DNA from: a virus
Taxonomy: Duplodnaviria > Caudoviricetes
Reading direction: 5' to 3' (one strand)
Length of the DNA stretch: 64,000 bases
IMG/VR virus record: IMGVR_UViG_3300020577_009873
Location: 4,638 to 68,637 of that record
The notes below the pieces were generated by a model. The model made no database searches. It saw only the letters and a program-made list of their open reading frames with translations, and was not told the origin of the DNA. The position numbers were made by a program, and so were the translations under genes. This document shows, one piece after another, positions 1 through 64,000 of this stretch (position 1 is its first letter; every line of letters begins with the position of its first letter).

Positions 1-10
1 CTTATATAAA

Positions 11-286
11 TTAATCTATAATCTGTTGGATTTTTTTATTACGAGCCTCATCAAGACCCATTAAAAAAGTTTCTCTTACATTTCTGATAACAAAACCGTC
101 ACATTCGATAGTATAACACCGGTGAGAAGATATGACTTGACCGGGCGCCATAAACCAGCTTTTGTTGGGGGTCTCTTCTGTAGTAGACTGTACATTCCAA
201 ATTTTATAATTGACACTATTATCGCCCGTTAGTGGGTTTACAAAGTCAATGTATTCTGGCCTAATGTAAACTTTATTTCCGAGCAT
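11..286 (-). CDS. hypothetical protein with C-terminal RNKKIQQII tag
   Basis: ORF in tightly packed minus-strand run. Confidence 0.7.
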   Translation of the reverse strand: MLGNKVYIRPEYIDFVNPLTGDNSVNYKIWNVQSTTEETPNKSWFMAPGQVISSHRCYTIECDGFVIRNVRETFLMGLDEARNKKIQQIID

Positions 287-638
287 TAGAAAAATTCATT
301 TTAATATCTTTATATATCATCCGATTTTCTTCTTCTAATATCTCTTTTTTATGATATTCTTCTTGATGACATATATGATCTATTTTGGTAAAAATTTTAC
401 TTAATGTAGATTTGCTAATGCTTAGTGAAATATTATCTACACTTAATTCATAGTTACACCAACATCCAGCACCACTCATATCATATCCAAAAATTCTATG
501 AATTGAAACATTAAAGTTGTCTATTTCAAATTTGAAACAATTCCCAGTTTCCTCTATTGATAGAGATGAGTCGATTTTATTTAAAATTGACTCGCCGATT
601 AATTCGTCTTTGTTAAAAAGTCGTCTAAGTATTTTCAT
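273..638 (-). CDS. hypothetical protein
   Basis: ATG-start ORF overlapping the next gene. Confidence 0.7.
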   Translation of the reverse strand: MKILRRLFNKDELIGESILNKIDSSLSIEETGNCFKFEIDNFNVSIHRIFGYDMSGAGCWCNYELSVDNISLSISKSTLSKIFTKIDHICHQEEYHKKEILEEENRMIYKDIKMNFSNARK

Positions 639-649
639 AATATGTTTTT

Positions 650-1021
650 TTATGGTTCAAATCTTTTTCCTGATTTCCACTCATCACAAAATGAGTTATA
701 ATTAACTGTTAATTCCTCATCGATACCTATTGATTTTTCCGCAAATAATTCTCCACCAATGGAGATAGTATTCGGATTATCAGAGTGATTAATAAATCTC
801 TCATTTTCTAAAGAACACTTCCAGACCCCATCCTCAAAATATCCATAAACATCTAAAAAATGCTTTTGTATTTCGGGAAAAGATTCATATTGTTCCTTAG
901 TAAAAATAATGGTAAACTCAGATTCTCGAAATATTAACGTTCCCTTATCTATTGATTGACATGAAAATAATCCTATCCCATGTATTTTACTTGGTCCTAT
1001 TTTTGTCTTAATAAATAACAT
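650..1021 (-). CDS. SET-domain protein
   Basis: SKIHGIGLF, RFINHSDNPN and EELTVNY SET motifs. Confidence 0.9.
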   Translation of the reverse strand: MLFIKTKIGPSKIHGIGLFSCQSIDKGTLIFRESEFTIIFTKEQYESFPEIQKHFLDVYGYFEDGVWKCSLENERFINHSDNPNTISIGGELFAEKSIGIDEELTVNYNSFCDEWKSGKRFEP

Positions 1022-1022
1022 G

Positions 1023-1442
1023 TTAATAAATTAAATCTCTCCAATATGGATCAGTAATCATAATCACCTCAACATTATGATTAAATGTATTTAAATATTG
1101 TAATTCAAAGTCAGAATTCTCAAAATGAATGTTAATTCCCATTTTAATTAAGGTTTCTGCTTTCAATTGCCTGTCAGTAAAAACAACATTTTTACCTGTT
1201 AGTCCCATTTCTGATGCTAGTTGTAGCACCTCAATATGTTCATTAACTTTACCCATTGAACCATTCTTTGGTGAATGTCTTTTTGTAATGATATAAATAT
1301 CATTACCCATTTCTTTTAGCTGTTTGAAGACATTTTGTATTTCTTTCTTTTGAAGGTTTGGTGTATTATCAAATTCATCAGAAAGAGTTCCGTCAAAATC
1401 AAAGCTAATTTTCTTACCTGTAGTATTTTTAACTCTATACAT
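1023..1442 (-). CDS. HAD-superfamily hydrolase-like protein
   Basis: ISFDFDGTL motif I; IYIITKR motif II. Confidence 0.7.
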   Translation of the reverse strand: MYRVKNTTGKKISFDFDGTLSDEFDNTPNLQKKEIQNVFKQLKEMGNDIYIITKRHSPKNGSMGKVNEHIEVLQLASEMGLTGKNVVFTDRQLKAETLIKMGINIHFENSDFELQYLNTFNHNVEVIMITDPYWRDLIY

Positions 1443-1858
1443 TATCCAAGTTTTTTAGTTAATATTTCAATTTTCTTTTTGTGACTTTTAATCTCACTTT
1501 GTATCTTGTCATTGATGTGTTTATTCCACTTTTCAGTTATATCATAAACCACTGGAACAAATATATCTTTATTCCACATCTTACTATCTCCTCTTATAGA
1601 ATACCTATCAATTGTAGATATTCTATTAATTGAATTTTTTGCACCACGTATAGTTTTCCATTTAGAACAAGTGTCTATACCTCTTGATCCATATGATTTA
1701 CTACACCATAATTGAGTATATCCTTTTGCACCTATTCGAGTAAACCATTTATAATCACCATCATATAATGAGGATGAATCTTCATCATCGGAGAATAGTT
1801 TTTCTAATTGAGTATCTCTTAATTGACTTTTCTCAACAAATACAATTGTGTATAACAT
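1442..1858 (-). CDS. hypothetical protein
   Basis: ORF coupled to neighbours. Confidence 0.7.
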   Translation of the reverse strand: MLYTIVFVEKSQLRDTQLEKLFSDDEDSSSLYDGDYKWFTRIGAKGYTQLWCSKSYGSRGIDTCSKWKTIRGAKNSINRISTIDRYSIRGDSKMWNKDIFVPVVYDITEKWNKHINDKIQSEIKSHKKKIEILTKKLG

Positions 1859-1859
1859 T

Positions 1860-2138
1860 TTATCTTTCTGATTTTAGTAGTGATATATGATCTATATAAA
1901 AAGTTATGGGTCCTAATGAACAAACTCCCTTCCTAATTAAATTTTTGTACTCTTCATCTTCTTCTAATTTCTTTTCCGTAAAATCAATTCCATTAATAAT
2001 GGATTCAATTTTCCCATCACGATTATCAATCATGATTCGATTTCTAACTGTATCTAATTCTTCCTTTGTAGCAAAGAGACCAGAATATACTAAAGGAATT
2101 TCACTACATGGATTTGTTATATTTCTATTGATCTGCAT
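1860..2138 (-). CDS. hypothetical protein
   Basis: ORF coupled to neighbours. Confidence 0.65.
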   Translation of the reverse strand: MQINRNITNPCSEIPLVYSGLFATKEELDTVRNRIMIDNRDGKIESIINGIDFTEKKLEEDEEYKNLIRKGVCSLGPITFYIDHISLLKSER

Positions 2139-2428
2139 TATATAATTTTAGAAACCTTTCCATAGACTTGTTTAGTCCATCCGTTTATTCCACCTTTATT
2201 ATTGCCAATTAATAAACCTCTAGCTAAATCTTTAGATTTAACCAAATGTGTATAATATCTTCCTCTCACCTTACAAAAAACTATATCATCTATCTCACAC
2301 AAATCCCATGTAATTGGAATTAATTCATGGTCTTGTCCGGATTTGATTAAAGGAGTCATACTATTACCCTTCTCTGAGGTAATAAATGTTTTTCCTTGTT
2401 CTAATTGTATTTGCTTCCAATGAGTCAT
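2138..2428 (-). CDS. S24/S26 peptidase-like protein
   Basis: GNSMTPLIKSG and DDIVF...THLV motifs. Confidence 0.6.
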   Translation of the reverse strand: MTHWKQIQLEQGKTFITSEKGNSMTPLIKSGQDHELIPITWDLCEIDDIVFCKVRGRYYTHLVKSKDLARGLLIGNNKGGINGWTKQVYGKVSKII

Positions 2429-2904
2429 TACGAAACAGATATATCAACAATTTTTAACTCCAATAGTCCAGCAGGAACAGTTATTTTAACTTTCTCTCCT
2501 TTAGTATGTCCCATTAATCCTTTTGCAATAGGGCTATTATGTGAGATTTTACCATTCTTAACGTCAATCTCATCATCAGTAACAATTAAAAATGTATTCT
2601 GCTTCTTTGTTTTAATGTTTTGAACCTTAACACTTGTAAACAATTGAACACAATCAGAACTGACAGATTCTTTATACACAACCACAGAATTTCTTATCTT
2701 ATCTTCAAGAGTTTGAATTTTGATATTAAGCATATTGATATTTTCCTTAGCAACTTCATATTCTGAATTTTCAGATATATCTCCCTTTTCTCTAGCTTCT
2801 GTTAATGCAACTAGCGCCTCTCTCATTTCTCTACCCTTCAGTCTTAATAGGTCTTCCTCAAGCTTTTTGAGGCCCGAGCTTGTAACCATTGATTTCATAA
2901 TCAT
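2428..2904 (-). CDS. greA: transcription elongation factor GreA
   Basis: EAREKGDISENSEYE and ISHNSPIAKGLMG motifs. Confidence 0.95.
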   Translation of the reverse strand: MIMKSMVTSSGLKKLEEDLLRLKGREMREALVALTEAREKGDISENSEYEVAKENINMLNIKIQTLEDKIRNSVVVYKESVSSDCVQLFTSVKVQNIKTKKQNTFLIVTDDEIDVKNGKISHNSPIAKGLMGHTKGEKVKITVPAGLLELKIVDISVS

Positions 2905-2972
2905 TTTATAAATTTTATATTATTTTTTAACGCTTAAATTAAATAATATTATATTAAAAATCACTTAAAAGT

Positions 2973-3242
2973 TTAATCTCTTAAAAGATGACCTAGTCTA
3001 ATATCTCTTACTATATCATTAAAGTCAACTGATCCTTCCATAACATCATCCACATTTGATATTATAACTCTTACCCAAGGATTATCCATATTTATGTCAA
3101 CAAATTCTGTATAGCTAGATTCTCTCGTATATAAACCAATAACCTCATTTAATATACACACAGGATCATCATGCCCAGTATAATTAAAAATCGCTATTTT
3201 TCCACTTCCAGATTTGACTTCGGTTATTTTAACATCTTTCAT
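2973..3242 (-). CDS. hypothetical protein
   Basis: ORF ending RDIRLGHLL. Confidence 0.7.
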   Translation of the reverse strand: MKDVKITEVKSGSGKIAIFNYTGHDDPVCILNEVIGLYTRESSYTEFVDINMDNPWVRVIISNVDDVMEGSVDFNDIVRDIRLGHLLRD

Positions 3243-3859
3243 TTTAAATTAAAGGTTTTTTTATAAACATTTTTAATAGCATTAATTCCTGCTGGTGTTA
3301 TTTCTCTTGTTCCGATTCCAGCAAAATCCTGAACAACTATTTTTGGACAATTTGATTCTATAAAGCTCATAGATGAATAACTCCATCTAAACCATTTTTC
3401 TGTTTTTTGATCAAAAACCCAAACATCTTTTAAGTTATCAATTCCCATTTGAACAGCATATCCTGTTCCACCGTCAACTGATTGATATTTTGAATTACAA
3501 CGATATCCCTTCGCAGTTTTTTCGCCAGGGTTTACAATTGTACCAATAGCAATAATTTGTTTTGAGTATTTAACTTGGCACCAATTTCGAGCAAGTAAGT
3601 TAATATACTTATCAATACCATATCGATTAAGCCAATGATTGGCCCTAAAAACTTGCGTAATTCCTTCTTTAAAGTCCTCTTCTGATATTTCAACTTTATT
3701 TGGAGAAGTATGCATTTTTGTTTTATATGAATATGCTCTGGTCTTAACGTTAATTTTCTCACCCATTTTTTCCCAATAGGTATCAGCTCCCTCTGCACCA
3801 CCAGAATGGCATGTAATATTATTAAGATCTATTTCTAATTCACCAAAGATATCTATCAT
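3239..3859 (-). CDS. SLOG/DprA-like nucleotide-binding protein
   Basis: HSGGAEGAD, LARN and GGTGYAV motifs. Confidence 0.65.
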   Translation of the reverse strand: MIDIFGELEIDLNNITCHSGGAEGADTYWEKMGEKINVKTRAYSYKTKMHTSPNKVEISEEDFKEGITQVFRANHWLNRYGIDKYINLLARNWCQVKYSKQIIAIGTIVNPGEKTAKGYRCNSKYQSVDGGTGYAVQMGIDNLKDVWVFDQKTEKWFRWSYSSMSFIESNCPKIVVQDFAGIGTREITPAGINAIKNVYKKTFNLK

Positions 3860-3911
3860 AATGTGTCTAAATTTTGACTTAATCTATATATCATTATAGA
3901 TATACAAACTT

Positions 3912-4505
3912 TCATATTTCTTCACCATCGGGCCCGACAATTTTATTGTTCATTACTTCCTTTATTTGTGCATATGAAATTGGAGTATAATCTATTCCAT
4001 TACACCCTACATCCATAACCTTTCTTTTATAATACCAATCCCAATCTTTGTTTAAGGTCATCTTCTGATGCACGTGGCCATGTAGGTGAATAGCACCATG
4101 ATAAGATTTATTCCAAGAAATAATTGGGTGATGATGTAAATGAAAATGTTGATATCCACCTTTTACATCAGGATCTTTAATATCAATCTTTTTTTCATTA
4201 TCAATTGTTGTAAATCGATTCATTTTAGATATTTCATTATATCTATCATGATTTCCTAGAATAAAGTGAATTGTTCCATTTAGTTGATGTGCAAACCAGG
4301 TAGAATATTTAGCACTACACTTATAGTGCCAATCACCTAAGAAAAACACAATATCATCTTCACCAACAACTCTATTCCAGTTATCAATTAGTGCAGTGTG
4401 CATTTCATTTAGTTCCTTAAAAGGTCTATTATCAAATCGTATAACATTTTTATGTCCGATATGAAAATCAGCTATAAAAAATATATTTTGTGTTTCAAAT
4501 CTCAT
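3912..4505 (-). CDS. calcineurin-like metallophosphoesterase
   Basis: DFH, GD, GNHD and HGHVH motifs. Confidence 0.92.
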   Translation of the reverse strand: MRFETQNIFFIADFHIGHKNVIRFDNRPFKELNEMHTALIDNWNRVVGEDDIVFFLGDWHYKCSAKYSTWFAHQLNGTIHFILGNHDRYNEISKMNRFTTIDNEKKIDIKDPDVKGGYQHFHLHHHPIISWNKSYHGAIHLHGHVHQKMTLNKDWDWYYKRKVMDVGCNGIDYTPISYAQIKEVMNNKIVGPDGEEI

Positions 4506-4852
4506 ATTAATTCATTTAATTTTCTATTTCTTATAATAGACACAAGATTTGCATTTTTATAATGCGATAAATCAAACATTACTATCCATCTATGCTTATA
4601 TAATTTGTGGTTTACTCTTCTAATTACAGCAAAACCTTCTTCACGTAAACTATCATTATCATTACTATCTAATAGTGGTAGATCCCAAGTATCCATTTTT
4701 TTGGCTTTTTTTATCATATTTAATGATCTATTCAGTTCTATTAAGCTTAGATTTTCAACCTCAGTATCAACATATGACAACAAAGTATAATCACTAGGCC
4801 CAGCTATGTACGCCAAAATTTTATCTTCTATTGTAGCAACTATAAATCTCAT
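4502..4852 (-). CDS. hypothetical protein
   Basis: ORF ending RNRKLNELI. Confidence 0.7.
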   Translation of the reverse strand: MRFIVATIEDKILAYIAGPSDYTLLSYVDTEVENLSLIELNRSLNMIKKAKKMDTWDLPLLDSNDNDSLREEGFAVIRRVNHKLYKHRWIVMFDLSHYKNANLVSIIRNRKLNELI

Positions 4853-5139
4853 TCTATTACTCTGTATGCCTTTCCGTTATGATAAATAATTTCAGGATTT
4901 TCTTCATCTTCTTCAGTATATCTTAGTAAAACACTAAGTAAATGGTCATAATCCCCACTCATACACTGATGTAGAACATATTGAATTTCTTCACTTGTCC
5001 ATTTGTCTGATTTAGCACGCTTCTCAAATTGTGCCATAAGATTGAAGGCGTTTCCATCCATTCCAACCATATTCATCTTCACTTTTCGATTAAATTCACC
5101 AATGGACTCTCTGATTTTAATATCTCTAAATTTTGGCAT
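4849..5139 (-). CDS. hypothetical protein (start MPKFRD)
   Basis: ATG at 5139 just downstream of a TATCTTTG box (5159-5166, minus strand); DGNAF...SGDYDHLL. Confidence 0.75.
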   Translation of the reverse strand: MPKFRDIKIRESIGEFNRKVKMNMVGMDGNAFNLMAQFEKRAKSDKWTSEEIQYVLHQCMSGDYDHLLSVLLRYTEEDEENPEIIYHNGKAYRVIE

Positions 5140-5184
5140 AATTATTTTAATATATATACAAAGATACAAAAATATAAGGAGATT

Positions 5185-5760
5185 ATGAAATTTATTCAAA
5201 AATATGAAAACTTCACAACTGATGATAATAGGGCAGATAATCAATCCTTCCCTAGATATAATCAGGCTGACAGACTTAAAGCTAAACAATATGTAGATCA
5301 AATATTTAGCGGTGGTAGTGGTCCAGAAGTCGTTGAAATGTGCAAAGAAATTGGATGCGATAGACCAACCAATGATGAAGAATTAGAATCAGTTAAAGAA
5401 AAAGCTCTTAAATATTTTATAGATAATCCAGAAAGAATTAAGGAAGTGGGTATGACGTTCAAAAGCTATCCATATAATGGGGGTGGAAATGATGGTATTG
5501 TTAGAACTAATAACGTAGGTGGAGTTGTTAGGGAATCTAAAGGTGAAAAAGATGTTAAGGTTGTTTTAAATGATGATGAAATGAAACTATTTTCATCAGA
5601 AACTCTTTTATTAGGTTTAATTAGAAAAAATAAAATATCTTTACATGATAAAGAAGTTTGGTATGCAAAGGATGATAAAGAAACTAAAAAGATATTAGAT
5701 TTATTCTTTGAAATAGATGATGATAAAATAAATGAGGGAATTGGAAGCTATGATATATGA
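5185..5760 (+). CDS. hypothetical protein with N-terminal MKFIQKYENF tag
   Basis: ATG at 5185 after an AATATATA motif. Confidence 0.75.
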   Translation: MKFIQKYENFTTDDNRADNQSFPRYNQADRLKAKQYVDQIFSGGSGPEVVEMCKEIGCDRPTNDEELESVKEKALKYFIDNPERIKEVGMTFKSYPYNGGGNDGIVRTNNVGGVVRESKGEKDVKVVLNDDEMKLFSSETLLLGLIRKNKISLHDKEVWYAKDDKETKKILDLFFEIDDDKINEGIGSYDI

Positions 5761-5834
5761 TGAAACTAGAGTAGAACTAACGGATAAAGAATATCAAGAA
5801 TTTCTTGAAATAATAACTAAACGTGTATAATAAT

Positions 5835-6257
5835 ATGAAACATATAAGAAAATTTAACGAATCATTAAATTATCCTACAATTGAACAAGTAGAGGATGCT
5901 AGCCCAGAAGAAGTAATGAAATGGCAAAGATTTCTTCCAACACCATCTAATAAAGAACAATCTGATATAATAAATGCGGTCTTTTCTAAGTATAAAAAAC
6001 TTAAAGATAGTGGAGACATCAATTCCGGGACATCAAAATCTGTTGGATGGAATGAATCTGCTAATAATTTTAGGGTAAGTATTTTAACACTAAGAAGAGA
6101 AGTAGATGGTATGATATTTAAAATTGGAGATAAATATAAAGATGCTAATAATAACGAATTTACTATTGCATCTATAACTTCTGGCGGTGCTGATATCTTC
6201 TATTTAAATGCAGAAGAAGGTGGATTTATTAATGTTCTTAACGCAGTAAAATCATAA
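5835..6257 (+). CDS. hypothetical protein with N-terminal MKHIRKFNE tag
   Basis: first 26 nt identical to those of 6262..6618. Confidence 0.75.
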   Translation: MKHIRKFNESLNYPTIEQVEDASPEEVMKWQRFLPTPSNKEQSDIINAVFSKYKKLKDSGDINSGTSKSVGWNESANNFRVSILTLRREVDGMIFKIGDKYKDANNNEFTIASITSGGADIFYLNAEEGGFINVLNAVKS

Positions 6258-6261
6258 TAAA

Positions 6262-6618
6262 ATGAAACATATAAGAAAATTTAACGAGGCAAAATCCACT
6301 ACTAAATTTTTAGATAAAGAATCATTGGATAATATGTCCAAAGAGCAAATTGAAAAATTTAGGTATGACTTCTTATCTTCTTTAGGAAGCCGTAATTGGC
6401 ATGAAACTGAAGAAAAGAGATATATCGAAGAACTTGAATTATATTCACATCTTAGGTTTAAACAAGATGTTATAGATCGTTACAATAGATGGAGAAAAAT
6501 GGATGGTGAAGAATATAAATTTATAAGTAAATTTTCAGATGATGCGTTATATAAATTAACAATTGACTCCTTTAAAAAAGAATATGGTGAGCCTAAATAT
6601 ATTAAAGTTGATATATGA
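6262..6618 (+). CDS. hypothetical protein with N-terminal MKHIRKFNE tag
   Basis: ORF with shared N-terminal motif. Confidence 0.75.
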   Translation: MKHIRKFNEAKSTTKFLDKESLDNMSKEQIEKFRYDFLSSLGSRNWHETEEKRYIEELELYSHLRFKQDVIDRYNRWRKMDGEEYKFISKFSDDALYKLTIDSFKKEYGEPKYIKVDI

Positions 6619-7070
6619 AATTTTTAAAAAAATTTAATGAATCCAAAGAAGAATATTCTCAAGAAGATATCGAAGACTATTATATCGATTTAATAGATAT
6701 TGGATATAAAGTTAGTGGGTGGGAAGATGAAAACGGATTTCATCCGCGATTCTATAGATGGCCAAGTGGTGAAATAAATATTGCCTTTTCTAAAGAATCT
6801 ATTAAGAATGCGGAGATTATAAAATCAACAAGTCTATCAAATTTTAAAAAAATAATAGAAAAAAAGAAAAGCGAACATATTCAAATGGATTCAATTTTAG
6901 ATGCGGTATATAATGGAAGCCAAAGAATTGAATCAACGATTGGGAAAGTAATAATAGAAAGAATTGACCTTTACGATGATGTGGGCTTACCACTTGAATA
7001 TCCGTCTTATATACAAATTTCAATAACACCCAATGATAAATCAATTGAAAGAACTAATTTAGATTCCTAA
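6615..7070 (+). CDS. hypothetical protein with N-terminal MKFLKKFNE tag
   Basis: ORF with shared N-terminal motif. Confidence 0.75.
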   Translation: MKFLKKFNESKEEYSQEDIEDYYIDLIDIGYKVSGWEDENGFHPRFYRWPSGEINIAFSKESIKNAEIIKSTSLSNFKKIIEKKKSEHIQMDSILDAVYNGSQRIESTIGKVIIERIDLYDDVGLPLEYPSYIQISITPNDKSIERTNLDS

Positions 7071-7556
7071 ATCTTCTAAATTATTATTTCTAATAATTTT
7101 AGACTCCTTAACAACTTTTTCCCAAATATTAATGAAATTTTCGGCATTTATTTCCTTTAATTTGTTTGATACAATCGGAAATAAATCATCAAATATTGAA
7201 CTATCAAGATAGTTAGATCTGTTATTCCCATAACTATGACTCATACGAAATCCACTCTTATTAATATTTATCTCTAGATTATTTATTCCTGAAGATTTAT
7301 TAGTGTTTGATGGTGATGAAATCGTCGATAGATCATCAACCATAATAGTCATATACGAATTAGAAATATTTATATGAACATTCTTAAATTCAATAAGGTC
7401 AATAACCAATTTTCTAAACTTTTTACTTATTTCTGGATCATTTTCACAAAAATCTCCGAGATATTCACCCTTCTTTTGATCCGATTGGATAGATATTGCA
7501 CTCTTAACAGCATCTGTAACCAAGTTCGATAATTTAGCAGCCATTTTCTTTTTCAT
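7059..7556 (-). CDS. hypothetical protein
   Basis: ORF ending RNNNLEDL. Confidence 0.7.
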   Translation of the reverse strand: MKKKMAAKLSNLVTDAVKSAISIQSDQKKGEYLGDFCENDPEISKKFRKLVIDLIEFKNVHINISNSYMTIMVDDLSTISSPSNTNKSSGINNLEININKSGFRMSHSYGNNRSNYLDSSIFDDLFPIVSNKLKEINAENFINIWEKVVKESKIIRNNNLEDLGI

Positions 7557-7579
7557 TTATCTTATATAAATTTTACTTA

Positions 7580-8644
7580 TTAATGTTTTTTAATAAATGT
7601 TTTTAAATTCTCATATAAAATTTTCGGTATATTGTCAATCTCATCATACCGTATCCTAATTAAATTAATATAATTATCCTCACAATAATCAGATTTTATT
7701 TTGTCATTGATTTTAAGTTTATTAAATGCATTTATACCACCAAAATGTGACACCGGCTCATAATGTTGTTTACCATCAAATTCAATACATGTACGCATTG
7801 ATTCAATAAAAAAGTCAAAAGGTAATTCAAATGTATTTCGACAATCTTGAAATTTTTTTTGCCGAACAAAATTTATATTCCAATCTTTTAAAATTTTATA
7901 AATTATCTTTTCTCCCAATGATTCACTACAGGATGGGCATCCATTTCCCTGTAAGTGTGATAATGGTCTTTGTGTAAAATCACCATGTATAGGACATGTT
8001 ATAACAACCTTTATTTGATTTTTTTGGTAATCTACCTTATCATAATTATATTTATAATCATGCACTATGTTTGACTCATTTATAAATTGGTTATTAGTTT
8101 TTCTAACTGATAATTTATAATTTTCAGGGCAATTTCCTATAATATGTTGATATGGCTTTTGTAAGTAAAAAATGCCTTTATATCCTATCATAACTGGGAT
8201 GTTACCAGATATAAATTTCGTATAGCTATAGTCATATTTTTTTCCATGCTTTTTTATAGATTTTTTTATAAAGTTTTTTGTATTTAAATTCTTTTCGGGT
8301 GAATGTCCCTGTAAGTGAGCTGAAGCAATTTGTTCAAATACTATTCCCTCATATATAATTTTAATTTTTTTCAATGCTCCTTTATATTCTACTAAAGAAT
8401 AGTCATACTTGTCTCCCCATACTTCTTTAGATTCCTTTATAAATTGTTCAGTTGTTTTTGATGGTGTGTTTTTTTCTGGACATCTACCTAATGTTAGGTG
8501 TTTTACAACTTTTTGTTTGTATAGTTTTCCTTGATATAAAATATCAATATCTTGATTAGATAATATATTATCTGATAGATTTGGATATTCATACTTATAT
8601 CCATGTTTTTCTCTCGCTTTTTCTAAAAATTCTTTTTTTGTCAT
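7580..8644 (-). mobile_element. putative free-standing homing endonuclease (repeated FIKxS..HGxKYDYS units, Zn site, Vsr/DUF559-like nuclease)
   Basis: repeated units, CPIHG...GCPSC, then FDFFI...IEFDGKQHY; divergent from recA. Confidence 0.75.
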
Positions 8645-8645
8645 A

Positions 8646-8739
8646 AATTATATATTATAATCCATTACCTCCCTTTTAATTTTAATTTGGAAATTTTAAA
8701 AAAATATAAAAGGGAGGCAATGGATTATAATATATAATT
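8646..8739. repeat. 33-bp inverted repeat between the endonuclease and recA
   Basis: 8646-8678 is the reverse complement of 8707-8739 with 1 mismatch; each arm contains AATATATA. Confidence 0.9.
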
Positions 8740-8764
8740 ATATAAAATAAAATAAAATAAAATT

Positions 8765-9997
8765 ATGGCAAAATCACAATCAAAAGAAGTAAAAAAATTT
8801 GAATTCTCCAAAGTTGGAGCAATATTAGATAATATAGCAAAAACAGTTCCAATTCATATTGATAAAGAGATGAGAGAAAAAACCTATATTTCTACTGGCA
8901 GTTATGTTTTAAATGCTGCTCTATCTGGATCGCTATTTGGTGGAATAGGGGATCAAGGTATATCAACTTTTGGTGGACCAGAAGCTAGTGGAAAAACATT
9001 CTTAGCATTAAATATAATGAGAGAAGCACAGAAGAAAGGATATTGTGTAATTTACATTGATACCGAATCCGCTATTAATAGGTTAGACCTACCAAAATAT
9101 GGTATTGATAACTCAGCAGAAAAATTTATTATAATTAGAGGAAATCAAGTTGAAGAATTAAATGTTACATTAACAACATTGATAGATGAGTTAAAAAAGG
9201 CTAAGATCGAAGGATATGAGTTACCTAAACAAATTTGGGCATTAGATTCACTCGGACAACTTTCTTCTAAAAAATCTAAAGAAGATTTATTAAAAGGTGA
9301 TATAAAAGCAGATGTTGGTAATAAAGCAAAAGCAATTGGATCTTTATTTGTATCTATAACAGCTGATATAAACTACCTTCGCATACCAATGGTGATAAAT
9401 AACCAAACATACGAAACAATGGAGATGTTCAGCCAAACGATCATGAAGGGAGGAAGACAGTTATATTATTCATCGAATAATATAACATTTTTAACAAAAG
9501 CTAAATTAAAAGAGGGAGCAGATGATTTAGATATAACAGGTCAATCAGGTGTTGTAGTTACTTGTAAATGTGTTAAAAATAGATTAGTTAAGCCTAAGCA
9601 AGTAAAAATAGAAATTTCTTTTGAAAAGGGAATGAATCCATATAAAGGACTTTTAGAATTTTGTAGGCCAGAATTTTTTAAGCAAATTGGAATTGGTAGG
9701 GGAAAATATGAGATTGATAAAAAAACGGGAGAAATGACATTTGTTCCAGGAAGTGGAAAATGGTATGTTAGTCATTTAGACAAATCTTTTTATGAGGGAC
9801 AGATGTATAATTCGGAAGTATTTACCGAAGATGTTCTCAAAAGCATGGAACCGATTATAAATAATTATTTTAAATATAAAAGTATATCAGAACAAGAAGA
9901 AGTAGAAAGAGAATTTGAAAAATTAATAGGAAATGAAGATATAGATACCGCTGACGAGTTCCAAGATGATGTAGATGCTGGTGATTTATTTTCTTAA
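8765..9997 (+). CDS. uvsX: RecA/UvsX-like recombinase
   Basis: Walker A GPEASGKT, YIDTES, LDSLG, KGG motifs. Confidence 0.92.
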   Translation: MAKSQSKEVKKFEFSKVGAILDNIAKTVPIHIDKEMREKTYISTGSYVLNAALSGSLFGGIGDQGISTFGGPEASGKTFLALNIMREAQKKGYCVIYIDTESAINRLDLPKYGIDNSAEKFIIIRGNQVEELNVTLTTLIDELKKAKIEGYELPKQIWALDSLGQLSSKKSKEDLLKGDIKADVGNKAKAIGSLFVSITADINYLRIPMVINNQTYETMEMFSQTIMKGGRQLYYSSNNITFLTKAKLKEGADDLDITGQSGVVVTCKCVKNRLVKPKQVKIEISFEKGMNPYKGLLEFCRPEFFKQIGIGRGKYEIDKKTGEMTFVPGSGKWYVSHLDKSFYEGQMYNSEVFTEDVLKSMEPIINNYFKYKSISEQEEVEREFEKLIGNEDIDTADEFQDDVDAGDLFS

Positions 9998-10015
9998 TCA
10001 AAATAATCCATTAAT

Positions 10016-10219
10016 ATGAAAGACAAAATATACATATTATTAATTCAGAAAAACCTTGATATAACTAAGTACAATGTAGAAAAGTTATATCAGGCAGGAC
10101 TGAATAAGATAATTGATAATATAGAATTTTATTATGACAAACCTTATTCGTGTGAGTCTGTTTTTAAAGAATTATTTGATAGGGGTGTCATGGAGGAAGT
10201 TAGAAAAGTCCAATCTTAA
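10016..10219 (+). CDS. hypothetical protein
   Basis: ORF whose stop lies within the terminator hairpin. Confidence 0.6.
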   Translation: MKDKIYILLIQKNLDITKYNVEKLYQAGLNKIIDNIEFYYDKPYSCESVFKELFDRGVMEEVRKVQS

Positions 10220-10236
10220 ATAGATTGGACTTTTTT
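10204..10236 (+). terminator. intrinsic terminator
   Basis: AAAAGTCCAATCT-TAAAT-AGATTGGACTTTT followed by TT. Confidence 0.85.
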
Positions 10237-10253
10237 AATTTAATATATAAATT

Positions 10254-10652
10254 ATGAACCATATACAGAGGTTTAACGAATATAATGGTGAATTTTATTT
10301 TGAGATAACTCCAGATGAGAATTATCAATATTGGAGAATCATTTATAATAGGCTAGGTATTGATGAGAATCTTTATGGTAGGGATAAGATTGAATATTCT
10401 AAAAAGGTTCCTCATTTTAATAGTTATGAATCTGATTATTTAATTAGTAAGGGATTTAAGTTTGATAATAGTTGGAATATAGAATGGAAGTCTTTGGTTA
10501 TTAAAAATGTCGAATCATCAAATTATTACATTTATAAAGGGTTAGATGAGTGGTATCTAGTTACTTGCTTACGGTCTTTCAGATCAATCTACTATAAGTG
10601 TGATCAGTGGGATGGGTTACTAAAGTTTTTAAGTGATTATAAATTACAATAA
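10254..10652 (+). CDS. hypothetical protein with N-terminal MNHIQRFNE tag
   Basis: AATATATA upstream; C-terminal DEWY...YKCDQWDGL resembles 61439..61807. Confidence 0.75.
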   Translation: MNHIQRFNEYNGEFYFEITPDENYQYWRIIYNRLGIDENLYGRDKIEYSKKVPHFNSYESDYLISKGFKFDNSWNIEWKSLVIKNVESSNYYIYKGLDEWYLVTCLRSFRSIYYKCDQWDGLLKFLSDYKLQ

Positions 10653-10740
10653 AGATAATGAGGTAATATCAAAAAGTTTGGATTTTGCGCAATCGTTTGA
10701 GCAAATTATATTAAAAAGGAATAGGTAAAACCATATGATT

Positions 10741-10775
10741 AAAAAAGTCCAATCTATTTAAGATTGGACTTTTTT
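10741..10775 (-). terminator. intrinsic terminator, inverted copy of 10204-10236
   Basis: same hairpin and loop on the opposite strand. Confidence 0.85.
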
Positions 10776-11222
10776 CCTGGTTGTAGCTAAATAGTTTTTG
10801 TAAGAAAGGTACATTCCAATAAAAAGTAGTAATCCTCCGATTATACTAAGTGGTCTAAATATCATTGAAAGTACATTAAATGGAACTGAACATAATATTG
10901 TTATTTGTTGTATTCTAACTGCCTTTTTAGTACCAAAGATGATTATTTCTTTCTTAATACTAAGAACTGAATCTAGCTTTGTATCTCTTTCACAGGATTT
11001 ACATAATGTTTCCACCATTTGTTCGTTAAAACTAATTTCCCCAGTCAATGGATCAATATACCATCGACTAATAGGAGATTCTATATCTGATTTACATCTA
11101 TAACAAATATCACCATTCTTTATTCCAAAACTTATACTTTCTCTTTTCAGGAAGACAGGAAGGATTAAAAATATCATGGATGACAATGTCAATGATATCG
11201 ATATTAATGATATTATCATTAT
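10758..11222 (-). CDS. membrane protein with CxxC...CxxC
   Basis: hydrophobic segments; CYRC and CKSC; start approximate. Confidence 0.6.
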   Translation of the reverse strand: MMIISLISISLTLSSMIFLILPVFLKRESISFGIKNGDICYRCKSDIESPISRWYIDPLTGEISFNEQMVETLCKSCERDTKLDSVLSIKKEIIIFGTKKAVRIQQITILCSVPFNVLSMIFRPLSIIGGLLLFIGMYLSYKNYLATTRKKVQS

Positions 11223-11596
11223 TTTATAGTTTGTGTGATGGTTGATTCTTGACCAAAAAACCATGGAGATACATAAACTTCATCATCATCATCGTCATAT
11301 TTACATGGATATTGTTCGAATCCCTCACCAATCCCGTCTGACCATTGGCCACAGGTGTAATCTTTTAAGTCTTCCAATTCGATTGGGGTTAGTTCACGAT
11401 TTGATGTGTAGACTGTATAGGTAAATAATTTGCCGTTCTCAAATCGAAAATCCATATATCCTGATTTAATAGCTTCAGCATATGTGGCATCAGAATCAAA
11501 ATATTCAGCGAAGTTATCCTGACAGTCAACTCCATCCAACTCTTTTAAATTTTCGTAATCTGTTTGTGCTTCTCCTTTAACTGTAATTTTATACAT
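11219..11596 (-). CDS. hypothetical protein
   Basis: acidic ORF with GQWSDGIGEGFEQ. Confidence 0.75.
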   Translation of the reverse strand: MYKITVKGEAQTDYENLKELDGVDCQDNFAEYFDSDATYAEAIKSGYMDFRFENGKLFTYTVYTSNRELTPIELEDLKDYTCGQWSDGIGEGFEQYPCKYDDDDDEVYVSPWFFGQESTITQTIK

Positions 11597-11606
11597 AATT
11601 TTTATT

Positions 11607-11918
11607 TTAGTTTAATAATTGATTTAATTTTTTTTCTCTCATTTTACTTTTAGATACCTCAAGACTCATTTGCCTTCTTTGCCACATTCTAGTTGAGTTC
11701 ACCTTTTTTTGGATAAGTTCAGAAACAACGTCTTTTTTTTCTGGCAAAATGGGCTCATTATCTAAAATTAATTTTAGTCTAATTAAGATAGTATCAGAAG
11801 TTCCCCTAACATATTCAACACCTTCAATAGTAAATTGAGATAATTTTGTTTTAGAATGTAAATACCTAATGTAATTTTCATCAAGTCCAAATTCGATTAT
11901 TTGTTTAGATAGTATCAT
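11607..11918 (-). CDS. hypothetical protein
   Basis: ORF ending REKKLNQLL. Confidence 0.7.
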   Translation of the reverse strand: MILSKQIIEFGLDENYIRYLHSKTKLSQFTIEGVEYVRGTSDTILIRLKLILDNEPILPEKKDVVSELIQKKVNSTRMWQRRQMSLEVSKSKMREKKLNQLLN

Positions 11919-12222
11919 TAGGTTTTAATATTTGCTTAATTTTTTCGTCTCTAAATATCTTTTCTTTATCAGGAACAATCAACGTTCCATCACTACCAAC
12001 TTCCTGAAAATTCTCACTTAAATAATAGAGAACCACACCTCTCTCTGGTTTATTTGGAAATAATTCTGTCAATTTTGTTTTTGACATATCTGTATTTTGA
12101 AAAATTTTCAATCCAAAACACCATACTCCTTTTAATTCTTCAATAGAATCGGAAAATCCGATTGCGGATCCCTCAAGCGATGTAAAGTATCCAATATATT
12201 TCCCTGTTTCGTTGTTCCACAT
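11905..12222 (-). CDS. hypothetical protein
   Basis: ORF with RDEKIKQIL near the C-terminus. Confidence 0.7.
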   Translation of the reverse strand: MWNNETGKYIGYFTSLEGSAIGFSDSIEELKGVWCFGLKIFQNTDMSKTKLTELFPNKPERGVVLYYLSENFQEVGSDGTLIVPDKEKIFRDEKIKQILKPNDTI

Positions 12223-12227
12223 AAGTA

Positions 12228-12695
12228 TTATTTTAATATTTTTTCAATTTTTCTATTTCTAATTTCTGCTTTTGAGTTCATCATTTTCATACATTCCGGA
12301 CCAATACCATTTTCGATTGATTCAGGAACGGTGAGTTGTCTTCCACAACGGCCACAATGACCTTCGTGCCAAATTTCAACACAAGAGTCTAATTTAGCTT
12401 CCATTAATTTACCAAAAACATATTGAAATACAAGTACTGATTGTGCTTCTGCAGAGATTTTAGATTTTTGTGAGTGTTTAAACTTGTTCTTAAAAATGGA
12501 ACCGACAAATTGATATAAGTCAGGGTTAGTAAGAACCTTCACAAAAAAGACTGGATTATCTTCTTTAGAAGTTTTTGACCGTTTTACTTTATAGGTAAAA
12601 CGGTTATTCGTTTTTGTATTAAGGAAGGTAACAGTAGCGTTACCTGCCGTAATGAATTTGATTGCGTCTGAATGTTTTAAAATACCCCCTTTCAT
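12228..12695 (-). CDS. DUF6011-like Zn-finger protein
   Basis: CGRCGRQLTVPESIENGIGPEC; TATCTTTG box at 12712-12719 (minus strand). Confidence 0.7.
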   Translation of the reverse strand: MKGGILKHSDAIKFITAGNATVTFLNTKTNNRFTYKVKRSKTSKEDNPVFFVKVLTNPDLYQFVGSIFKNKFKHSQKSKISAEAQSVLVFQYVFGKLMEAKLDSCVEIWHEGHCGRCGRQLTVPESIENGIGPECMKMMNSKAEIRNRKIEKILK

Positions 12696-12776
12696 ATCTT
12701 AAATATTTAAACAAAGATACGAAGAATTAGTGAAATAAAAAAGGTTTTCTATGTAAAAGAAACCATTGATAATCAA

Positions 12777-13226
12777 TTACTTATTGATGTTCCAATCCCA
12801 ATTTGTTCTAAGCATTTTTTTCAATGTGTCAAAGTGTAGCTCTTGTAGGTCTCCGGGCCTCTCCCTCCGATTTAATCGTAATTTTAATTTTTCAAAGTTT
12901 CGTAAAATTAATTCAAATTTATCCCAATCACTATCGTTTGGACGATGGCCACAGTAATTATAACCTACTAATATTTTTGTTTGTGGGTCAAAAAACAATT
13001 TAATAGCAGCATATCCATTATACTCTAAAGTAAATCCGATAGTAGAGTTAAAAAAATCAGAAACGCTATTCAATAGTTTTTGAAGTTCTTCAATTGTTTG
13101 AACAGATTTTCCTATTATTGGGATACCATTATTAACAAATTTAACAGAAGATATTTCTAGGCCATATAGTGCCTCAAAAACATCATCATATTCAATAAAA
13201 TTTTCAAATATTTTAAGGTATTTCAT
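12777..13226 (-). CDS. hypothetical protein with N-terminal MKYLKIFENF tag
   Basis: ORF with shared N-terminal motif. Confidence 0.7.
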   Translation of the reverse strand: MKYLKIFENFIEYDDVFEALYGLEISSVKFVNNGIPIIGKSVQTIEELQKLLNSVSDFFNSTIGFTLEYNGYAAIKLFFDPQTKILVGYNYCGHRPNDSDWDKFELILRNFEKLKLRLNRRERPGDLQELHFDTLKKMLRTNWDWNINK

Positions 13227-13229
13227 ATT

Positions 13230-14402
13230 TTAATAGTCATAGTCATCATCATCATCTTGATAGTCATCATCTTCAGACCACTCAATATATTGAGATCCAG
13301 GAAAATTCCTATTGCTAATTTTACCAGTAGATGGGTCCCAATTGTTCATATTATCTACTGATGGATATTTATCAAAAGTCATTGGTTTAATGTGAGCTAC
13401 AAATGTTTTATTATAGTCGTTGTTTATTGCATGCCATCCTCTATGTTTAGCATACTCTAAAAATATTTTCTGATCTGAATCCTTCATTACATAAATATTA
13501 TCCATTAAATAAGAACCGTCATCTAGTTTCCACAAAAGAGCCCTTCCTATTATTTTATCATATTTTTCTTCTGATCTAAGAATAACTAATTTTACTGTTT
13601 CTGGATTTTTGATATAAATTTCTAACCAATCTCTTCGACCGACTGCTTGACAGGATGAACCTAGATTACCTTTATTTGGATCTAAATAATTTTTACGATG
13701 ATACCAAAATAATAAATCTTCACCATCAACTATTTCAAAATTTGAAAAAGCATCATTCATAACCTTCAAAATTGCTCTAAAATCGTTAACAAATTTTTCT
13801 ATTTGAGAATCCGAAAAGCCAGTTATTTTATGTGCGGATAAAAGACCTCTAACAACGCGGCCTATTCTAATTTCTTGGCGATTTTTAGCAAATACTAATT
13901 TTGCAATTTGATCCTTAGCATCTTTTAATTTGGCCTCGTTATAAACACCTTCTCCCTTTTCAAATTTAACATAACACCAAACTTTACCAGTTTTTTCAGA
14001 TTTAAATCGACTAATGACTTCACCTATTTCACTATGATTTGGTGAATAAACATCCTTAGATTTTGGCACATATCCGAGCTGTGTGAAAATATTAGCATTT
14101 GCAGTTACATTATTAGTTAGCCATCCACCATGTCCGCCAATGTAATAAACCGCTTCTTTATTACTCTTTAAGACTTCTTGTGCTATTCTATCTGGAGTAA
14201 ATGTAACAACATTTTCGTTATCGATTTTAACATCTAAAAAATTAAAAATAACATCTAAATCTTTGTTTTCTATTTCTAGTAATTTTTGAGATATGGGGTT
14301 TCCTTCCATTTTACCTAACACTCTACGGAATTTATCTGAATAGATAACATTAGACTCTAATAATAAGCTTTCAAAAATGAAATCGTTGTATTTAAGTAGC
14401 AT
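13230..14402 (-). CDS. conserved phage protein, paralog of 15181..16659
   Basis: shared LGxSC, GRALLW, MDxIY and YPxxD motifs. Confidence 0.8.
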   Translation of the reverse strand: MLLKYNDFIFESLLLESNVIYSDKFRRVLGKMEGNPISQKLLEIENKDLDVIFNFLDVKIDNENVVTFTPDRIAQEVLKSNKEAVYYIGGHGGWLTNNVTANANIFTQLGYVPKSKDVYSPNHSEIGEVISRFKSEKTGKVWCYVKFEKGEGVYNEAKLKDAKDQIAKLVFAKNRQEIRIGRVVRGLLSAHKITGFSDSQIEKFVNDFRAILKVMNDAFSNFEIVDGEDLLFWYHRKNYLDPNKGNLGSSCQAVGRRDWLEIYIKNPETVKLVILRSEEKYDKIIGRALLWKLDDGSYLMDNIYVMKDSDQKIFLEYAKHRGWHAINNDYNKTFVAHIKPMTFDKYPSVDNMNNWDPSTGKISNRNFPGSQYIEWSEDDDYQDDDDDYDY

Positions 14403-14418
14403 ATTAGTATATATTAAA

Positions 14419-15102
14419 TTATTTTTTTAATATATTATATAATAAGTAGGCGTCATTTACATCTTCATAGGGCTTTTTAATAGTCTTATTTTCCAGTACT
14501 TCAGTTTTAATAGATTTAAGATGGGTCGCCCAAACGTCTTTTAAATTAGTATTTTCAACAATAGATAGAAACATTTCCCTCTTGGTGAAATTACCACCAG
14601 AAATTCCTTCATTATTCTTAAAAATCAATTTAGGCTTCTTTACTCCAATATCTATTGGGGTGTAAGTTAATTTGCAAGATTCTTGCTTTAGTGTAGATGG
14701 AGATAAGACCAAGATATCTTTACTAATATAATCGTATAATTTCTTTCGTAATAAAGTCGAAAAGGTAACCAAGTCAATTAAATCTCCGACACTGGCCCCG
14801 AAATTATATCCTTCAATAGCAATTCTAGTTGGCTCGGACTTATTAATATTTAATTCAATATCACTAATGATAGTATCAGTGATTTTATCATAATCTTTTA
14901 GTTTGGTTAACTCTCCGTCAGAATAGTCTTTATATTCCCGATAAGAAATATATCTAAAAGTAGCATATTGTTCACATAATTTAAACCACTTTGATAATCC
15001 TGACTTATTAGTTGCGTCAGATTCTCTACAATAGTTAAATATTTTACCATTGACTACTAATCCGGTTGATATTAAGCTTGGGTCAATTCCTATATAATTC
15101 AT
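14419..15102 (-). CDS. RuvC-like Holliday junction resolvase
   Basis: starts MNYIGIDPSLISTG; IAIEGY and DVNDAY acidic motifs. Confidence 0.75.
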   Translation of the reverse strand: MNYIGIDPSLISTGLVVNGKIFNYCRESDATNKSGLSKWFKLCEQYATFRYISYREYKDYSDGELTKLKDYDKITDTIISDIELNINKSEPTRIAIEGYNFGASVGDLIDLVTFSTLLRKKLYDYISKDILVLSPSTLKQESCKLTYTPIDIGVKKPKLIFKNNEGISGGNFTKREMFLSIVENTNLKDVWATHLKSIKTEVLENKTIKKPYEDVNDAYLLYNILKK

Positions 15103-15180
15103 AATCCTATATATCAGGATTATGTCCTTCTTAAATAGGTAACCCGTCTCCGGGACGATTCTTTCCTCTAACACATTCTC

Positions 15181-16659
15181 TTAGGGTGCGGGCTCCGTCC
15201 ACGAAGATGGCATCGGATCAGCCGTTATGTAGAACCGTGATTCCGGATCTTCCTGTGTAAAATTATCCGATACTGTAGGAGGAGTGGTAAAATTATCCGA
15301 TACTGTAGCAATTGGATGTACTCGTGGTCTTGTTCTGCCAAGGATGGCGTGTTCAAAAAAGTGCAATCCTTCATCAACTGTAATATATCGATCACGTGCA
15401 GGATCACTATTTGTTTGATCTGTATTTGTTAAAGTTATTCTTTGTTGTTCATATAACATTTTTAACATTTCCTCATGGCGAGCTCTCTCCATTGCTTGCT
15501 TCTTTTTCCTTTCCTCCATTTCTTTTTTTCTAATGGAAATTGCCTCTTGATTGTTTAAATGATCTAGTTCTTTAATGAATAAAAAATCATCCAGTTCTTC
15601 ATTAAATTCAACATCCTTTTTAAGCATATACATGTTGTTAATTCTTGACCATTCTGCATTGTGTGTATGTACTCTTAATGTTGAGTCTGGAATTAGTTTC
15701 CCATCCATATAAGTAATACTTACAGTCTCGCCACGGTGATGAAACAGTCCGGTAGAGAAGTCATGTGCCAAATAGTCATTTTCAAATTGACTACCATCTG
15801 GTGCGCAGAGTGTTTTTAGATTGGTATTTTCATTAAAATTATATAAGATTCCCTTTGTTTTATCAAAAAATTTGAATGTATCCATATAAGGATATCTATC
15901 GTATTTCCAATTTTTTAATTGAATTGCGAATTTTTGTTCAATTTTTTTACCACCTAATTCAAAAGCTAATGAATTGTTCCACTTTTGCTCATATTTATAC
16001 ATGTATCCATTTGCAATAGCCCATCTTTTAAATTGATAAGACAACTCCTCATCATTTACTGTATAAATTCGGTCCATTACCTTGTATGAATCAAAGTTCC
16101 ACAAGAGAGCTCTACCAAGTAGATATTGGTCATCATCAAACATACCAAGCATCGTAACAACATCAGAATTATCAACATATAAACCCATATATCGCTGACA
16201 GTTGTCATATTTCATACAGGAGTTTCCAAGTGAACCAGAACATCCACGATACATATCACCATGGTAATATTTCCTAATATCATTACCGGATAAAATTTTG
16301 AATGTAAACTTAATCCTACTTAGAATAGACTTATATAGATTATTAAATACTTCGAGATCCTTATCATGGACGCCATTGAATATTTTATTGATAACAGAAG
16401 CAGGACGAGCAAAAAATCGTTTGTTATGTGTCCAAGGATCTTGGCCATCTGGAATACTATCCAATCTTTCTTTTGTTAAGTATGATAACTTGGTTTTATC
16501 TAAATTAGAAATTGAAAGATAATTTGCATGGTCTTCTTTCAAATCCTTTTTATCGTGTTCGCTAAGTAATAATCTAGCAACAGAAGAACTATCTTGAATT
16601 TCTTCTAAGACAGCCTTTAATTCATCAGATAGTAAGATATTTATTTTATGCATAATCAA
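15181..16659 (-). CDS. conserved phage protein, paralog of 13230..14402
   Basis: LGNSCM, GRALLW, MDRIY, YPYMD motifs. Confidence 0.8.
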   Translation of the reverse strand: MIMHKINILLSDELKAVLEEIQDSSSVARLLLSEHDKKDLKEDHANYLSISNLDKTKLSYLTKERLDSIPDGQDPWTHNKRFFARPASVINKIFNGVHDKDLEVFNNLYKSILSRIKFTFKILSGNDIRKYYHGDMYRGCSGSLGNSCMKYDNCQRYMGLYVDNSDVVTMLGMFDDDQYLLGRALLWNFDSYKVMDRIYTVNDEELSYQFKRWAIANGYMYKYEQKWNNSLAFELGGKKIEQKFAIQLKNWKYDRYPYMDTFKFFDKTKGILYNFNENTNLKTLCAPDGSQFENDYLAHDFSTGLFHHRGETVSITYMDGKLIPDSTLRVHTHNAEWSRINNMYMLKKDVEFNEELDDFLFIKELDHLNNQEAISIRKKEMEERKKKQAMERARHEEMLKMLYEQQRITLTNTDQTNSDPARDRYITVDEGLHFFEHAILGRTRPRVHPIATVSDNFTTPPTVSDNFTQEDPESRFYITADPMPSSWTEPAP

Positions 16660-17120
16660 ATGTTATTAAATGTTAGAATCCTAACTTCTTTATTATTGTG
16701 TAATTTTTTCATTGAGTAGTAAAGTTTCTTACCTTCCTCTGTCAAGTCTCTATATGTCGCTTTCCAAGAATATCCATCTTGGAATTCATAAGAATCATTT
16801 GACCAACCGATACAAATAGAAGAAACAAATGGAATCGAGATTAATCTATTTAAATCTTCCTTTGATTGTAAATTAGGAAAATAAAAATTATCATATTCAT
16901 TTTGTAATTTATTATTTCTTTGAACATCTTCGGAAAGTGTTCTATCAATAATATCATCTGAAACAAAATCTCCCGGTAAGATAAGATTAATATTTGATAA
17001 TGCACTATCTTGTTTAAAATCAAAGGCAACCAAATATACTAATGTCTTTTGTTCAGCATTAATATTCATTCTGTTCCCATAAGGGAAAAATACAAACCCA
17101 CTATTGTCTTCAGTAAACAT
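16656..17120 (-). CDS. hypothetical protein
   Basis: ORF. Confidence 0.7.
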   Translation of the reverse strand: MFTEDNSGFVFFPYGNRMNINAEQKTLVYLVAFDFKQDSALSNINLILPGDFVSDDIIDRTLSEDVQRNNKLQNEYDNFYFPNLQSKEDLNRLISIPFVSSICIGWSNDSYEFQDGYSWKATYRDLTEEGKKLYYSMKKLHNNKEVRILTFNNI

Positions 17121-17145
17121 ATTTTACAAAATTACATCAAAAAAA

Positions 17146-17640
17146 TTAAATTACAAAACCTTTTTCTTCCGTCCACGGAATCACCAACTTATAAAAATTC
17201 TCTTCGAAAACAATATTTTCCGGAATATTTAGTATTACACAGTTCATCCCTGCTTGATAAAATAAATTAGCAAGAGTTTTACGTGTTTTCCCATTCAAAG
17301 ATACATCATCCGGATTTAAACCATCATAAGCAATAAAAAATAATTTATCCACATTCTGTTTAGCATATGAATACAATTTTCTAATATTTTCTTTTATTCT
17401 TTCCTCACTAATATATTTCTTTGGAGCATCAACAGTAACTAATCCATAAGCCCTACCACTATTAGATAGACAGTTATTCATTAGTTCACCATGTTCAACA
17501 CCAAACTCAAGCTGAGCGACTAGAGCTGCACCACCTTTACCTGTTCTTGGATTCCCATTAATTCCAATTGGGTTAGAGCCAAAAACAAATATCCCGTTTT
17601 CGGGAAGATTTTTCTTATTTAATGATCCTTTATATGTCAT
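17146..17640 (-). CDS. IFVFGSN-family (macro-like) phage protein
   Basis: IFVFGSN...GGAALVA motif. Confidence 0.65.
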   Translation of the reverse strand: MTYKGSLNKKNLPENGIFVFGSNPIGINGNPRTGKGGAALVAQLEFGVEHGELMNNCLSNSGRAYGLVTVDAPKKYISEERIKENIRKLYSYAKQNVDKLFFIAYDGLNPDDVSLNGKTRKTLANLFYQAGMNCVILNIPENIVFEENFYKLVIPWTEEKGFVI

Positions 17641-18008
17641 TTGATTAGTTTCTCCAATTTTTTATTCCTCTCAATTGATTTCCTATATTTATTAAACTCT
17701 TCCGTATTTATTTCTCCCTCTTGTGGCTCTATATAAAATAAACTACAAACTATAATCAAATATACAATAATTATAGGAATTCCTAAGATAAATAAAAAAT
17801 CAGATCGCAAAGAATAAAAGGGCCTATTGGCCAGTATAATACTAAAAATTTGAATTGTTGCCCAAAGTTTTAAAACATATCCCCAACGAATTTTGCGTTT
17901 TTGATATAAATAAGCTTGCTTAAGGCTTATTTTATTTAATAGTAATCCTAATATCAAAAATATCGTAATACCCAAAAATAAATATACAAATATTAAAGGT
18001 GTAATCAT
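17637..18008 (-). CDS. membrane protein
   Basis: three hydrophobic segments; ends RNKKLEKLIK. Confidence 0.7.
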   Translation of the reverse strand: MITPLIFVYLFLGITIFLILGLLLNKISLKQAYLYQKRKIRWGYVLKLWATIQIFSIILANRPFYSLRSDFLFILGIPIIIVYLIIVCSLFYIEPQEGEINTEEFNKYRKSIERNKKLEKLIK

Positions 18009-18239
18009 TTAGATTTCAGTATTTTTGATTTCTGCAGTATAATTTGTTGTTGCTCGATAGCCTAAATATCCAGACGGATAAGTATAATCTATTTTTACTT
18101 TATAACCCTCAGAACGAAGTTTTTCAAATACTAAATCATAATTTTCATAATCACTGTCAGCATCTGTGTACTTTATAAATATAGAATGACCTGGGGCTAC
18201 TTTTTTTAACTCATTTAAAATTTCGTTATACTTTTTCAT
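18009..18239 (-). CDS. hypothetical protein
   Basis: ORF starting MKKYNEILNE. Confidence 0.65.
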   Translation of the reverse strand: MKKYNEILNELKKVAPGHSIFIKYTDADSDYENYDLVFEKLRSEGYKVKIDYTYPSGYLGYRATTNYTAEIKNTEI

Positions 18240-18477
18240 ATATTTTTTATTTTATTATCAAGATGCAAGCTAAAACATTTTTGCAAACATATTTAACATA
18301 CCATCAAACTTATTTGCAAATGAGGTGATTGATTTATCATACCTCGGATGGGTTTCATCAATTTGACGAATATTCCAACATGGTCCATCACATTCGTTAA
18401 ATTGGATTATCAATTAAAAATTGTTGTCCAACTTGTACCCCATCAAAAGATGTTAATTTATTTTCCATATTTTTGTT

Positions 18478-19335
18478 TTATTTTAATTCTTCAAGTAAAT
18501 ATTCCAATTTTTCATTACGAATGAAACATTGAGTAATCCTAATAATCCTCTCTGTTTCTTTTTTAACGACATAAGAGTCCTGATTACGGAAGATGCCCAT
18601 ATATAGATTAAAGACTACATAAGCGTCTAGTACAATATCATTTTTACTATCAATCGTCAATTTTTCAGATTCAGTTGATAATGTTGCATATTCTTCCTTG
18701 GTCCACTTATGATTCATAAATCGAAGTGAATTTTTAAAGGCGTCAAATTTGCGATGATTGATTTTCTGATCTTTATCAACAATAATTTCTCTTACTTTTG
18801 AAAGTAATACTTTTTCTCCTACAAGTGATTTAATTGAGTTAATTTGTTCAGTGAATGTTTCCCCGTCAAAAGATTGTGATACCTCTTCTGCCATTTTAGT
18901 AACACCTGTAAGGTGTTTTTTACAAAGTGTCATATTATTAACACCAAATACTAGATACATATTATTATCACTACGGTAAAGACCAAGGTTCATATTAAGT
19001 CGGCGCGATTTATCACTAGAGTTTAAAATATAAAATGATTTATAGTAAGGACTACCATTAATATCTACAGAATCCGAAAGTAGTATAAGTTGCTGAATGC
19101 CACGTTTCATTACGAAACGATAATGTGAAATTTTAAAATTAGATTCAATATGTGAGATTTTCTCCTTCATAAAAGAACGGATGTCGAAAATCTCATACCT
19201 TTTAGATACTGGGGTTGTGTTAATAACAGTATCAAAATATTTAGTAACTACACTATCTCCAACTTTTAAAATTTCAATAGCGTCAATTTTTTCAAAAAGT
19301 TCCTTTTTGTTATAAGTTTTGAATCCAATAAGCAT
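18478..19335 (-). CDS. hypothetical protein
   Basis: 285-aa ORF behind a TATCTTTG box (19352-19359); ends RNEKLEYLL. Confidence 0.8.
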   Translation of the reverse strand: MLIGFKTYNKKELFEKIDAIEILKVGDSVVTKYFDTVINTTPVSKRYEIFDIRSFMKEKISHIESNFKISHYRFVMKRGIQQLILLSDSVDINGSPYYKSFYILNSSDKSRRLNMNLGLYRSDNNMYLVFGVNNMTLCKKHLTGVTKMAEEVSQSFDGETFTEQINSIKSLVGEKVLLSKVREIIVDKDQKINHRKFDAFKNSLRFMNHKWTKEEYATLSTESEKLTIDSKNDIVLDAYVVFNLYMGIFRNQDSYVVKKETERIIRITQCFIRNEKLEYLLEELK

Positions 19336-19383
19336 ATGTGTAAAATTTACACAAAGATACGACTACTTTTTGATATTAAAAAA

Positions 19384-21591
19384 TTATAATTTTTCCATAA
19401 ATACTGAATCCTCGCTCTTAAATAAATAGTTCTGGTAAGCATCTTCTGCTAAAAAGGAACACATTGGAGCCAGAGCCTTCATAAATCTTTCTAAAGCAAA
19501 TTTCATTACATATTGACATCTTTGTCTTTCAGGTGAGTGTAAATCATATTCATATAAATAAGATTTTGTAGGAACGTCTAAATATTGACTAGAGAATTCG
19601 GTCACCCAAGCCATAAGTTCCTCAAAAACCTTTCTGAAATTCATTTCAGAGTAATTATTTTTAACTCTACTATACATCAACTCACATCTTTCAAGTGCGA
19701 GCAGTTCTTTTTCACCCATTTCACACTGTAAATTGTCAAATCCATACATATTTCCAAGTAAATATTTTAACGTATTTCTGAACTTAAAGTAATATTCACC
19801 ACAACTTTTCAAAACATTTTCACCTAACTGAACATCATCAGCATATGTAACAACAGATGCCCATAATCTCATAACATCACTATTGTGTTTTAATTGCATT
19901 TCTTTAGGATCTACTACATTACCAACTGATTTTGCCATTTTTCTACCGTTTCCATCTAATACAAATCCATGTGATACTAGCTTTTTATATGGTGATTTAC
20001 CGTTCATGGCAACAGATGTTAGCAAAGATGATTGAAACCACCCACGAGTTTGATCTGAACCTTCAAAGTAAACATCAGACTGACCACCAACAACTGAATA
20101 CCAACTAACACCAGAATCAAACCATACATCTAAAGTATGTTCGCATTTAACTAGGCCAAGTCCTTGAAATTCAGTTGGTAATAAATCTTCCTCTGTTCTA
20201 TCAAACCACACATTTGAGCCATGATTTTTGAATAGTGTAACTAAGTGCTTTTCCAAATCTTTATTTAGAAATGGCTTACCATCTTTCATAAAAACTGCCA
20301 ACGGAAATCCCCATTTTCTTTGTCTTGATAAGCACCACCTGTCTCTCGATTTTAGTGTACTTGTTAATCTATTTTTCCATCTTTCTTCTGAAAAGGTAAC
20401 ATCATTCAAAGCAAGTAAAGCTTTTTCTTTTAGTTCAGACAAATTCAAAAAGAACTGCTCAGTCAATTTAAAGTAAACAGGTCCTCCTGTTCTCCAATCA
20501 TGTGGGTAGGAATGTTCATAATATTCAGATTTAAATAGCATATCACCCATTTGAGATACAACCCACTCTGATCCAGCATCTAAGCAAAATAGACCATTTG
20601 ATAATTTACCAGCAGGATCAGTTAAGTCTAATCCGGTTAATCCATTCTTTTTGCATACCTCAAAATCATCCTCACCATGTGCGGGACAAAGATGAACTAA
20701 TCCGGTTCCACTATCTAATTTTACAAATTTATCACAAACTACGAAACCACCACTTCCAAGTTTGTTGCTATATTTTAATCCTTTAAGTGATTTTCCCTTA
20801 TATTTATTAACAACTTCACCATTTAAAAGATGCATTCTTGATTCTGCAACAACATAGGTTTTATCTCCTAATTTTACATCAACATAGTCTCCACTTTTAT
20901 TAACACATACAGCAACATTACCCAATACTGTCCATGGTTGTGTTGTCCATAAAAATAGCTTTCTTCCATCTTCTAAATCAAATGTAAAATAAGCAGATAG
21001 ATCTTTCCTGTTCTTATATTCTAATTCAGCTTCAGCTAATACGGTTCTTGATGATGGTGAGTAGTAAACAGGTCTGCTATCAAGATATAATAAGGAACTA
21101 TTTAGAAAATTATATAATACTTCTAATTGTTTATATTCATAGTTTTTATCCATTGTTAAATAAGGATTATCCCATTCTGCTAAAACCCCAAATGATTTAA
21201 ATGTTTCGTTTTGTTTTTCAGAATATGTTTGTGCCCATTCCTCACATTTATTTCTAAGTTCGGTAGTATTTAATCTACCATATTTTTTTTGTACGGCTAA
21301 TTCGGTTGGTAATCCATGACAATCAGATCCAGGCCTAAATCTCACTTTATCACCCTTCATAAGATGATACTTAACTGTCATGTCTTTTAGTACTTTATTT
21401 AAAAGGTGACCAACATGCACATCACCATTTGCATATGGTGGACCATCATGTAATGTAAAAAGTTCACCTTCATTTCTTTCGTTTCTATTTTTGAGAACAT
21501 CTTTCCATAATTTTAAAAGTTCAGGTTCTCTTTGTTGTGAATTCGATCTTTGTGTGAATTCTGTTTTCGGCATATTTAATGTCTTACTCAT
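19384..21591 (-). CDS. ileS: isoleucyl-tRNA synthetase, C-terminally shortened
   Basis: LHDGPPYANG, HVGH, WTTQPWT, WCLSRQRKWG, EGSDQTRGWF, KMAKS; start MSKTLNMPK lies downstream of the terminator. Confidence 0.95.
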   Translation of the reverse strand: MSKTLNMPKTEFTQRSNSQQREPELLKLWKDVLKNRNERNEGELFTLHDGPPYANGDVHVGHLLNKVLKDMTVKYHLMKGDKVRFRPGSDCHGLPTELAVQKKYGRLNTTELRNKCEEWAQTYSEKQNETFKSFGVLAEWDNPYLTMDKNYEYKQLEVLYNFLNSSLLYLDSRPVYYSPSSRTVLAEAELEYKNRKDLSAYFTFDLEDGRKLFLWTTQPWTVLGNVAVCVNKSGDYVDVKLGDKTYVVAESRMHLLNGEVVNKYKGKSLKGLKYSNKLGSGGFVVCDKFVKLDSGTGLVHLCPAHGEDDFEVCKKNGLTGLDLTDPAGKLSNGLFCLDAGSEWVVSQMGDMLFKSEYYEHSYPHDWRTGGPVYFKLTEQFFLNLSELKEKALLALNDVTFSEERWKNRLTSTLKSRDRWCLSRQRKWGFPLAVFMKDGKPFLNKDLEKHLVTLFKNHGSNVWFDRTEEDLLPTEFQGLGLVKCEHTLDVWFDSGVSWYSVVGGQSDVYFEGSDQTRGWFQSSLLTSVAMNGKSPYKKLVSHGFVLDGNGRKMAKSVGNVVDPKEMQLKHNSDVMRLWASVVTYADDVQLGENVLKSCGEYYFKFRNTLKYLLGNMYGFDNLQCEMGEKELLALERCELMYSRVKNNYSEMNFRKVFEELMAWVTEFSSQYLDVPTKSYLYEYDLHSPERQRCQYVMKFALERFMKALAPMCSFLAEDAYQNYLFKSEDSVFMEKL

Positions 21592-21617
21592 ATTATTTTT
21601 GTTAATTTTTTGAAAAT

Positions 21618-21648
21618 AAAAAAACCCCAAGAAAAATTCCTTGGGGTT
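21618..21648 (-). terminator. ileS attenuator terminator
   Basis: minus strand AACCCCAAG-GAATTTTT-CTTGGGGTT followed by T-tract. Confidence 0.9.
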
Positions 21649-21670
21649 CAATTTTGATAATAGTTATCCA

Positions 21671-21736
21671 TTATCCAATTGGCTTTAGCCAAGGAATCGT
21701 ATAATGAATAATTATAATATTTTTGTGATTAAACAT
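21671..21736 (-). CDS. Ile leader peptide MFNHKNIIIIHYTIPWLKPIG
   Basis: four tandem Ile codons; ATTCCTTGG complementary to terminator arm CCAAGGAAT. Confidence 0.9.
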   Translation of the reverse strand: MFNHKNIIIIHYTIPWLKPIG

Positions 21737-21769
21737 AATGTTTATAGTTTTTTTATCTTTATTGTTTTA

Positions 21770-21777
21770 CAAATATA
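21770..21777 (-). promoter_or_regulatory. Bacteroidota -7 promoter box for the Ile leader
   Basis: TATATTTG on the minus strand. Confidence 0.65.
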
Positions 21778-21801
21778 TGAAAATAAATTGAAAACAAAAA
21801 A

Positions 21802-22788
21802 TTATCTTGCATAATGTCGAATTATACCCCTTCTTAAAATTTCTGCACCTTTTTTAATTCTTTTGTCAATGTATTTGAAAAATCCATCAACCGATAAGCT
21901 TTTAATTAATTCTGGATCAATTGAGGTGTCGGGTCCATTTTCTTCTGAATCTAAAAACTTTGTAATATTATCTGCTAGTCCATTTTTCATTTCTGTTAAA
22001 ACCTCTTCTGGATTCCTATCTGGCATTGACTTCTTAATTTCATCAACTAAAGTTTGCTTAAATGATACAGGATCAAATGATGATAATCTCTGATAAAAAT
22101 CCCAACTTGGTGTTTTCTCTTTCATTTCATCAAATGAGTATTTCTTAGTATATGGGTAAGCGTCTTGAGTCATGGCATTCAATTCATGTCTTTCCGTCCA
22201 ATAGATATAATATCCAAACTCTTTCCACCATATATTCCACACACTATCTGGAACATCCGCAGCATTAACATCGAGTGCGTAGGTAACTGAAGTTGGTATA
22301 ACTGGCTTACCTCTTTTATACCTATTATATCCCTCAAAAGAGTGGTTTAGTTCATGTACTAATCCGGATTCTAATTCAATTTCTAATCCATCAATATCAT
22401 CAAATTTATCCTCATTTATAATACCACCGACTTCAATTTTTAAAAGTGATTTTCCATCCTCTGTTTCCTCAAAATCTTCACAAGCTCCAGTGGTTGTAAA
22501 ATGTTTTCCTCTTGAACTTATTGTAGGAAATTTATTAGTAAACTCTTCATTAGAAATTTTGTCAAATGTAACTAAAAGTTCAATTTTTGTAATTGGGTAT
22601 TTATCTGTTACGGCTGATGCAATTTCTTCTTCAAATTCTAATTTTTCCTCAAATTTTGATACATCTTTGGAATAAAAGTCTTGGAATTTTTCCTTGACAT
22701 ATTTCATTAATATATCACTATACTTCAATGTTTCTTCCGAAACACCAAGTTTTTCGAGTATAAAATCTTGGAATTTAAAAATTTTCAT
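21802..22788 (-). CDS. HExxH putative metallopeptidase with N-terminal MKIFKFQDFILE tag
   Basis: LVHELNH and a downstream ELNA. Confidence 0.65.
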   Translation of the reverse strand: MKIFKFQDFILEKLGVSEETLKYSDILMKYVKEKFQDFYSKDVSKFEEKLEFEEEIASAVTDKYPITKIELLVTFDKISNEEFTNKFPTISSRGKHFTTTGACEDFEETEDGKSLLKIEVGGIINEDKFDDIDGLEIELESGLVHELNHSFEGYNRYKRGKPVIPTSVTYALDVNAADVPDSVWNIWWKEFGYYIYWTERHELNAMTQDAYPYTKKYSFDEMKEKTPSWDFYQRLSSFDPVSFKQTLVDEIKKSMPDRNPEEVLTEMKNGLADNITKFLDSEENGPDTSIDPELIKSLSVDGFFKYIDKRIKKGAEILRRGIIRHYAR

Positions 22789-22818
22789 ATATTATATATT
22801 AATATATAATATTCTAAA

Positions 22819-23361
22819 ATGAAATATATTAAAACATATGAAGACCATGAAGATTTACTTAATTCACTTAAAAAATTAAGTGATCAAATGAGTAGATTAA
22901 AAATCTTAACAAAGATGGATATTCGTCATAAAACTCCGAAAGAGATATATGAAGATTTCTTCTTAGAATTTAAAGAATCAGAAGGATTCAAAATAGAGAT
23001 TCACGGACGTAGCAACAACGGCATAGGTCCTATAAGCGTTGACTTATATAATATGATCGATAAAGATATTATAGAATCTGAATTTTATAGATATGTTGAT
23101 AAATTGAAGTCAATTAAAAGTAGGTTAGAAAATTATATGAATTTTGATTGTCATTTTACGATATCATTAAATGGTAAAGAACAAAATGTACAAGTAGGAT
23201 ATGACCGAAGAAATGATGAATTTAAATTTTCAGGACTAGGTGATAAAAAAAGCGGATATGATGGAAATGGACAATATTATACAAATATCAATGGTATCGC
23301 TGGATCTAAAAATTTTCCAGATGATAAAGTTTCTATGATAATAAAATTTTATATCATTTAA
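22819..23361 (+). CDS. hypothetical protein with N-terminal MKYIKTYE tag
   Basis: AATATATA upstream. Confidence 0.75.
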   Translation: MKYIKTYEDHEDLLNSLKKLSDQMSRLKILTKMDIRHKTPKEIYEDFFLEFKESEGFKIEIHGRSNNGIGPISVDLYNMIDKDIIESEFYRYVDKLKSIKSRLENYMNFDCHFTISLNGKEQNVQVGYDRRNDEFKFSGLGDKKSGYDGNGQYYTNINGIAGSKNFPDDKVSMIIKFYII

Positions 23362-24200
23362 ATTTTCTCACCCTTTGTCTCATCATAGTATCTCCATGTA
23401 AATCCTTTAACAATTATAAATTTTCCATTTTTCTTATTTAATTTTCTCCTGCAACAAGAAATTAAATTAGATTTACCAATATCATTGTTAGATGATGCTT
23501 CTCTAATAGAATCATATATTTGTAGTAATCTACCATTCAAATCATATTTACAAACTTTTCTACTATTAGCCTGTATATTTTTGTTATATGGGACATAATC
23601 AAATTTGTCTCCCTTGTATCTAAATGTTGTTGATGTTATATCATCTTCCTTTCTCCAAAAATGTTTACCACCAACAGTATAGTATGATTTTTTTTTACAA
23701 CACAATGATATTAGATATATATGATTTCCTGATTTTCTACTAGCATCTATCAAAGATTCATATTCATTTAAAATATTTCCATTTAGGTCATATTCTATAA
23801 CAGGAGTCATATATTTATATTTGGAATCATGTATTTTCTTTTTTGATGAATCTTTATGTTTTCTGCCATTCCAGTCAACACCAAATTCACCACCTTCGCT
23901 AAGGTTTGTTAGTCGAAATCCATCATCTTTAAATTTCCTAACCCAATATATTTCTAATTCATTTACATTTGATGAATCACATTCCTGAATAATGTTCATT
24001 ATTGGTTTTTCTCCAACTTTCAAAAGTGATTTTATCCAATTAGATTTATGTGTATTTTTATCATATTTTTCTAGATAACACTTTTGTAAATGCCGTTTAT
24101 ATCTATTTTTTGGATTATTAGTTTTCCCAATATATCTAACTTCATTGGTAATTGGATCTGAAAGTGAATAAATAAATTGTTTCTTTAATATTTTTTCCAT
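23358..24200 (-). mobile_element. GIY-YIG homing endonuclease with NUMOD1 repeats
   Basis: FIYSL...RYIGKT; two YDLNG...Y.S..EAS modules. Confidence 0.85.
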
Positions 24201-24256
24201 AATTTTGTTTTTGATATTTTATATATATATTATATAAATAAACTAGATACTCCTAT

Positions 24257-25876
24257 ATGAAATACATTAAAAAACGAAATAGTTTCTTAAAAGAAAGTAA
24301 GACTATGAAAGATGATGCTCTACACATCTTGGCAACACATGATGACAACCAATCCTCTGATATTAAAGAGGTTTTAGATGACCTAGATAAAACAAAAGTT
24401 TCCTCTAGGGTTATTACCAGGTTTGCCCCTTCTCCAACTGGAAAACTTCACATTGGGGGAATACGCACTGCATTATATAACTATCTATTTGCTAAAAAGC
24501 ACAATGGTATATTTTATGTTCGTATAGAAGATACTGATCAAAAAAGATTCGACTCTGAAGCAGAAGATTATATTAAGAACGCGTTAGAATGGGTTGGTAT
24601 TGAAACAGATTGGGATCCATGGAAGGGGGGTCCAAATGGTCCTTATCGCCAATCCGAAAGGGATTATACTGGACACATCAAAACTCTATTGGATGCTGGT
24701 CATGCTTATTATGCTTTTGATACTGAACAAGATTTAAATTTAGTAAGAAAGGATAATCAAAACTTTGCCTATGATGTAAAGTCAAGAATGAATATGAAAA
24801 ACTCTCTTTCTTTATCAAAAGAAGAAGTTGATAAATTACTTGAAAATAAAGCACCATATGTAATTAGATTTAAGGTTCCTGAAAACAAAACTATTAAATT
24901 TACTGATATCGTTAGAGGTGATGTTTCTTTTAATAGTGCTCAAGTTGATGATAAGGTATTAGTTAAATCAAATGGTATTCCTACTTATCATATGGCATCC
25001 GTATGTGATGATCATGATATGGGAACAACACACGTTATTAGAGGTGAAGAGTGGCTACCGTCTGCCCCATTACATGTCATGTTATATGAAGCATTTGGTT
25101 GGGATGCCCCGCAATTTGCTCACTTACCTTCAATTCTTAAGCCAGATGGTAAAGGAAAACTTTCAAAAAGGGATGGACTCAAATTAGGTATTCCAGTATT
25201 TCCATTTGGTGGAGAGGGAGTAGATGATAAAGGAAATACCGTTAAATATAAAGGATTTAAAGACGAAGGATTTGAACCAGACGCACTTGTAAACTTCTTA
25301 TTGTTATTAGGATGGGCACCAAGTGATGGTAAAGAAATTTATAATTTAGCTGAAATGATTTCTGACTTCTCTCTTGATAGAGTTCATAAAGCAGGAGCTA
25401 GATTTGATATGGATAAAGCAAAGTGGTTTAATAGTGGATATCTTCAAAATAAATCAGATGCTGAATTATTAAGTCATATTGATATGGGTAACACCTATAA
25501 ATATGATGATGATAAATTATCAATGATTGTTGATTTGTGTAAAAAGAGAAGCACTTTTAAAACTGATATGCAGGTTGTTGCTGATATCTTCTTTAAACCA
25601 GTAATTCTTGGAGAAAAGGAATTAAAAAGCTTATCAGAAGACTATAAAAAAGTTTTTGTAGACTTTGTTGAAAAAGCATCATCAATTGATTGGGAAATGG
25701 AAAAGGTTAAACAATTAATTTTTGATATCTGTGCAGAAAAAGGAATTAAAATGGGTAAAGTAATGCCGTCATTAAGAATGTCTGTTACGGGTGGTGTCCC
25801 AGGACCAGATTTAATGACCACAATGTTTATTTTAGGAAAAGAAGAAAGCCTAAAAAGAATTAAAAATTCTTTATAA
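24257..25876 (+). CDS. gltX: glutamyl-tRNA synthetase with ~50-aa N-terminal extension
   Basis: TRFAPSPTG, HIGG, RIEDTD, YRQSER, HVIRGEEW, KLSKR. Confidence 0.95.
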   Translation: MKYIKKRNSFLKESKTMKDDALHILATHDDNQSSDIKEVLDDLDKTKVSSRVITRFAPSPTGKLHIGGIRTALYNYLFAKKHNGIFYVRIEDTDQKRFDSEAEDYIKNALEWVGIETDWDPWKGGPNGPYRQSERDYTGHIKTLLDAGHAYYAFDTEQDLNLVRKDNQNFAYDVKSRMNMKNSLSLSKEEVDKLLENKAPYVIRFKVPENKTIKFTDIVRGDVSFNSAQVDDKVLVKSNGIPTYHMASVCDDHDMGTTHVIRGEEWLPSAPLHVMLYEAFGWDAPQFAHLPSILKPDGKGKLSKRDGLKLGIPVFPFGGEGVDDKGNTVKYKGFKDEGFEPDALVNFLLLLGWAPSDGKEIYNLAEMISDFSLDRVHKAGARFDMDKAKWFNSGYLQNKSDAELLSHIDMGNTYKYDDDKLSMIVDLCKKRSTFKTDMQVVADIFFKPVILGEKELKSLSEDYKKVFVDFVEKASSIDWEMEKVKQLIFDICAEKGIKMGKVMPSLRMSVTGGVPGPDLMTTMFILGKEESLKRIKNSL

Positions 25877-25887
25877 AAAATAGGATA

Positions 25888-26229
25888 ATGATGAATATTA
25901 GAAAATTTAATGAAATGGATACATTCAATATTACATTCTCTTCTAAAGAAGAATTTATAAAATTTTGGAGTGATAGATGGAAAGGAACTAATGCGGAAAA
26001 GTTTCCAAAAGAATTTATAGAAACTTTTGAGACACAATTTGATTATTCGGAATGGGAAAAAGAAAATTATAATTATGGAAGCGAATTTGATGCGGATAGT
26101 GAGATCGAAAATATTGACTCTGAATTTGGAATTGCAATAGGAGACGACGAAGACTGTGATATATCCTCTGATGAGTGGGTTGATTTTTATAACAGTTGTT
26201 GGACATGGTTAAAAAATAATAAAAAATAA
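25888..26229 (+). CDS. acidic hypothetical protein with N-terminal MNIRKFNE tag
   Basis: ORF with shared N-terminal motif. Confidence 0.75.
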   Translation: MMNIRKFNEMDTFNITFSSKEEFIKFWSDRWKGTNAEKFPKEFIETFETQFDYSEWEKENYNYGSEFDADSEIENIDSEFGIAIGDDEDCDISSDEWVDFYNSCWTWLKNNKK

Positions 26230-27023
26230 TGAAATATTTAGAAAGTTATGATGGGTATGGTGAACTTAACGTCGTTTGTGATGAATCTTGTTACTCATTA
26301 GCGAGCACATACCTAAATAAGTTAGATAAAAAATCAACTATATCTAGTAAAGAAGGTAATTCATCTGTTATATCTGCGATTAAAACTCTTATATCAAAAG
26401 GATCTAACAATATTTTAGTTATATTAGATGATAGGGGAGAATTAAAAGATCAAATGGATGAAAGACTTGATTTTTTAAGAGGTTTTATGGGTGAGCGGGA
26501 TTATAAAAAACTCGATGTAAAAATGGTATCTGAATTAAAGATAAGTGAGAGTAAATTATATGAAGAAGCAACATTTAAAAAGTCAGATTTTAATATTTAT
26601 AAAATCAGAGTTTATGCTGATGGTATTGATGTTGTTAAAAGTAAATTTGATGGAGATCCAATTCAACATAATGAAAGAGCTAAGGAATATGTAGACTTTT
26701 TTGGAAAAATGGTTGAAAAAGTAACTGGACAATCAATGAGATATTATTATAACAAATATATGTTCTTTGCAAAAGAATCGGTTGTTGAGTTGTTAAAGGC
26801 TGATTATGATATTCGAGTAGTAGAAGGAGAAGAATATAATTGGTGGTTTGTACCTAAAGAAAATAAAGAAGTATCAGATTGGATAGAAAAAAATTGCAAA
26901 CTACCATTCAGAAAAGCTTTAAGAAGTCCTAATTTCGCTTCTTTAGATAGTGATAGTAGTGATTATTGGAGAAAAAAGGCTGAAGAACTTACAAAGGATT
27001 ATAAAATGAAAAATAATTTATAG
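26229..27023 (+). CDS. hypothetical protein
   Basis: ORF starting MKYLESYD. Confidence 0.75.
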   Translation: MKYLESYDGYGELNVVCDESCYSLASTYLNKLDKKSTISSKEGNSSVISAIKTLISKGSNNILVILDDRGELKDQMDERLDFLRGFMGERDYKKLDVKMVSELKISESKLYEEATFKKSDFNIYKIRVYADGIDVVKSKFDGDPIQHNERAKEYVDFFGKMVEKVTGQSMRYYYNKYMFFAKESVVELLKADYDIRVVEGEEYNWWFVPKENKEVSDWIEKNCKLPFRKALRSPNFASLDSDSSDYWRKKAEELTKDYKMKNNL

Positions 27024-27197
27024 GAAGAAGTAAAACATTCAAAAAAAATTCACCCAAAAGCTTTTAAGGAGTGAGGAAAAAGAGTTAAGATTAGATTTAA
27101 ACTTAATATGGCATGTTTATGAGGATGAGATTACTGATGCAGAAAATTTTTCGGTAATAACAAGATGGTAAAAATAAACTATTTATAAAAAATTTCG

Positions 27198-27205
27198 TAT
27201 ATTTG
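27198..27205 (+). promoter_or_regulatory. Bacteroidota -7 promoter box for the Val leader
   Basis: CG-TATATTTG-T, 4 nt before the leader ATG. Confidence 0.75.
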
Positions 27206-27209
27206 TAAT

Positions 27210-27263
27210 ATGAATATCAATTTAAATATCGTCGTGGTATCAACATCTGTCCGATGTTGGTAA
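27210..27263 (+). CDS. Val leader peptide MNINLNIVVVSTSVRCW
   Basis: GTC GTG GTA tandem plus GTC; GATGTTGG pairs with CAACATC (27241) or with terminator arm CCAACATC. Confidence 0.9.
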   Translation: MNINLNIVVVSTSVRCW

Positions 27264-27284
27264 TTTTTACGCCTAAAATTATAC

Positions 27285-27318
27285 AAACCCCAACATCAAA
27301 AAATGTTGGGGTTTTTTT
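27285..27318 (+). terminator. valS attenuator terminator
   Basis: AAACCCCAACAT-loop-ATGTTGGGGTTT followed by TTTT. Confidence 0.9.
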
Positions 27319-27379
27319 ATTTCAAAAAATAAAAAAACCACCACTGACTAATAGTGGAAATTAAAAAATTAATATATAA

Positions 27380-28192
27380 ATGAAAAAAATAGAAATGATA
27401 ATTTACGGACTATTCTCCTCAGAGTCACCATCTGATATTAGATATATTGGAAAGGCAACCAATATTAAAGACAGACTAAGAAGACATCTATCAAAGTATA
27501 GTTTGAAGAACGATACATATAAAAACAGATGGATAAAATCTGAAATAAATAAAGGAAATAAAATAGAAATTGCAATCATAGAAGAGGTTAGTGAAAGCAA
27601 TTGGGAAAAAGCAGAAATTTTTTGGATATCCGAATTTAGAAAACTAGGGTATAACTTAACAAATTCGACTATTGGTGGAGATGGAATAGTTCCAACGAAT
27701 GAAATTATAAATAAAAGGGGTAAAACCAAAATTACAAACAATTTAAAAAATAAATCGGAATTAATTGAAAAGTTCAATATAAGAGAAATAAATAACATGT
27801 GGGTTGGTGAGAGGGTCTGCCCAAAATGTGGTAAAATAATCAGATATGAATTATCAAATATTAATAAACTAATATCTCTTTGTAAAAAATCTATTGATAG
27901 GAAATGTTTATCTTGTAGTAGTACAGACAAAACACCATTTAGAAATCATAAGTGGTCTACAAAAGGAATGAAATATAAAACCAATAACAGCAAATTAATT
28001 AGAGAAAAATATGGTAAAAAAATACAACAATTTGATAAAGATGGAAATTTAATTGATGAATTTAATTCCATTAGAGAAGCAAATTCAATTACAAAAATTG
28101 ATAGAAAAAGTATATCACAATGTATTAAAGGAACCAGAATAACAGCTGGAGGATACATTTTCAAACAAAAAATGAATAATTATGAAAAATAA
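27380..28192 (+). mobile_element. GIY-YIG homing endonuclease with NUMOD1
   Basis: IIYGL...RYIGKA, NLTNSTIGGDG, FNSIREA...TAGGYIF. Confidence 0.85.
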
Positions 28193-29525
28193 ATTTTTAA
28201 TAGATACTCCCCCACCAACAATTAGCGGAAGTCAAGGACTTCATATCGGACATATATTTTCCTATACACAAGGTGATTTAATTGCAAAATATAAAAGATT
28301 TATTGGCAATGATATTATCTACCCGTTTGGGATAGACAATAATGGCATACCTACCCAAAAAAGCGCATCTAACAAGGGAATAAAAGGAACGAAAGAAATA
28401 ATTGACTTCTCACTTAAAAGGGGAGAAGATTACAAATCAACATTTAAAATGTGCGGCATTACTTTTGAAAATGGACAAGATTATCATACCTATAATAATC
28501 TTTCACTAGATATTTGCTATCAAGCATTTGAAATTTTAAAGAAAAAGGGAATTGCCTATAAGGCAAACACAGAATATCTGTGGTCTGAAAAATTAAAAAC
28601 TTCTATTTCACAATCTGAATTAAATGAAGAAGGATTGATTGAAAGAACTGGAGAAACTCCAATTATTAAAAGTGGTGAGGGGTGGTTTATTAATTTAAAA
28701 GATCATTTGCCACAGATAAAAGAAATGATAGATAAAATAGAATGGAAACCAATTAAATTCAAGAAAAGAATTGATGATTGGATTGAAAATATAAAATGGG
28801 ATTGGTCAATCTCAAGAGAAAGAAATTTTGGAATTCAAATTCCTGGTGAAGAAACATTTACCTTTGATACTTGGTTCATTTCATCACTATCTCCGCAAAT
28901 TGCTTGGTCGTCATATAAAGGATATAATGATATGCTGAATTGTCCAATATTTGATATGAGATTTCAATCACATGATATTATTAGAACTTGGGCATTTTAT
29001 ACAATTGCTATGTCCTATTTTATTAATGGTCAAATTCCTTGGAAAACAATTATGATAACAGGTCATACTTTAGATGGAAATGGGGATAAATTTAGTAAAT
29101 CAAGTGGTAATGCAACTCCGCCAAAGCCATTAATTGATAAGTATGGTATATCAGGAATTAGATATTGGGCTTTTTCTAGTACGTTAGGAACCGATACTAA
29201 GATTGATGAGAATAAGATGAAAATAGGCTGGAGAATTATTAATAAATTAAAAAATGCTGAAAAGTTTATTAATATGCAAATAGAAAATAATTGGATTGGT
29301 GAGAAAGAGGAGTATTATTCTAAGTGGTTAGAACAAAAGAATATGATATTTGAATATTTAGAAGAATATGAAATTGATAAAGCAAATGGTGCTTTATATG
29401 AATTTTTCTGGGACACATTTTGTTCTACTTGGATTGAGGAGTCTAAAAAAGAATCAATATCATTAACATTAATTAAAATACTTAATGAAATAAAAGGTAT
29501 TATAAATTTCATTTATATAAAATAA
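28182..29525 (+). CDS. valS: minimal valyl-tRNA synthetase
   Basis: DTPPPTISG, HIGH, DWSISRER, FDTWF, DIIRTW, KFSKS; Val leader upstream. Confidence 0.85.
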   Translation: MKNKFLIDTPPPTISGSQGLHIGHIFSYTQGDLIAKYKRFIGNDIIYPFGIDNNGIPTQKSASNKGIKGTKEIIDFSLKRGEDYKSTFKMCGITFENGQDYHTYNNLSLDICYQAFEILKKKGIAYKANTEYLWSEKLKTSISQSELNEEGLIERTGETPIIKSGEGWFINLKDHLPQIKEMIDKIEWKPIKFKKRIDDWIENIKWDWSISRERNFGIQIPGEETFTFDTWFISSLSPQIAWSSYKGYNDMLNCPIFDMRFQSHDIIRTWAFYTIAMSYFINGQIPWKTIMITGHTLDGNGDKFSKSSGNATPPKPLIDKYGISGIRYWAFSSTLGTDTKIDENKMKIGWRIINKLKNAEKFINMQIENNWIGEKEEYYSKWLEQKNMIFEYLEEYEIDKANGALYEFFWDTFCSTWIEESKKESISLTLIKILNEIKGIINFIYIK

Positions 29526-29558
29526 AAAAACCCTCAAATTAATTTGAGGGTTTTTTTA
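29524..29558. terminator. bidirectional terminator
   Basis: A-tract, CCCTCAAAT/ATTTGAGGG, T-tract between convergent genes. Confidence 0.85.
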
Positions 29559-29562
29559 ATTC

Positions 29563-30657
29563 TTAAACAACGGGTGTTAAGAATATTTTTCGATTGTGCC
29601 TATCAACAGCGATTACCTTTACCTTTACTTCCTCGCCATCAGATAAATCTTTGTTCACCTTTTCTAACTCGGAGATATGTATTAGTCCGATTGTTTCCTG
29701 GTCTAAGAAAACAAGCGTTCCGAACTGTTTATTTTCTTTAACCTTACCAGTTAATACTTGACCATTTTTAATGGAATCCCAAAGAGAGTCTCTTAAAATT
29801 TGAGTTAAGATGATTTTGTCTTTGATAATTTCCTTAACATAGAATTGAATTTCTGTGCCAGGTTGAATTTGTGCAAGTTTGTCTTGCCATTCAGGGTTGA
29901 TGTTTGTTTTGTGAATCATACCTGTTAAACATTCACCAAATTCAACGAATACTCCGAACGGTGTTGTTCCTGTAACGTTTCCATTATAAACCTCACCTCT
30001 TTGTAATTTCTTAATTGCTTCTGGAATAAGTGTTTGTAGATATTTTCTTCTACTAACAATATATGTACCTTCATCCCTAGAATATGATTCAATCATAACT
30101 TCAAGATTTTTACCGATAATTGATTCGGTGTCATATAATTTGTTAATACCAGCGAGTGTGTTTGGCATAAACCCTGGCAATGTTACTCCCTCATACAATA
30201 CATCAACATTGTATCCAGCCGGAGTTAGTTCTCTAACGAAGACATTCACGTGCTGATCTTCATCAATTGATTTGAGTGTTTCGTGCGCTCTGCTTTCATA
30301 GAGACTGGATAGTCCTCCTTTAATCATAAAGGTCACTTCGTCAACTTCAACGATGATAACATCTACTTTATCACCAACATTTGTATTTTTTAAATACTTA
30401 GCTTCGTTTGGTTTATTTTCAATTCTGATATAATCCTTGAAATTACCATCAAACATTAAAAATTCTGTAGTCTGTCCTACATAAATTGCGTGTACAATTT
30501 CACCTTCAACAGGAGATTGGAATGTGTACCCGTCATACATTTTTTCAAGAATAGCATTCTGTAATTTCCATTCTCTTTGTTGTTTCTCTAAATCGAAGTC
30601 AAAGTCTTCACCGACTTCCATTAGTTTAAATTTTTTGTTATAAAATTTGTTATTCAT
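29563..30657 (-). CDS. ribosomal protein S1-like protein
   Basis: repeated S1 OB-folds: TPFGVFVE...GMIHKT and QFGTLVF...GLIHISEL...VKVKVIAVD. Confidence 0.85.
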   Translation of the reverse strand: MNNKFYNKKFKLMEVGEDFDFDLEKQQREWKLQNAILEKMYDGYTFQSPVEGEIVHAIYVGQTTEFLMFDGNFKDYIRIENKPNEAKYLKNTNVGDKVDVIIVEVDEVTFMIKGGLSSLYESRAHETLKSIDEDQHVNVFVRELTPAGYNVDVLYEGVTLPGFMPNTLAGINKLYDTESIIGKNLEVMIESYSRDEGTYIVSRRKYLQTLIPEAIKKLQRGEVYNGNVTGTTPFGVFVEFGECLTGMIHKTNINPEWQDKLAQIQPGTEIQFYVKEIIKDKIILTQILRDSLWDSIKNGQVLTGKVKENKQFGTLVFLDQETIGLIHISELEKVNKDLSDGEEVKVKVIAVDRHNRKIFLTPVV

Positions 30658-30709
30658 ACTTTTGTTTTAATACTCTTCTATATCTATATGTATTAAAAGT
30701 TTATATGAT

Positions 30710-31078
30710 TTATAAAATTATGCGAGGTATATTGTTTCGATTCATATAATCTCTAATAAAAATAGCTTCCTCATATTTTTCCTCCTTAACTAGAATCTCC
30801 AATTTTTGATTTAATTCAATCGCTATTTCTTGTGAGGTTTTTTCTTTTTTTATATCATCATCTAAAATTGAATTGAAATATTCATTTAAGTGATTAATAT
30901 CTTTAAATTGAACATCCTTACTACCACTAAACTTAGAATTTAGCAATTTTCGAATATAGAAGTCGTTTAAAGCATTGTTATCTATTAAGTATTTAGCCAA
31001 ATGATATGGCCTATTTTTAAATAGCTTTAATACATTAATTAAGGTCTCATATAGCTTATCTCTATCCTTATCTTCCAT
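30710..31078 (-). CDS. hypothetical protein with C-terminal UVR-like motif
   Basis: LVKEEKYEEAIFIRD. Confidence 0.65.
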   Translation of the reverse strand: MEDKDRDKLYETLINVLKLFKNRPYHLAKYLIDNNALNDFYIRKLLNSKFSGSKDVQFKDINHLNEYFNSILDDDIKKEKTSQEIAIELNQKLEILVKEEKYEEAIFIRDYMNRNNIPRIIL

Positions 31079-31080
31079 AG

Positions 31081-31767
31081 TTAGATTTTTTCAAAATATA
31101 AATTAAAATAATAATTAAAATTGTAAGATGCTGATGATTTTTCTTGATTAAAAATAATATTCAATTTTCCTTGACTTTCGCTTAATATTGACTGTATTTT
31201 TTTTGTTACAAGACTGCTGTTTGTAATCTCACCAAAGGTATTTTTATATTTCATGGATCCATCATCAGAAAATGATTTATAATCAACGAAAAAGTCTACT
31301 GATTTATATTTATATCTATTTATTACATTTTTAAGAATATAATCATTAATGGCAGAATCCGTATTATTAAAAATAGTCATATTGTTTTTAACACCTTCAA
31401 ATGTTCTATATTTTTTTAGTGTGGCAAATATATAATTCGATAGTATTTTATTAATATCTATCTCTATATTCCATTTAGTATTAGATGCAAGTTGAATACT
31501 ACTTTGTGATTCATCAGACTTTATAGTGTGATTAACTGATTTATCATTAACACTACTATATACTATAGGGTCTAAATTTTTCTCTAAAGAAAAGTTCAGT
31601 TGTTCTCTATTTTGGTCCTGATAGTATATTAAATTTTCATTTAAAATAGAAATTGAATCTTGAATGTCAAGCATTTTAGATCCAAAAAATGAGGTTTGCT
31701 CCGTCATATTCATGGTCCCGTTAATATTTACATATTTAAATTCGGGTGATATATAATTTCTTCTCAT
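31081..31767 (-). CDS. putative virion protein
   Basis: coupled to the large N/S/T-rich ORFs. Confidence 0.55.
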   Translation of the reverse strand: MRRNYISPEFKYVNINGTMNMTEQTSFFGSKMLDIQDSISILNENLIYYQDQNREQLNFSLEKNLDPIVYSSVNDKSVNHTIKSDESQSSIQLASNTKWNIEIDINKILSNYIFATLKKYRTFEGVKNNMTIFNNTDSAINDYILKNVINRYKYKSVDFFVDYKSFSDDGSMKYKNTFGEITNSSLVTKKIQSILSESQGKLNIIFNQEKSSASYNFNYYFNLYFEKI

Positions 31768-34700
31768 TATGATTTTAAAATTTTATTTGATGTGAGATTT
31801 ACCTCAGTGTTTTGATCAATATCCAAACATTCAATATAATACTCATTATCCCAAGTTGATTTAAATATGAAATAATCGGTAAATGTATATCCAAATTCAT
31901 CTAACATCGGATAAATGGATTTAATATCTGGATTAAATCTAAGTTTTAAAATATTACTCTTTCTATTTATTTTGGAAATAACTCTTTCCTTCATCATACC
32001 AAAATTTGTTAATTCAGTATCGAATTTATAATTTCCAACAGCAGATGATGTCATACCCGGAGCCTCAAATAGTGGTATTGTATAAAATATTGGACAATAA
32101 TATCCACTGTATCTATATAGACTGTTATAAATATTATTTTTTAAACCATGATAATTTTCAATAATAGATGGATCATCTTTTCTCTTACTTATTTCGATTC
32201 CTAATCCATTGCTATTATAATAGTTTAACATATCAATCGTTACAATACTACCATTATCTAACTTTCTTTTTGGTTTAAATTGACTAACTTCAAGTGTTGA
32301 TGTATTATGTAGTAGAGATTGAACTCTACTAAATAACCTATCCGGAGCTTGATATGTTAACATACAAGGAAGAGATGTTATATTATCAAAGTCATATATT
32401 TCTAGCGACCCATCTTCGTTGATAATTACGTATTGTAAATAATCACTAAATCCAAATTTATTGGATAAGTCTGATATAGCATTTGTAAAGTTTAAAGCAG
32501 TTATATTAGAATAAATATCATTATATAAACTATCTCTATCTACACTCGATATATCTGGTAATGTGTTATCATTAACATAAATATTAACTAAAACATTTTT
32601 ATATTTTTTATTAATGTATACGGATATTCCATTTTCTAAGGTAGAATCAGATTTAGCGGTACATTGATAATATTTATTATTTAATAATATAATAGGGTTG
32701 TCTGCCAAGTTATATTGATAATTTGTATCTGGAACCATACTATACTTTCTAGTCCAAACATTTGATATTCCTGGAATATCGCCCGATGAATAAGAGGAAT
32801 TTAGCTGGTATAATATTTCATTATAAACAACATATGGGTATCCAGGTGTTGTAATAGTTGTATTTGGTTTTGATATATAATTGCTACCATATGTATATAT
32901 CGGTGACCATATTTCAACAATATTCCAATCAGATTTTATTGAAGTCTCTACCCAAAAATATGTAGATCCTACTGTATCCACTGCTGATGTTATAGTTGAT
33001 GGTTCGCTTCTCCAAACATTGGATGATCCTGGCTGTATTGTGTTGCTTTGTGTGGTTGATATCCAGGTCTTATTATCATGCCTAATCACATCATTATATC
33101 CATATGATTTAAATGGATTCCAGAATGAAAATGTATTTCCAGTACTGTCGTAATAGTAATACTCGCCTTTATTATAGATAAAGTCATTAGATGAGAATGT
33201 AAACGATGGGGTCCAAAATATACTTGTTGATGGTGACCAATCAACATTTTCCCACTCTGATGTTTCAGTAGATGGATTCTTAGTTGGATCAGTTATAGTA
33301 GAACTTGTAGAAGCCTTATATAAGATATCATAATATGATACAACATCATTAGTTGAATATGTTTTATTATGAACCCAATTATCAATCACATACCATGTGA
33401 GTGAATTATTTGTTGTCGATAAGTCTCCGACTGATATATCTGATGCGGAATGTGATACTTTATAATCATTTTTTGATAAAAGAATAGAAAATTTATATCC
33501 TTGATATGTATTTAATGATTTTAAATTAATATCATCGATATTACCATCCGATACTTTAATATCCTCGACATCATATAAATTAAATTTTAGTCCTCTAAAT
33601 AGAGTTGTGTTAGGTATAACATTATCTCCCGCCTCAAAAACAGACCACTTCTTTGTATTTACTATCTCATCACCATTATTAAATGTCGACTTTTTACCAA
33701 AGAAATAAGAAAAATAATCATATGTTGTATCTAAGTATTTATCTAATTCAAAAGAAAAATTAGTATCTATATTACCATTAATTGTGGACTCAACATGAAG
33801 GCTATGATACGAATAAGATGCGGTAGATGAATTTACCGAATAAAAATAATCTAAATTTCTTTCTTTCCTACTTGGAATAGGATCGAATGGATTTGTTGTT
33901 CTGTTAAAATCCTCAGATAGAAATGAGTTATTTAATAGATATGGATAGTCATTAGATGATAGTGAGTTTTGATACCCCCATTTACTCCTATATGAGTTTT
34001 TTCTCCATATATCAGATAGATCATTGTCTACTATTCGGAAAGTCTCACCATTGGCAGTATATTCAGATGATACAGGTATATTAACCACCTTACCATTTAC
34101 AATATAATCGTTATAATCACTAGGATTATTTTTGCTGTCATAGTCCAATGTATACATTTTTGGCTCATCTGTATATGTCAATTCTGATATTTTTGAATAC
34201 TCAAATTTGGAGTACTCTGTTTCTACAATAGTAGTATCAAAATCCTTAATGTCAGTAAACTTACATTTGTAAATTTTAAATGGTATTAAATTAGGATTAC
34301 CATCAACTTTTAGATTCAAAGTAGTTTTATATGCGGCATCTGGACTATTTATCCAATATTGTAATTTATCTGATGACATGGTGAATCCATAATCAGATTG
34401 TATATAAAATACGCCATTTGATTCTTTAATTACATGATACTTTCCATCAATATCTATTAACCACACATCAGCTAAATCATAATCTGATATTAATACATTA
34501 CCATTTAATAATTCAATAGAATTGTCATCGTTTATTTGAACAATGTTGCTATTAATAGAACTATGTGTAATTCCTATTAGATCGACATCACTTATTATTT
34601 TATAATAGTATCTTTCACCTAGTTTAACTTCATCGCTATAAACAGTTTTGGATAATCTTACTTTGGAAAACTGTGCTTTCGATGTTCTAATATATCTTTC

Positions 34701-35708
34701 GACTTTATAAAATCTACCACCAACTTCTATATAGGGTGATGTAATTATATCCCAATTATCTATAAATGGACTATCACTACTTTGACTAGTTAATAAGTTT
34801 CCACCAGATATAACCACATCTGATTTTAATTCAGGTAATAGATAAGGGCTAAAATTATAAACATTTTCCATCTCATCAAGATAGAATCCCATGTACCTGT
34901 TAATACTCCATTTTCTTAACGTGTCTGGAGTTGCCGGAGTATCATCAAATAAAAAACTAAAATTTATAATATTTGGAAATATTACTTTATTGTTTTTATA
35001 TCCATCATATACTAATCTTTCAAAGTCACTAAACGTGTTTTCATATTCTAATGCAGAGTCTAAGAAAAACGATTTAGATGTATATCCACCCACCTCATAG
35101 TCAATCCCATTCCAGCTTGAAAATTCAAGACTTCTATAATCCATATAAAATGGACAAGTCGGAAAATATTGATTTTGCACATAATTATTATTTATCCACT
35201 CACCTAATGGTGTATTTTTTGTTAAATCAAATATTTTTACACATTTGAAATTATCAACAATTTCAGATCTAAAATTATCCTTATTTAAATTAACCAATCC
35301 AGGGCCATCAATCCTAAGTACTATAAATTTCTTTGGAAAGCTCTCATCACCAACATACAGGGGTGCAAAACATTCAAACTCTTCATTATAGTTTTTGTTA
35401 TTAATAATATTTCTACACCCCATTTGATAAATATCATCAAATTGTTTATCAAAGGTATTAAACATGTTATCATTATCATCATCATATTTAACCTTAAAAG
35501 CTATATCAACTGGGAGTCCATTATAAAAATAAGGCACTATTTCATCATAATAGGTATTTTTATTAAATTGTACCTTTTTGTATTTACTATCAGACAATTG
35601 TGCATCTGAGTCAATAGAATCTAGAAATAGATTGTAATTACTAGAGACCATAACTTTCACATTCGTTGTTAATCCAACATTTGTTCTTAATATAGAAAAA
35701 CTATTCAT
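31767..35708 (-). CDS. large putative structural protein with carbohydrate-binding-like repeats
   Basis: 1313 aa; W...Y..NDVV.Y repeats. Confidence 0.6.
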   Translation of the reverse strand: MNSFSILRTNVGLTTNVKVMVSSNYNLFLDSIDSDAQLSDSKYKKVQFNKNTYYDEIVPYFYNGLPVDIAFKVKYDDDNDNMFNTFDKQFDDIYQMGCRNIINNKNYNEEFECFAPLYVGDESFPKKFIVLRIDGPGLVNLNKDNFRSEIVDNFKCVKIFDLTKNTPLGEWINNNYVQNQYFPTCPFYMDYRSLEFSSWNGIDYEVGGYTSKSFFLDSALEYENTFSDFERLVYDGYKNNKVIFPNIINFSFLFDDTPATPDTLRKWSINRYMGFYLDEMENVYNFSPYLLPELKSDVVISGGNLLTSQSSDSPFIDNWDIITSPYIEVGGRFYKVERYIRTSKAQFSKVRLSKTVYSDEVKLGERYYYKIISDVDLIGITHSSINSNIVQINDDNSIELLNGNVLISDYDLADVWLIDIDGKYHVIKESNGVFYIQSDYGFTMSSDKLQYWINSPDAAYKTTLNLKVDGNPNLIPFKIYKCKFTDIKDFDTTIVETEYSKFEYSKISELTYTDEPKMYTLDYDSKNNPSDYNDYIVNGKVVNIPVSSEYTANGETFRIVDNDLSDIWRKNSYRSKWGYQNSLSSNDYPYLLNNSFLSEDFNRTTNPFDPIPSRKERNLDYFYSVNSSTASYSYHSLHVESTINGNIDTNFSFELDKYLDTTYDYFSYFFGKKSTFNNGDEIVNTKKWSVFEAGDNVIPNTTLFRGLKFNLYDVEDIKVSDGNIDDINLKSLNTYQGYKFSILLSKNDYKVSHSASDISVGDLSTTNNSLTWYVIDNWVHNKTYSTNDVVSYYDILYKASTSSTITDPTKNPSTETSEWENVDWSPSTSIFWTPSFTFSSNDFIYNKGEYYYYDSTGNTFSFWNPFKSYGYNDVIRHDNKTWISTTQSNTIQPGSSNVWRSEPSTITSAVDTVGSTYFWVETSIKSDWNIVEIWSPIYTYGSNYISKPNTTITTPGYPYVVYNEILYQLNSSYSSGDIPGISNVWTRKYSMVPDTNYQYNLADNPIILLNNKYYQCTAKSDSTLENGISVYINKKYKNVLVNIYVNDNTLPDISSVDRDSLYNDIYSNITALNFTNAISDLSNKFGFSDYLQYVIINEDGSLEIYDFDNITSLPCMLTYQAPDRLFSRVQSLLHNTSTLEVSQFKPKRKLDNGSIVTIDMLNYYNSNGLGIEISKRKDDPSIIENYHGLKNNIYNSLYRYSGYYCPIFYTIPLFEAPGMTSSAVGNYKFDTELTNFGMMKERVISKINRKSNILKLRFNPDIKSIYPMLDEFGYTFTDYFIFKSTWDNEYYIECLDIDQNTEVNLTSNKILKS

Positions 35709-35714
35709 TTATTA

Positions 35715-38700
35715 TTATACTATTTTCGTAGGCCCAGACGTTAAGGCTTTGTTCAAAACAACTTTATTCCTATTGATAACAAATTTTATTGTGAAAACAA
35801 ATGGTCTATTATCAACATCTGTTTCTAATAAAAATTTAATTTTCTTAGTATGCCTAATTGTTTTAGTAGCGGAATTTAAATTAATATATTGATAGTTTAA
35901 TCCTGTCTGACTTGGATCCAATGCATTCATCTTAAAATAGATGTTAATTGGGATATTTATGTCATTTGATGTTCCGCCATCAAGAGCTCTATTTTTATCA
36001 GCATTGGTTTCTACAATGTCTTCTAACTTAGGAACAGATGGGTGAACACTTGTTAATAATTTAGTAGTACTTGACACACTAACCGTATTATCTATCCATT
36101 TAGATACGTCTAGTAATGAGTTATTATTACCAACGAAAGATAAAATAGAATTCTCCGAATATCCTAAATTAAATTCGGTTGATGATAAAATACTCGTAAT
36201 TGAGTTACTATCTGATTGAATAAATCCATTTCCTATATTATCAGATAATTTGGTAATTGATGTTTGATTTAAACTATCATAATTAACAAGCCATACGAAT
36301 TGGTTATCAATTTGTGATTTTGTTTGGCCTGTTAGATTAGAAAAAATCAATTCATTTTGATCATTAATCCAAAAAGATTGAGGAGCCGATTGATTATAGA
36401 TATCACTATTAGTGGTATTTATATATGTTCTATTAGATAGAAGTCCTAGTGGAGAATCGGATGATTTATTTCTAATTTTCAATAAGAAATCTTTGATAGA
36501 ATAGATGTTGTTAGCATAAACTCTACCAGTTGGTACACCAGTTGACACATAAGAATCTAAATAATCTTCACATTCAACCGTAAATGCTAATTCAGAACCA
36601 TTTTTAACAACAAATTGTTCTGAATTTCTATAAATAACAACTTCAAGTTCTCCTTTGGCCTTCTTGATTTGATCTTCAAGTGATTTAATCCTACCTTCAA
36701 GATATGATAAATATTCAAAAAGATCTAGAGCAATGCCATTAGAATCTTTAAATCCTGATAGAATACTTGCTGAGTTGTGTAAATATGTTTTATTATTTAT
36801 AGTAGTCGTTTCTGATAAATGTGTATCAAGACCCTTTGCAGTTAAATCAGATTGAATACTTGCTTTAATATCTTCTTTATTAGCATCGGTTATGATCGCA
36901 TTGGTTTGATTTAAATTGTTACTTAACTCATCAGGAAAGTCAACAGATAATGTATCAGACCAATCGGATTCAACAGGAGATTCTGGCCATCCAACTTCAG
37001 ATATTGACTTTACTCTTATTTCTACTCTCTCATTATATTGAATAGGAATATCAACTTGGTTTATATTAACCACATCTGGATTGGATAAATCTTCAGTATT
37101 CCATGTATATGATCCAGTCGTTGGATTAAAGGTTCTACCTCTAACATCACTCTTAATTGATACCCAATTAGAAAATGCTGCTGTCTTAGGTGACGGTAAT
37201 AGGGAATCACTTATACTAAATGTTTCAATAGGTGTCTCTTTACCATCTTTACTTAAATATCTGTATTCAACAACAAATTGAATTACTTCTTGTGGATTTG
37301 TTCCTTTTGAAACAACTGCTTTTGGTATATCCCAAAAACCTCTAACACTAAATTTATAATCAACTGAATTACCAGCCGAGTTAGAAATAGTTAATATTTC
37401 GGATACTAAAGTATTAAGTGCTTTAGATTTAGTTTCCTTTGTTTTTACTAGTCTATCCAATTCATTCTCAAATTGTTTTCTAGCAGCATCTGATGCAAAT
37501 CTAGTTACTTTTAATTGTTTATTCTTATCTGTAATAGCGGCATCTATTTGCTCAATTTCAGATTTTAAAGCTTTTTGTTGATTATTTTTACTCTTTAATG
37601 TATTTGAATCAGAATTATCTGTCAAATGTTTATTTATTTGAACAACTTTGAAATTAGATGAACTCAAAACGGGTCTATTTGGAATAGTTGATAAGATATT
37701 TGGTGTTTTTTTAGCTACCAAGTCTTTAATAACTTGACCATAATCATATACATTATCTATGTAATATTGCTCCATTGTACTGCCATTAGATGAGTCATCA
37801 GATACTAATCTTAAATCATTTGTCCAAAATCCAGTACCAGCACTCCAATTCTTAGATAATAAGAAGTTGTCCATATTTAATGGTTTAATAAATATCACAT
37901 TTCTCTCATTGTATCCAATTGAGACTCTAACCTTCTTAGTGTATAAAACAGGAGAATAAAATTTAAGTGTATTATATCCGACGGATATTGGTTCGTTGCC
38001 TTCAACCCTTTCTAGTCTAACCTTAGCGGTAAATGAAACAGTAGATATCTCTACTATTTTATATCTAGTTGTTGATTGATCAACATTCACAATTAATTCA
38101 TCACTAACAGTAAGTTGTTTTATTTCGTTTGTTTGTGTGTTGACATAATCGAGTCTATTTAAATGATACCATAATTTTCGATTTATCAAATCCTCTTCAG
38201 TTTTCAGAACTGTAAATGATCCTGAATATTGTAATTCATTTGGTTGTAAGTCAAATACTTGTTCATCATAATTTGGAGTACTTGGTGTTAATACTCCAGG
38301 TGTAGTAGAGTGCCATGTTGTAAACTCATCAAGAACAATTGAACTATTGTTTCTAAATTGTGTGTTAAAATTATTCAATGCTGATTGTCCAAGAGTTGTA
38401 TAATTACCTAAAGAATCCTTTTCAAAATCAACTATATACCTTCTACTTAATACCTTTCTAACATTATTCTCGATTCTACCACTCAAATCTATCTCAACTG
38501 ATAATTCTGGATTCATTAATCCTTCAAAAAACCAATTCTTACTGGATTTAAAACTATTCAATACCTGCAATTGTGATATATCATTAGGCTCTCTATTTAA
38601 ATCAACAGTTACTATCTTCTTGTATTTATTCGAAGATGAAGTTTGTATAACAGCTCCTGTATTATCAACATTATAAATAGAATTAATATTATTATTAAGT

Positions 38701-38900
38701 CTATCAATCTCAGATTTTAAAAATCCGAATGATGGTAATACAAACTGTTTTGCTATACCCGATGAGTCAGTAACATTTACGGTTACAGAAGCTTCCGTAG
38801 ATACTGCAAGATCATTAATTTTTGAAAGCGTATCAATTAGATTGTTATTAAAATTTATAACTTGTTCCGCTACGGTATGATATGAACTTTGAAATGGCAT
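35715..38900 (-). CDS. large putative structural protein with coiled coil
   Basis: 1061 aa; AATATATA upstream. Confidence 0.6.
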   Translation of the reverse strand: MPFQSSYHTVAEQVINFNNNLIDTLSKINDLAVSTEASVTVNVTDSSGIAKQFVLPSFGFLKSEIDRLNNNINSIYNVDNTGAVIQTSSSNKYKKIVTVDLNREPNDISQLQVLNSFKSSKNWFFEGLMNPELSVEIDLSGRIENNVRKVLSRRYIVDFEKDSLGNYTTLGQSALNNFNTQFRNNSSIVLDEFTTWHSTTPGVLTPSTPNYDEQVFDLQPNELQYSGSFTVLKTEEDLINRKLWYHLNRLDYVNTQTNEIKQLTVSDELIVNVDQSTTRYKIVEISTVSFTAKVRLERVEGNEPISVGYNTLKFYSPVLYTKKVRVSIGYNERNVIFIKPLNMDNFLLSKNWSAGTGFWTNDLRLVSDDSSNGSTMEQYYIDNVYDYGQVIKDLVAKKTPNILSTIPNRPVLSSSNFKVVQINKHLTDNSDSNTLKSKNNQQKALKSEIEQIDAAITDKNKQLKVTRFASDAARKQFENELDRLVKTKETKSKALNTLVSEILTISNSAGNSVDYKFSVRGFWDIPKAVVSKGTNPQEVIQFVVEYRYLSKDGKETPIETFSISDSLLPSPKTAAFSNWVSIKSDVRGRTFNPTTGSYTWNTEDLSNPDVVNINQVDIPIQYNERVEIRVKSISEVGWPESPVESDWSDTLSVDFPDELSNNLNQTNAIITDANKEDIKASIQSDLTAKGLDTHLSETTTINNKTYLHNSASILSGFKDSNGIALDLFEYLSYLEGRIKSLEDQIKKAKGELEVVIYRNSEQFVVKNGSELAFTVECEDYLDSYVSTGVPTGRVYANNIYSIKDFLLKIRNKSSDSPLGLLSNRTYINTTNSDIYNQSAPQSFWINDQNELIFSNLTGQTKSQIDNQFVWLVNYDSLNQTSITKLSDNIGNGFIQSDSNSITSILSSTEFNLGYSENSILSFVGNNNSLLDVSKWIDNTVSVSSTTKLLTSVHPSVPKLEDIVETNADKNRALDGGTSNDINIPINIYFKMNALDPSQTGLNYQYINLNSATKTIRHTKKIKFLLETDVDNRPFVFTIKFVINRNKVVLNKALTSGPTKIV

Positions 38901-38955
38901 TTTTTATATAGATTTTTTTTATATATTAATTTTTACTATCTTTGATTAGTTAATT

Positions 38956-39417
38956 GTGAACTATATAAAGAAATTAAAATCATTGGGGTTTAAGAAAATT
39001 GAACCTATTGTTGTTTGTAGCTTCAACTATGAAAAAGTAGGTCGTAAGCACTTATCTGGACATTATATTATTTCTCTTAAAGAAGTAGAAAGTAATGAAA
39101 AATATAAAAAGGAAACCTCTGATTTTTATCAAAAAATTACTTACTATCCAAAATCTATTCAAAATCAATCCTACCTATTAAAAGTATCAAATGTCGTTTC
39201 CTTATTTATAATATTAGTAGGGGGAGAGTTCACCTTTGTAATAAAGGATGATTCTATTCCCAATGATGAAAGGCCATATACCATCTACATAAATTCTATC
39301 AAAATTGCAATAAAATCTGAGTCATTAAATGACAACTTTTGGAAAAGATGTATGGAATTTATTAGTAATGATATTAAGCGAGACCTATTAATAAAAGAGA
39401 TTTTTAAATATGGATAA
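38956..39417 (+). CDS. hypothetical protein
   Basis: GTG start; ends RDLLIKEIF. Confidence 0.65.
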   Translation: MNYIKKLKSLGFKKIEPIVVCSFNYEKVGRKHLSGHYIISLKEVESNEKYKKETSDFYQKITYYPKSIQNQSYLLKVSNVVSLFIILVGGEFTFVIKDDSIPNDERPYTIYINSIKIAIKSESLNDNFWKRCMEFISNDIKRDLLIKEIFKYG

Positions 39418-39778
39418 TTTCGAAGACTTTATAGAAGAAATTAAGGAAACATCAAAAAATTATGTAATTATATGTGGATTTACTGATATAAAAGATGCTG
39501 CATTGATTAATACCAGTCACTATATAATGCTTGGGTATGCAGATGAAAAAGATATCAAAGAAGCTTTATCGTATATTGAAGAATTACCAGAAATAGAAGG
39601 CGAATATGAATTCGATGCTGTGTTTAGATGGGTTTCGGATGATTATGATGATATGGGTCGGATTACACTTAGGGGATATTTGGAAGAAAAATACACTAAA
39701 TTCACTCTAATTCAGACACTTATACAACGAGAAAGAGAGGAAAAAATTGACAACTTTTTCGATTTTAATTTTGATTAA
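39410..39778 (+). CDS. hypothetical protein
   Basis: ORF ending REEKIDNFF. Confidence 0.7.
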   Translation: MDNFEDFIEEIKETSKNYVIICGFTDIKDAALINTSHYIMLGYADEKDIKEALSYIEELPEIEGEYEFDAVFRWVSDDYDDMGRITLRGYLEEKYTKFTLIQTLIQREREEKIDNFFDFNFD

Positions 39779-39806
39779 TTCGATAAATTATCGTATATTT
39801 GTAAAA

Positions 39807-41669
39807 ATGATTAATATGATTCAAGAACTGCGTAATAAAATAGTCGAGGCCAATAAGTTATATAGGATCGGCAAGCCTATTATCTCTGATTCCAAGTATG
39901 ACCAATTAGTTGAAGAATTGGCTCTATTATCACCAGATGATGAATTACTCACAAGTGTTGGGCACACTGTTTCCGATGAACGTAAAAGCCGACTTCCAAT
40001 TGAAATGGCTTCTATGAATAAAATTAAAACTATGGATGATATCAATGATTGGTGTCGTCTTAAATCTATTCCCAAAACCGAAAAGGTTATTATCACACCA
40101 AAATTTGATGGGCTTTCTCTTTGTGTAGATGAAACATCAGACTCTGCTTGGACTCGTGGTGATGGTGAGTTTGGTCAAAAATCAAACGAACACTACAAAC
40201 TAATTAAAAATCACCTATATGCGGATTTAGAAGGAAACTTCGATCCATTTTCACCTATACCCTTTAAGTTTACTTATGGGGAGGTTATGATGCCTAAAAG
40301 TGTATTCGTTAAAAAATACTCGGAAGAATTTGCCAATCCAAGAAATTTGGTTGGGGGTCTTTTAAATTCTAAAGATGCCACTGATCCATTAAAAGATTGT
40401 AACTATATTAAATATGGTGCAATTCCTGACGAAAGGTTCAATTTCTCAACTAAACAAGAAATTATTGATGAACTTAACAACGGACAAACTATTGGTGTAA
40501 ACTATTTTGTTTGTAAGGTTTCTGAATTGACAGAAGATTTGTTAATTGATTTATTTCACAAATGGTCTGTTGATTATGAAATTGATGGTGTAATCATCGA
40601 AATAAATGATCTTAAATTACAAAATAAATTAGGTCGTGAGACCTCTTCAAATAATCCGGTATGGGCTCGCGCATTTAAACACGAAAGTTTTGAACAATGT
40701 GCTGAGACTGAAGTTATCGGCATCTCTTGGAATATATCCAAACAAGGATATCTCAAACCAACTCTACACGTTAGTCCAATTAAACTTGATGGTGTTACTG
40801 TTTCTAATGTAACTGGTAATAATGCTAGATTCGTGAAAGATTTAGGTCTTGGAGTCGGCGCTAAGGTCATTATTAAACGATCTGGAATGGTTATTCCTTT
40901 GATTGTAGACGTAGTAGAAACGGTAGACTTTGTGATGCCAGATGTTCCTAATATTGATTGGAATGAAAATGGTGTTGAACTAATGACACTTAACGAAACT
41001 GATGATCAAAAGCTAAAACAATTGATTGCCTTTTTTAAAATTCTTGATGTTAAAAATGTATCAGAAGGTGTAATTAATCAATTCTGGAATGCCGGATATA
41101 AAACAGTTAAGGATATTTTGAATCTTACTAAAAGTGATATGGAGAAATTGGATAGATTTGGTAAGAGGAAAGCCACTATTGTATATGATGCTATTCAAAA
41201 ATGTATTAACAATGTGAGCTTGTCAAAACTGCAACATGCTACTGGCCTTTTTAAAGGTCTAGGTTCCAAGAAACTTGCCTTGTTGGAACATTTCACCAAA
41301 AAGCCTACCATTAATCAAGTAATGGAAATTGAAGGATTTGCTGAAATTTCTGCCCAATCATATATAGATAATTATGATACTTTCTTTAATTTTATTAAGG
41401 ATTTACCAATTACCATTGAAGAAAAAGTTGAAGTAGTCCTATCTGATACTGGATTAGAAGGCACCTCATTTGTATTTACTGGCGTTCGTCGTCCAGATCT
41501 AGAGGGTATTATTGTATCTCGTGGTGGTAAAATTGGTGGAGCTGTTTCTAAAAACACTACACACCTTGTAATGAAGGCGGTTGGTAGTGGATCTTCTAAA
41601 GAAAAGAAAGCTATTGAATTAGGTGTTGAAATTATTACTGTTGAACAATTAGAAAAGTTATTAAAATGA
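39807..41669 (+). CDS. ligA: NAD-dependent DNA ligase
   Basis: PKFDG, TRGDG, ANPRN, YEIDG, HhH and BRCT; TATATTTG box at 39794-39801. Confidence 0.95.
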   Translation: MINMIQELRNKIVEANKLYRIGKPIISDSKYDQLVEELALLSPDDELLTSVGHTVSDERKSRLPIEMASMNKIKTMDDINDWCRLKSIPKTEKVIITPKFDGLSLCVDETSDSAWTRGDGEFGQKSNEHYKLIKNHLYADLEGNFDPFSPIPFKFTYGEVMMPKSVFVKKYSEEFANPRNLVGGLLNSKDATDPLKDCNYIKYGAIPDERFNFSTKQEIIDELNNGQTIGVNYFVCKVSELTEDLLIDLFHKWSVDYEIDGVIIEINDLKLQNKLGRETSSNNPVWARAFKHESFEQCAETEVIGISWNISKQGYLKPTLHVSPIKLDGVTVSNVTGNNARFVKDLGLGVGAKVIIKRSGMVIPLIVDVVETVDFVMPDVPNIDWNENGVELMTLNETDDQKLKQLIAFFKILDVKNVSEGVINQFWNAGYKTVKDILNLTKSDMEKLDRFGKRKATIVYDAIQKCINNVSLSKLQHATGLFKGLGSKKLALLEHFTKKPTINQVMEIEGFAEISAQSYIDNYDTFFNFIKDLPITIEEKVEVVLSDTGLEGTSFVFTGVRRPDLEGIIVSRGGKIGGAVSKNTTHLVMKAVGSGSSKEKKAIELGVEIITVEQLEKLLK

Positions 41670-42064
41670 AATTAGAATATACTTTAGACATAAAAAACTT
41701 AGAAGTTATTAAGGACGAGGAAGAACAATTTGATTTATTCTTCTACCAAGGTCATCCAATATTTGTAATACCTGACTTTGGTCAACCTCAAGACATTTGG
41801 ATAGGTTTCCTATCCTACTTAGAAGAGAAAAATGGTGAGGTTTGGGATCAAGATGGTGGTGAAATAACTTCACACAAAATAATTGGGGATGATGGACTAA
41901 CAAAATGTACCTATGAGGCATACGGCATATCATTTGATGAGGATGATGAGCTTAAAGATTATGTTGTTGACATTGAAGGGTATGTTATAAGGGAAACATC
42001 ATCTGTTGGTGTTGGATCACTCGATCATTGTTACTTTTTAGCAAAAACAGTTAAAATAAAATAA
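41666..42064 (+). CDS. acidic hypothetical protein
   Basis: ORF overlapping the ligase stop. Confidence 0.7.
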   Translation: MKLEYTLDIKNLEVIKDEEEQFDLFFYQGHPIFVIPDFGQPQDIWIGFLSYLEEKNGEVWDQDGGEITSHKIIGDDGLTKCTYEAYGISFDEDDELKDYVVDIEGYVIRETSSVGVGSLDHCYFLAKTVKIK

Positions 42065-42066
42065 AT

Positions 42067-42432
42067 ATGAATTTTTTACACTTTGAAAAAATAGATGGTA
42101 CAAAAGTAGATTCAGCTAAAATAGCTGGATATCAACTATACGGTGAATTCTTTGATGATATCGATTTTAAACTAACCATTATTGATGGTAAATTAAAGAT
42201 TGATTTGATAATTGATCCATATTTCACACAGGATGAAATTGATGATATCACTGATCATATTAAACATGAGGAAATAAATTGGAATAATGGTTATGAATTC
42301 TTATCATACAAAGATATTAATGATGATAGTGATCTATATTTAGTAGCTGATGAAAATTCAGATATTTTTAATATAGTAAATTCACCAAAAAATATTAAAA
42401 ATATAAATAAGGTTGCTAATAAAATGAAATAA
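42067..42432 (+). CDS. hypothetical protein
   Basis: ORF. Confidence 0.7.
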   Translation: MNFLHFEKIDGTKVDSAKIAGYQLYGEFFDDIDFKLTIIDGKLKIDLIIDPYFTQDEIDDITDHIKHEEINWNNGYEFLSYKDINDDSDLYLVADENSDIFNIVNSPKNIKNINKVANKMK

Positions 42433-42434
42433 AT

Positions 42435-42785
42435 ATGAAAAAGTTATTTTGTAGTAAAATATCACACAATCCATACAAAGAAGAAATGATAACTGAAATA
42501 ATAGAAAGAGTATTTCAAATTGATGGATATTGTGTCGAAGAAAAAATCGAAGGTGTTTTGTTTGATATTCACTTTGATGATGAGCAAGTTACAAGTATTA
42601 AAATTAGTAATACAAACATGCGTAAATACTTTGAAGATAATTTTAATAAAGAAAGGTTCTTTAATAAAATTAAAGAACATGCTGAGTCCTTATTGGTGGA
42701 AGGTGATGAAGTAGATGTTCCGCTTTATATTAAGGATAAATATTTTAAAAATGGTATAAATGTTGCTTACATAAAAAACGATTAA
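42435..42785 (+). CDS. hypothetical protein
   Basis: ORF. Confidence 0.7.
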   Translation: MKKLFCSKISHNPYKEEMITEIIERVFQIDGYCVEEKIEGVLFDIHFDDEQVTSIKISNTNMRKYFEDNFNKERFFNKIKEHAESLLVEGDEVDVPLYIKDKYFKNGINVAYIKND

Positions 42786-42786
42786 T

Positions 42787-43269
42787 ATGGGATGTGATAT
42801 ACATTTTTATGTCGAAAAATGGTCTGATGAAGAATTGACCGAAGGACCAATTGATATCTCGGATAAGAGAGACTCAAGAATATCTAATGTTCTTAAATTA
42901 AAGAGGGAATATAGATGGATAAGTGTGGATAAATGGTACAGGGATGAAGGATACTGGACAAATTATGGGAATTCATTTTATAGTGGTAGGGATTATAACC
43001 TATTTGCAAAGTTAGCTGATGTTAGAAATTATAATAATAATATTAAACCGCTGGATCAACCAAGGGGAATTCCAGTAGATGCCTCCTATGCCTATAAATT
43101 AATGACTAAGGAGGATGGTGATAGTCATTCACATTCATATTTTACTCTATGTGAATTATTAGATTCAGGAGTGGATTGGGGTGCTAATTTTTTAAGCACA
43201 ATTGAAAAAATGAAACGCATTGATCCGGATCCATCTAATGTTAGATGTGTATTCTTTTTTGATAATTAA
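42787..43269 (+). CDS. phage protein of MGCDIH...FFDN type
   Basis: MGCDIH, RDYNLFAKLADVRN, PRGIP, HSHSY motifs. Confidence 0.75.
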   Translation: MGCDIHFYVEKWSDEELTEGPIDISDKRDSRISNVLKLKREYRWISVDKWYRDEGYWTNYGNSFYSGRDYNLFAKLADVRNYNNNIKPLDQPRGIPVDASYAYKLMTKEDGDSHSHSYFTLCELLDSGVDWGANFLSTIEKMKRIDPDPSNVRCVFFFDN

Positions 43270-43349
43270 AAATCTTTTTCGACCAGTCGTGAATCTGTAT
43301 AGAATTCATAAAAAAATCTTTATAGGAAGCAAATAAAATAAAATATATT

Positions 43350-43727
43350 ATGAACATGATTAACATTCTTTTTTTCGTTTCGGGATGCATTTTAACTTCT
43401 TTTTTATTTTTATACGTGAAAAAAAATAAAAAAGAAACTTTTCTTAGAAGGGGGTTATTACAGAATAGTTATTCTGCTTGTGAAAATGGATCTAAGGAAA
43501 GTGTTGAAGCCAACTTAGAAGTCGCGGAAATTGAAAGTAGTGAGACTAAATCAAAAGTTAAAGTATTAGAAGTATCCTTTGATAAATCTAAGTATAATAC
43601 TACAAGGTGGAAAGAAAAAGTTAAAACTTTGGTAGATAACACTTGGATTAACACTTCAGATATCGAATGGATTAATAAAAATAAAAGTACAGAAAGAGCA
43701 GAAAAGCTAGATAAAATATTAAATTAA
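43350..43727 (+). CDS. membrane-anchored hypothetical protein
   Basis: N-terminal hydrophobic segment; ends RAEKLDKIL. Confidence 0.7.
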   Translation: MNMINILFFVSGCILTSFLFLYVKKNKKETFLRRGLLQNSYSACENGSKESVEANLEVAEIESSETKSKVKVLEVSFDKSKYNTTRWKEKVKTLVDNTWINTSDIEWINKNKSTERAEKLDKILN

Positions 43728-43829
43728 GGTCGATTGTAATTAAACATTTTTATATATAAATTATATAATTATAATAGACGGCAATTTACGGCATTTGGTG
43801 AAAATCAAAATAAAAACTAAAGATGAACT

Positions 43830-44435
43830 ATGTTAAATTTAACGGCAATTAAATCATTTTCGGACCATGAAAAACTATTCAAAGAAAGAACAGGCAACGA
43901 TTTTACTCACTTTTACAAGAAGTACTATCCAAAATTAATCTATTACACTGCTAAAATGTGTAATGATGTACAAAAAGCAGAGGATGTAACTACAGAATCC
44001 TTTATGACAGCTTTCGAAAAAATCGATAAATACGAAAAGGAAAAATCTCAATTTTCAACTTGGTTATTTACTATAGCACGTAACATTATGTTACAAGAAA
44101 TAAAGAATCAAAAAAAGACAGTATCAATTGATGTAGAAGTTGATGAAGAAGGAACTACTCTAAAGGACTTTATCCAAGAGGCTGAGAGTTACGATCATAT
44201 CAATAAACTTACTACAAAAAAGGCTGATATTATGAAATACCATATTTCAAGACTTAAAGATCCTTATAAAAAAGTAATTGAGATGAGAGAAATCAAAAAA
44301 ATGCAATATAAAGATATTGCAACCGAATTAAACTTAAACCTATCAACAGTTAAAAGTCAAATAAGAAATGGTAGAGCTCTTCTAATAAAAAGTGCTAAAA
44401 AGGAATTTGATCTTTTAGATGATATGTATCTATAA
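43830..44435 (+). CDS. ECF-type RNA polymerase sigma factor
   Basis: region 2 AEDV...FSTWLFTIARN; region 4 YKDIATELNLNLSTVKSQIRNGR. Confidence 0.92.
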   Translation: MLNLTAIKSFSDHEKLFKERTGNDFTHFYKKYYPKLIYYTAKMCNDVQKAEDVTTESFMTAFEKIDKYEKEKSQFSTWLFTIARNIMLQEIKNQKKTVSIDVEVDEEGTTLKDFIQEAESYDHINKLTTKKADIMKYHISRLKDPYKKVIEMREIKKMQYKDIATELNLNLSTVKSQIRNGRALLIKSAKKEFDLLDDMYL

Positions 44436-44470
44436 GCAAGGTCTATCCTATAAAAAATAAAATTCAAGAA

Positions 44471-44791
44471 ATGATATACACAACAGAGTTAACTGATAAA
44501 AACTATCAAGAATTTACTAAAAATAAACTCACACTAGTTGACATATGGGCTCCTTGGTGTGGCCCCTGTCGACAAATTTCTCCAATTGTCGATTCCTTAT
44601 CAACTGAATATGCTGGTAAGCTTTCCGTTGGAAAACTAAATGCGGATGAAAATTCTGAAATAGTTACTCAATTAGGTATTAGAAGCATACCTGCTATCTT
44701 TATTTATAAAGAAGGCGAAATTGTAGAAACAATGATTGGATTCTCATCAAAACAGAAACTTGCCGAAGTTATTGAAAAACATTTAATGTAG
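44471..44791 (+). CDS. trxA: thioredoxin
   Basis: WAPWCGPC and GIRSIP motifs. Confidence 0.95.
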   Translation: MIYTTELTDKNYQEFTKNKLTLVDIWAPWCGPCRQISPIVDSLSTEYAGKLSVGKLNADENSEIVTQLGIRSIPAIFIYKEGEIVETMIGFSSKQKLAEVIEKHLM

Positions 44792-44824
44792 TATTTCTCA
44801 TGTTTCATTGGGCAGGACGCTGCA

Positions 44825-44857
44825 AAAATAACCACTTTTTTAAGTGGTTATTTTTTT
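44825..44857 (+). terminator. intrinsic terminator after thioredoxin
   Basis: AAAATAACCACTT/AAGTGGTTATTTT followed by T-tract. Confidence 0.8.
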
Positions 44858-44985
44858 GTATATTTGTTTTTATGAATAGTTATTTAATATGTGTAACTAA
44901 AGAAGATATTCTTAAAAATGTATGGGATAAGGATGATGTTGATGAAAAAAGGGAGAAAAAAATTATTGTGAGTATAGTCAATTAA

Positions 44986-45363
44986 TTGAAAATAGAAAGA
45001 AAAATGTATTGTCCATATTGTCATAAACGTTCTGAGTGGCATATTCCAATTAGAGAAGAGAATCGCCGATCAATTTTTCAAGAAAAGTTTGTATATAAAT
45101 GTAAATTTTGTTCTGAAAAATTCACAGAACAAGATTCATTAGATTATGAGTGGGATGAAATGATTAAAATGTGTGCTAAAACAATAACACCAAGTGATTG
45201 TATTAGATGGGTTAAGGGTGAAATACCTACTAATCACACTTTTGAATTTGATGCCGCTTTTAATTATCATTTTGGAATAAGCCCAAAGAAAATAAAAGAA
45301 GATCAAATAAGGGATTTGGAAATACGTATTAAGAGAGAAAACATACTAAATGGATTATTATGA
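44986..45363 (+). CDS. Zn-ribbon hypothetical protein
   Basis: CPYC...CKFC. Confidence 0.65.
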   Translation: MKIERKMYCPYCHKRSEWHIPIREENRRSIFQEKFVYKCKFCSEKFTEQDSLDYEWDEMIKMCAKTITPSDCIRWVKGEIPTNHTFEFDAAFNYHFGISPKKIKEDQIRDLEIRIKRENILNGLL

Positions 45364-45791
45364 AAATAGTTAATAGAAAAGCATATCATGATTATACGGT
45401 GATTAAAGAATTCACTGCTGGGATTGCTCTTGTTGGATCAGAGGTAAAATCACTGAGAAACGGGGAAGCTAATCTTCAAGACTCATTTTGCTATTCAATG
45501 GATGGTGAAATTTTTGTAAAAGGTTTACATATATCAAAAAATAAAATGTCTTCTTTTACAAATCATGAAGAAAAGAGAGATAGAAAATTACTTTTAACCA
45601 AGAGAGAAATTAGAAATATTATCAATGAGGTAAAAACTAACAATGGCATGACTGTTGTTCCTTTAGAAATATTTGAATCAAAAGGGAGATTTAAGATAAA
45701 AATCTGTATTGCCAAGGGTAAAAAGACTTATGATAAAAGGGAGTCTATCAAGCGTAAAGATATTGATAGAGAAATTAGAAATAATTATTAA
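45360..45791 (+). CDS. smpB: SsrA-binding protein SmpB
   Basis: NRKAYHDY, GIALVGSEVKSLR, RKLLL, KGKKTYDKRESIK. Confidence 0.95.
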   Translation: MKIVNRKAYHDYTVIKEFTAGIALVGSEVKSLRNGEANLQDSFCYSMDGEIFVKGLHISKNKMSSFTNHEEKRDRKLLLTKREIRNIINEVKTNNGMTVVPLEIFESKGRFKIKICIAKGKKTYDKRESIKRKDIDREIRNNY

Positions 45792-45792
45792 T

Positions 45793-46191
45793 ATGCATAG
45801 AGACGACAAATCAAAATATCTTCTTTATATAGAGCCAAAAAAAGAAGATAAACTCAAAGAACCCATTAATGATGAATTCACTGAATTAATGGAGATGGCT
45901 CTTTCAAAGGCTAAATCCGGAACATCAGGATACTCACATCTTGATGATATGGGTGATGGATGGGAATATAGAGATAAAAAGTTACCATCATTTGGAACTG
46001 CTGGAGCTTGGAGGGGAATGCATAGAACCGATTGTGGAGAAATGTCAACATGCCGAGATTACCAACTTGAAAATGGTATGATCACTAATTCATTGGCCCC
46101 ATTTTATTTAAGATGGTATCGTTATTCGATTCCTGAGAATGATATGTTGAAAATTAAAGAGTTAGCTGATTTTTATGAAAAGTCTTTATAA
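45793..46191 (+). CDS. hypothetical protein (start MHRDD)
   Basis: ATG immediately after the smpB stop. Confidence 0.7.
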   Translation: MHRDDKSKYLLYIEPKKEDKLKEPINDEFTELMEMALSKAKSGTSGYSHLDDMGDGWEYRDKKLPSFGTAGAWRGMHRTDCGEMSTCRDYQLENGMITNSLAPFYLRWYRYSIPENDMLKIKELADFYEKSL

Positions 46192-46229
46192 TTTGAAACT
46201 TATTTTTTAATTTTGTGTATAAATTATGA

Positions 46230-46528
46230 GCTTATATCCGATTTTCAAATTTATAATAGGAAACAAAAGAAAAGGTAGGATATAAGTGTTTATGATGGTA
46301 AGTAGTGAAATGATAAGTTGTCCCCTCAGGCTGAAAATTCACGAACCATCTAAATGCAAATTTCAATTATATTAAATGAGTAGAGGGATAGGAATTATTA
46401 AATGTGTGTCTTTGGTAATTCTGAAAATTAAATTACGACACTCTTAAAACATATAATCGGTGTCTGTTTATATGTTTGAATTTATAGATTAATGACACAA
46501 AAGCCTGAGTGTGAACTCAGGCTTTTTT
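46230..46528 (+). ncRNA. candidate structured non-coding RNA ending in a terminator
   Basis: several nested helices and two possible pseudoknots in a region without long ORFs. Confidence 0.5.
46499..46528 (+). terminator. intrinsic terminator
   Basis: AAAAGCCTGAGT-GTGA-ACTCAGGCTTTT followed by TT. Confidence 0.85.
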
Positions 46529-46572
46529 ATTATATACTAAAAACAAATAGTGATAGAAAAATATAATGAATA

Positions 46573-47145
46573 ATGATAGAAAAAATAGAATACAAAGGTA
46601 TTAGATATCCAAAATTTCAATCAGAAGGATATGCCTCACAATTTGTGATACCATTCGCTAAAAAAGTGTGTAAAGGTATAGGAGTTGATGTTGGTTGTAA
46701 TAGATTAGAGTGGATGTATGCCGGAGAAATTTGTAACGAAAACAACATAATCAATTATGACAGTTGGTATTCTCAAGCAGTTTTATCATCCAGTCAATCA
46801 AACTCTTTTCCGATAGATCCACAACTAAATAAATTTGATTCGACCAATTTTCCAGAAAATTGTCAAAATTTAGATTATATTTTTTCATCACACTGTCTAG
46901 AGCATATTAATGGTTGGGTTAATGTTTTAGACTATTGGACAGCAAAACTAAAAAAGGGAGGTACTTTGTTTTTATATCTACCGGACTATTCACAAACCTA
47001 TTGGAGACCTTGGAATAATAGAAAACATGTGAATATACTAACTCCTCAAATAATTGAGGACTACTTAATAGACAAAGGTTATAGTCAAGTTTTTAAATCT
47101 GGAGTTGATATAAATAACTCCTTTGTAGTTATGGCAGAAAAATAA
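46573..47145 (+). CDS. class I SAM-dependent methyltransferase
   Basis: GVDVGC, DYIFSSHCLEH, LKKGGTLFLYLP. Confidence 0.85.
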   Translation: MIEKIEYKGIRYPKFQSEGYASQFVIPFAKKVCKGIGVDVGCNRLEWMYAGEICNENNIINYDSWYSQAVLSSSQSNSFPIDPQLNKFDSTNFPENCQNLDYIFSSHCLEHINGWVNVLDYWTAKLKKGGTLFLYLPDYSQTYWRPWNNRKHVNILTPQIIEDYLIDKGYSQVFKSGVDINNSFVVMAEK

Positions 47146-47152
47146 TATTTGT

Positions 47153-48058
47153 ATGCGGGAGATAAAAACAGTTACTCATTTAAATCTTGGAGATAACATA
47201 TACTACGTTCATCTCTTTCGTAAGATAATTGATCACTATCAAGGAAATATAAGATTCATACATCATCTTCACGAAAGATATATTAAAGAATTATCTAATT
47301 TTATTCAAGGATATGAAGAAAATATAATATTCAAAGATATTATGCAATATACAATTGATTATATCATTCCCTTAGAGATGGCTAAAGTCCCAGGATGGTT
47401 TTTACCATATGATAAACTTGTAGAATATCATAGAAATGATACTGGGAAAAAGTTGCCAATTTTACTATATGGAGATAACGACCATTGGACAAAAAATCAT
47501 CCAAATGATCCGGGTATAATGGATTCATTTAATTTTGATGAAGTATTATTAAGGCAATTTATACAATTTTGTGAATTTATGAATGTTGAATGTCCTATTA
47601 AAACCGTGAATGATACATTATTGGATATGCCAGAATTATTAGAAAATAATATTTTAAGTGGCAATTATGATATTCTGATCGGAAATAGTAAGCCTATGTC
47701 CTCACAATGGGTGTCCAATACCTATGTTTTTGATTATATTTTGGATAGAATTGATTTATCGAAGGTTAAAGTAATTTCATTGGAACCAACTGGTAGAAGT
47801 GAAATACCATCCACGATAGAAAATGGTCTAAATTTGATAGAAATTGGAAATATATCCATCAATTCAAAAATAATCATTGGTGTACATTCATCTCCTTATA
47901 CAACACTAATAAATAAATATAACCATATGAATAATGAATTTGTAGTTTTGCAAAATTGGGGTAAATTTAGATATTCAAATGCAAATAGTGTCAACTACTG
48001 CACAGAAGATGAATTCGTTAACAATTATAAAATTCCACTAAATTGGTGTAAAATTTAG
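47153..48058 (+). CDS. putative glycosyltransferase-like protein
   Basis: NLGD near the N-terminus and IIIGVHSSP near the C-terminus (GT9-like pattern). Confidence 0.45.
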   Translation: MREIKTVTHLNLGDNIYYVHLFRKIIDHYQGNIRFIHHLHERYIKELSNFIQGYEENIIFKDIMQYTIDYIIPLEMAKVPGWFLPYDKLVEYHRNDTGKKLPILLYGDNDHWTKNHPNDPGIMDSFNFDEVLLRQFIQFCEFMNVECPIKTVNDTLLDMPELLENNILSGNYDILIGNSKPMSSQWVSNTYVFDYILDRIDLSKVKVISLEPTGRSEIPSTIENGLNLIEIGNISINSKIIIGVHSSPYTTLINKYNHMNNEFVVLQNWGKFRYSNANSVNYCTEDEFVNNYKIPLNWCKI

Positions 48059-48099
48059 GTATCCTTAACGAGGATCATCGATAATATTTGATAATTTAT

Positions 48100-48708
48100 T
48101 TATCTAAAATTTACCTTAATATTTGGTTTCTTTTCTCTGATGATATTATTCTTAGACTCATCAAATTTAACCATTACTTTTTTAGATAATTTAACAATAA
48201 AGTCATCATCCCATGGTACAAAAATTGTACCATCAGCTATTACTTCCATTCTAATTTTACCAGTAGCTCCTTCTTCAAGAAGTGATAATTTCTTTATAGG
48301 TATATTTACTTTTCCATTATCATCAATATTTCCATTAAAAAGTAAACTCCATTCATTTGACTCTACAACTATTCTAACTTGAGAGTCTTTAATATTAGCT
48401 CCTTCCACCTCAATATCACAAGAAAAAACTTCCGATTTATCTTTATATAATTTATATCTTTTTTCTTCAACCTTTTCTTCAATCTTTTCCTCCGGTAAAT
48501 AATTCTCATTTACTATGATATCATTATTTACTTCTTCCAATTTTACTTCCATTTCGATATCTTCTTCTACAGTATCTTCTACAATATTCTCCTTTAAATT
48601 CGAAACATCTGAAATATGTGAATCGATAATTTCCTTATGATCATCACTAGAATTCTTAGAATTCTTATTCTTCATAAAATCTGAGAAATTAATAATTTCT
48701 TCTTTCAC
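48100..48708 (-). CDS. hypothetical protein
   Basis: ORF with acidic N-terminal half. Confidence 0.7.
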   Translation of the reverse strand: MKEEIINFSDFMKNKNSKNSSDDHKEIIDSHISDVSNLKENIVEDTVEEDIEMEVKLEEVNNDIIVNENYLPEEKIEEKVEEKRYKLYKDKSEVFSCDIEVEGANIKDSQVRIVVESNEWSLLFNGNIDDNGKVNIPIKKLSLLEEGATGKIRMEVIADGTIFVPWDDDFIVKLSKKVMVKFDESKNNIIREKKPNIKVNFR

Positions 48709-48740
48709 TTTATTATTTTTAATTTTTATAATTATATATA

Positions 48741-49058
48741 TTAATTTTTAATTTTAACATTTGGAATACTTTGAAATGTTCTTTCAAAATGAGATACTTC
48801 TATTTTTATCGTTGAGTTTAATTTTATAGATTCCTCATATTCTAATCCATTTATTTTACATACTATTCTAATAAATTTATCTGCCTTTTCTTCTCCAACA
48901 TCCTTTCTTAATTTATTCCACGGATTTCCTTTTATATAATCGGATATGCTACCACCCCTTCTTTTTATTATATTTTGAACCTCTATTACGACATTCCAAT
49001 TGTCATCCGTTGAATTCCAATTAGTGTCTATTTCGTTCCAACTTAAATACATATCCAT
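48741..49058 (-). CDS. hypothetical protein
   Basis: ORF. Confidence 0.7.
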   Translation of the reverse strand: MDMYLSWNEIDTNWNSTDDNWNVVIEVQNIIKRRGGSISDYIKGNPWNKLRKDVGEEKADKFIRIVCKINGLEYEESIKLNSTIKIEVSHFERTFQSIPNVKIKN

Positions 49059-49095
49059 CTTTTAGGAATCTTGTTTTTTTATATATAATTTTATT

Positions 49096-50796
49096 ATGTC
49101 GACATATAGTTTAACAGACAATAAAATATCACTAACATATCAACGAATACTACAAATTTCGGACGGAGGAGATAATAATCCATCAGGAATTATATATGAT
49201 GGACTCGGAAATAAAATAACAATAGATTCCTCAAATATTGGACCAGGTGTAGGATTTCAAGGATTTCAAGGAGAAGTTGGACAATTAGGTTTTCAAGGTC
49301 CATTAGGTGGAGGAACAGGATCACAAGGATATCAGGGATTTCAAGGAGAAGTTGGACAATTAGGTTTTCAAGGTCCATTAGGTGGAGGAACAGGATCACA
49401 AGGATATCAGGGATTTCAAGGATATCAAGGAAATCAGGGAATGACTGGCCTTCCGGGAATGCAAGGACTTCAAGGTGTTCAAGGATTTATTGGATCAACC
49501 GGTACTCAAGGTATTCAAGGACTTCAAGGTCTTCAGGGAATTCAGGGATTCATAGGAATAACTGGACTCGAAGGACTTCAAGGTGTTCAAGGATCAATCG
49601 GTATTCAGGGATTTCAAGGGCAGGGTATTCAAGGATCAACTGGAATTGGGGGTGTTCAAGGATTTATTGGACCAACTGGTATTCAGGGATTTCAGGGTAG
49701 TCAGGGGATTCAGGGATTTATTGGTACAACAGGTATTCAGGGATTTCAAGGTCACCAAGGTTTTCAAGGACAGGGTGTTCAAGGCACTCAAGGTCTTCAG
49801 GGGATTCAAGGATTTATAGGGGTGACAGGTCTTCAGGGTATACAGGGTCTTATAGGAACAACTGGTTCACAAGGTATTCAGGGATTTCAAGGGCTTATAG
49901 GGGCAACCGGCCAAGGTATTCAAGGATTTATTGGATCAACGGGTGCCCAAGGTATTCAAGGTATTCAGGGATTCGAAGGTGTTCAAGGATTTATAGGACC
50001 AACTGGTCAAGGAAATCAGGGCAGTCAAGGAACACAAGGTTTACAAGGAATTTTAGGAGCAACAGGACAGGGTGTACAAGGTTTTCAAGGGCTTTTCGGA
50101 CCAACTGGATTTCAAGGGGTTCCGGGATTAGGATTTCAAGGTGATCAAGGATTTCAAGGAACTCAAGGTCTTATAGGACCAACTGGCCAAGGAAATCAAG
50201 GCAGCCAAGGACCAATAGGATTAAGTGGGATGGGCAATCAAGGACCTATAGGACCAACAGGTGACCAGGGACTACAAGGTGTTCAAGGACCAATTGGTGT
50301 TCAAGGAACACAAGGTATTGGCTATCAAGGATTTCAAGGAAATATAGGTCCGACCGGACAAGGGTTTCAAGGATTTGTTGGATCAACAGGTAGTCAAGGT
50401 GTTCAAGGATTATTTGGCAATCAAGGGTTTCAAGGAATAGGATCATTAGACAAAATAATTACAGTAAATATTGATTCTAGCCCAAATTATATATTAGCTG
50501 GGTCAAAATGTCAAGTAAGCATTACTTATAATTGCACGGCTTCTAAATGGACGATATTGTCAGATGATATTGGAAATATACAATTTGATGTTAAAAAAAC
50601 AACATTTGCTGAGTATCCAACATTTTCATCAATTACAAATTTTAATTATCCTGGGTTATCATCACAAAGTAAAAATTATAATACAATACCTGGATGGGAT
50701 ATAATAAATGAGGATGATATTTTAGAATTTAGTGTAATAAATGATAGCACTATTAAAAAATTAAGTCTAATAGTAAAATTACAACAATATCCCTAA
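49096..50796 (+). CDS. collagen-like (G-X-Q repeat) fibre protein
   Basis: about 400 aa of interrupted GFQ/GIQ/GPT triplets. Confidence 0.85.
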   Translation: MSTYSLTDNKISLTYQRILQISDGGDNNPSGIIYDGLGNKITIDSSNIGPGVGFQGFQGEVGQLGFQGPLGGGTGSQGYQGFQGEVGQLGFQGPLGGGTGSQGYQGFQGYQGNQGMTGLPGMQGLQGVQGFIGSTGTQGIQGLQGLQGIQGFIGITGLEGLQGVQGSIGIQGFQGQGIQGSTGIGGVQGFIGPTGIQGFQGSQGIQGFIGTTGIQGFQGHQGFQGQGVQGTQGLQGIQGFIGVTGLQGIQGLIGTTGSQGIQGFQGLIGATGQGIQGFIGSTGAQGIQGIQGFEGVQGFIGPTGQGNQGSQGTQGLQGILGATGQGVQGFQGLFGPTGFQGVPGLGFQGDQGFQGTQGLIGPTGQGNQGSQGPIGLSGMGNQGPIGPTGDQGLQGVQGPIGVQGTQGIGYQGFQGNIGPTGQGFQGFVGSTGSQGVQGLFGNQGFQGIGSLDKIITVNIDSSPNYILAGSKCQVSITYNCTASKWTILSDDIGNIQFDVKKTTFAEYPTFSSITNFNYPGLSSQSKNYNTIPGWDIINEDDILEFSVINDSTIKKLSLIVKLQQYP

Positions 50797-51014
50797 CTAA
50801 AAGTTACAATTATTTTTTCATTTACTAGTGTTTGTTGATCCATTAGTGGATATGTATATAAAATACTCTCACAAGATCCAATACTAGTGTTATTAATCGT
50901 TGAGACACATCCTAAAGTATCATAAAATAAAACCCTGTCAGAAGATCCGGTGCTATGAATACTAATATTCATAATTAATTCATTATCACTTTGAAATAGT
51001 ATATTATCTATCAT
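50793..51014 (-). CDS. hypothetical protein
   Basis: ORF directly following 51016..53388. Confidence 0.55.
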   Translation of the reverse strand: MIDNILFQSDNELIMNISIHSTGSSDRVLFYDTLGCVSTINNTSIGSCESILYTYPLMDQQTLVNEKIIVTFS

Positions 51015-51015
51015 C

Positions 51016-53388
51016 TTAATTAAGTGTTAATAATGCTTTTACTTGTACGTTATCAGGAATAGATGCCGGAGTAAATCTTATAAATGTCGTCTCGTTGCCT
51101 TTATCTGTTGTATTATAAGTTGTCCAGTTACTTCCACCATCAGTTGTTTTTTCCCAAGTTCCAGTTCTCGTTACAGAGTCATCCGTGTCTAAAATTCCAT
51201 TAGTAATAGCATTGTATAGTCTTATCTTTAATGTTGGTACAGCGCTACCAAAAGCAATTGCGTGCTTCCATGCAAACGTTTTTGTTACCTTACTAGATAA
51301 GTCAGCACATGATAAATAATGACTATCCTGTGTATCAGTTGACGCATCTTCATAAACACATGTTACCGAATATAAACGTCTAGGAACGCAAAACTCACCT
51401 AATACTTCAAACGTAAACATAAACTGAATATAGTCGCTTGGTGATGCACCAGTTAAATCACCGTTTATAGTTTCTGTCCAACTTCCAGAATTATCATCTA
51501 TACCCGATGTTCTATAATACATTCTTATTGGTTCGGGTGTATATCCTAAAAGAAAATCACCAACATATTGATTGGTAGCCATATATGCCCTATATAAAGC
51601 AGAGGCACCTAATGTTGATAATTTAGGTGTAATGACTCTTTGATTTGAATTATCTGCATAATAACCATCTGCTCCAATATTTAGCACAAGAAACCAGTTT
51701 AGACCAGTCGTTGTAACGTTTGGCATAGCAAACATTCTACCACCCTCAGTCCAAATAGATAAAGCAGCTGTTGAAAATAAGGCATCAACAGCACCTGAAT
51801 TTGTTGTAGTAAGTTTAGTTCGGTTATTTATTTGTCCAAATATCTTTTCAAATTGTGGATTACTTGGATCATAATTACAAGTATATGTTCCGTGTCTTCC
51901 TGCTAAAGTAGTAGAGATTAAAAATTTACCAATTGAATCACTATAGTCTATTTGCAAAAATGCTGAAGTAGCTAAGTTTGTAGTAGTACTACCAGGTGGA
52001 TTCTCAACCATCGAGTCTGCTAACCAGGCGCCACCACCATCCGTAATTGATGAAATAGGACAACGATAAACTCTTGTTAAAGTAACAAAAAATAAAGCTT
52101 TTACACCAGCTGCTGGGCCTAAAGTTGGCGTACATATTCTACCATTATTAACCTGCTGTACTGTACCAGTAACAGTCTGTATAGCTGTTTTATATGACCA
52201 AGCACCAGTTGCATAACCGGTAACTACTGTTAAGGCAGCTCTCATATTAAACCTATGTGCCCTAACTGAAGTTGTATTATCTAAATTTAATAAATATTCA
52301 TCATGTGATGTAGCGGTTCCATTTCCATCATCTGTTAATCCTATTGCGTTTGCCATTAACCCACTATATAAGGTATGTACTCCTGATTGTGATACTGAAG
52401 TATTTACTGCAGCACCACCAAGAGTTGCAGAAACGGTAAATGTATCAGACGTAGGTACTGTCAAAACATAATATGCGGTATTCACTGTAAGTCCAGTTGG
52501 TAAAGCACCTGTAGTTGAGAACATTACAACATCACCAATAATATAACCGTGTCCTACTGCAGTAAACACACCTGGCGACGCTATTGTTACGGTAACAGTT
52601 ACGGGAGCTTTGTCTTTTAATAGATATGATGCTCGTAAATTATCAGTGTTTGTTGCCTCTACTATTGTTGTACCACCTATTTGGAATACACCTGGATTTA
52701 AGCCTTTTATTAAATGTATACCGCCGTTATACAAAGTAGCGTTTGTACAAACCACACCTAATCTTATTTCTTCAATAACATATGCCGTAGCACCTGGTAA
52801 ATTAACAGATCCGGAAATAGTTAAAGATGTATTACTAGCAATAGCTGAAATATCATACCAAGATGAAACCAAAGTCGGATCTGTTGTGCCAAATCCAATC
52901 CTTGCACCTGCCGCTATTCTATCTGAAGTAAATAAAGTGTTACTACCTGTAATTGTTGAAGAGGTTCCAGATGTTGAAACCGTACCATCAGTGTGCATTG
53001 ATACATCAGTACGCAAAGAACGTATTGTTTTAGCACCAGCAAAGGTAGTACCGGATAAGGTGATAAATCCATTCCAAGATATTGTGTTTGTGGATGAATT
53101 ATACGTAAACATCGCAATAGTTCTTGTAACTGCTGCCGTAGCATTCGTACCAGCAAATATCCAAAAAATAGTGGGTGACCATTGATATACGTGTGGACAA
53201 AAATAAGAAGATAACGTAACCTCTACCATATTAATCATAGTAGGTGGTGGAACAGTTACATACTCATCTAGTGTTGTTGCTCCTGTATATTGTTTAAACA
53301 AAGACCCAATTATAGTTTTAGTGGCATCATATCCATCAGTTGTTAAAATAGTATCACCAGTAAAAACATGCTCTACAGCTTTTTTCAT
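51016..53388 (-). CDS. putative tail or fibre protein
   Basis: T/G/S-rich; HGYIIGDVVMFSTTGALPTGL...YYV module; higher GC than flanks. Confidence 0.6.
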   Translation of the reverse strand: MKKAVEHVFTGDTILTTDGYDATKTIIGSLFKQYTGATTLDEYVTVPPPTMINMVEVTLSSYFCPHVYQWSPTIFWIFAGTNATAAVTRTIAMFTYNSSTNTISWNGFITLSGTTFAGAKTIRSLRTDVSMHTDGTVSTSGTSSTITGSNTLFTSDRIAAGARIGFGTTDPTLVSSWYDISAIASNTSLTISGSVNLPGATAYVIEEIRLGVVCTNATLYNGGIHLIKGLNPGVFQIGGTTIVEATNTDNLRASYLLKDKAPVTVTVTIASPGVFTAVGHGYIIGDVVMFSTTGALPTGLTVNTAYYVLTVPTSDTFTVSATLGGAAVNTSVSQSGVHTLYSGLMANAIGLTDDGNGTATSHDEYLLNLDNTTSVRAHRFNMRAALTVVTGYATGAWSYKTAIQTVTGTVQQVNNGRICTPTLGPAAGVKALFFVTLTRVYRCPISSITDGGGAWLADSMVENPPGSTTTNLATSAFLQIDYSDSIGKFLISTTLAGRHGTYTCNYDPSNPQFEKIFGQINNRTKLTTTNSGAVDALFSTAALSIWTEGGRMFAMPNVTTTGLNWFLVLNIGADGYYADNSNQRVITPKLSTLGASALYRAYMATNQYVGDFLLGYTPEPIRMYYRTSGIDDNSGSWTETINGDLTGASPSDYIQFMFTFEVLGEFCVPRRLYSVTCVYEDASTDTQDSHYLSCADLSSKVTKTFAWKHAIAFGSAVPTLKIRLYNAITNGILDTDDSVTRTGTWEKTTDGGSNWTTYNTTDKGNETTFIRFTPASIPDNVQVKALLTLN

Positions 53389-53538
53389 TTAAATAATTAA
53401 TTTTTAATATCAAATTATATAGTAAAATATATCATGTACATTTTATATAAAGCGGAAAAATTATTTAAATAAAAAAACTTTTCGTATATTTGAAAATATA
53501 TAAAAAGAGAGATTAAAAATTTAATATATAAAAAAAGA

Positions 53539-53570
53539 TTTGGTGGGTAGAAAAGTTCGCCGTATCTTTG
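53539..53570 (+). promoter_or_regulatory. Bacteroidota sigma-A promoter for the His/Phe/Trp module
   Basis: TTTG-N20-TATCTTTG. Confidence 0.8.
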
Positions 53571-53597
53571 TGAAACAAATAATAAAAAGAAAAAATC

Positions 53598-53693
53598 ATG
53601 TCATACGTTAGTAAACATAAACATTTTAGCAAATTCCATTTTTGGTTTAGTACCAAGAGTTCGGGAGCTAATATTGTTTTGCCTAATGTGTAA
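53598..53693 (+). CDS. His/Phe/Trp leader peptide MSYVSKHKHFSKFHFWFSTKSSGANIVLPNV
   Basis: 3 His, 4 Phe and 1 Trp within codons 7-17; GAGTTCGGG pairs with terminator arm CCTGAACTC. Confidence 0.88.
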   Translation: MSYVSKHKHFSKFHFWFSTKSSGANIVLPNV

Positions 53694-53716
53694 TGGTGAA
53701 AATAAAAGTATTAGAT

Positions 53717-53747
53717 AAACCTGAACTCGAAAAGTTCAGGTTTTTTT
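53717..53747 (+). terminator. His/Phe/Trp attenuator terminator
   Basis: AAACCTGAACT-CGAAA-AGTTCAGGTTT followed by TTTT. Confidence 0.9.
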
Positions 53748-53767
53748 ATTGCTAAAAATTTATTATT

Positions 53768-54391
53768 ATGAGAGAAATTAAAGAAAATACGTACAAGGGA
53801 ACAAGAATTCTATTAGGAAATGAAAAAAGAGATTTAATTAATAGAATGATAGATGTTCTAAAAGATAGAGGATATATGGAAATTCAAATTCCAATTATTC
53901 AAAATCTAGAAACCTTTAGAAATAAGGTAGGTGATGAAAATAGAAATATGATGTTTTTATTTTCTGATAGAGGAAATAGAGAATTGTGTTTGGCTCCTGA
54001 ATATACCGCGGTAATTCAGTCATTGAGTGATACATTCAAATATAGTAAAGATGTTAAATTGTTCTATGTTCAAGAATGTTTCAGAGGTGAAAGACCACAA
54101 GCAGGTAGATACAGACAGTTTACACAATTAGGTGTAGAGATAATTAATCCAAGTATGGATTATGTTGAAGAACTTTCTTCATTAGCACTCGAACTAGTGT
54201 CAAATGGTAATGTTGATAGATTCAAAGTAGATATGAGTGTTACAAGAGGATTAGATTATTATAAAGATGGAAAAGGATTTGAAATATCCTGTGATGAATT
54301 AGGAGCTCAAAAACAAGTGTGTGGTGGGGGTGAATATGATGGTGGAATTGGGTTCGCGATTGGAATTGATAGAATATTGTTGATTAATTAA
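53768..54391 (+). CDS. hisS: minimal histidyl-tRNA synthetase (catalytic domain only)
   Basis: KGTR, LAPEYTA, FRGERPQAGRYRQFTQLGVE, RGLDYY, GGGEYD, GFAIGIDRI. Confidence 0.88.
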   Translation: MREIKENTYKGTRILLGNEKRDLINRMIDVLKDRGYMEIQIPIIQNLETFRNKVGDENRNMMFLFSDRGNRELCLAPEYTAVIQSLSDTFKYSKDVKLFYVQECFRGERPQAGRYRQFTQLGVEIINPSMDYVEELSSLALELVSNGNVDRFKVDMSVTRGLDYYKDGKGFEISCDELGAQKQVCGGGEYDGGIGFAIGIDRILLIN

Positions 54392-54395
54392 ATAT

Positions 54396-54483
54396 GGTGG
54401 TATTAGTGTCAGCGGTGAGTCTGAAAAGACGAGCACGATACTCTGTGAAAGTATTAGCACCGGTTCAAATCCGGTATATCACC
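54396..54483 (+). tRNA. tRNA-His(GTG) with D-loop hairpin insertion
   Basis: G-1/C73; ATACT-CTGTGAA-AGTAT; T-loop TTCAAAT. Confidence 0.85.
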
Positions 54484-54488
54484 CAAAA

Positions 54489-54564
54489 GGAAGCGGTAGC
54501 TCAGTCAGGTAGAGCAGCGGGGCCAAAATCCCGCGTGTCAGTGGTTCAAATCCATTCCCTTCCA
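54489..54564 (+). tRNA. atypical tRNA with 8-nt anticodon loop (contains CCA; identity uncertain)
   Basis: normal D and T arms; GCGGG-GCCAAAAT-CCCGC; bulged acceptor stem. Confidence 0.65.
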
Positions 54565-54569
54565 CAAAT

Positions 54570-54653
54570 GGTGCAGTAGCTGAGGTGGTGGCGAAAGCCT
54601 ATAGCGCTTGGTCTGAAAAACCAGAGACACCGGTTCGAGCCCGGTCTGTACCA
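54570..54653 (+). tRNA. tRNA-Phe(GAA) with D-loop hairpin insertion
   Basis: GGTGCAG/CTGTACC; TGGT-CTGAAAA-ACCA. Confidence 0.85.
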
Positions 54654-54658
54654 CATAA

Positions 54659-54734
54659 GGTGAACAAGCTAACTTGGTAGAAGCGCCAGACTGAAAATCT
54701 GGAGGATCCGGATCGTAACCGGAGTTCACCACCA
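54659..54734 (+). tRNA. tRNA-Phe(GAA)
   Basis: GGTGAAC/GTTCACC with ACCA; CCAGA-CTGAAAA-TCTGG. Confidence 0.9.
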
Positions 54735-54737
54735 AAT

Positions 54738-54811
54738 GGTGTCTGTAGCTCAATCGGAAGAGCGCAAGTTTGTGGAACTTGAGGCAGCGGGATCGAAACC
54801 CGTCAGACACC
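54738..54811 (+). tRNA. tRNA-His(GTG)
   Basis: G-1/C73; CAAGT-TTGTGGA-ACTTG. Confidence 0.9.
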
Positions 54812-54818
54812 CAAACAT

Positions 54819-54900
54819 ACATCCGCTCATAAGCGTGACCAGCCGGTTCCAACCCGGTAATGCGTAAGCGTGGTTAAGAGTTCGAATCTCTTCGGGTGTT
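54819..54900 (+). tRNA. atypical tRNA(CCA) with reduced D-arm and long variable arm
   Basis: ACATCCG/CGGGTGT; GCCGG-TTCCAAC-CCGGT; AAGAG-TTCGAAT-CTCTT. Confidence 0.7.
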
Positions 54901-54908
54901 CAAAACAT

Positions 54909-54979
54909 ACGTTTGTGGTGCAATGGTAGCATATCGGTCTCCAAAACCGCAGATTCGGGTTCGAGTCCTGACAAGCGTA
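54909..54979 (+). tRNA. tRNA-Trp(CCA)
   Basis: ACGTTTG/CAAGCGT; CGGT-CTCCAAA-ACCG. Confidence 0.88.
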
Positions 54980-55038
54980 CAAATAGGAATACCCAACAGG
55001 GTAAAAAATTATCAGATGAAACTAGAAAAAAATGTCAA

Positions 55039-55782
55039 ATGCTAAAAAAGGAAAAAAATATAAAATACCTAGTGGGGATTCAGCCGACAGGGAAGCTAAC
55101 AATAGGTAACTACCTAGGTTGTTTAAAGAAAGGCCTAAGGCTTCAAGAGGAAGGGCATGATGTTACCTTCTTGATAGCAAACTACCATTCTCTAACAACT
55201 GATAGTTATACTGATGTAACTGAACAGGAATTAATTAAATTAGGTTGTAAGAATATAAAAAGACAAATTCCTGAATATACTGAGTTGTTTTTCAAACTAT
55301 GTTGTAAGTTAAACTTGGGAACATTATTGAAAATGCCTCAATATAAAGACAAAAAGGAAAATGTAGAATTTGACTTGGGATTGATGTTATATCCTGTATT
55401 AATGGCAGCTGATATCATCATTAACGACCCAGATGTAGTAATTGTTGGTAAAGACCAAATAGCTCACTTAGACCTATGTAATGATATTTCTAAGAGATTT
55501 AATGGTAAGTATTACAATTATGAATTAGGTGATGTAGATAAGATTATGTCATTGGCTGATCCAACAAAAAAGATGTCAAAATCTTTGGGAGAAAAACATG
55601 TTCTTTATATCTTTGATGAAAACTATGAAGCAAAAATAAAAAAGGCAAACGCCAACGAAGAGGGTCTTGAAAATCTAAAAAAGATTGGAACAGGAATCGG
55701 AGTTGATGTTGATAAATATGAAATGAATTCTGATTTAAAGAAGGCTATTTCAGACAAAATGAATGAAATTTTTAACAAGTAA
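55039..55782 (+). CDS. trpS: compact tryptophanyl-tRNA synthetase
   Basis: GIQPTGKLTIGNYLG, YPVLMAADI, VGKDQ, KKMSKS; the longer track start overlaps tRNA-Trp. Confidence 0.92.
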   Translation: MLKKEKNIKYLVGIQPTGKLTIGNYLGCLKKGLRLQEEGHDVTFLIANYHSLTTDSYTDVTEQELIKLGCKNIKRQIPEYTELFFKLCCKLNLGTLLKMPQYKDKKENVEFDLGLMLYPVLMAADIIINDPDVVIVGKDQIAHLDLCNDISKRFNGKYYNYELGDVDKIMSLADPTKKMSKSLGEKHVLYIFDENYEAKIKKANANEEGLENLKKIGTGIGVDVDKYEMNSDLKKAISDKMNEIFNK

Positions 55783-55786
55783 TAAA

Positions 55787-55843
55787 ATGACAACAATTAA
55801 AAACATAAAAAAATCTAAAAAACGAATAAAAATGATTCGATAG
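55787..55843 (+). CDS. Lys leader peptide MTTIKNIKKSKKRIKMIR
   Basis: six AAA codons; TGATTCG pairs with terminator arm CGGATCA; four tRNA-Lys downstream. Confidence 0.8.
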   Translation: MTTIKNIKKSKKRIKMIR

Positions 55844-55862
55844 ATAAGCTATTACCTTAACT

Positions 55863-55898
55863 AACCCGGATCAGATTAATTTTCTATCCGGGTTTTTT
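55863..55898 (+). terminator. Lys attenuator terminator
   Basis: AACCCGGAT...ATCCGGGTT followed by TTTT. Confidence 0.85.
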
Positions 55899-55920
55899 AT
55901 ATATAAAATAAAAAAAAATT

Positions 55921-56343
55921 ATGCAAAAAACATATGAATGCAAAGAAATTAATGGATATGAAAATTATTTAATATCTACAAACGGTGATGTTTATAATAA
56001 AAAAACAGGCCGTAAAATGAAAACTAGAATAACCAAAACTGGATATGTAGATGTTTCTATTTGTAATGAAAAAGGAGCTAAAACATTTTTAATACATCGA
56101 CTTGTGGCGATGACACATATTGATAATGTATTTAATAAGCCCTTTGTCAATCATAAGGATCATGATAGAAAAAATAATAATGTTAGTAATCTAGAGTGGG
56201 TGACAGCAGAAGAAAACTCAAATCATATGTTTAGAAAAAAGAAAAAAGGGACTATTTCAAAAACTAAAATTATTGATATTTATGAAAGTAAAAAATGGAA
56301 AAATGTTGAGGATTTTTATAAAGAAATAATTGATAAATATTAA
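55921..56343 (+). mobile_element. NUMOD4-HNH homing endonuclease
   Basis: YLISTNGDV; IHRLVA...VNHKDHDRKNNNVSNLEW. Confidence 0.9.
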
Positions 56344-56416
56344 CCTCTTGTAGCAAACTGGCAGTAGGCAACGGTCTTTTAAACCGTGGGGCCGGGTTCG
56401 ATTCCCGGCGGGAGGA
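56344..56416 (+). tRNA. tRNA-Lys(TTT)
   Basis: ACGGT-CTTTTAA-ACCGT; T-loop TTCGATT. Confidence 0.88.
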
Positions 56417-56421
56417 CAAAT

Positions 56422-56505
56422 TCCTTCGTAGCAAAATTGGTAAGGCGCTTGACTTTTAATCAAGAGTCCGAAAGGACATTCCGGGTTCGAGTCCCGGCGG
56501 GGGAA
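56422..56505 (+). tRNA. tRNA-Lys(TTT) with long variable arm
   Basis: CTTGA-CTTTTAA-TCAAG followed by GTCC-GAAA-GGAC. Confidence 0.85.
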
Positions 56506-56508
56506 CAA

Positions 56509-56580
56509 GATCTTGTAGTTTCAATGGTAAAACCACTGGCTTTTAACCAGTATTTCTGAGTTCGAGTCTCGGCGGGATCA
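56509..56580 (+). tRNA. tRNA-Lys(TTT)
   Basis: ACTGG-CTTTTAA-CCAGT. Confidence 0.88.
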
Positions 56581-56585
56581 CATAT

Positions 56586-56656
56586 TCCCTCGAAGCATTA
56601 AGGTGATGCTCAAGTCTCTTAAACTTGAGAACACGGATCGTTACCGTGCGGGGGAA
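56586..56656 (+). tRNA. tRNA-Lys(CTT)
   Basis: CAAGT-CTCTTAA-ACTTG; T-loop ATCGTTA. Confidence 0.85.
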
Positions 56657-56674
56657 CAAAAAAAAATTAAAATT

Positions 56675-56911
56675 ATGGAAACGCTAACAACAATAAGAGA
56701 AAGATTAGAAACACATTATGAAGGTGTTTATAGAAAGATATGGGTTCAAGGCAGTGCTCGTCATGGTCAAAATGATATTTTATTAACTCTATTTCCTTCA
56801 AATAGTGACGGATATAAGATTGTATCTATGCGAAAGTTAAGAAATATTTCATTTGAAGAAGTGCTCACAGTACTACAAAGAGAATTAAGCATCACAAATA
56901 TATTAGAGTAA
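56675..56911 (+). CDS. hypothetical protein (start METLTT)
   Basis: ATG after an A-rich leader downstream of the tRNAs. Confidence 0.6.
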   Translation: METLTTIRERLETHYEGVYRKIWVQGSARHGQNDILLTLFPSNSDGYKIVSMRKLRNISFEEVLTVLQRELSITNILE

Positions 56912-56926
56912 TTTAATATATAATGG

Positions 56927-57934
56927 ATGAGGTATATTAAAAAATATGAATCTTATAATAAACTTGATGAAATATTAGATATATTTTTTGATCTTGAAGA
57001 AGAAGGATATTCGGTTAAAAGTGCAGAATCAAAAATAGTTGAAGATAGGGATGATTGGGGTGTAAATAATCTAAGATATGTTTATGGTAAAAAATTTATA
57101 AATTATAATAAGGATGTAATATTATCCAAAGGAGGGAAAGTCTATAAGGTTAAGGATGCTATTATTGTCAGAATATCAAAGACACATTATATAAAAAATC
57201 TGACAGATCGAAAAATAATAAAACATTGGAAAATACTAGACTCTGAAATATCTAAAAAAACAGATGTTATAAAAGAGAGATCTGAATTTTTAGGCTTAAA
57301 TTTATATGGAGTCATGGCTGAATGGTATCAACTTGGAAAGGCATCACATATAAAATCATCAGATGAGCCATATTTTGGTTATGATATGATTAATGACTGT
57401 TATACATTTGCATTTTATCCATCCGAAAAAGTACTTGAAAAATTTTATAATCCACCATCTGAAATAAAAGAAAAACTGCACTCTATTGTGAATGACTTAC
57501 TATCTAAATATGAAGGTGGTAAGCCATTTTTTGACGCATTGGATGATGCTATTAAGGATGTTTATAATGAAGATATGATTCTTGCTTTATTAAAGGGCAA
57601 TTCAAATGAATGGATAGCAGCATCTGGTGGATTTGGAGATAGGGTCTATAACCTATGGAAAAGGGGAAAATTTAGGTGTAAAGGAATAGTTGTCTTCAAT
57701 GGTAAAATGATGACAAATAAAACCGGAGTAAACAATTGGTATCCACCAGATTTCGATTTATCAAACAAGGATTATGTATATGTAGATGATTCTTATTTTT
57801 CTGGTGGAACTGCAAGAAAAATAAATGGATTTTTATCTGAACACAATTCAAAAATTAAACACGTATCTGTTATATATGACGGATCAAAGGAAAAAAGCAA
57901 ACTAGTTAAATCATTTTTTAGATACTACAAATGA
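56927..57934 (+). CDS. phosphoribosyltransferase-domain protein with N-terminal MRYIKKYE tag
   Basis: PRPP-binding motif YVYVDDSYFSGGT. Confidence 0.7.
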   Translation: MRYIKKYESYNKLDEILDIFFDLEEEGYSVKSAESKIVEDRDDWGVNNLRYVYGKKFINYNKDVILSKGGKVYKVKDAIIVRISKTHYIKNLTDRKIIKHWKILDSEISKKTDVIKERSEFLGLNLYGVMAEWYQLGKASHIKSSDEPYFGYDMINDCYTFAFYPSEKVLEKFYNPPSEIKEKLHSIVNDLLSKYEGGKPFFDALDDAIKDVYNEDMILALLKGNSNEWIAASGGFGDRVYNLWKRGKFRCKGIVVFNGKMMTNKTGVNNWYPPDFDLSNKDYVYVDDSYFSGGTARKINGFLSEHNSKIKHVSVIYDGSKEKSKLVKSFFRYYK

Positions 57935-58284
57935 AACACATAAAATTTAATCAAACAACTCTTTATAGACCAATTAATGATAAGGAATTAAAGTTGATAT
58001 CAAATAGTGGATATGCTAAATTTCCACCAAGACTTCCAGAACAGCCTATATTTTATCCAGTAACCAATATTGAATATGCTAGACAAATAACTGTCGAGTG
58101 GAATGTTCCAGCATATGGATGTGGATACGTTGTTGAATTTGATATGAATAGTAACTACCTTAAAAAATTTGATATACAAAATGTGGGTGGTGAAATACAC
58201 AATGAACTATGGATTCCGTCGGAAGAAATGGATGAGTTTAATGATAATATTATTGGTAAAATAAGGTTAGTAGAATCATACTAA
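57931..58284 (+). CDS. conserved protein of the family often labelled ADP-ribosylation/crystallin J1
   Basis: TLYRP...FPPRLPEQPIFYPV...HNELWIP. Confidence 0.7.
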   Translation: MKHIKFNQTTLYRPINDKELKLISNSGYAKFPPRLPEQPIFYPVTNIEYARQITVEWNVPAYGCGYVVEFDMNSNYLKKFDIQNVGGEIHNELWIPSEEMDEFNDNIIGKIRLVESY

Positions 58285-58310
58285 AAAAACCTCTCAATTC
58301 GAGAGGTTTT
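58285..58310 (+). terminator. intrinsic terminator
   Basis: AAAACCTCTC/GAGAGGTTTT. Confidence 0.7.
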
Positions 58311-58380
58311 AAAGTTATAATACGAGATTATAACGTGGCCTAAATGAGTATTCTATATATTATTTTTAATATATAGGGTA

Positions 58381-58848
58381 ATGAAATATCTAAATAAATT
58401 TTCAAAGTTCTTTAAAAGAAAAAATGAAAAAAAGGTTCCATTTAAACAAGTTTTAATAAACCTTCAAAAATTTATTGACTCAGTTTGTCCTGATGAAGTA
58501 TCAGTTCGATATCACCAAAAAATGGTGATAAATGATATTAAGGTTCAAAATTTTATACCTCCTGCTGATCAGATACCAAAGTCTTTAGGATTAGGCAGAA
58601 TTAAAATAACCTTACTACAAGATAATGAAAATTATATTTTAATTACTTTACCTTATAATGATCAAATGAAATTTGATATGTTATATTGGAGGGATTTTAT
58701 ATGTCAAGATGGATCAATGCAAAGAGTACCAACTAATACACCACCGGGATATTGGATTCCACAAATAAGTCATGGAGAAGAAGGATCTTTATTTGATAAA
58801 GTTAGGGAATATCTAATAGATAATAATCTGGTTGGTCCAGTTGATTAG
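58381..58848 (+). CDS. hypothetical protein with N-terminal MKYLNKF tag
   Basis: AATATATA upstream; paralog of 59658..59867. Confidence 0.75.
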   Translation: MKYLNKFSKFFKRKNEKKVPFKQVLINLQKFIDSVCPDEVSVRYHQKMVINDIKVQNFIPPADQIPKSLGLGRIKITLLQDNENYILITLPYNDQMKFDMLYWRDFICQDGSMQRVPTNTPPGYWIPQISHGEEGSLFDKVREYLIDNNLVGPVD

Positions 58849-58881
58849 TATATTTAATAAAATTTATTTTATATATAATAT

Positions 58882-59658
58882 ATGATTGATAATTTTAAGC
58901 AATTTGAATTAAATCAAAATTCATATTTCAATGCTGCTAAAAAGGCTGATGAATATGGTCTAAGTAAAAAATCAAAGAGATTATCCGAGTGGGGTAATAT
59001 TGCGGGAACCGTTAATAATAATGTGTCTCCTCATACCTTAGGATATTTTAATCTTGATATGAGTGTTTATAGAAGAAGATTTCAAAAACCTAACATGTAT
59101 AGACCAGATCGAATGGATAATTACACAGGTATTGAATGTTGGCCAACAAATTTAGAAATATCACAATTAAAAAATTTAAGCAATAGAACTACTGATATTG
59201 ACATAGTATATGATGGCCCGATTAAAGCTTATTTACGTGATATTTATTTAGACTGCAGAACTCATGCAAGTAATATTAGATTAGTGCCCTATTTTCATTT
59301 TTTTGATAAAAATAATGATCCAATTTATGCAGACATTCCTGATCCTATTGTTATAGAAATTCCAATTTCTTGGACTATAAACAACGAACATGATAACCGA
59401 AATCCTGCAGAATTATATTTTAAAGTGAAAGGAGAATACAACATTCGTAGTCACGATGAAAGTCGGAAAAATATTCTATTTAATGATAGAAGATCTGCTA
59501 CAAAACTTAAAATGGTAATTAGTAAAATGGATGATTATTATAAAGATAAATATGATCAGGTCAGTGATTTCTTTAAAGAATATTCATATGCTGAGGAGTT
59601 TATCAAATTTTTAGGGATTCTAAAATCAATATCCGTTCATAAACTATATAAAGACTAA
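58882..59658 (+). CDS. hypothetical protein
   Basis: ORF starting MIDNFKQFE. Confidence 0.75.
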   Translation: MIDNFKQFELNQNSYFNAAKKADEYGLSKKSKRLSEWGNIAGTVNNNVSPHTLGYFNLDMSVYRRRFQKPNMYRPDRMDNYTGIECWPTNLEISQLKNLSNRTTDIDIVYDGPIKAYLRDIYLDCRTHASNIRLVPYFHFFDKNNDPIYADIPDPIVIEIPISWTINNEHDNRNPAELYFKVKGEYNIRSHDESRKNILFNDRRSATKLKMVISKMDDYYKDKYDQVSDFFKEYSYAEEFIKFLGILKSISVHKLYKD

Positions 59659-59867
59659 TGAAATATTTAAATATAAAATTATTAGAGGATGATGATACAT
59701 ATATTTTAATTTCACTAGGATATAATCATGATATGAAATTTGATATGATGACGTGGACAGAGAAAGCATCATGGATGAGACAAGTGAGTCATGGGTTAGA
59801 AGGATCTTTATTTGATAAAGTAGCAAATTATCTAACAGATAATGAATTAGTTGACCCTATTATTTAA
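59658..59867 (+). CDS. internally deleted paralog of 58381..58848
   Basis: shared MKYLN, YILI, MKFDM, SHG.EGSLFDKV..YL.DN.LV. Confidence 0.7.
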   Translation: MKYLNIKLLEDDDTYILISLGYNHDMKFDMMTWTEKASWMRQVSHGLEGSLFDKVANYLTDNELVDPII

Positions 59868-59872
59868 ATAAT

Positions 59873-59903
59873 TTTGGTGGGAATAAAAAAAATCGTATCT
59901 TTG
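59873..59903 (+). promoter_or_regulatory. Bacteroidota sigma-A promoter for the Ser/Arg module
   Basis: TTTG-N19-TATCTTTG; closely similar to the promoter at 53539. Confidence 0.8.
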
Positions 59904-59939
59904 TGAAAACAAAGGAATAAAAATATAATATATACAATT

Positions 59940-60005
59940 ATGAAAATGGTTAATACAAATACAAGTTCGTCACGTAGTTCTAACAGCTCGAAAATTCGAA
60001 GTTGA
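59940..60005 (+). CDS. Ser/Arg leader peptide MKMVNTNTSSSRSSNSSKIRS
   Basis: 8 Ser codons of five kinds plus CGT and CGA; AAATTCGAAGTT pairs with the terminator arm. Confidence 0.9.
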   Translation: MKMVNTNTSSSRSSNSSKIRS

Positions 60006-60032
60006 TTGTATTTCTATTGCTATACAATATTG

Positions 60033-60059
60033 AACCTCGAATTTAATTCGAGGTTTTTT
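60033..60059 (+). terminator. Ser/Arg attenuator terminator
   Basis: AACCTCGAAT-TTA-ATTCGAGGTT followed by TTTT. Confidence 0.9.
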
Positions 60060-60066
60060 GTTTTAT

Positions 60067-60139
60067 GGTTCCATCGTCCAACTGGATAGGACATGACCCT
60101 GCGAAGGTTAAGATATGAGTTCGAATCTCATTGGGACTT
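60067..60139 (+). tRNA. tRNA-Arg(GCG)
   Basis: TGACC-CTGCGAA-GGTTA; T-loop TTCGAAT. Confidence 0.88.
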
Positions 60140-60145
60140 CAAATT

Positions 60146-60234
60146 GGTGAGTTAAGCAGCTACATTGGAGTGGCGACCAGCTTTGAAACCTGGGTTTCGT
60201 TAAATCGGATGGGGGTCGGGTCCTCAGCTCACCG
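60146..60234 (+). tRNA. atypical tRNA-Ser(TGA)
   Basis: GGTGAGT/GCTCACC; CCAG-C-TTTGAAA-C-CTGG; long variable arm; T-loop GTCGGGT. Confidence 0.7.
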
Positions 60235-60238
60235 CAAT

Positions 60239-60326
60239 GGAGGGATGGCAGAGTTGGTCTATTGCACCTGACTTGAAATCAGGAGGTCGGGCAACCGATC
60301 CGTGGGTTCGAATCCTACTCCCTCCT
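60239..60326 (+). tRNA. tRNA-Ser(TGA)
   Basis: CCTGA-CTTGAAA-TCAGG; long variable arm. Confidence 0.92.
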
Positions 60327-60331
60327 CAAAT

Positions 60332-60404
60332 GTTCTTGTAGCTCAACGGTTAGAGTTTTCCGCTTCGAACGGAAAGGATGTAGGTTCGAATCCTACCAAG
60401 AATT
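60332..60404 (+). tRNA. tRNA-Arg(TCG)
   Basis: TTCCG-CTTCGAA-CGGAA. Confidence 0.88.
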
Positions 60405-60453
60405 CAAAAAAATTGAACTCACATTTTAATATATAGTGAAAATATGAGTTCAA

Positions 60454-61026
60454 ATGAAATACACAGTATATAAAATAACAAATTTAATAAACGGTAAAAT
60501 TTATATCGGAGTTCATAAAACAGAAAATTTAGACGATGGATATATGGGATCTGGTAAAAATATAAAAAGAGCTATTGACAAATATGGAATTCAAAATTTT
60601 AAAAAAGAATATATTAAAATATTTGACAATCAAGAAGATATGTTTAAAATGGAGTCTGAGTTGGTAAATGAGTTATTTTTATCTAGTCGTGAGAATTATA
60701 ATATAATGAAAGGAGGCCATGGAGGATTTGAACATATAAATAAAAATTGTTGGGATAAAGAAAGTAGAAAAAATCATTTACAAAAAATATACAATTTGGT
60801 TTCAGCTGAAAAAAGAAAGGATATCGGAGCATATATGGGTAAAAATTTTGGAGGTAGTAATAGATTAAGAGAGGATGTAATAAATTATAGATTAAAAATA
60901 CTCGAAACAGTTGACATGTCTAAATATGGTTGGGTAGAAAAAGCTAGTAAATTACTAAATATAACCCATACACAAGTTAGGAGATTTGTAAATAAATATT
61001 ATACGGGGGAATATTATAGAAGATAA
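60454..61026 (+). mobile_element. GIY-YIG (Seg-like) homing endonuclease inside the tRNA array
   Basis: TVYKITNLINGKIYIGVH...YMGSG...YN. Confidence 0.88.
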
Positions 61027-61115
61027 GGAGAGTAAAGTAGCCAGGGTGCTACCACCGCCTGCTAAGCGAGTGGATCGGGTAACTGATTACGTTTCGAGCA
61101 CGTTGCTCTCCTCCA
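61027..61115 (+). tRNA. tRNA-Ser(GCT) with 8/4 fold
   Basis: 8-bp acceptor GGAGAGTA/TGCTCTCC, 4-bp T-stem, 5-bp D-stem, encoded CCA. Confidence 0.8.
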
Positions 61116-61116
61116 T

Positions 61117-61205
61117 GGTAAAATACCCAAGAGGATGTAAGGGGCTCGCTTGGAAAGCGAGTAGGTCGGGAAACTGGCGCATGAGTTCGAATCTCATTTT
61201 TACCG
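61117..61205 (+). tRNA. tRNA-Ser(GGA)
   Basis: CTCGC-TTGGAAA-GCGAG; long variable arm. Confidence 0.9.
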
Positions 61206-61221
61206 CGAAAAAATTAAAATT

Positions 61222-61419
61222 ATGATTTTAGAAGAAAATATAAATGGATTAGTTTTTGTTGAACAAAGGACTTTTTATATCTATAAATCCGAAGAAGATA
61301 GAAAGAATGGAAAGTATTCATTTGTAACTTCTGATGAAGGTTTATTTTTAACTCACAAGGAAAACTTAAGAAAAAAATTGTCAGTTATAAGGGATGAAAA
61401 GATAGATAAAGTTTTATGA
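61222..61419 (+). CDS. hypothetical protein
   Basis: ORF ending RDEKIDKVL. Confidence 0.7.
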   Translation: MILEENINGLVFVEQRTFYIYKSEEDRKNGKYSFVTSDEGLFLTHKENLRKKLSVIRDEKIDKVL

Positions 61420-61438
61420 TCTTTTTAATATATATTCT

Positions 61439-61807
61439 ATGAAGTATATTAAATCCTTTAACGAATCAATTACGACATCAAAAATAGCATTTAATGAATT
61501 CGAAAGGTCTCATATAACAGTACCGTTTACATTGAATGAGGTAGATATAATTAAAAATAATATAGAAACTTCTGTTGTTCTTGGTACGAAAACTGATATT
61601 GAGCTAAATAATGGAAAATGGCAAATATATTATACAGATAAAATATTTATTTCATACTATATAACAAAATATGATGATGAATGGTGGACAGTTCGTAGAA
61701 TAGATTATGCTGGGAGAGAATCTTTATACATTTGTGACCAATTTGATGAATTAATATTATTATTAAAACAGTTAAGATATGATAATAGGAAATTGTCCAA
61801 TATGTGA
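61439..61807 (+). CDS. hypothetical protein with N-terminal MKYIKSFNE tag
   Basis: AATATATA upstream; DDEWW...YICDQFDEL. Confidence 0.75.
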   Translation: MKYIKSFNESITTSKIAFNEFERSHITVPFTLNEVDIIKNNIETSVVLGTKTDIELNNGKWQIYYTDKIFISYYITKYDDEWWTVRRIDYAGRESLYICDQFDELILLLKQLRYDNRKLSNM

Positions 61808-62069
61808 TAGAGAAATGTGGGATGATAGTTCATCTGATCGGCATCATTTCTATCCAAAGTGTAAAGGTGGAAAGGAAACAGAATGGGTGCATAGGGTATG
61901 TCATCGAAAAATACATTCTATTTTTACTGAAAATGAATTGGCTAAAAAATATAATAATGCCGATTTAATCCGAGAGCATCCTGAGATTATTAAATTTATA
62001 AAGTGGGTTTCTAAAAAAGAACCCAATTTTTATGATAGAACCATAACACATAATAGAAAAAAGAGATAG
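61779..62069 (+). CDS. small HNH-type nuclease
   Basis: CPICDR...HHFYPK..GG...HRVCHRKIH. Confidence 0.8.
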   Translation: MIIGNCPICDREMWDDSSSDRHHFYPKCKGGKETEWVHRVCHRKIHSIFTENELAKKYNNADLIREHPEIIKFIKWVSKKEPNFYDRTITHNRKKR

Positions 62070-62070
62070 T

Positions 62071-62523
62071 ATGAAAAATATTAAAGATTATCAAGAGCAT
62101 TTTAAAAAAATGAAAGAAGATCCGGAGTATAAAATGGATCATAATAGGAAAATAAAGGAACAACAAAAAGAAAAATTTCGTAATATTAATCCATTCGAAA
62201 CAGCTGATGATGTTCCAGATCTTCCGAGAGTGGATGAAAAAGAGTGGGTAGAATATTATGTCCCAATTTTAATTGAAAAGGGAGCTATTCCTAAAAAAGA
62301 CTTGGTAGATGGTGAGTGGTATTATGGGGAATTTAGAAATAGCAATTTTGGAAGATGGAATGCTAAAAAGCAAGTATTTGATCATATTAGATATAAGTTC
62401 GTATATAGATGGGACGAATGTAATCACTTTGAAGATGATAACGGATTTGCACTATTTGTTCCCATTCGAAAGGCAAATAAAGAAGAAATAGAAAAACAAG
62501 AAAAAATTATTAATACCCTATGA
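62071..62523 (+). CDS. hypothetical protein
   Basis: ORF. Confidence 0.7.
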   Translation: MKNIKDYQEHFKKMKEDPEYKMDHNRKIKEQQKEKFRNINPFETADDVPDLPRVDEKEWVEYYVPILIEKGAIPKKDLVDGEWYYGEFRNSNFGRWNAKKQVFDHIRYKFVYRWDECNHFEDDNGFALFVPIRKANKEEIEKQEKIINTL

Positions 62524-62993
62524 AAAAATATTATCAAACAGACGAATTACAAGAAATGATTGATTGGGACAATATCATGAAAATGAATAGATATGCTGGT
62601 GGTCATGACGATCAAATGATTGGATTATTTAAAGATTCAATTTTAATAGCACATTGGAATGAAAATGACTATCAAGGTATGGTAGCTACATGTGTAATGT
62701 TATCTGGGAAAGGCTTTGATGGTAAATTTGCTATCTATAATGACTATTATGGATCTTGTTCAGGATGCGATTCATGGGAGGGTGCTGATGATGATTCTGT
62801 TAAATCTATGTGTATTAATTTATCTAATGGTGCTTATGTCTTTAAAAACATAAATGATGTTATTCTGTTTTTAACAGTTGAGGATAAAGATAACTATTCT
62901 TGGAATGGAAAAGCTTCCTCTAATTTATTGTCAGAAATACTTAAGAATGTACAGATTCTTAGGAATATAAAGATTGAAAATATCATTTCATAA
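62520..62993 (+). CDS. hypothetical protein
   Basis: YGSCSGCD motif; ends RNIKIENII. Confidence 0.75.
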   Translation: MKKYYQTDELQEMIDWDNIMKMNRYAGGHDDQMIGLFKDSILIAHWNENDYQGMVATCVMLSGKGFDGKFAIYNDYYGSCSGCDSWEGADDDSVKSMCINLSNGAYVFKNINDVILFLTVEDKDNYSWNGKASSNLLSEILKNVQILRNIKIENIIS

Positions 62994-64000
62994 CAACTGT
63001 AACTTCCTTAGGATCTAATCTGTGATATCTATTACTTGAACTTAATACGGAATTAAAGGTAATTGGAAATTTAACATCATCCTTAAATACTATTTTCCTT
63101 GATTTGAATGTTAATTTATCCTTTATGACCTTAATCATTTGACCAATTATTTCATCTTTGGATGAAACCTTCAGAACAATTTCGTTATTCATTATTTTAT
63201 AATGTTCATTAACACCTGATATAAATAAGTTCTTGTCATAATTAATTGTAACATTACAGTTCTTTAACATAGTTAACTTTATAGGTAGACTATATTGTGG
63301 CTCTTTTAATATTATATCTTCAACTATAATATTTTCTGGTTCCATTGAAGAATATTCTTTCTCTGAAAAGTGATACTTTATATTAAAGTGATTATAATAA
63401 ACATGTTTATGCTTCGAAAATTGAAGTTTAGTATTATCAATTAAGCTTTTAACTTTCGATATATCAATTGTCTCACCTTTAACCATTTTACAATATTCCA
63501 TTAATAAAAAAATACTATTACTTTTTCGACTTTTTGATGCATAGTATAATATAACATCCGCATACCTTTTATCACGATCAATTTCACACATGTAATAGTC
63601 GATATCATATGTTAATTTATAATCCCAATTTTTATAATATTTCAAAACCTTATTAATAGAAGCACCATTAAACATACTTCTAGGTGCCTTGGAAGTTAGT
63701 AATATAAAATCGCTACTTAAATTATCTTTGATTTTATTAAATTGATTTTCAGTAGCAAAACAATGAGCAAACTTATTAACATCATCAATTGTTAGTATTT
63801 CAGCTTCTTTTTGATTAAGTAGTTTTCTAAAAACTTTAGCAATTATCCCCTCAATTTCAAATCCGCTTCGAGACCTAGATAGTTTCGATGATAAAATAGG
63901 AAGTAGTTGAGAAATTTCCTTTTTGTCTACTCTAGATGAGTTGAGAGCGTTCTCAATTTCTTTCAATGTTGATAATTTATTAATTTTTCTAAAGTCAAAT
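62983..64000 (-). CDS. hypothetical protein, probably 5'-truncated by the window edge
   Basis: at least 327 aa; track start is TTG near the edge. Confidence 0.65.
   Translation of the reverse strand, partial: FDFRKINKLSTLKEIENALNSSRVDKKEISQLLPILSSKLSRSRSGFEIEGIIAKVFRKLLNQKEAEILTIDDVNKFAHCFATENQFNKIKDNLSSDFILLTSKAPRSMFNGASINKVLKYYKNWDYKLTYDIDYYMCEIDRDKRYADVILYYASKSRKSNSIFLLMEYCKMVKGETIDISKVKSLIDNTKLQFSKHKHVYYNHFNIKYHFSEKEYSSMEPENIIVEDIILKEPQYSLPIKLTMLKNCNVTINYDKNLFISGVNEHYKIMNNEIVLKVSSKDEIIGQMIKVIKDKLTFKSRKIVFKDDVKFPITFNSVLSSSNRYHRLDPKEVTVVMK

Follow-up and report, generated by a model that had tools for sequence, protein, structure and literature searches.

Leader-peptide attenuators control the trp, his, leu, thr and ilvGMEDA amino-acid operons of enterobacteria; in Firmicutes, synthetase genes are under the control of T-boxes, RNA elements of conserved fold to which tRNA binds directly. 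Discussions of phage tRNA genes mostly treat these as aids to codon usage or as substitutes for host tRNAs that have been cleaved, and to our knowledge little has been described of how their expression is controlled. A general model of leader-peptide attenuation is set out in PMC1183508, and PMC1262725 covers an attenuator of pheST in gamma-proteobacteria and predicted attenuators of trpS and leuS in Streptomyces. An inducible tRNA array, the trn operon of Anabaena sp. PCC 7120, is described under a protein repressor, TrcR, in PMC8421152 and PMC10272220.

Here, we analyse a 64,000-nucleotide stretch of giant phage DNA (the window) that holds five units, each with a short ORF, a terminator, an alternative pairing and a match between leader codons and downstream cargo, and we follow their conservation among relatives. 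We consider it likely that, through these units, the phage controls its own tRNA and synthetase genes by ribosome-mediated (leader-peptide) transcription attenuation as in trp, his and pheST.

As in the enterobacterial attenuators, a short leader with control codons, here presumably translated, precedes an intrinsic terminator whose 5' arm has mutually exclusive pairings, and, as in ilvGMEDA and thr, leaders may be multivalent and mix amino acids. The phage units differ in that their cargo consists of tRNA genes and synthetases rather than biosynthetic enzymes, that the sensor would read the very function its cargo supplies, that one unit can follow another in series, as the Lys unit does within the His/Phe/Trp transcription unit, and that they are located in a phage and match no Rfam leader family. 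The IleRS and ValRS units resemble pheST, trpS and leuS as described in PMC1262725: the synthetase gene is preceded by a leader ORF in which its own amino acid is abundant, and by a terminator with an antiterminator. In the phage, however, the synthetases are virus-encoded, in several cases shortened, and grouped in modules with their cognate tRNA genes. T-box riboswitches, which respond to uncharged tRNA, are likewise terminator/antiterminator switches on synthetase genes, yet they contact the tRNA directly, whereas the phage codons lie in an in-frame ORF. The Anabaena operon (PMC8421152, PMC10272220) is an extra, horizontally mobile set of tRNA genes, kept silent by default until translation is impaired, a switching that the phage arrays may share; there, TrcR answers to general translational stress, whereas each isotype-sorted phage module would have its own cis-acting codon sensor. 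A literature search found no description of ribosome-mediated attenuation on phage tRNA and synthetase genes, as the initial annotation had supposed; for synthetase genes, however, this kind of control has precedents in pheST and in the predictions for trpS and leuS.

Leader ORFs, terminators and cargo in the window

All five short ORFs that had been proposed as leaders were confirmed at their given positions and start with ATG (Table 1), and every one is enriched in codons for the amino acids of its cargo. Codons 7-17 of the His/Phe/Trp leader comprise 3 His, 4 Phe and 1 Trp, and the ATG of the Lys leader lies 5 nt past the TrpRS stop codon. Control residues without cargo in their own module exist as well, for instance, the Lys and Ser codons of the His/Phe/Trp leader, whose richness in these (4 Lys, 6 Ser) had not been noted before.

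Table 1. Predicted features of the five units, by position in the window
Feature	Position	Strand	Remarks
Ile TAnnTTTG box	21770..21777	-	Motif match
Ile leader ORF	21736-21671	-	21 codons, ATG start; codons 7-10 (21718-21707) all Ile, plus two further Ile
Ile antiterminator strand	21699-21688	-	Predicted pairing with terminator 5' arm
Ile intrinsic terminator	21618..21649	-	12-bp stem, 4-nt loop, T run
IleRS	19384..21591	-	735 aa counted from first ATG past terminator
Val TAnnTTTG box	27198..27205	+	Motif match; 4 nt ahead of Val leader ATG
Val leader ORF	27210-27263	+	17 codons, ATG start; Val run 27231-27239 (three consecutive) plus one more Val
Val antiterminator strand	27252-27261	+	Predicted pairing; extends into stop codon
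Val intrinsic terminator	27285..27318	+	Hairpin and T run
GIY-YIG/NUMOD homing endonuclease	27380..28192	+	Between candidate Val attenuator and ValRS-like gene
ValRS-like class I synthetase	28182..29525	+	447 aa
His/Phe/Trp TAnnTTTG box	53563..53570	+	Motif match
His/Phe/Trp leader ORF	53598-53693	+	31 codons, ATG start; control codons 53616-53648
His/Phe/Trp antiterminator strand	53656-53666	+	Predicted pairing
His/Phe/Trp intrinsic terminator	53717..53747	+	Hairpin and T run
HisRS-like protein	53768..54391	+	207 aa; N-terminal part of catalytic core only
His/Phe/Trp tRNA array	54415..54980	+	Canonical Phe(GAA), His(GUG), Trp(CCA)
TrpRS	55039..55782	+	247-289 aa
Lys leader ORF	55787-55843	+	18 codons, ATG start; 6 Lys, every one AAA
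Lys antiterminator strand	55832-55840	+	Predicted pairing
Lys intrinsic terminator	55863..55898	+	9-bp stem, 14-nt loop
HNH/NUMOD4 homing endonuclease	55921..56343	+	Between candidate Lys attenuator and tRNA-Lys array
Four tRNA-Lys	56344..56657	+	Three UUU, one CUU (ARAGORN); three also by Rfam
Ser/Arg TAnnTTTG box	59896..59903	+	Motif match
Ser/Arg leader ORF	59940-60005	+	21 codons, ATG start; 8 Ser and 2 Arg; control codons 59964-59990
Ser/Arg antiterminator strand	59991-60004	+	Predicted pairing
Ser/Arg intrinsic terminator	60032..60059	+	Ends 8 nt ahead of first tRNA
Ser/Arg tRNA module	60067..61206	+	Arg(GCG), Ser(UGA), Arg(UCG), Ser(GGA)
GIY-YIG gene within Ser/Arg module	60454-61026	+	Part of the module
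Two Ser-like non-canonical elements	about 60145-60233, 61026-61113	+	Cloverleaf-like folds; UGA, GCU in anticodon-like loops

A G+C-rich hairpin with a T run follows each leader stop codon by 19-26 nt (stems of 9-12 bp), which places a terminator between leader and cargo in all five units, and its 5' arm is complementary to the end of the ORF every time, as originally observed. The five leader-terminator regions fold more stably than 200 out of 200 dinucleotide shuffles (z -3.8 to -5.4), and all five minimum-energy folds contain the terminator together with an upstream hairpin, which overlaps the control codons clearly in the Ile and Val units. The best pairing between leader RNA and terminator 5' arm was equalled by 0, 1, 0, 6 and 8 of 300 mononucleotide shuffles in the Ile, Val, His/Phe/Trp, Lys and Ser/Arg units, respectively; an alternative pairing is thus found throughout, weakest and only moderate in the last two. 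Across the relatives and the window, the 5' arm has an alternative partner at no more than 15 of 300 shuffles in 22 of 29 leaders, and the pairing is weak in seven, where 16-61 of 300 shuffles equalled it. Covariation, which had been suggested as a check, was found once: L007 and L008 differ by a three-way compensatory change that involves the leader, the 5' arm and the 3' arm.

Within 90 nt upstream of the leader, four of the five units carry a TAnnTTTG box, which we take to be a Bacteroidota-type -7 promoter element, as do 17 of 30 leaders overall (0.075 expected per leader). The Val leader mRNA may be leaderless. The Lys unit has no such box of its own in the same 90 nt and would have to be reached by polymerases that read through from the His/Phe/Trp unit. 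Contigs from RNA libraries also cover the region, and carry no transcript ends or levels.

Whereas IleRS scores above the cut-off of TIGR00392 (666 bits compared to 621.4), the other synthetases of these modules have Pfam synthetase domains above cut-off but fall below the NCBIfam cut-offs. The best matches of the ValRS-like protein are ValRS models (331.5 bits compared to 738), with no stretch that matches their middle (editing) part, and the HisRS-like protein and TrpRS reach 146.1 of 286.75 and 127.2 of 176.75 bits. The initial annotation's ValRS and HisRS are accordingly kept here as ValRS-like and HisRS-like proteins, that is, as putative enzymes. Both homing endonuclease genes inserted ahead of cargo are missing from sibling loci: the GIY-YIG gene before the ValRS-like gene has no counterpart at this position in L149, a sibling locus of 99% identity, and the HNH gene before the tRNA-Lys array is absent in sibling locus L003.

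ARAGORN finds 13 tRNAs in the window, all within three modules, and Rfam at gathering score returns only tRNA matches (12) across the whole window and no T-box, leader or other cis-regulatory family. Beside its canonical members, the His/Phe/Trp array includes a further Phe(GAA) whose D arm is unusual, a tRNA whose anticodon loop has 8 nt, a His(GUG)-like element under the Rfam cut-off and a structured 97-nt spacer. Enriched codons match the cargo of all five modules as had been claimed, including two Arg tRNAs; of the four Ser tRNAs in that claim, two are backed, like the Arg pair, by both ARAGORN and Rfam, and the other two are the non-canonical elements, called by no tRNA detector.

Leader-to-cargo match and conservation among relatives

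Because related phages share ancestry and cross-genome counts are not independent, permutations were run within single genomes, with module boundaries drawn by us as the same-strand features up to the next leader. No other permutation scores as well as the true leader-cargo pairing among the 120 possible in the window or the 5,040 in G002, and the score observed in G001 was reached by none of 200,000 sampled permutations (G001 and G002 are near-complete relatives of about 500 kb each); these results are unchanged when every candidate short ORF per terminator is allowed. Together with a 98-99% identical sibling contig that holds six further matching modules, they give a positive answer to the check suggested earlier, whether leader codon bias predicts cargo elsewhere in the genome and among relatives. 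In the fetched loci, 57 of 61 (G001) and 49 of 54 (G002) ARAGORN tRNAs stand behind leader units. The arrangement had also been called phage-wide, which does not extend to GluRS in the window (24257-25876), at whose locus neither leader nor terminator was found. No leader was found for the MetRS-like genes of G002 and G003 either, and the L036 unit has a leader without a clear control run.

In the relatives, synthetase genes lie within matching modules: ThrRS and AsnRS in Leu/Asn/Thr/Arg/Ile/Val/Met, ProRS in both Asp/Glu/Pro and Pro/Phe/Val, LysRS and TrpRS in His/Lys/Phe/Trp/Ser, SerRS in Ser/Arg, a LeuRS-like gene in Leu/Ser and TyrRS in Asn/Gln/Tyr, and a leader of alternating His and Phe precedes a HisRS-like and a PheS-related gene. 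Leaders ahead of tRNA-Arg UCU/CCU use AGR for every Arg codon (L007, L008), and those ahead of GCG/UCG/ACG use CGN throughout (window, L005). Over all leaders, decodability at the codon level exceeds expectation only slightly (197 of 218, 184 expected). The Glu/Tyr/Gly/Ile/Ala module of G001 corresponds to two in the sibling, Tyr/Glu and Ile/Gly/Ala, each with a matching leader.

A four-Ile leader is present at all eight phage IleRS loci (at least 61% identity); ATA and ATT interchange within the run, so that control codons are retained via synonymous changes while the flanking codons vary and drift. A CCTTGG element is invariant in the Ile leaders, including L118, where the reading frame differs. 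Val-run leaders occur at 6/6 ValRS loci, five by the finder and one by eye. The nearest cellular IleRS relatives are at most 41% identical, and the same finder detected an Ile-run ORF with terminator at none of their 69 ileS loci, which indicates that the leader was not brought from those lineages along with the gene.

Proposed mechanism and rival explanations

Under ribosome-mediated attenuation, transcription would start at a unit's own promoter-like box in four cases and reach the Lys unit by read-through, and a ribosome would translate the leader of 17-31 codons as soon as it is transcribed. With plentiful charged tRNAs for the control codons, this ribosome would reach the stop codon, the segment at the ORF end would be covered or folded back onto the control-codon region, and the terminator hairpin would form and halt transcription ahead of the cargo. 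Slow decoding of the control codons, from a scarce tRNA, poor charging or a cleaved host tRNA, would instead stall the ribosome there and free the downstream ORF segment to pair with the terminator 5' arm; the terminator would be blocked, and the polymerase would enter the tRNA and synthetase genes for the same amino acids. As their products would relieve the stall, the loop is proposed to close as negative feedback. From the sequences we infer that leaders are translated, that translation is coupled to transcription and that this responds to the level of charged tRNA; the phage probably makes its tRNA and synthetase supplies only when ribosomes run short of them. Transcription solely upon failure of a pool, and a purpose against anticodon nucleases, were put more firmly in the initial annotation than the sequences allow; both may apply. 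More broadly, it is likely that the giant phages of this clade have a modular, self-tuning translation-supply regulon, in which nearly every tRNA gene and most synthetases are sorted by amino acid behind on-ribosome codon sensors and leaders are rewritten when genes change module. It would let a phage replace exactly those tRNAs that the host lacks, degrades or cleaves in defence, and would be the first leader-peptide attenuation of tRNA genes.

In a genome of 29.7% G+C, short ORFs rich in Ile, Lys and Asn are frequent, and other terminators of the contig likewise have short ORFs close by; the hairpins could then be ordinary constitutive terminators or insulators and the ORFs chance frames in A+T-rich DNA. 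We regard this as highly improbable, as A+T richness does not favour runs of Val, His, Trp, Ser, Arg, Gly, Ala or Gln, the observed match was reached by only 1 of 120, 1 of 5,040 and 0 of 200,000 within-genome permutations, and the Ile run persists in 8/8 close loci despite synonymous changes while the cellular ileS loci (0/69) do not have the pattern. It is also unlikely that translated leaders report general translation capacity or infection stage, for example, ribosome availability, rather than specific charged-tRNA pools. Global translation affects any leader-terminator coupling and specificity is not provable from sequence, but the leaders are built from the isotypes of the cargo behind them, with even the AGR or CGN box of Arg in agreement, and they split where modules split, which a general sensor would not need.

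Cargo-matched codons would equally suit a specifier-type mechanism, in which the leader RNA senses tRNA directly, as T-boxes do, by codon-anticodon contact and without a ribosome, and T-boxes control synthetase genes in Firmicutes according to PMC1262725. Little probability remains for this mechanism given that no such family reached gathering score in the window and that numerous matched codons adjoin one another in a frame that an ATG opens and a stop codon ends, in runs of 3-8 that a single specifier does not need. The same two or three opening residues recur in many leaders, as might be expected if the ORFs encoded functional micropeptides or arrest peptides that act by their amino-acid sequence and not by their codons; outside the control run, however, the peptide is poorly conserved, one Ile leader carries the conserved RNA element in a different frame, and composition tracks cargo and not a peptide family, all of which makes this reading very doubtful.

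If the units are indeed ribosome-mediated attenuators, phage tRNA and synthetase supply would be under closed-loop feedback, the amino-acid sorting of the arrays would be explained, and a textbook mechanism would extend to a new cargo class and to viruses; the units might also be developed into compact and orthogonal tools that sense decoding capacity in Bacteroidota. Each leader could then also be read as a label for what lies behind it, predicting the roles of unusual tRNA-like genes and of shortened synthetases: the AGY codons of the Ser/Arg leader, for example, point to a Ser(GCU) function for the element missed by detectors.

Leader ORFs, terminators and alternative pairing

The initial annotation placed five short ORFs, each with a terminator, ahead of tRNA and synthetase genes in the window and interpreted them as codon-sensing attenuators; all five are indeed present at the claimed places. 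A hairpin with a T run lies 19-26 nt after each leader ORF, the T runs being at 21618 (Ile), 27318 (Val), 53747 (His/Phe/Trp), 55898 (Lys) and 60059 (Ser/Arg), although the terminator finder first overlooked that of the Lys unit, which has a 14-nt loop, as it did a terminator with a weak T tail in a relative (L152) that was identified by eye. A consensus scan of positions 19000-38999 gave 17 terminator-like sites compared to 5.4 (s.d. 2.1) in shuffled sequences, and all five leader regions fold as an upstream hairpin plus terminator (none of 200 shuffles folds as well). The alternative partner for the terminator 5' arm is the 3' end of the leader ORF, with 21699-21688 as the proposed antiterminator strand of the Ile unit; this pairing is matched in 300 shuffles 0 (Ile), 1 (Val), 0 (His/Phe/Trp), 6 (Lys) and 8 (Ser/Arg) times. 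The four-segment layout is plain in the Val unit, where the Val-codon segment and the terminator 5' arm are one common sequence whose complement recurs in the terminator 3' arm and where the ORF ends. Across 29 leaders, the antiterminator pairing is weak in seven. At gathering thresholds, Rfam finds only tRNAs in the window.

On their sequence features, these units are likely to represent classical ribosome-mediated attenuation. A ribosome stalled on the control codons, that is, leader codons matching the amino acids of the cargo, would leave the 3' segment of the ORF free to capture the terminator 5' arm, and unhindered translation would let the terminator form. As the cargo would supply the tRNAs and charging enzymes for the control codons, the circuit would be a negative-feedback supply loop, for which starvation, codon-usage mismatch and host tRNA cleavage are candidate triggers that are indistinguishable here. 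No TAnnTTTG promoter-like box belongs to the Lys unit, whose transcription would have to pass the His/Phe/Trp gate first, so that the four Lys codons also found in the His/Phe/Trp leader would make sense. The His/Phe/Trp and Ser/Arg units are also covered by contigs from RNA libraries, which belong to a strain about 95% identical, but these contigs are assembled, may include DNA and carry no starts, ends or levels, and thus say nothing on attenuation.

Synthetase genes behind a leader peptide are already in print, for pheST and, as a prediction, for Streptomyces trpS and leuS (PMC1262725). An inducible tRNA array is likewise known from Anabaena, but its control is by a repressor (PMC8421152 and PMC10272220). 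For Flavobacterium, PMC9723704 describes structured 5' regions before synthetase genes and hints of leader peptides before amino-acid operons. The literature searched, which did not extend to supplements and subscription journals, contained no paper on attenuators of the leader-peptide type in phages or ahead of tRNA genes, and we rate tRNA genes as cargo, and the genome-wide and modular phage setting, as what would be new relative to known attenuation.

Leader-to-cargo matching in the window and its relatives

Leaders and cargos could match by chance, a reading that we evaluated by counting the leader residues belonging to the amino acids of the cargo while shuffling cargos among leaders within each genome. 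In the window (five units), 1 of 120 permutations reaches the observed score, this being the true pairing itself. The observed score is reached by 1 of 5,040 permutations in G002 (seven units) and by 0 of 200,000 sampled in G001 (ten units), two near-complete relatives of about 500 kb. The G001 set omits a unit with an Asp/Asn/Lys-type synthetase behind its leader (L029); two other leaders, one long and mixed ahead of an array of 15 tRNAs (L006) and one without a clear control run (L036), are outside the scored set, and module limits were drawn by us. The outcome is the same with every candidate short ORF at each terminator admitted, and within-genome permutation excludes a chance match. At the codon level, decodability over 21 modules is barely above expectation (197 of 218 compared to 184.2), so we relied on it for Arg codon boxes only. 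There, Arg codons are all AGA or AGG with tRNA-Arg UCU/CCU as cargo (L007 and L008), all CGN with GCG/UCG/ACG (the window and L005) and mixed with both kinds (L010).

Leader codon bias also predicts cargo isotype elsewhere, in modules of G001, G002 and G006, the latter a sibling contig 98-99% identical to the window. For G001 and G002, all regions with Rfam tRNA hits were fetched (68 and 62 hits), and 57 of 61 and 49 of 54 ARAGORN tRNAs, respectively, lie behind a promoter-leader-terminator unit, those outside being suppressor-type (CUA anticodon) plus a few isolated Met, Cys, Lys and Arg genes. The control regions of the leaders name the isotypes of their arrays: Leu/Ser; Asn/Gln/Tyr; Asp/Cys/Glu/Ala; Glu/Tyr/Gly/Ile/Ala; Met/Thr/Lys/Gly/Asn; Pro/Phe/Val; Ile/Arg; and Gln alone. 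Matching synthetases within these modules include ThrRS, AsnRS, ProRS, LysRS, SerRS, LeuRS-like, TyrRS and ArgRS-like, and in G001 the leaders before stand-alone IleRS, LeuRS-like and ValRS-like genes contain four Ile, four Leu and four Val codons, respectively. G006 extends past the window and contributes six more modules: Tyr/Glu; Ile/Gly/Ala, with an AlaRS-like fragment; Leu/Asn/Thr/Ile/Val/Cys; Arg; Gln/Pro/Asp; and Gln. What is one Glu/Tyr/Gly/Ile/Ala module in G001 corresponds to two in this sibling, each with a matching leader.

Conservation and origin of the leaders

Every one of the eight phage IleRS loci with at least 61% identity has a four-Ile leader, as does 1 of 24 loci that are more distant or partial. 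In the alignment the run stays Ile while ATA and ATT exchange and flanking codons vary, and the element pairing with the terminator arm, CCTTGG, never varies; its reading frame differs in one locus (L118), so what is conserved is the RNA, not the peptide. Because the element is invariant, covariation of the antiterminator is not demonstrable in this alignment. A Val-run leader is present in six of six ValRS loci, where terminator sequences differ and partner segments differ to match, and one three-way compensatory change (leader, 5' arm and 3' arm) separates L007 from L008. Together with the permutations and the relatives, this conservation supports the proposal of codon-sensing attenuation matched to cargo.

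A cellular source of the Ile leader was sought among the nearest cellular IleRS genes, which (at 41% identity or less) come from cyanobacteria, Bacillota and others, not from Bacteroidota. With the same finder, an Ile-run ORF plus terminator was found in 0 of 69 cellular ileS loci with full flank, 11 loci with short flanks having been removed beforehand.

Cargo genes and likely host

The window synthetases are IleRS, GluRS, ValRS-like, HisRS-like and TrpRS. That each would be matched to a leader holds for the modules of four of them and fails for GluRS, the sole one outside the scheme, whose 57-nt upstream spacer contains no leader and no terminator; synthetases without leaders are a point against the scheme. 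The ValRS-like (447 aa) and HisRS-like (207 aa) genes are shortened and fall below NCBIfam cut-offs. Shortened synthetases recur in the clade (also in L027, L028 and L020): in the ValRS-like and LeuRS-like proteins (421-519 aa) nothing matches the middle (editing) part of the models, and of the HisRS-like proteins (207-233 aa) just the N-terminal catalytic part is retained. In L005 of G001, His and Phe codons alternate in a leader that precedes first the HisRS-like gene and then a gene for a PheS-related protein. This protein matches NCBIfam NF051887, named 'mystery ligase' by NCBI, at 434 bits, and the leader suggests a function related to Phe.

Coordinates of features in the window and in loci from its relatives
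Feature	Locus	Coordinates	Remark
Ile leader ORF	window	21736-21671 (-)	
Val leader ORF	window	27210-27263	
His/Phe/Trp leader ORF	window	53598-53693	
Lys leader ORF	window	55787-55843	
Ser/Arg leader ORF	window	59940-60005	
GluRS	window	24257-25876	full-length; TIGR00464, 445 bits, above cut-off
ValRS-like	window	28182-29525	shortened
HisRS-like	window	53768-54391	shortened
Shortened synthetase	L005	9850-10485	
Shortened synthetase	L010	5303-6004	
PheS-related protein	L005	10494-11594	
Homing endonuclease	window	27380-28192	GIY-YIG
Homing endonuclease	window	55921-56343	HNH
Homing endonuclease	window	60454-61026	GIY-YIG
Non-canonical tRNA-like genes	window	54415-54908	His/Phe/Trp array
Non-canonical tRNA-like gene	window	56422-56506	tRNA-Lys
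Non-canonical tRNA-like gene	window	60145-60233	Ser-like
Non-canonical tRNA-like gene	window	61026-61113	Ser-like
Collagen-repeat protein	window	49096-50796	
RNA ligase (PF09414) and radical-SAM-like genes	L156	6548-7159, 7592-8458	
Suppressor-type tRNAs	L158	857-1008, 12162-12257	

ARAGORN finds 13 tRNAs in the window. Where the initial annotation counted four Ser and two Arg tRNAs, only two Ser genes are backed by both ARAGORN and Rfam, the further Ser-like elements being non-canonical; a relaxed Rfam search of the His/Phe/Trp and Ser/Arg arrays gained one sub-threshold His-like tRNA and no further Ser. These two cloverleaf-like elements carry UGA and GCU in anticodon-like loops, and the AGY codons of the Ser/Arg leader would need the Ser(GCU)-like one. 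The His/Phe/Trp array contains a His(GUG)-like element under the Rfam cut-off, a Phe(GAA) with a hairpin inserted in the D region (called Tyr by ARAGORN), a tRNA whose 8-nt anticodon loop contains CCA, and a 97-nt structured spacer with CCA in a loop; the non-canonical tRNA-Lys has 85 nt.

All three homing endonuclease genes lie within gated modules. In the Val and Lys units the endonuclease gene separates the attenuator directly from its cargo; these two genes are absent there in siblings 98-99% identical (L149 and L003), are thus recent insertions, and would now come under attenuator control. In the roughly 95% identical strain, from wastewater RNA libraries, 422 nt of the His/Phe/Trp tRNA array are swapped for 1,127 other letters and the stretch 55874-56627 (the HNH gene plus a portion of the Lys array) is missing, so cargo content differs among close strains.

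Taken from a 68.6-kb virus contig of 29.7% G+C (bases 4638-68637), the window also codes for a UvsX-like recombinase and an NAD-dependent DNA ligase besides the homing endonucleases. Its TrpRS has relatives on IMG/VR contigs that measure 482 and 508 kb (CheckV completeness 100% and 97%), so the window is in all likelihood part of a giant phage genome. Most leaders have a TAnnTTTG box 5' of them, which we take to be the Bacteroidota -7 promoter element and which suggests that the host belongs to the Bacteroidota.

A protein of 566 aa with collagen-like Gly-X-Y repeats may be a phage fibre; its matches to adhesin models (streptococcal Scl and Legionella Lcl) stay below the cut-offs. The sibling's Leu/Asn/Thr/Ile/Val module (L156) contains an RNA ligase gene, which may reflect a tRNA repair setting, a reading that it fits and does not prove; a radical-SAM-like gene, below the Pfam cut-off, directly follows the last tRNA. 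Window ORFs are normal under code 11. Suppressor-type tRNAs lie outside leader-gated modules in the sibling (L158) and in both 500-kb relatives (L013, L021 and L022); ARAGORN calls them Pyl where the anticodon is CUA and, in a single case with UCA, SeC. Such tRNAs may be a sign that stop codons are reassigned late in infection.

Follow-up and report, generated by a model that had tools for sequence, protein, structure and literature searches.

The best-studied attenuation of a synthetase gene is that of pheM-pheST in E. coli (Rfam family Phe_leader, RF01859). In the ilvL and ivbL leaders of the enterobacterial operons ilvGMEDA and ilvBN, stalling at Ile, Val and Leu codons picks the terminator or the antiterminator, and attenuation through a leader peptide is known from textbooks for the amino-acid operons of cells. 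Classical attenuators have also been predicted by comparative genomics for trpS and leuS of Streptomyces (Seliverstov et al. 2005, PMC1262725); the accessible parts of that paper name pheM-pheST as a precedent for synthetase attenuation and place ileS under T-box and not under leader-peptide control. A cognate bias has been described for amino-acid biosynthetic enzymes: those that serve the recovery from an amino-acid shortage use little of that amino acid (Alves and Savageau 2005; Fasani and Savageau 2014, PMC4209129). The classic example is the alpha chain of tryptophan synthase, which contains no Trp (Fasani and Savageau 2014, PMC4209129); in the available portion of this article the word ‘synthetase’ occurs once only and there means tryptophan synthetase. 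Up to 15 synthetases per genome are given in the huge-phage paper, in which, supplementary tables not included, neither ‘leader’ nor any word starting with ‘attenuat’ occurs. Our literature search yielded no report of leader-peptide attenuation in a phage, of leader-peptide control of ileS or of aminoacyl-tRNA synthetases devoid of the amino acid they charge.

We analyzed a stretch of 64,000 nt of viral DNA (the window) and consider it very likely that ileS of a huge phage is under the control of a classical ribosome-mediated attenuator that gauges charged tRNA-Ile; expression or 3′-end data are not at hand. Like pheM-pheST, the locus pairs a cognate-rich leader peptide with a terminator and a proposed alternative antiterminator hairpin, which would control synthetase expression. 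It differs in the amino acid and the enzyme, the Phe_leader sequence is unrelated (20.9 bits versus 55), and the phage ileS lies in a genome without Shine-Dalgarno use, encodes an enzyme without its own amino acid and belongs to a multi-synthetase set. Stalling at Ile codons in a short leader is the proposed switch here as in ilvL and ivbL; those leaders are multivalent (Ile, Val and Leu) and control biosynthetic operons, whereas the phage leaders carry essentially one amino acid and would control charging enzyme and tRNA genes. As far as the accessible text goes, Streptomyces trpS and leuS likewise have predicted cognate-codon leader ORFs and antiterminator/terminator hairpins before synthetase genes but differ in that they are single genes of cellular high-G+C genomes with no cognate-free enzymes reported. 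In Firmicutes and Actinobacteria, ileS has T-box leaders that respond to the same signal, uncharged versus charged tRNA-Ile; in a T-box the RNA itself recognises the tRNA and no ribosome is involved, and the phage ileS leader gives no T-box match.

Elements of the leader upstream of ileS

The following features were identified on the minus strand of the window:

21777-21770, minus strand: TATATTTG box, candidate promoter element, 33 nt 5′ of the leader ATG (sequence)
21736-21671, minus strand: leader ORF MFNHKNIIIIHYTIPWLKPIG with stop codon, 21 codons, ATG start (ORF list)
21718-21707, minus strand: Ile-codon run ATT ATA ATT ATT, codons 7-10, proposed ribosome stall site (sequence)
21697-21689, minus strand: segment A, ATTCCTTGG, codons 14-16, 5′ strand of the proposed antiterminator; its TTGG is also part of hairpin H1 (sequence, folds)
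21692-21679, minus strand: hairpin H1, TTGGC-TAAA-GCCAA, rival of the antiterminator for segment A (fold, covariation)
21675-21656, minus strand: hairpin H2, GATAATGG-ATAA-CTATTATC, with the leader stop codon in its 5′ arm, enclosed by the antiterminator (fold, covariation)
21649-21618, minus strand: intrinsic terminator, 12 pairs (5 G-C), 4-nt loop, U7 (sequence, covariation)
21644-21636, minus strand: segment C, CCAAGGAAT, terminator 5′ arm and first loop bases, pairs with segment A (sequence)
21591-19384, minus strand: ileS, isoleucyl-tRNA synthetase of 735 aa (PF00133 E 9.6e-106; TIGR00392 666 bits versus a cut-off of 621)

The original prediction had described a box on the minus strand, ATT ATA ATT ATT at codons 7-10 of a short ORF and, in ATTCCTTGG, a perfect 9-bp complement of a segment in the terminator 5′ arm. 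All three hold at the sequence level: TATATTTG is present at 21777-21770, the codon run lies in the 21-codon ORF at 21736-21671 and ATTCCTTGG is the exact reverse complement of CCAAGGAAT. The objection that the ORF track over-extends IleRS was equally justified, as the gene is listed from TTG 21651 through the terminator. We place the real start at ATG 21591 because all homologues begin there with M-x-K-x-LNMP and TIGR00392 aligns from residue 12. The product scores above the curated NCBIfam cut-off of this isoleucine--tRNA ligase model, and its class I motifs read HVGH and KMAKS where HIGH and KMSKS are usual; its aminoacylation activity is inferred. The terminator U-run is separated from the ileS ATG by 26 nt that contain no box.

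The frequency with which such an arrangement arises by chance was estimated from 5000 dinucleotide-preserving shuffles of 21769-21650. A complement of at least 9 nt to the terminator arm was found in 17/5000 shuffles and a closed ORF of at least 8 aa with at least four consecutive Ile in 20/5000; both together never occurred (0/5000). The leader RNA is also far more stable than its shuffled counterparts, with z = -5.6 for 166 nt and z = -5.0 for 86 nt, and 0/200 shuffles were equally stable in each case.

By itself the TATATTTG box is weak promoter evidence. It fits the Bacteroidota -7 consensus. The window (30% G+C) contains 115 copies of TAnnTTTG, eight of which fall into ORF-upstream zones spanning 7% of positions, and across the window no enrichment upstream of ORFs was found. 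When the printed sequences were read by eye, about 9 of the 14 related loci described below showed a TAnnTTT(G/A) box 5′ of the leader; in the other five no recognisable promoter box was seen, which counts against the attenuator reading. A longer form of the box, CGTAT(A/C)TTTG, recurs at intergenic sites, an observation made without a shuffle comparison. The absence of a Shine-Dalgarno sequence from the leader also counts against the reading, yet only 2 of 75 window ORFs have one.

The phage probably infects Bacteroidota, and transcription-translation coupling in the host is unknown. We also considered a giant virus, as AAAATTGA at 21660-21653 and the hairpin resemble the mimivirus early-promoter motif and ‘hairpin rule’. 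This reading was rejected: the window carries tail-fibre, UvsX-like and NAD-ligase genes of phage families as well as tightly packed overlapping ORFs, and its relatives are huge phage records. A 1001-nt stretch occurs as contigs in four wastewater metatranscriptome runs.

The leader is conserved at related phage ileS loci

We compared 14 loci, namely the distinct members of a clade of phage IleRS of 735-740 aa for which at least 200 nt of upstream sequence exist. The same leader was observed before ileS in 14/14 of these loci, with 60-98% protein identity and covariance model scores of 78-118 bits. Upstream genes all differ where they were compared (the window, L001 and L003).

Three parts of a classical attenuator are found throughout: an ATG leader ORF (21 codons in the window; 14/14 related loci), whose translation is itself inferred; a cluster of cognate codons, which in the window is a run of four Ile codons and in every one of the 14 leaders a run of 3-5; and a terminator, a 12-bp stem with U7 in the window and -15 to -21 kcal/mol over the 14 loci. 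Invariant in all of them is the sequence TCCTTGG, which begins 11 nt past the last Ile codon of the run in 11/14 leaders. The gap from this codon to CCTTGG amounts to 12 nt in 11/14 leaders, and the three that deviate have gaps of 9, 11 or 14 nt. A ribosome reaches about 12-13 nt past the first base of the A-site codon, and the gap of 12 nt agrees with this reach.

Ile is encoded by ATT 42 times and by ATA 32 times over the 14 leaders, never by ATC. The residues flanking the run differ (MFNHKN, MNFNT, MLKNLN, MRSTC), and the leaders contain further Ile codons 3′ of it. At two loci, L007 and L028, the peptide frame is shifted and ends early while the Ile codons and TCCTTGG are retained, so that selection acts on the codons and the RNA and not on the peptide.

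The synthetase lacks isoleucine and sister leaders match their genes

The window IleRS contains no isoleucine (0/735), although Ile averages 8.2% in window ORFs. Eleven of 12 homologues also contain none and the remaining one has a single Ile. Bacterial IleRS (68 readable in frame out of 80 loci kept) contain 3.2-8.0% Ile. Two distant phage IleRS with Ile-rich leaders of their own have 0 Ile of 841 (L055) and 1 of 851 (L046), and 17 other phage or metagenome enzymes, in whose printed upstream sequences no leader was recognised by eye, contain 2.6-7.4%. A cellular source of the gene was rejected, the best of at least 600 bacterial IleRS loci being no more than 41% identical; the leaders of these loci lay outside the comparison. 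Since the enzyme lacks Ile, it would be producible under exactly the condition that switches ileS on, and IleRS can probably be switched on and built when charged Ile-tRNA runs out. Judging from the accessible parts of the cognate-bias literature, that bias is statistical and concerns biosynthetic pathways, whereas here it concerns aminoacyl-tRNA synthetases and is nearly absolute.

Further leaders of this kind were found on the plus strand of the window, together with the genes they precede:

27198-27318, plus strand: proposed second attenuator (Val), TATATTTG box, leader MNINLNIVVVSTSVRCW (27210-27263), U7 (covariance model E 0.011)
28182-29525, plus strand: ValRS-like gene, 3′ of the second attenuator and a GIY-YIG endonuclease gene; 0 Val of 447
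53563-53750, plus strand: proposed third attenuator (His/Phe), TATCTTTG box, leader MSYVSKHKHFSKFHFWFSTKSSGANIVLPNV (53598-53693), terminator from 53717
53768-54391, plus strand: HisRS-like gene after the third attenuator (hisS model 146 bits, below cut-off); 0 His of 207
59896-60060, plus strand: proposed fourth attenuator (Ser/Arg), TATCTTTG box, leader MKMVNTNTSSSRSSNSSKIRS (59940-60005) (covariance model E 0.21)

The Val element shows a clean 1:2, 2:3, 3:4 arrangement, with the pairings CAACATC/GATGTTG and GATGTTGG/CCAACATC and the terminator CCCCAACAT/ATGTTGGGG; Val leaders precede the ValRS-like homologues in L140, L141 and G001 as well. G001 is a 508-kb relative with leaders that match those of the window. 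The His/Phe element precedes tRNA-Phe, -His and -Trp genes in addition to the HisRS-like gene, whose G001 homologue has the leader MKTLNINTHFHFHFENLELGVH. The Ser/Arg element ends in a terminator at 60032-60056 with a U-run, followed by tRNA-Arg, -Ser, -Arg and -Ser genes. In G001, tRNA-Ser/Arg genes and SerRS are preceded by homologous Ser/Arg leaders. Another such leader lies in the W01 region 5′ of the HisRS-like gene; at that site the genes downstream of the leader were outside the scope. The GluRS gene of the window (24257-25876) breaks the pattern: with 5.8% Glu it is not Glu-poor, and the 56 nt to the divergent gene leave no room for a leader.

An unbiased scan of G001 gave 77 terminators, 49 adjacent short ORFs and five distinct leaders with at least four identical residues in a run (IIII, LLLL, QQQQ, VVVV and SSSS), four of which precede IleRS, a LeuRS-like gene, four tRNA-Gln genes with GlnRS, and a ValRS-like gene. 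In the same phage group, codons for Val, Leu, Gln, His, Asp or Ser are found in leaders that precede the matching synthetase genes. Ten of the 13 typed G001 synthetases contain at most one cognate residue: none for Ile, Val, His, Asp, Pro and Thr, one for Gln, Asn, Lys and Gly. The missing amino acid predicted the specificity of the G001 enzyme in 4/4 blind cases (Thr, Asn, Gly and Lys), which offers an annotation rule: the amino acid that a phage synthetase lacks would point to its specificity.

These data bear on a rival explanation, in which the leader is a sensor of translation capacity in general and its Ile codons are merely common AT-rich codons. Read-through would then follow whenever ribosomes slow down on the leader, for instance upon host shut-off, a shortage of ribosomes or the stringent response. 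Ile is indeed the easiest residue to reach in DNA of 30% G+C, a run of at least four in a closed ORF does arise in shuffles at the rate given above, and additional Ile codons do follow the run. Yet the run is retained in 14/14 leaders while the neighbouring residues vary, the sister leaders carry other codons before the matching synthetases, and the enzymes avoid precisely their own amino acid; we regard a general sensor as improbable.

Hairpins and alternative pairings

Covariation was seen in all three hairpins that make up the terminated form. The closing pair of H1 is UA in 5 of the 14 sequences, CG in 3, AU in 1 and GC in 1, which amounts to four standard pair types, and changes on both sides were found in five of the eight pairs of H2. 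For the terminator, RNAalifold on a MAFFT alignment gave 11 consensus pairs, four of them with compensatory changes; in the structure-aware analysis, 98% of its cells were paired. When H1, H2 and the terminator were taken jointly, 92.5% of 334 cells were paired and both-sided changes occurred in 10 of 24 pairs; on four of five measures the observed value was reached by 0/500 shuffles, and slid controls left only 34-53% of cells paired. On the plain MAFFT alignment RNAalifold recovered the terminator only and neither H1 nor H2. The detection of these two required a structure-aware alignment, which is biased towards the structure it was fitted to.

The antiterminator behaves differently. Pairing is possible in 14/14 sequences, and seven core A-C pairs form in 13-14 of them. 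No compensatory changes were found in this core: its columns are invariant or vary by G-U only, and 214/500 shuffles do as well. The core is therefore without compensatory support, conserved rather than covarying. In the fold of each of the 14 sequences, a long hairpin also spans the RNA between the Ile codons and the region of the stop codon, a putative anti-antiterminator. In a fixed register it is no better paired than expected (66% of cells versus 65% in shuffles); its tip is H1, which covaries.

Folding of the free full-length RNA gave the long hairpin together with the terminator for 14/14 sequences. With the leader masked to mimic ribosome stalling at the Ile codons, and with the 3′ arm absent, the minimum-energy fold was the A-C pairing around H2, again for 14/14. 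Folding with the ribosome footprint masked had been proposed as a check in the original prediction; in our masked folds, terminator or antiterminator was obtained according to ribosome position for all 14 sequences. Two results count against the attenuator reading. When the stall mask was kept but the 3′ arm was present, the terminator form was the minimum-energy fold in 14/14 cases; the terminator wins once its 3′ arm exists, which requires a kinetic switch like that of trp. When the free RNA was truncated, 8/14 sequences already favoured the antiterminator, so that the off state must depend on the ribosome itself.

The short ORF could also encode a functional micro-protein, or act as an upstream ORF that controls translation of ileS by coupling or re-initiation and not transcription termination. 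A C-terminal motif IPW..PIG is common to 7/14 leaders, and the leader region of the distant L046 can pair with the ileS ribosome-binding site, which makes translational control an option in the group. The nucleotides that are conserved coincide with helix strands, however, L007 and L028 read them in another frame and end early, and about 80 nt with a strong terminator lie between the leader stop and the ileS start. We therefore hold an explanation through the peptide or through translational coupling to be very unlikely.

The hairpin might, further, be a mere terminator of the upstream gene (21802-22788), with ileS having its own promoter and the short ORF and the 9-nt complement being due to chance. 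It does lie 3′ of a same-strand gene, and AT-rich DNA is full of short ORFs (94 with at least 20 aa in 8 kb). Against this, leader and terminator always accompany ileS while the upstream genes differ in the loci compared, the upstream gene of L050 has a separate terminator before the leader's box, the U-run and the ileS ATG are only 26 nt apart with no box between them, and the ORF run and the complement were not found together in any shuffle. We give this possibility hardly any weight. As little credence is due to a ligand-, protein- or tRNA-binding switch of the T-box or riboswitch kind, in which translation of the short ORF would be irrelevant: T-boxes do control ileS in Firmicutes and Actinobacteria according to the accessible part of PMC1262725 and the leader RNA is strongly structured, but there is no Rfam match to a T-box or any other family at the gathering score, the structured part measures only about 75 nt without a specifier-type element, and the in-frame Ile run is conserved.

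At the gathering score, Rfam models matched only tRNAs in the window and no T-box or riboswitch, and no T-box was found in 21400-22000 at E values up to 10. The best sub-threshold matches, to leader or terminator families, were driven by the terminator and fell far short of the cut-offs: the trpB motif (32 bits versus 59), His_leader (25 versus 49) and Phe_leader (20.9 versus 55). The leader would work like His_leader and Phe_leader but falls outside these Rfam sequence families.

Proposed mechanism

The Ile attenuator upstream of the phage ileS that the original prediction had put forward is supported by the leader at 14/14 loci, the covariation of its hairpins, the masked folds, the Ile-free enzyme and the cognate sister leaders. 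How it would operate is inferred, including ribosome stalling, timing and the response to Ile-tRNA. Transcription would begin 5′ of the leader, and the sole route to ileS would pass through the terminator 26 nt before the ileS start. A ribosome would translate the 21-codon leader with the polymerase moving ahead. If Ile-tRNA is plentiful, this ribosome would reach the stop codon inside H2 and cover the stretch between segment A and the terminator; with this stretch covered, segment C would pair with the 3′ arm and transcription would stop. If Ile-tRNA is scarce, the ribosome would stall on codons 7-10 with its front edge ending just before TCCTTGG, which would leave segment A free. The A-C pairing, clamped by H2, would then form before the 3′ arm is made, the terminator would be blocked and ileS transcribed. 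One geometric detail counts against this model: a ribosome that has reached the stop codon would have segment A just behind its trailing edge and not underneath, and only a steric argument supports the idea that it blocks A-C pairing. The element would be one of a family in which Val, His, Ser, Leu, Gln or Asp leaders gate the matching synthetase or tRNA genes.

Implications for huge phages

We lean, with considerably less confidence than for the ileS attenuator, towards the view that these huge phages are equipped with a self-starting rescue kit for tRNA charging. In this view almost every phage synthetase lacks, or nearly lacks, its own amino acid, and many of them, often along with cognate tRNA genes, are gated by a leader peptide that senses a shortage of the very same charged tRNA. 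The leaders would then be compact natural sensors, each for a single amino acid. If this is true, the phage could detect which charging reaction has collapsed in its host; the cause may be starvation, the stringent response, host shut-off or else a defence directed against tRNAs or synthetases. It could then rebuild the single failed charging step with an enzyme whose synthesis does not need that step. This would explain the synthetases and tRNAs of huge phages as on-demand repair of a failing charging step and not as a constitutive supplement.

A leader and terminator precede ileS

The ileS gene of the window is preceded on its own strand by the following elements.

21802-22788, minus strand: gene ending with TAA, preceding the leader elements
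21777-21770, minus strand: TATATTTG box
21736-21671, minus strand: leader ORF of 21 codons, MFNHKNIIIIHYTIPWLKPIG
21649-21618, minus strand: terminator (stem 12 bp, of which 5 G-C; loop 4 nt; then seven U)
21591, minus strand: ileS ATG, 26 nt past the terminator

Codons 7-10 of the leader ORF read ATT ATA ATT ATT, and two small hairpins come before the terminator. The box and the Ile run were thus located where the original prediction had placed them, and the perfect 9-nt complement it claimed was also found: ATTCCTTGG (segment A, 21697-21689) pairs exactly with CCAAGGAAT (segment C, 21644-21636), which lies in the terminator 5′ arm and loop. In the automatic ORF track, ileS starts at TTG 21651, within the terminator. 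Because the homologues all start at ATG with M-x-K-x-LNMP, corresponding to ATG 21591, we agree with the earlier claim that this track over-extends the gene. When the leader region was shuffled 5000 times with its dinucleotides preserved, at least 9 nt complementary to the terminator arm appeared in 17 shuffles and a closed ORF with at least four consecutive Ile in 20; none of the 5000 contained both. The leader RNA also folded much better than shuffled sequences (z −5.6 and −5.0).

A longer box, CGTAT(A/C)TTTG, occurs at intergenic sites before genes or leaders (12719 and 19359, minus strand; 27198, 39794, 53485, 53563 and 59896, plus strand); as a candidate promoter it looks stronger than the generic TAnnTTTG. 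In many related leaders AATATATA(A/C) lies 5-8 nt upstream of the ATG, a position suggesting that 5′ untranslated regions may be very short or absent. A 12-bp palindromic terminator, AAAGTCCAATCT...AGATTGGACTTT, occurs twice in 10205-10772, either side of ORF 10254-10652, and has the form of a terminator on both strands.

Conservation of the leader

Related loci were searched for by protein, independently of the leader, yielding 20 metagenome loci, 2 viral loci in one search and 32 in a later one, and, out of at least 600 bacterial loci, the best 80. Duplicates (same contig or identical sequence) were removed: L002 and L027 have a leader identical to that of the window, L010 and L029 match L009, L019 matches L007, L031 matches L015 and L036 matches L003. 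Loci whose 5′ end was missing or whose upstream sequence fell short of 200 nt (L008, L011, L017, L018, L020, L022, L023, L025) were left out. The element was present in all 14 distinct loci remaining, the window included, which form a clade of 735-740-aa IleRS proteins with 60-98% identity.

Leader peptides of the 14 loci
MFNHKNIIIIHYTIPWLKPIG (window), MNFNTIIIIRYSIPWSIPIG, MLKNLNIIIIQNSIPWYIPIE, MLNFNIIIFIIIFLGGS, MLNRNIIIIRRSIPWYKPIG, MKFFNNNIIIIINAIPWCEPNG, MLNNTIIIIHYTIPWTSPIG
MKLLNNIIIRNKSPWTNQR, MRSTCIIIIHRLTPWIFQW, MKMSKNIIIIHRLNPWVNQR, MLNLKNIIIISYSVLGSS, MNFNSIIIIRKSTPWYKPIG, MKMKRNIIIIHRLNPWIPQR, MKMKRNIIIIHRLNPWTTQR

Residues ahead of the Ile run vary freely, and the genes upstream of the leader are all different in the loci compared (window, L001, L003). 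CCTTGG starts 12 nt past the end of the Ile run in 11 of the 14 loci and 9, 11 or 14 nt past it in the rest. In two loci (L007, L028) a one-base difference shifts the leader frame, but TCCTTGG and the Ile codons are both kept, which argues that codons and RNA strands are conserved, not the peptide.

RNA structure and ribosome-masked folding

RNAalifold recovered only the terminator from a plain alignment of the 14 sequences (11 pairs, 4 with compensatory changes). A covariance model was built on the three-hairpin form, to which the 14 sequences re-aligned at 78-118 bits. On this alignment 92.5% of 334 cells were paired, compared with 34-53% in slid controls; 10 of 24 pairs showed changes on both sides, and on four of five measures none of 500 shuffles did as well as the real alignment. 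The alignment was fitted to the structure and is therefore biased in its favour. The antiterminator core TCCTTGG/CCAAGGA is formed in 13-14 of the 14 sequences; among these it shows no covariation, as its columns are invariant or carry only G-U changes. The lower stem of the long hairpin, joining the Ile codons to the stop-codon region, was seen in every single-sequence fold; a fixed-register test over the 14 sequences gave it no support.

Folding with and without the ribosome masked, the check proposed with the original prediction, gave the following results.

Predicted folds of the 14 leader RNAs
Free full-length RNA: long hairpin and terminator, 14/14
RNA ending before the terminator 3′ arm, leader masked as for a ribosome that has stalled at the Ile codons: A-C pairing around H2 (hairpin at 21656-21675 in the window, which holds the leader stop codon), 14/14
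RNA ending before the terminator 3′ arm, no ribosome: antiterminator 8, long hairpin 6
Stall-masked full-length RNA: terminator form again the minimum, 14/14

Since the terminator form is the minimum even in full-length, stall-masked RNA, the switch must be kinetic; the trp attenuator is likewise a kinetic switch. A ribosome at the stop codon would cover H2 and the 3′ half of hairpin H1 (21679-21692), with segment A just behind it, and on steric grounds we infer that it would prevent A-C pairing. As far as sequence analysis allows, the reading of the ileS leader as an Ile attenuator is supported; termination and the response to Ile-tRNA are inferred.

An IleRS without isoleucine

The window IleRS scores 666 bits on the curated ileS model, above the cut-off of 621, carries the class I motifs HVGH and KMAKS and contains no Ile in 735 residues. 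Eleven of 12 homologues also lack Ile, and the remaining one has a single residue. The mean in window ORFs of at least 150 aa is 8.2%; in 68 bacterial IleRS, those of the best 80 of at least 600 loci with sufficient length and an open frame, Ile makes up 3.2-8.0% (median 5.9%). Such an enzyme needs no Ile-tRNA to be made, as would be expected if its gene is induced when Ile-tRNA runs short.

Two distant phage IleRS, ∼35% identical, each have their own Ile-rich leader: L055 (leader MKTLNTFVNSIIIIPKLPMS and a terminator) has 0 Ile of 841 residues and L046 (leader MKTLNLIKNIRIIKAR) 1 of 851. In 17 other phage or metagenome IleRS Ile amounts to 2.6-7.4%, and no leader was seen by eye in their upstream sequences; L052 was left out of this group for stops in the frame read. 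At L046 2297-2402 the first codons of MKTLNLIKNIRIIKAR can pair with the ileS ribosome-binding site, possibly a translational version of ileS control in a Shine-Dalgarno-using host.

Further proposed attenuators in the window

The covariance model gave a second, weak window match (27192-27317, E 0.011), and a window scan added two further candidates.

27198-29525, plus strand: Val attenuator (box, leader MNINLNIVVVSTSVRCW, terminator 27285-27318) and downstream genes
27380-28192, plus strand: GIY-YIG/NUMOD homing-endonuclease gene, between the Val attenuator and a ValRS-like gene
53563-54980, plus strand: His/Phe/Trp-codon leader (53598-53693) and terminator, HisRS-like gene, tRNA genes
59896-61206, plus strand: Ser/Arg-codon leader MKMVNTNTSSSRSSNSSKIRS and terminator, tRNA genes

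At the Val locus the strands pair cleanly, first CAACATC/GATGTTG, next GATGTTGG/CCAACATC and finally the terminator stem CCCCAACAT/ATGTTGGGG, followed by U7. The 447-aa ValRS-like protein scores 331 bits on the ValRS model, under the cut-off, contains no Val and apparently lacks the editing domain. In a related locus, L140, and in phage LR745206.1, homologous Val leaders (MKFNQNIVVVNVSV, MKTINLNNLVVVNVSV) abut the ValRS-like gene, with helix strands changed in step; the intervening endonuclease gene of the window therefore looks like a recent insertion.

The HisRS-like protein is a His-free catalytic-core fragment of 207 aa (146 bits on the hisS model, under the cut-off). Genes for tRNA-Phe, -His and -Trp follow it, which fits the codon mix of the leader. 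Behind MKMVNTNTSSSRSSNSSKIRS come tRNA-Arg(gcg), tRNA-Ser(tga), tRNA-Arg(tcg), a GIY-YIG-like ORF (60454-61026) and tRNA-Ser(gga); leader and terminator are predicted to be an attenuator gating the tRNA genes. The window GluRS (24257-25876, plus strand) is the exception: only 56 nt separate it from a divergent GIY-YIG gene, it has no leader, and 5.8% of its residues are Glu.

Three GIY-YIG-type endonuclease genes (23358-24200, minus strand; 27380-28192 and 60454-61026, plus strand) all adjoin synthetase or tRNA genes. This placement resembles that of the homing endonucleases reportedly found in the tRNA region of phage T4.

Cognate leaders in large relatives

The relative G001 (507,910 bp, 97% complete by CheckV) yielded 77 terminators and 49 adjoining short ORFs in a genome-wide scan. 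Five distinct leaders hold four identical residues in a run (IIII, LLLL, QQQQ, VVVV, SSSS). Four stand before IleRS, LeuRS-like, four tRNA-Gln genes plus GlnRS, and ValRS-like; for the fifth, MYSSSSCW near the contig end, no ORF of at least 80 aa was found within 500 nt. Further leaders are ..ADD..D before AspRS, HFHFHF before HisRS-like, and a homologue of the Ser/Arg leader before six tRNA-Ser/Arg genes and SerRS. Within 420 nt no leader was seen for ThrRS, AsnRS and ProRS (behind tRNA genes) or for the GluRS and GlyRS-like genes; upstream of LysRS are two Lys/Arg-rich mini-ORFs with hairpins and without a U-run. In LR745206.1 there are leaders for Leu, Gln, Ser and Asp, and another that looks like an Asn leader.

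Cognate residues in G001 synthetases
IleRS: 0 in 738 aa
ValRS-like: 0 in 509 aa
HisRS-like: 0 in 211 aa
AspRS: 0 in 425 aa
ProRS: 0 in 368 aa
ThrRS: 0 in 346 aa
GlnRS: 1 in 539 aa
AsnRS: 1 in 392 aa
LysRS: 1 in 400 aa
GlyRS-like: 1 in 266 aa
LeuRS-like: 20 in 421 aa (4.8%, 0.58 of background)
SerRS: 12 in 423 aa (2.8%, 0.39 of background)
GluRS: 20 in 508 aa (3.9%, 0.58 of background)

When the missing residue was read off first and NCBIfam typing done second, the two agreed for 4 of 4 enzymes (Thr, Asn, Gly, Lys). Of the 508 residues of the GluRS at 15510 (minus strand) only 2 are Gln (0.13 of background), which could hint at a role in charging tRNA-Gln. Cognate modules of G001 (L177 3928-6037; L178 2651-4779; L177 18768-20000) comprise, each in this order, a Gln leader, four tRNA-Gln and GlnRS; a Ser/Arg leader, tRNA-Ser/Arg and SerRS; two tRNA-Pro and ProRS; and three tRNA-Lys, with Lys/Arg-rich mini-ORFs between, and LysRS.

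The virus and its host

The window has 30% G+C and short, densely packed, often overlapping ORFs. Among its genes are those for a tail-fibre protein, an NAD-dependent ligase, a UvsX-like recombinase, IleRS, GluRS and a GIY-YIG endonuclease, and 13 for tRNAs. A Shine-Dalgarno-like word precedes 2 of 75 ORFs, compared with 7.5% of random positions, a scarcity that we take to be consistent with a Bacteroidota-type host. The parent record (68,637 bp) is rated 13% complete. Its nearest named record is the uncultured phage LR745206.1 (634,780 bp; IleRS identity 75.9%, next matches at most 36.7%). A huge-phage study predicts replication in Bacteroidetes for its five genomes >634 kb (PMC7162821), and we infer from its length that LR745206.1 is one of these.

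Relation to known systems

Among synthetase operons, pheST is an established example of classical attenuation. One study predicts such control for trpS and leuS of Streptomyces and finds ileS under T-boxes (PMC1262725). 'Cognate bias', by which biosynthetic enzymes are low in their own cognate amino acid, has been described (PMC4209129). Searches limited to open-access papers without their supplements turned up no leader-peptide attenuator described in a phage or before ileS, and no cognate-free synthetase. Direct transcription evidence is lacking; judged from sequence alone, the mechanism is known and its setting new, and the unexpected extensions would be the cognate-free enzyme and the full set of cognate leaders.

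Follow-up and report, generated by a model that had tools for sequence, protein, structure and literature searches.

The window analysed here, a stretch of 64,000 nucleotides from a Caudoviricetes virus (IMG/VR record IMGVR_UViG_3300020577_009873, positions 4,638 to 68,637), carries genes for a valyl-tRNA synthetase (ValRS, valS) and, on the other strand, an isoleucyl-tRNA synthetase (IleRS, ileS). Upstream of each lies a short open reading frame (ORF) with a run of codons for the matching amino acid, followed by an intrinsic terminator, and a GIY-YIG gene sits between the terminator and valS. The features are listed in Table 1.

Table 1 Features of the valS and ileS regions in the window
Feature	Position	Strand	Remarks
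-7 box TATATTTG	27198..27205	+	Bacteroidetes-type TAnnTTTG; likely leader promoter
Val leader ORF MNINLNIVVVSTSVRCW	27210..27263	+	17 codons + TAA
Regulatory Val codons GTC GTG GTA	27231..27239	+	
Fourth leader Val codon, GTC	27249-27251	+	
Segment 1 (TATCAACATC)	27238..27247	+	5' arm of anti-antiterminator hairpin
Segment 2 (GATGTTGGTA)	27253..27262	+	partner of segment 1 or segment 3
Segment 3, core CCCCAACAT	27285..27296	+	terminator 5' arm
Segment 4	27303..27318	+	terminator 3' arm, with run of seven T (27312-27318)
Insertion of 838 bp with GIY-YIG gene	27324..28161	+	flanks abut exactly in L007 (2980/2981)
AATATATA motif	27371..27378	+	within TTAATATATAA (27369-27379); inside insertion
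GIY-YIG / NUMOD1 homing-endonuclease-like gene	27380..28192	+	270 aa; PF01541, PF07453
valS	28182..29525	+	short ValRS, 447 aa; no editing domain, no valine
ileS	19384..21591	-	IleRS, 735 aa; no isoleucine
Sister device upstream of ileS	21622..21777	-	-7 box 21777-21770; terminator 21649-21622
Ile leader ORF MFNHKNIIIIHYTIPWLKPIG	21736-21671	-	IIII run, then stop

The product of valS scores best against the valine–tRNA ligase family NF009687 (331.5 bits, cut-off 738, versus 167.1 for ileS), its best solved chain is the ValRS 1gax, and LHIGH and KFSKS, its versions of the class I HIGH and KMSKS motifs, are legible in the translation. The CP1 part of the ValRS profiles is unmatched (Pfam positions 22–244, then NCBIfam 458–662) and the editing domain is thus absent; it is because this domain is missing that the score falls under the curated NCBIfam cut-off. 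From these matches we infer that valS encodes a ValRS, with predicted activity and specificity. The ileS product matches TIGR00392 with 666.2 bits (cut-off 621.4).

Both enzymes are devoid of their own amino acid. GTN codons number 17 and 18 in the two alternative frames of valS but none in the ValRS frame itself; ATH codons number 68 and 87 in the alternative frames of ileS but none in the IleRS frame. When the 120 top-scoring database homologues were taken for either enzyme, 75 of those of ValRS were Val-free and 65 of those of IleRS were Ile-free. The number of valines in ValRS is zero at all five loci that bear the leader and 19 at the leaderless locus L012.

The anatomy of a Val attenuator, proposed in a first-pass annotation of the sequence, is present at the coordinates given there. 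CAACATC (27241–27247) and GATGTTG (27253–27259) were both found where that annotation had put them, as were the terminator sequence CCAACATC (27290–27297), the AATATATA motif and the leader ATG, 4 nt past the -7 box. The predicted leader peptide contains VVV and one more V among its 17 codons, and GTC or GTG is used for three of these four Val codons, compared with 13% of the Val codons in the long ORFs of the window. The stop codon TAA (27261–27263) overlaps the 3' end of segment 2.

This arrangement is conserved. Six ValRS loci were read, with L010 and L011 set aside as duplicates of L007 and L008, and with L009 (22% identity), the sole yield of a metagenome scan for further valS loci, left out and unused. 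The -7 box, the leader and the helices 1:2, 2:3 and 3:4 are found at five of them (the window, L007, L001, L008 and L013), and the ValRS locus of L012 (45% identity) is without any attenuator element. The first-pass annotation had set a comparison with relatives lacking the endonuclease as a check on its reading, and four such relatives carry the same device, 24–26 nt upstream of valS. The window leader and terminator are intact and identical to those of L007 as far as the terminator loop; there are only four distinct Val leaders, the other three being MKTINLNNLVVVNVSV (L001), MKFNQNIVVVNVSV (L008) and MKSIFALNTVIVTTRV (L013). All four distinct versions have a -7 box after the upstream gene and before the leader, the same box being found in L001, L008 and L013, and all have an intrinsic terminator separating the leader from the synthetase gene. 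The Val run is intact in three of the four, L013 having V-I-V for VVV. Where the window reads GTC GTG GTA, L001 and L008 read GTG GTT GTC, a synonymous change, and GTC and GTG account for 12 of the 17 Val codons in the leaders, as against 10–13% of those in long ORFs. The four segments differ as sets, being CAACATC, GATGTTGG, CCAACATC and ATGTTGGGG in the window, CAACGTATC, GATATGTTGG, CCGACATATC and ATATGTCGGG in L008, and a third, different set in L013. Pairings 1:2 and 2:3 are nevertheless retained in L001, L008 and L013 through co-ordinated changes.

The versions were analysed one by one by folding; a MAFFT alignment of the four leaders ignored the helices. The RNA of 27205–27320 folds into hairpin 1:2 and the terminator with a minimum free energy of -30.3 kcal/mol (z = -4.08), a value reached by none of 200 shuffles. 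In the window, hairpin 1:2 has 10 bp (-10.2 kcal/mol), terminator 3:4 has a 12-bp stem (-16.6 kcal/mol) followed by TTTTTTT, and duplex 2:3 has 8 bp (-11.3 kcal/mol when the ribosome is stalled and the transcript ends before segment 4); 2:3 is mutually exclusive with both 1:2 and 3:4. The ribosome was represented by a mask that was assumed, from known footprints, to reach 12 nt past the first base of the A-site codon, and under this assumption segment 1 is covered when the A site is on Val codon 9 or 10. In all four distinct versions a ribosome stalled on the Val codons hides segment 1 alone and 2:3 pairs (-8.8 to -12.8 kcal/mol), while a ribosome at the leader stop codon hides segment 2 and leaves the terminator without a competitor (0 to -1.3 kcal/mol). 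Ribosome-free RNA forms 1:2 and the terminator in all four; in L001, ribosome-free RNA cut off before segment 4 already favours 2:3. In the full-length leader at equilibrium the terminator wins in all masked folds, so that antitermination hinges on the sequence in which the segments are taken to be synthesized. The folds of all four versions and the comparison of relatives both support the Val attenuator reading.

The Val device is one of a family of cognate leaders upstream of synthetase genes. IIII leaders homologous to that of the window ileS are present in L015, L016 and L187, and in LR745206.1 an LLL leader precedes a LeuRS-like gene and an FFF leader precedes a PheS-related gene. An unbiased scan of the 222 terminators of LR745206.1 and the window, which asked for a short ORF with a run of at least three and for a downstream ORF, returned 12 rows, 11 of them distinct, and in six the run is followed by a synthetase for the same amino acid (two Val, two Ile, one Leu and one Phe); the Leu row came up through an NNN run, with LLL also present. 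No leader was found before the GluRS genes (window 24257; LR745206.1 395798), the MetRS-like gene, the TrpRS gene or the class II gene at 367 kb. Giant phages reached via a HisRS-like gene have class-Ia genes in three of five records, and the four class-Ia ORFs read there, LeuRS- or MetRS-like by their N-termini, showed no leader. We saw no sign of a cellular origin of the leader among the 80 best bacterial IleRS loci, three of which have a short upstream III ORF; these loci are 32–43% identical and none is titled Bacteroidota. The absence of valine from ValRS, the sister Ile attenuator and the device family had all been missed in the first-pass annotation.

The GIY-YIG gene is part of a precise insertion relative to L007, whose ValRS is 99% identical to that of the window, and no base of the uninterrupted form was lost. 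The insertion point lies 5 nt past the T-run. The ORF contains a GIY-YIG domain (PF01541, 32.3 bits, cut-off 22.6) and a NUMOD1 module (PF07453, 32.2 bits, cut-off 22.8), and its last nine codons and stop are native valS upstream sequence, which gives an 11-nt overlap with the start of valS; the inserted endonuclease and its overlap with valS were thus both correctly described from the outset. With its domain, its DNA-binding module and its presence or absence among relatives, the gene has the features of a GIY-YIG homing endonuclease, for which cleavage is predicted. A second GIY-YIG gene at 23358–24200 is 30% identical to the inserted one.

We consider it very likely that this device is a ribosome-mediated (leader-peptide) attenuator that responds to how much Val-tRNA(Val) is available and controls the phage valS. 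Transcription would proceed from the -7 box and, in the window copy, would probably start on the A of the leader's initiation codon or on a neighbouring base. The leaderless start that the first-pass annotation considered probable is plausible, given the 4-nt spacing and the sharp peak at 4–5 nt (34 of 240) in the distance between the box and the ATG of long ORFs in LR745206.1; L013 shares the 4-nt spacing of the window/L007 version, but the two remaining versions have 13 and 16 nt, so the distance is not conserved. A distance of 4 nt between box and start codon would require leaderless translation.

In our model, the 17-codon leader would be translated while the polymerase, presumably coupled to the ribosome, proceeds. 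With ample charged tRNA-Val, the ribosome would reach the stop codon in segment 2 and mask that segment, the 3:4 terminator would form and the transcript would end at 27312–27318. When charged tRNA-Val is scarce, the ribosome would stall on GTC GTG GTA and cover segment 1, and 2:3 would pair before segment 4 is made, a kinetic order that leaves no terminator and allows read-through. If no ribosome were present at all, 1:2 would form and transcription would terminate. Because the short ValRS is Val-free, it could be translated during the very shortage of valine charging that turns valS on, which would close a feedback loop on charging. Since the insertion begins 5 nt after the T-run, read-through RNA of the window would contain the endonuclease gene ahead of valS, and the co-induction of the endonuclease suggested in the first-pass annotation would follow from this position. 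AATATATA of the GIY-YIG element may contribute expression that is independent of the attenuator.

That last contribution could be the dominant one, in which case the lineage would have a genuine switch that is for the most part circumvented here, with valS expressed mainly from AATATATA and the attenuator mostly gating nothing, or only topping up. The motif is inside the insertion and is tied to gene starts: the window contains 39 matches with at most one mismatch, compared with 21.03 ± 5.28 expected (39 was reached by 0 of 100 shuffles), and in LR745206.1 an ORF of 60 aa or more begins within 40 nt at 188 of 304 sites, with distance peaks at 4–5 nt (81 sites) and 17–25 nt. Moreover, no plus-strand terminator was found from 27324 to 28182. 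In this copy, however, AATATATA stands 1 nt from the endonuclease ATG instead of 4–5 nt, an atypical register that makes its function doubtful, and its promoter role is deduced from position; leader and terminator are undamaged, and ValRS is still Val-free. We therefore hold such an extensive bypass to be unlikely, while the expression of valS from AATATATA that the first-pass annotation had envisaged is plausible from the position of the motif, and in this window part of the control by the switch may be lost through the insertion.

The hairpins might instead be read by uncharged tRNA, as in a T-box, or by a protein, or the terminated leader might act as a small RNA. T-box leaders, which bind tRNA, do regulate synthetase genes in Firmicutes. 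Small RNAs derived from attenuators are known (PMC6614838). Only tRNAs reached the gathering score in Rfam, however, and the T-box model was unmatched also in a below-threshold search. The matches below threshold to the trpB motif RF04312 (30.5 bits versus 59) and Thr_leader RF00506 (21.7 versus 55) are generic hairpin-plus-terminator matches only; Phe_leader RF01859 on the other strand (18.1 versus 55) and His_leader RF00514 at the ileS leader (25 versus 49) also stay below. At about 110 nt from start to T-run, the RNA is too small for a tRNA-binding fold, and the conserved feature is the codon run, which is retained despite synonymous change, so we regard a reader other than the ribosome as very improbable.

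Scarcely credible, finally, is an ordinary, unregulated intrinsic terminator of the upstream gene (26229–27023) beside a chance ORF and hairpin: short ORFs abound in AT-rich DNA, no Rfam family reaches the gathering score at the leader and the 2:3 duplex (-8.5 kcal/mol) is equalled or beaten at 27 of the 222 terminators of the window and LR745206.1, which places it, taken alone, within chance expectation, but a -7 box separates upstream gene and leader in four of four versions, the Val codons survive synonymous change, the four segments shift jointly, the Ile, Leu and Phe versions precede matching synthetase genes and ValRS is purged of valine. What lies beyond chance is the conjunction of the elements and their conservation, not 2:3 or TATATTTG singly, the latter being not over-represented in the window (15 occurrences, 12.07 ± 3.28 expected).

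As a proposed ribosome-mediated attenuator, the device resembles pheM-pheST of E. coli, where a leader peptide rich in cognate codons and a terminator/antiterminator switch gate a synthetase operon; there charged tRNA is sensed and a feedback loop on charging is closed, as the Val device would do here. Unlike pheM-pheST, to which it has no sequence or Rfam relationship, the Val device is phage-encoded, uses Val and not Phe, has a Bacteroidetes-type -7 box, is probably leaderless and serves an enzyme free of its own amino acid. The enterobacterial leaders of ilvBN (ivbL) and ilvGMEDA (ilvL) respond to more than one amino acid (Val/Leu or Ile/Val/Leu) and control operons for biosynthesis. They share with the Val device a short leader with Val codons, four-segment alternative pairing and an intrinsic terminator, whereas here each synthetase gene has one leader for a single amino acid (Val, Ile, Leu or Phe). 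As with the T-box leaders of Firmicutes, more synthetase would be made when its tRNA is uncharged, but T-boxes contact the tRNA directly, RNA to RNA, and here the codons would be read by a ribosome. Free-standing GIY-YIG homing endonuclease genes sit between phage genes, for example the seg genes of T4. The inserted gene is like these in its GIY-YIG and NUMOD domains, its intergenic site, its presence or absence between near-identical genomes and an ORF end that overlaps the next gene; it differs in its target, a 26-nt spacer that separates the attenuator from valS.

Biosynthetic enzymes show a low cognate amino-acid bias, in which a scarce amino acid is little used in the proteins needed during its shortage (for example PMC4209129). 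By comparison, the bias seen here is total (0/447 and 0/735), affects phage tRNA synthetases and goes together with a cognate leader before the gene concerned. In the literature searched, with subscription journals outside its scope, we found neither a phage synthetase leader peptide nor a cognate-free synthetase. The main text of the paper that describes these genomes states that phage synthetases may charge phage tRNAs and makes no mention of an attenuator, leader or riboswitch (PMC7162821).

We tentatively suggest that some giant phages, forming a clade whose hosts are probably Bacteroidetes, possess a self-starting rescue kit for the charging of tRNAs, composed of own-codon leaders (Val, Ile, Phe and partly Leu) and of enzymes purged of their own amino acid. 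If so, the kit would switch on, and could be built, once charging of the tRNA in question collapses, which could stem from starvation, host defence or the phage's shut-off of host translation. As to why giant phages carry synthetases, a cognate switch together with total avoidance of the cognate residue would say when the enzymes are wanted, namely when charged tRNA is missing. The leaders would reveal substrate specificity, and thereby offer a sequence-only hint for unassigned ligases, such as Phe for the PheS-related 'mystery ligase' SrmL, and zero cognate residues would serve as a criterion by which to search metagenomes for such genes. Classical attenuation would be extended to phages and to Bacteroidetes-type promoters. 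Because its target is the spacer between the attenuator and its gene, the homing endonuclease gene would, by position, have placed itself under amino-acid-sensing control.

An alternative genetic code was considered and rejected, as TAA, TGA and TAG end 241, 47 and 23 long ORFs in LR745206.1. A His/Phe-rich leader at 53598 is confined to the window and to L017, its twin, and is absent from the 15 other relatives. Of 24 public runs with matches to the stretch, four are metatranscriptomes. The runs compared with the window (X5, X9, X4 and X10) consist of contigs only, silent on transcript start, stop, strand and level; in both X5 and X9, one contig covers 26200–29552.

The valS gene of the window is preceded by a leader with the parts of a ribosome-mediated attenuator, a textbook mechanism: a Bacteroidetes-type -7 box (TAnnTTTG), a short ORF containing Val codons, and RNA segments 1–4 able to form the 1:2 anti-antiterminator, the 2:3 antiterminator and the 3:4 terminator. 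The first-pass annotation had proposed this arrangement, and re-reading of the sequence showed all of its coordinates to be correct. The leader region folds as 1:2 plus terminator at -30.3 kcal/mol (z-score -4.08), a value equalled by 0 of 200 shuffles. Taken on their own, the 2:3 duplex is unremarkable (-8.5 kcal/mol, equalled at 27 of the 222 terminators in the window and LR745206.1) and TATATTTG is not enriched (15 sites in the window versus 12.07 ± 3.28 expected). A T-box identity was rejected, as Rfam returned no family at or above the gathering score for the leader region; the matches below threshold are of a generic hairpin-plus-terminator type.

We folded each transcript cut before segment 4, with the ribosome assumed from known footprints to cover 12 nt past the first base of the A-site codon. 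With a ribosome stalled at the Val codons, the 2:3 antiterminator forms in all four distinct Val leader versions (-8.8 to -12.8 kcal/mol); with one at the stop codon, again in all four, the terminator has no competitor (0 to -1.3 kcal/mol). Full-length Val leader RNA without a ribosome adopts 1:2 plus terminator; in the cut transcript of the LR745206.1 leader, the ribosome-free RNA already favours 2:3. The terminator is favoured in every case at equilibrium, and thus switching relies on the order in which the RNA is made, as it does in classical cases.

Positions of leader, synthetase and associated features
Feature	Sequence	Position	Strand	Record
valS leader, -7 box	TATATTTG	27198-27205	+	window
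valS leader ORF, with stop	MNINLNIVVVSTSVRCW	ATG at 27210, end 27263	+	window
Segment 1		27238-27247	+	window
Segment 2		27253-27262	+	window
valS terminator		27285-27314; T7 to 27318	+	window
ValRS		28182-29525	+	window
ileS device		19384-21777	-	window
ileS leader, -7 box		21777-21770	-	window
ileS leader ORF	MFNHKNIIIIHYTIPWLKPIG	21736-21671	-	window
ileS terminator		21649-21622	-	window
IleRS		19384-21591	-	window
Second GIY-YIG/NUMOD1 gene		23358-24200	-	window
GluRS		24257-25876		window
Small-gene remnant		27024-27170		window
Third leader arrangement		53563-54391	+	window
Third leader, box	TATCTTTG	53563-53570	+	window
Third leader ORF	MSYVSKHKHFSKFHFWFSTKSSGANIVLPNV	53598-53693	+	window
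Third leader, terminator		53717-53743	+	window
HisRS-like fragment		53768-54391	+	window
TrpRS		from about 55039		window
Stretch with T-arm-like end	GGTTCAAATCC	54395-54488	+	window
Stretch with T-arm-like end	GTTCGAATC	54813-54905	+	window
Motif example sites	AATATATA / TTAATATATAA	22792-22809, 38919-38929, 56913-56923		window
Leu leader	MINNNVNILLLPLT	404566		LR745206.1
Short LeuRS-like gene behind Leu leader		14831-16099	+	L061 (LR745206.1)
Phe leader	MNTNTTFNFFFSHKMV	615030	-	LR745206.1
SrmL gene behind Phe leader		9318-10397	-	L072 (LR745206.1)
MetRS-like ORF		7133-8506	+	L001 (LR745206.1)

Six ValRS loci were compared (window, L007, L001 from LR745206.1, L008, L013 and L012). Comparison with endonuclease-free relatives, which the first-pass annotation had suggested, revealed the same device directly before valS. 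In L007, whose ValRS is 99% identical to that of the window, the leader is identical and the endonuclease is missing, while L001, L008 (69% identity) and L013 (73% identity) carry a -7 box, leader, hairpin and terminator, their leader peptides being MKTINLNNLVVVNVSV, MKFNQNIVVVNVSV and MKSIFALNTVIVTTRV, respectively. Upstream of valS in L012 (45% identity), which derives from a 488-kb phage richer in G+C, there is no leader. The Val codons have changed synonymously between versions (window, GTC GTG GTA; L001 and L008, GTG GTT GTC), which argues that they are read as codons. Segments 1, 2, 3 and 4 vary in concert: L001 and L008 share a 2-nt expansion in all four, and L013 has a different terminator stem again, with segment 2 matched to it. 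GTC or GTG account for 12 of the 17 leader Val codons in the four versions; in long ORFs their share of Val codons is 13% in the window and 10% in LR745206.1. This excess may be partly forced by pairing.

The Val leader has sisters before other synthetase genes. A terminator scan by our own method, covering both strands of the window and the whole LR745206.1 record, yielded the 222 terminators, which were filtered for an ATG-initiated ORF of 6–45 codons ending at most 80 nt upstream, at least three identical residues in a row within it, and a downstream ORF of 100 aa or more whose start is at most 200 nt away. Twelve rows resulted (11 distinct), six of which precede the synthetase for the run's own amino acid: Val and Ile, each in both the window and LR745206.1, Leu and Phe. 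The Leu row was picked up through an NNN run, with LLL also present in the same ORF. The gene behind the Phe leader matches the NCBIfam model "PheS-related mystery ligase SrmL" (423.4 bits; cut-off 300), and its leader hints that SrmL deals with Phe. The remaining five distinct rows (runs of N, S, K, K and L) show weak pairing between short ORF and terminator arm, at -4.2 to -7.6 kcal/mol. In the folds, the Ile, Leu and Phe leaders follow the same stall, stop and free logic as Val, except that free RNA of the window ileS leader cut before segment 4 folds as the antiterminator. IIII leaders recur at ileS in L015, L016 and L187, the last of which was retrieved by a DNA pattern from the leader itself. 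No leader was found upstream of the GluRS, MetRS-like and TrpRS genes and one class II gene.

The synthetases tend to lack their own amino acid. ValRS contains no Val in 442–447 residues at all five leader-bearing loci (long-ORF median, 5.4–5.6%), and in-frame GTN codons number 0 in valS, versus 17 and 18 in the two alternative frames; the ValRS of leaderless L012 has 19 Val. IleRS likewise has no Ile in 735–737 residues at three of three loci (735 in the window; long-ORF median, 8.5–8.7%), with 0 in-frame ATH codons versus 68 and 87 out of frame. In LR745206.1, Phe is absent from the 359 residues of the PheS-related protein and Met from the 457 of the MetRS-like protein; with 18 Leu (4.3%), the LeuRS-like protein ranks fifth from the bottom among 311 ORFs. 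The HisRS-like fragment has no His in 207 residues, as is also the case in 10 of 16 relatives. TrpRS has no Trp in 247 residues; given the rarity of Trp, this counts as weak evidence. GluRS shows no depletion, with 31 Glu among 539 residues. Among the best 120 ValRS homologues in the protein database (47–100% identity; contigs of up to 770 kb) 75 are Val-free, with Val-rich ones concentrated at the low-identity end; among the best 120 IleRS homologues 65 lack Ile altogether and 91 have three Ile or fewer, and the last 16 are long, with 35–78 Ile, several being named as cyanobacterial. The purge of the cognate residue is independent evidence that these genes are meant for expression when the cognate charged tRNA is short, which is just what attenuators would arrange. 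A search of the openly accessible literature found no attenuator use on phage-encoded synthetase genes, no set of single-amino-acid leaders within one genome and no coupling of a cognate leader to a cognate-free enzyme; all three are new to us.

The window ValRS has half the usual length (447 aa versus 862 for 1gax) and leaves the editing (CP1) part of the profiles unmatched; a ValRS without editing poses the question of Thr mischarging. Two proteins of LR745206.1 are just as short, the LeuRS-like (422 aa) and the MetRS-like (457 aa). Met codons are absent from the MetRS-like ORF, whose sole listed start codon, GTG, is located downstream of the conserved N-terminus.

The endonuclease described as inserted between leader and valS is indeed an exact 838-bp insertion relative to L007 (27324-28161), located 5 nt past the T-run and with no loss of native bases. 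Its ORF (27380-28192; GIY-YIG and NUMOD1 domains) shares 11 nt with the valS start (28182), and its last nine codons and stop codon are native valS upstream sequence. In L007 the TATTTC of the terminator begins 26 nt before the valS ATG. Given its position between terminator and valS, read-through would transcribe the endonuclease gene first and then valS. The second GIY-YIG/NUMOD1 gene, 30% identical to the first, is encoded on the strand opposite gltX, 56 nt from where that gene starts, and borders of synthetase genes may be favoured landing sites for endonuclease genes. The stretch 5' of the leader holds what is left of a small gene whose L007 counterpart (about 2431-2828 in that locus) is intact; judged by eye, the window has lost roughly the first 250 bp, which makes this stretch a deletion scar.

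The most frequent spacing between TAnnTTTG and the start codon (ATG) of ORFs of 60 aa or more in LR745206.1 is 4–5 nt (20 and 14 of 240; about 0–11 in other bins), and TATATTTGTAATATG was read at several genes with this spacing, as at the window leader. A leaderless start at 27210 would therefore fit what is usual in the clade. However, the box lies 13 nt (L008) and 16 nt (L001) from other Val leaders and 22–37 nt from the Ile, Leu and Phe leaders. A second gene-start motif, AATATATA, has 304 sites in LR745206.1, with an ORF within 40 nt at 188 (52 at 4 nt, 29 at 5 nt). This motif and its longer form TTAATATATAA, which is enriched in the window, cluster 4–5 nt and 17–25 nt ahead of the start codons (ATG) of long ORFs. 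Combined with the -7 box peak, the pattern suggests that the clade has two promoter classes and many mRNAs without a leader. The AATATATA copy inside the insertion, 1 nt from the endonuclease ATG, is outside the usual register, and could possibly bypass the attenuator.

The source record is viral, 68.6 kb (64 kb in the window) and judged 13% complete, and the window has 30% G+C. Its nearest named relative is "uncultured phage" LR745206.1 (634,780 bp; valS DNA 72.8% and ValRS 67.3% identical). According to the description of huge phages in PMC7162821, Bacteroidetes are the predicted hosts of the genomes above 634 kb; going by its length, LR745206.1 would be one of those genomes. An alternative genetic code was rejected; the code is standard. 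ARAGORN found 59 tRNA genes in LR745206.1, including Val(GAC), Val(TAC), Ile(GAT), two Ile(TAT), five Leu and two Phe, so the phage supplies tRNAs and synthetases for all four leader amino acids.

The window encodes five synthetase-like genes and 13 tRNA genes, with tRNA-Trp directly 5' of TrpRS. The third leader-plus-terminator arrangement has the strongest upstream-to-arm duplex in the window (-11.3 kcal/mol) and stands before the His-free HisRS-like fragment, beyond which lies a tRNA cluster. In its peptide, 15 of the 16 residues that follow Met belong to the set Ser, Tyr, Lys, His, Phe and Trp, for each of which a tRNA is encoded downstream. The window shares this leader with its twin L017, and the 15 other relatives all lack it. 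In locus L020, what appears to be the end of an endonuclease-like ORF lies just 5' of the HisRS-like gene. Inside the tRNA cluster of the window, two stretches for which neither ARAGORN nor Rfam called a tRNA have T-arm-like ends.
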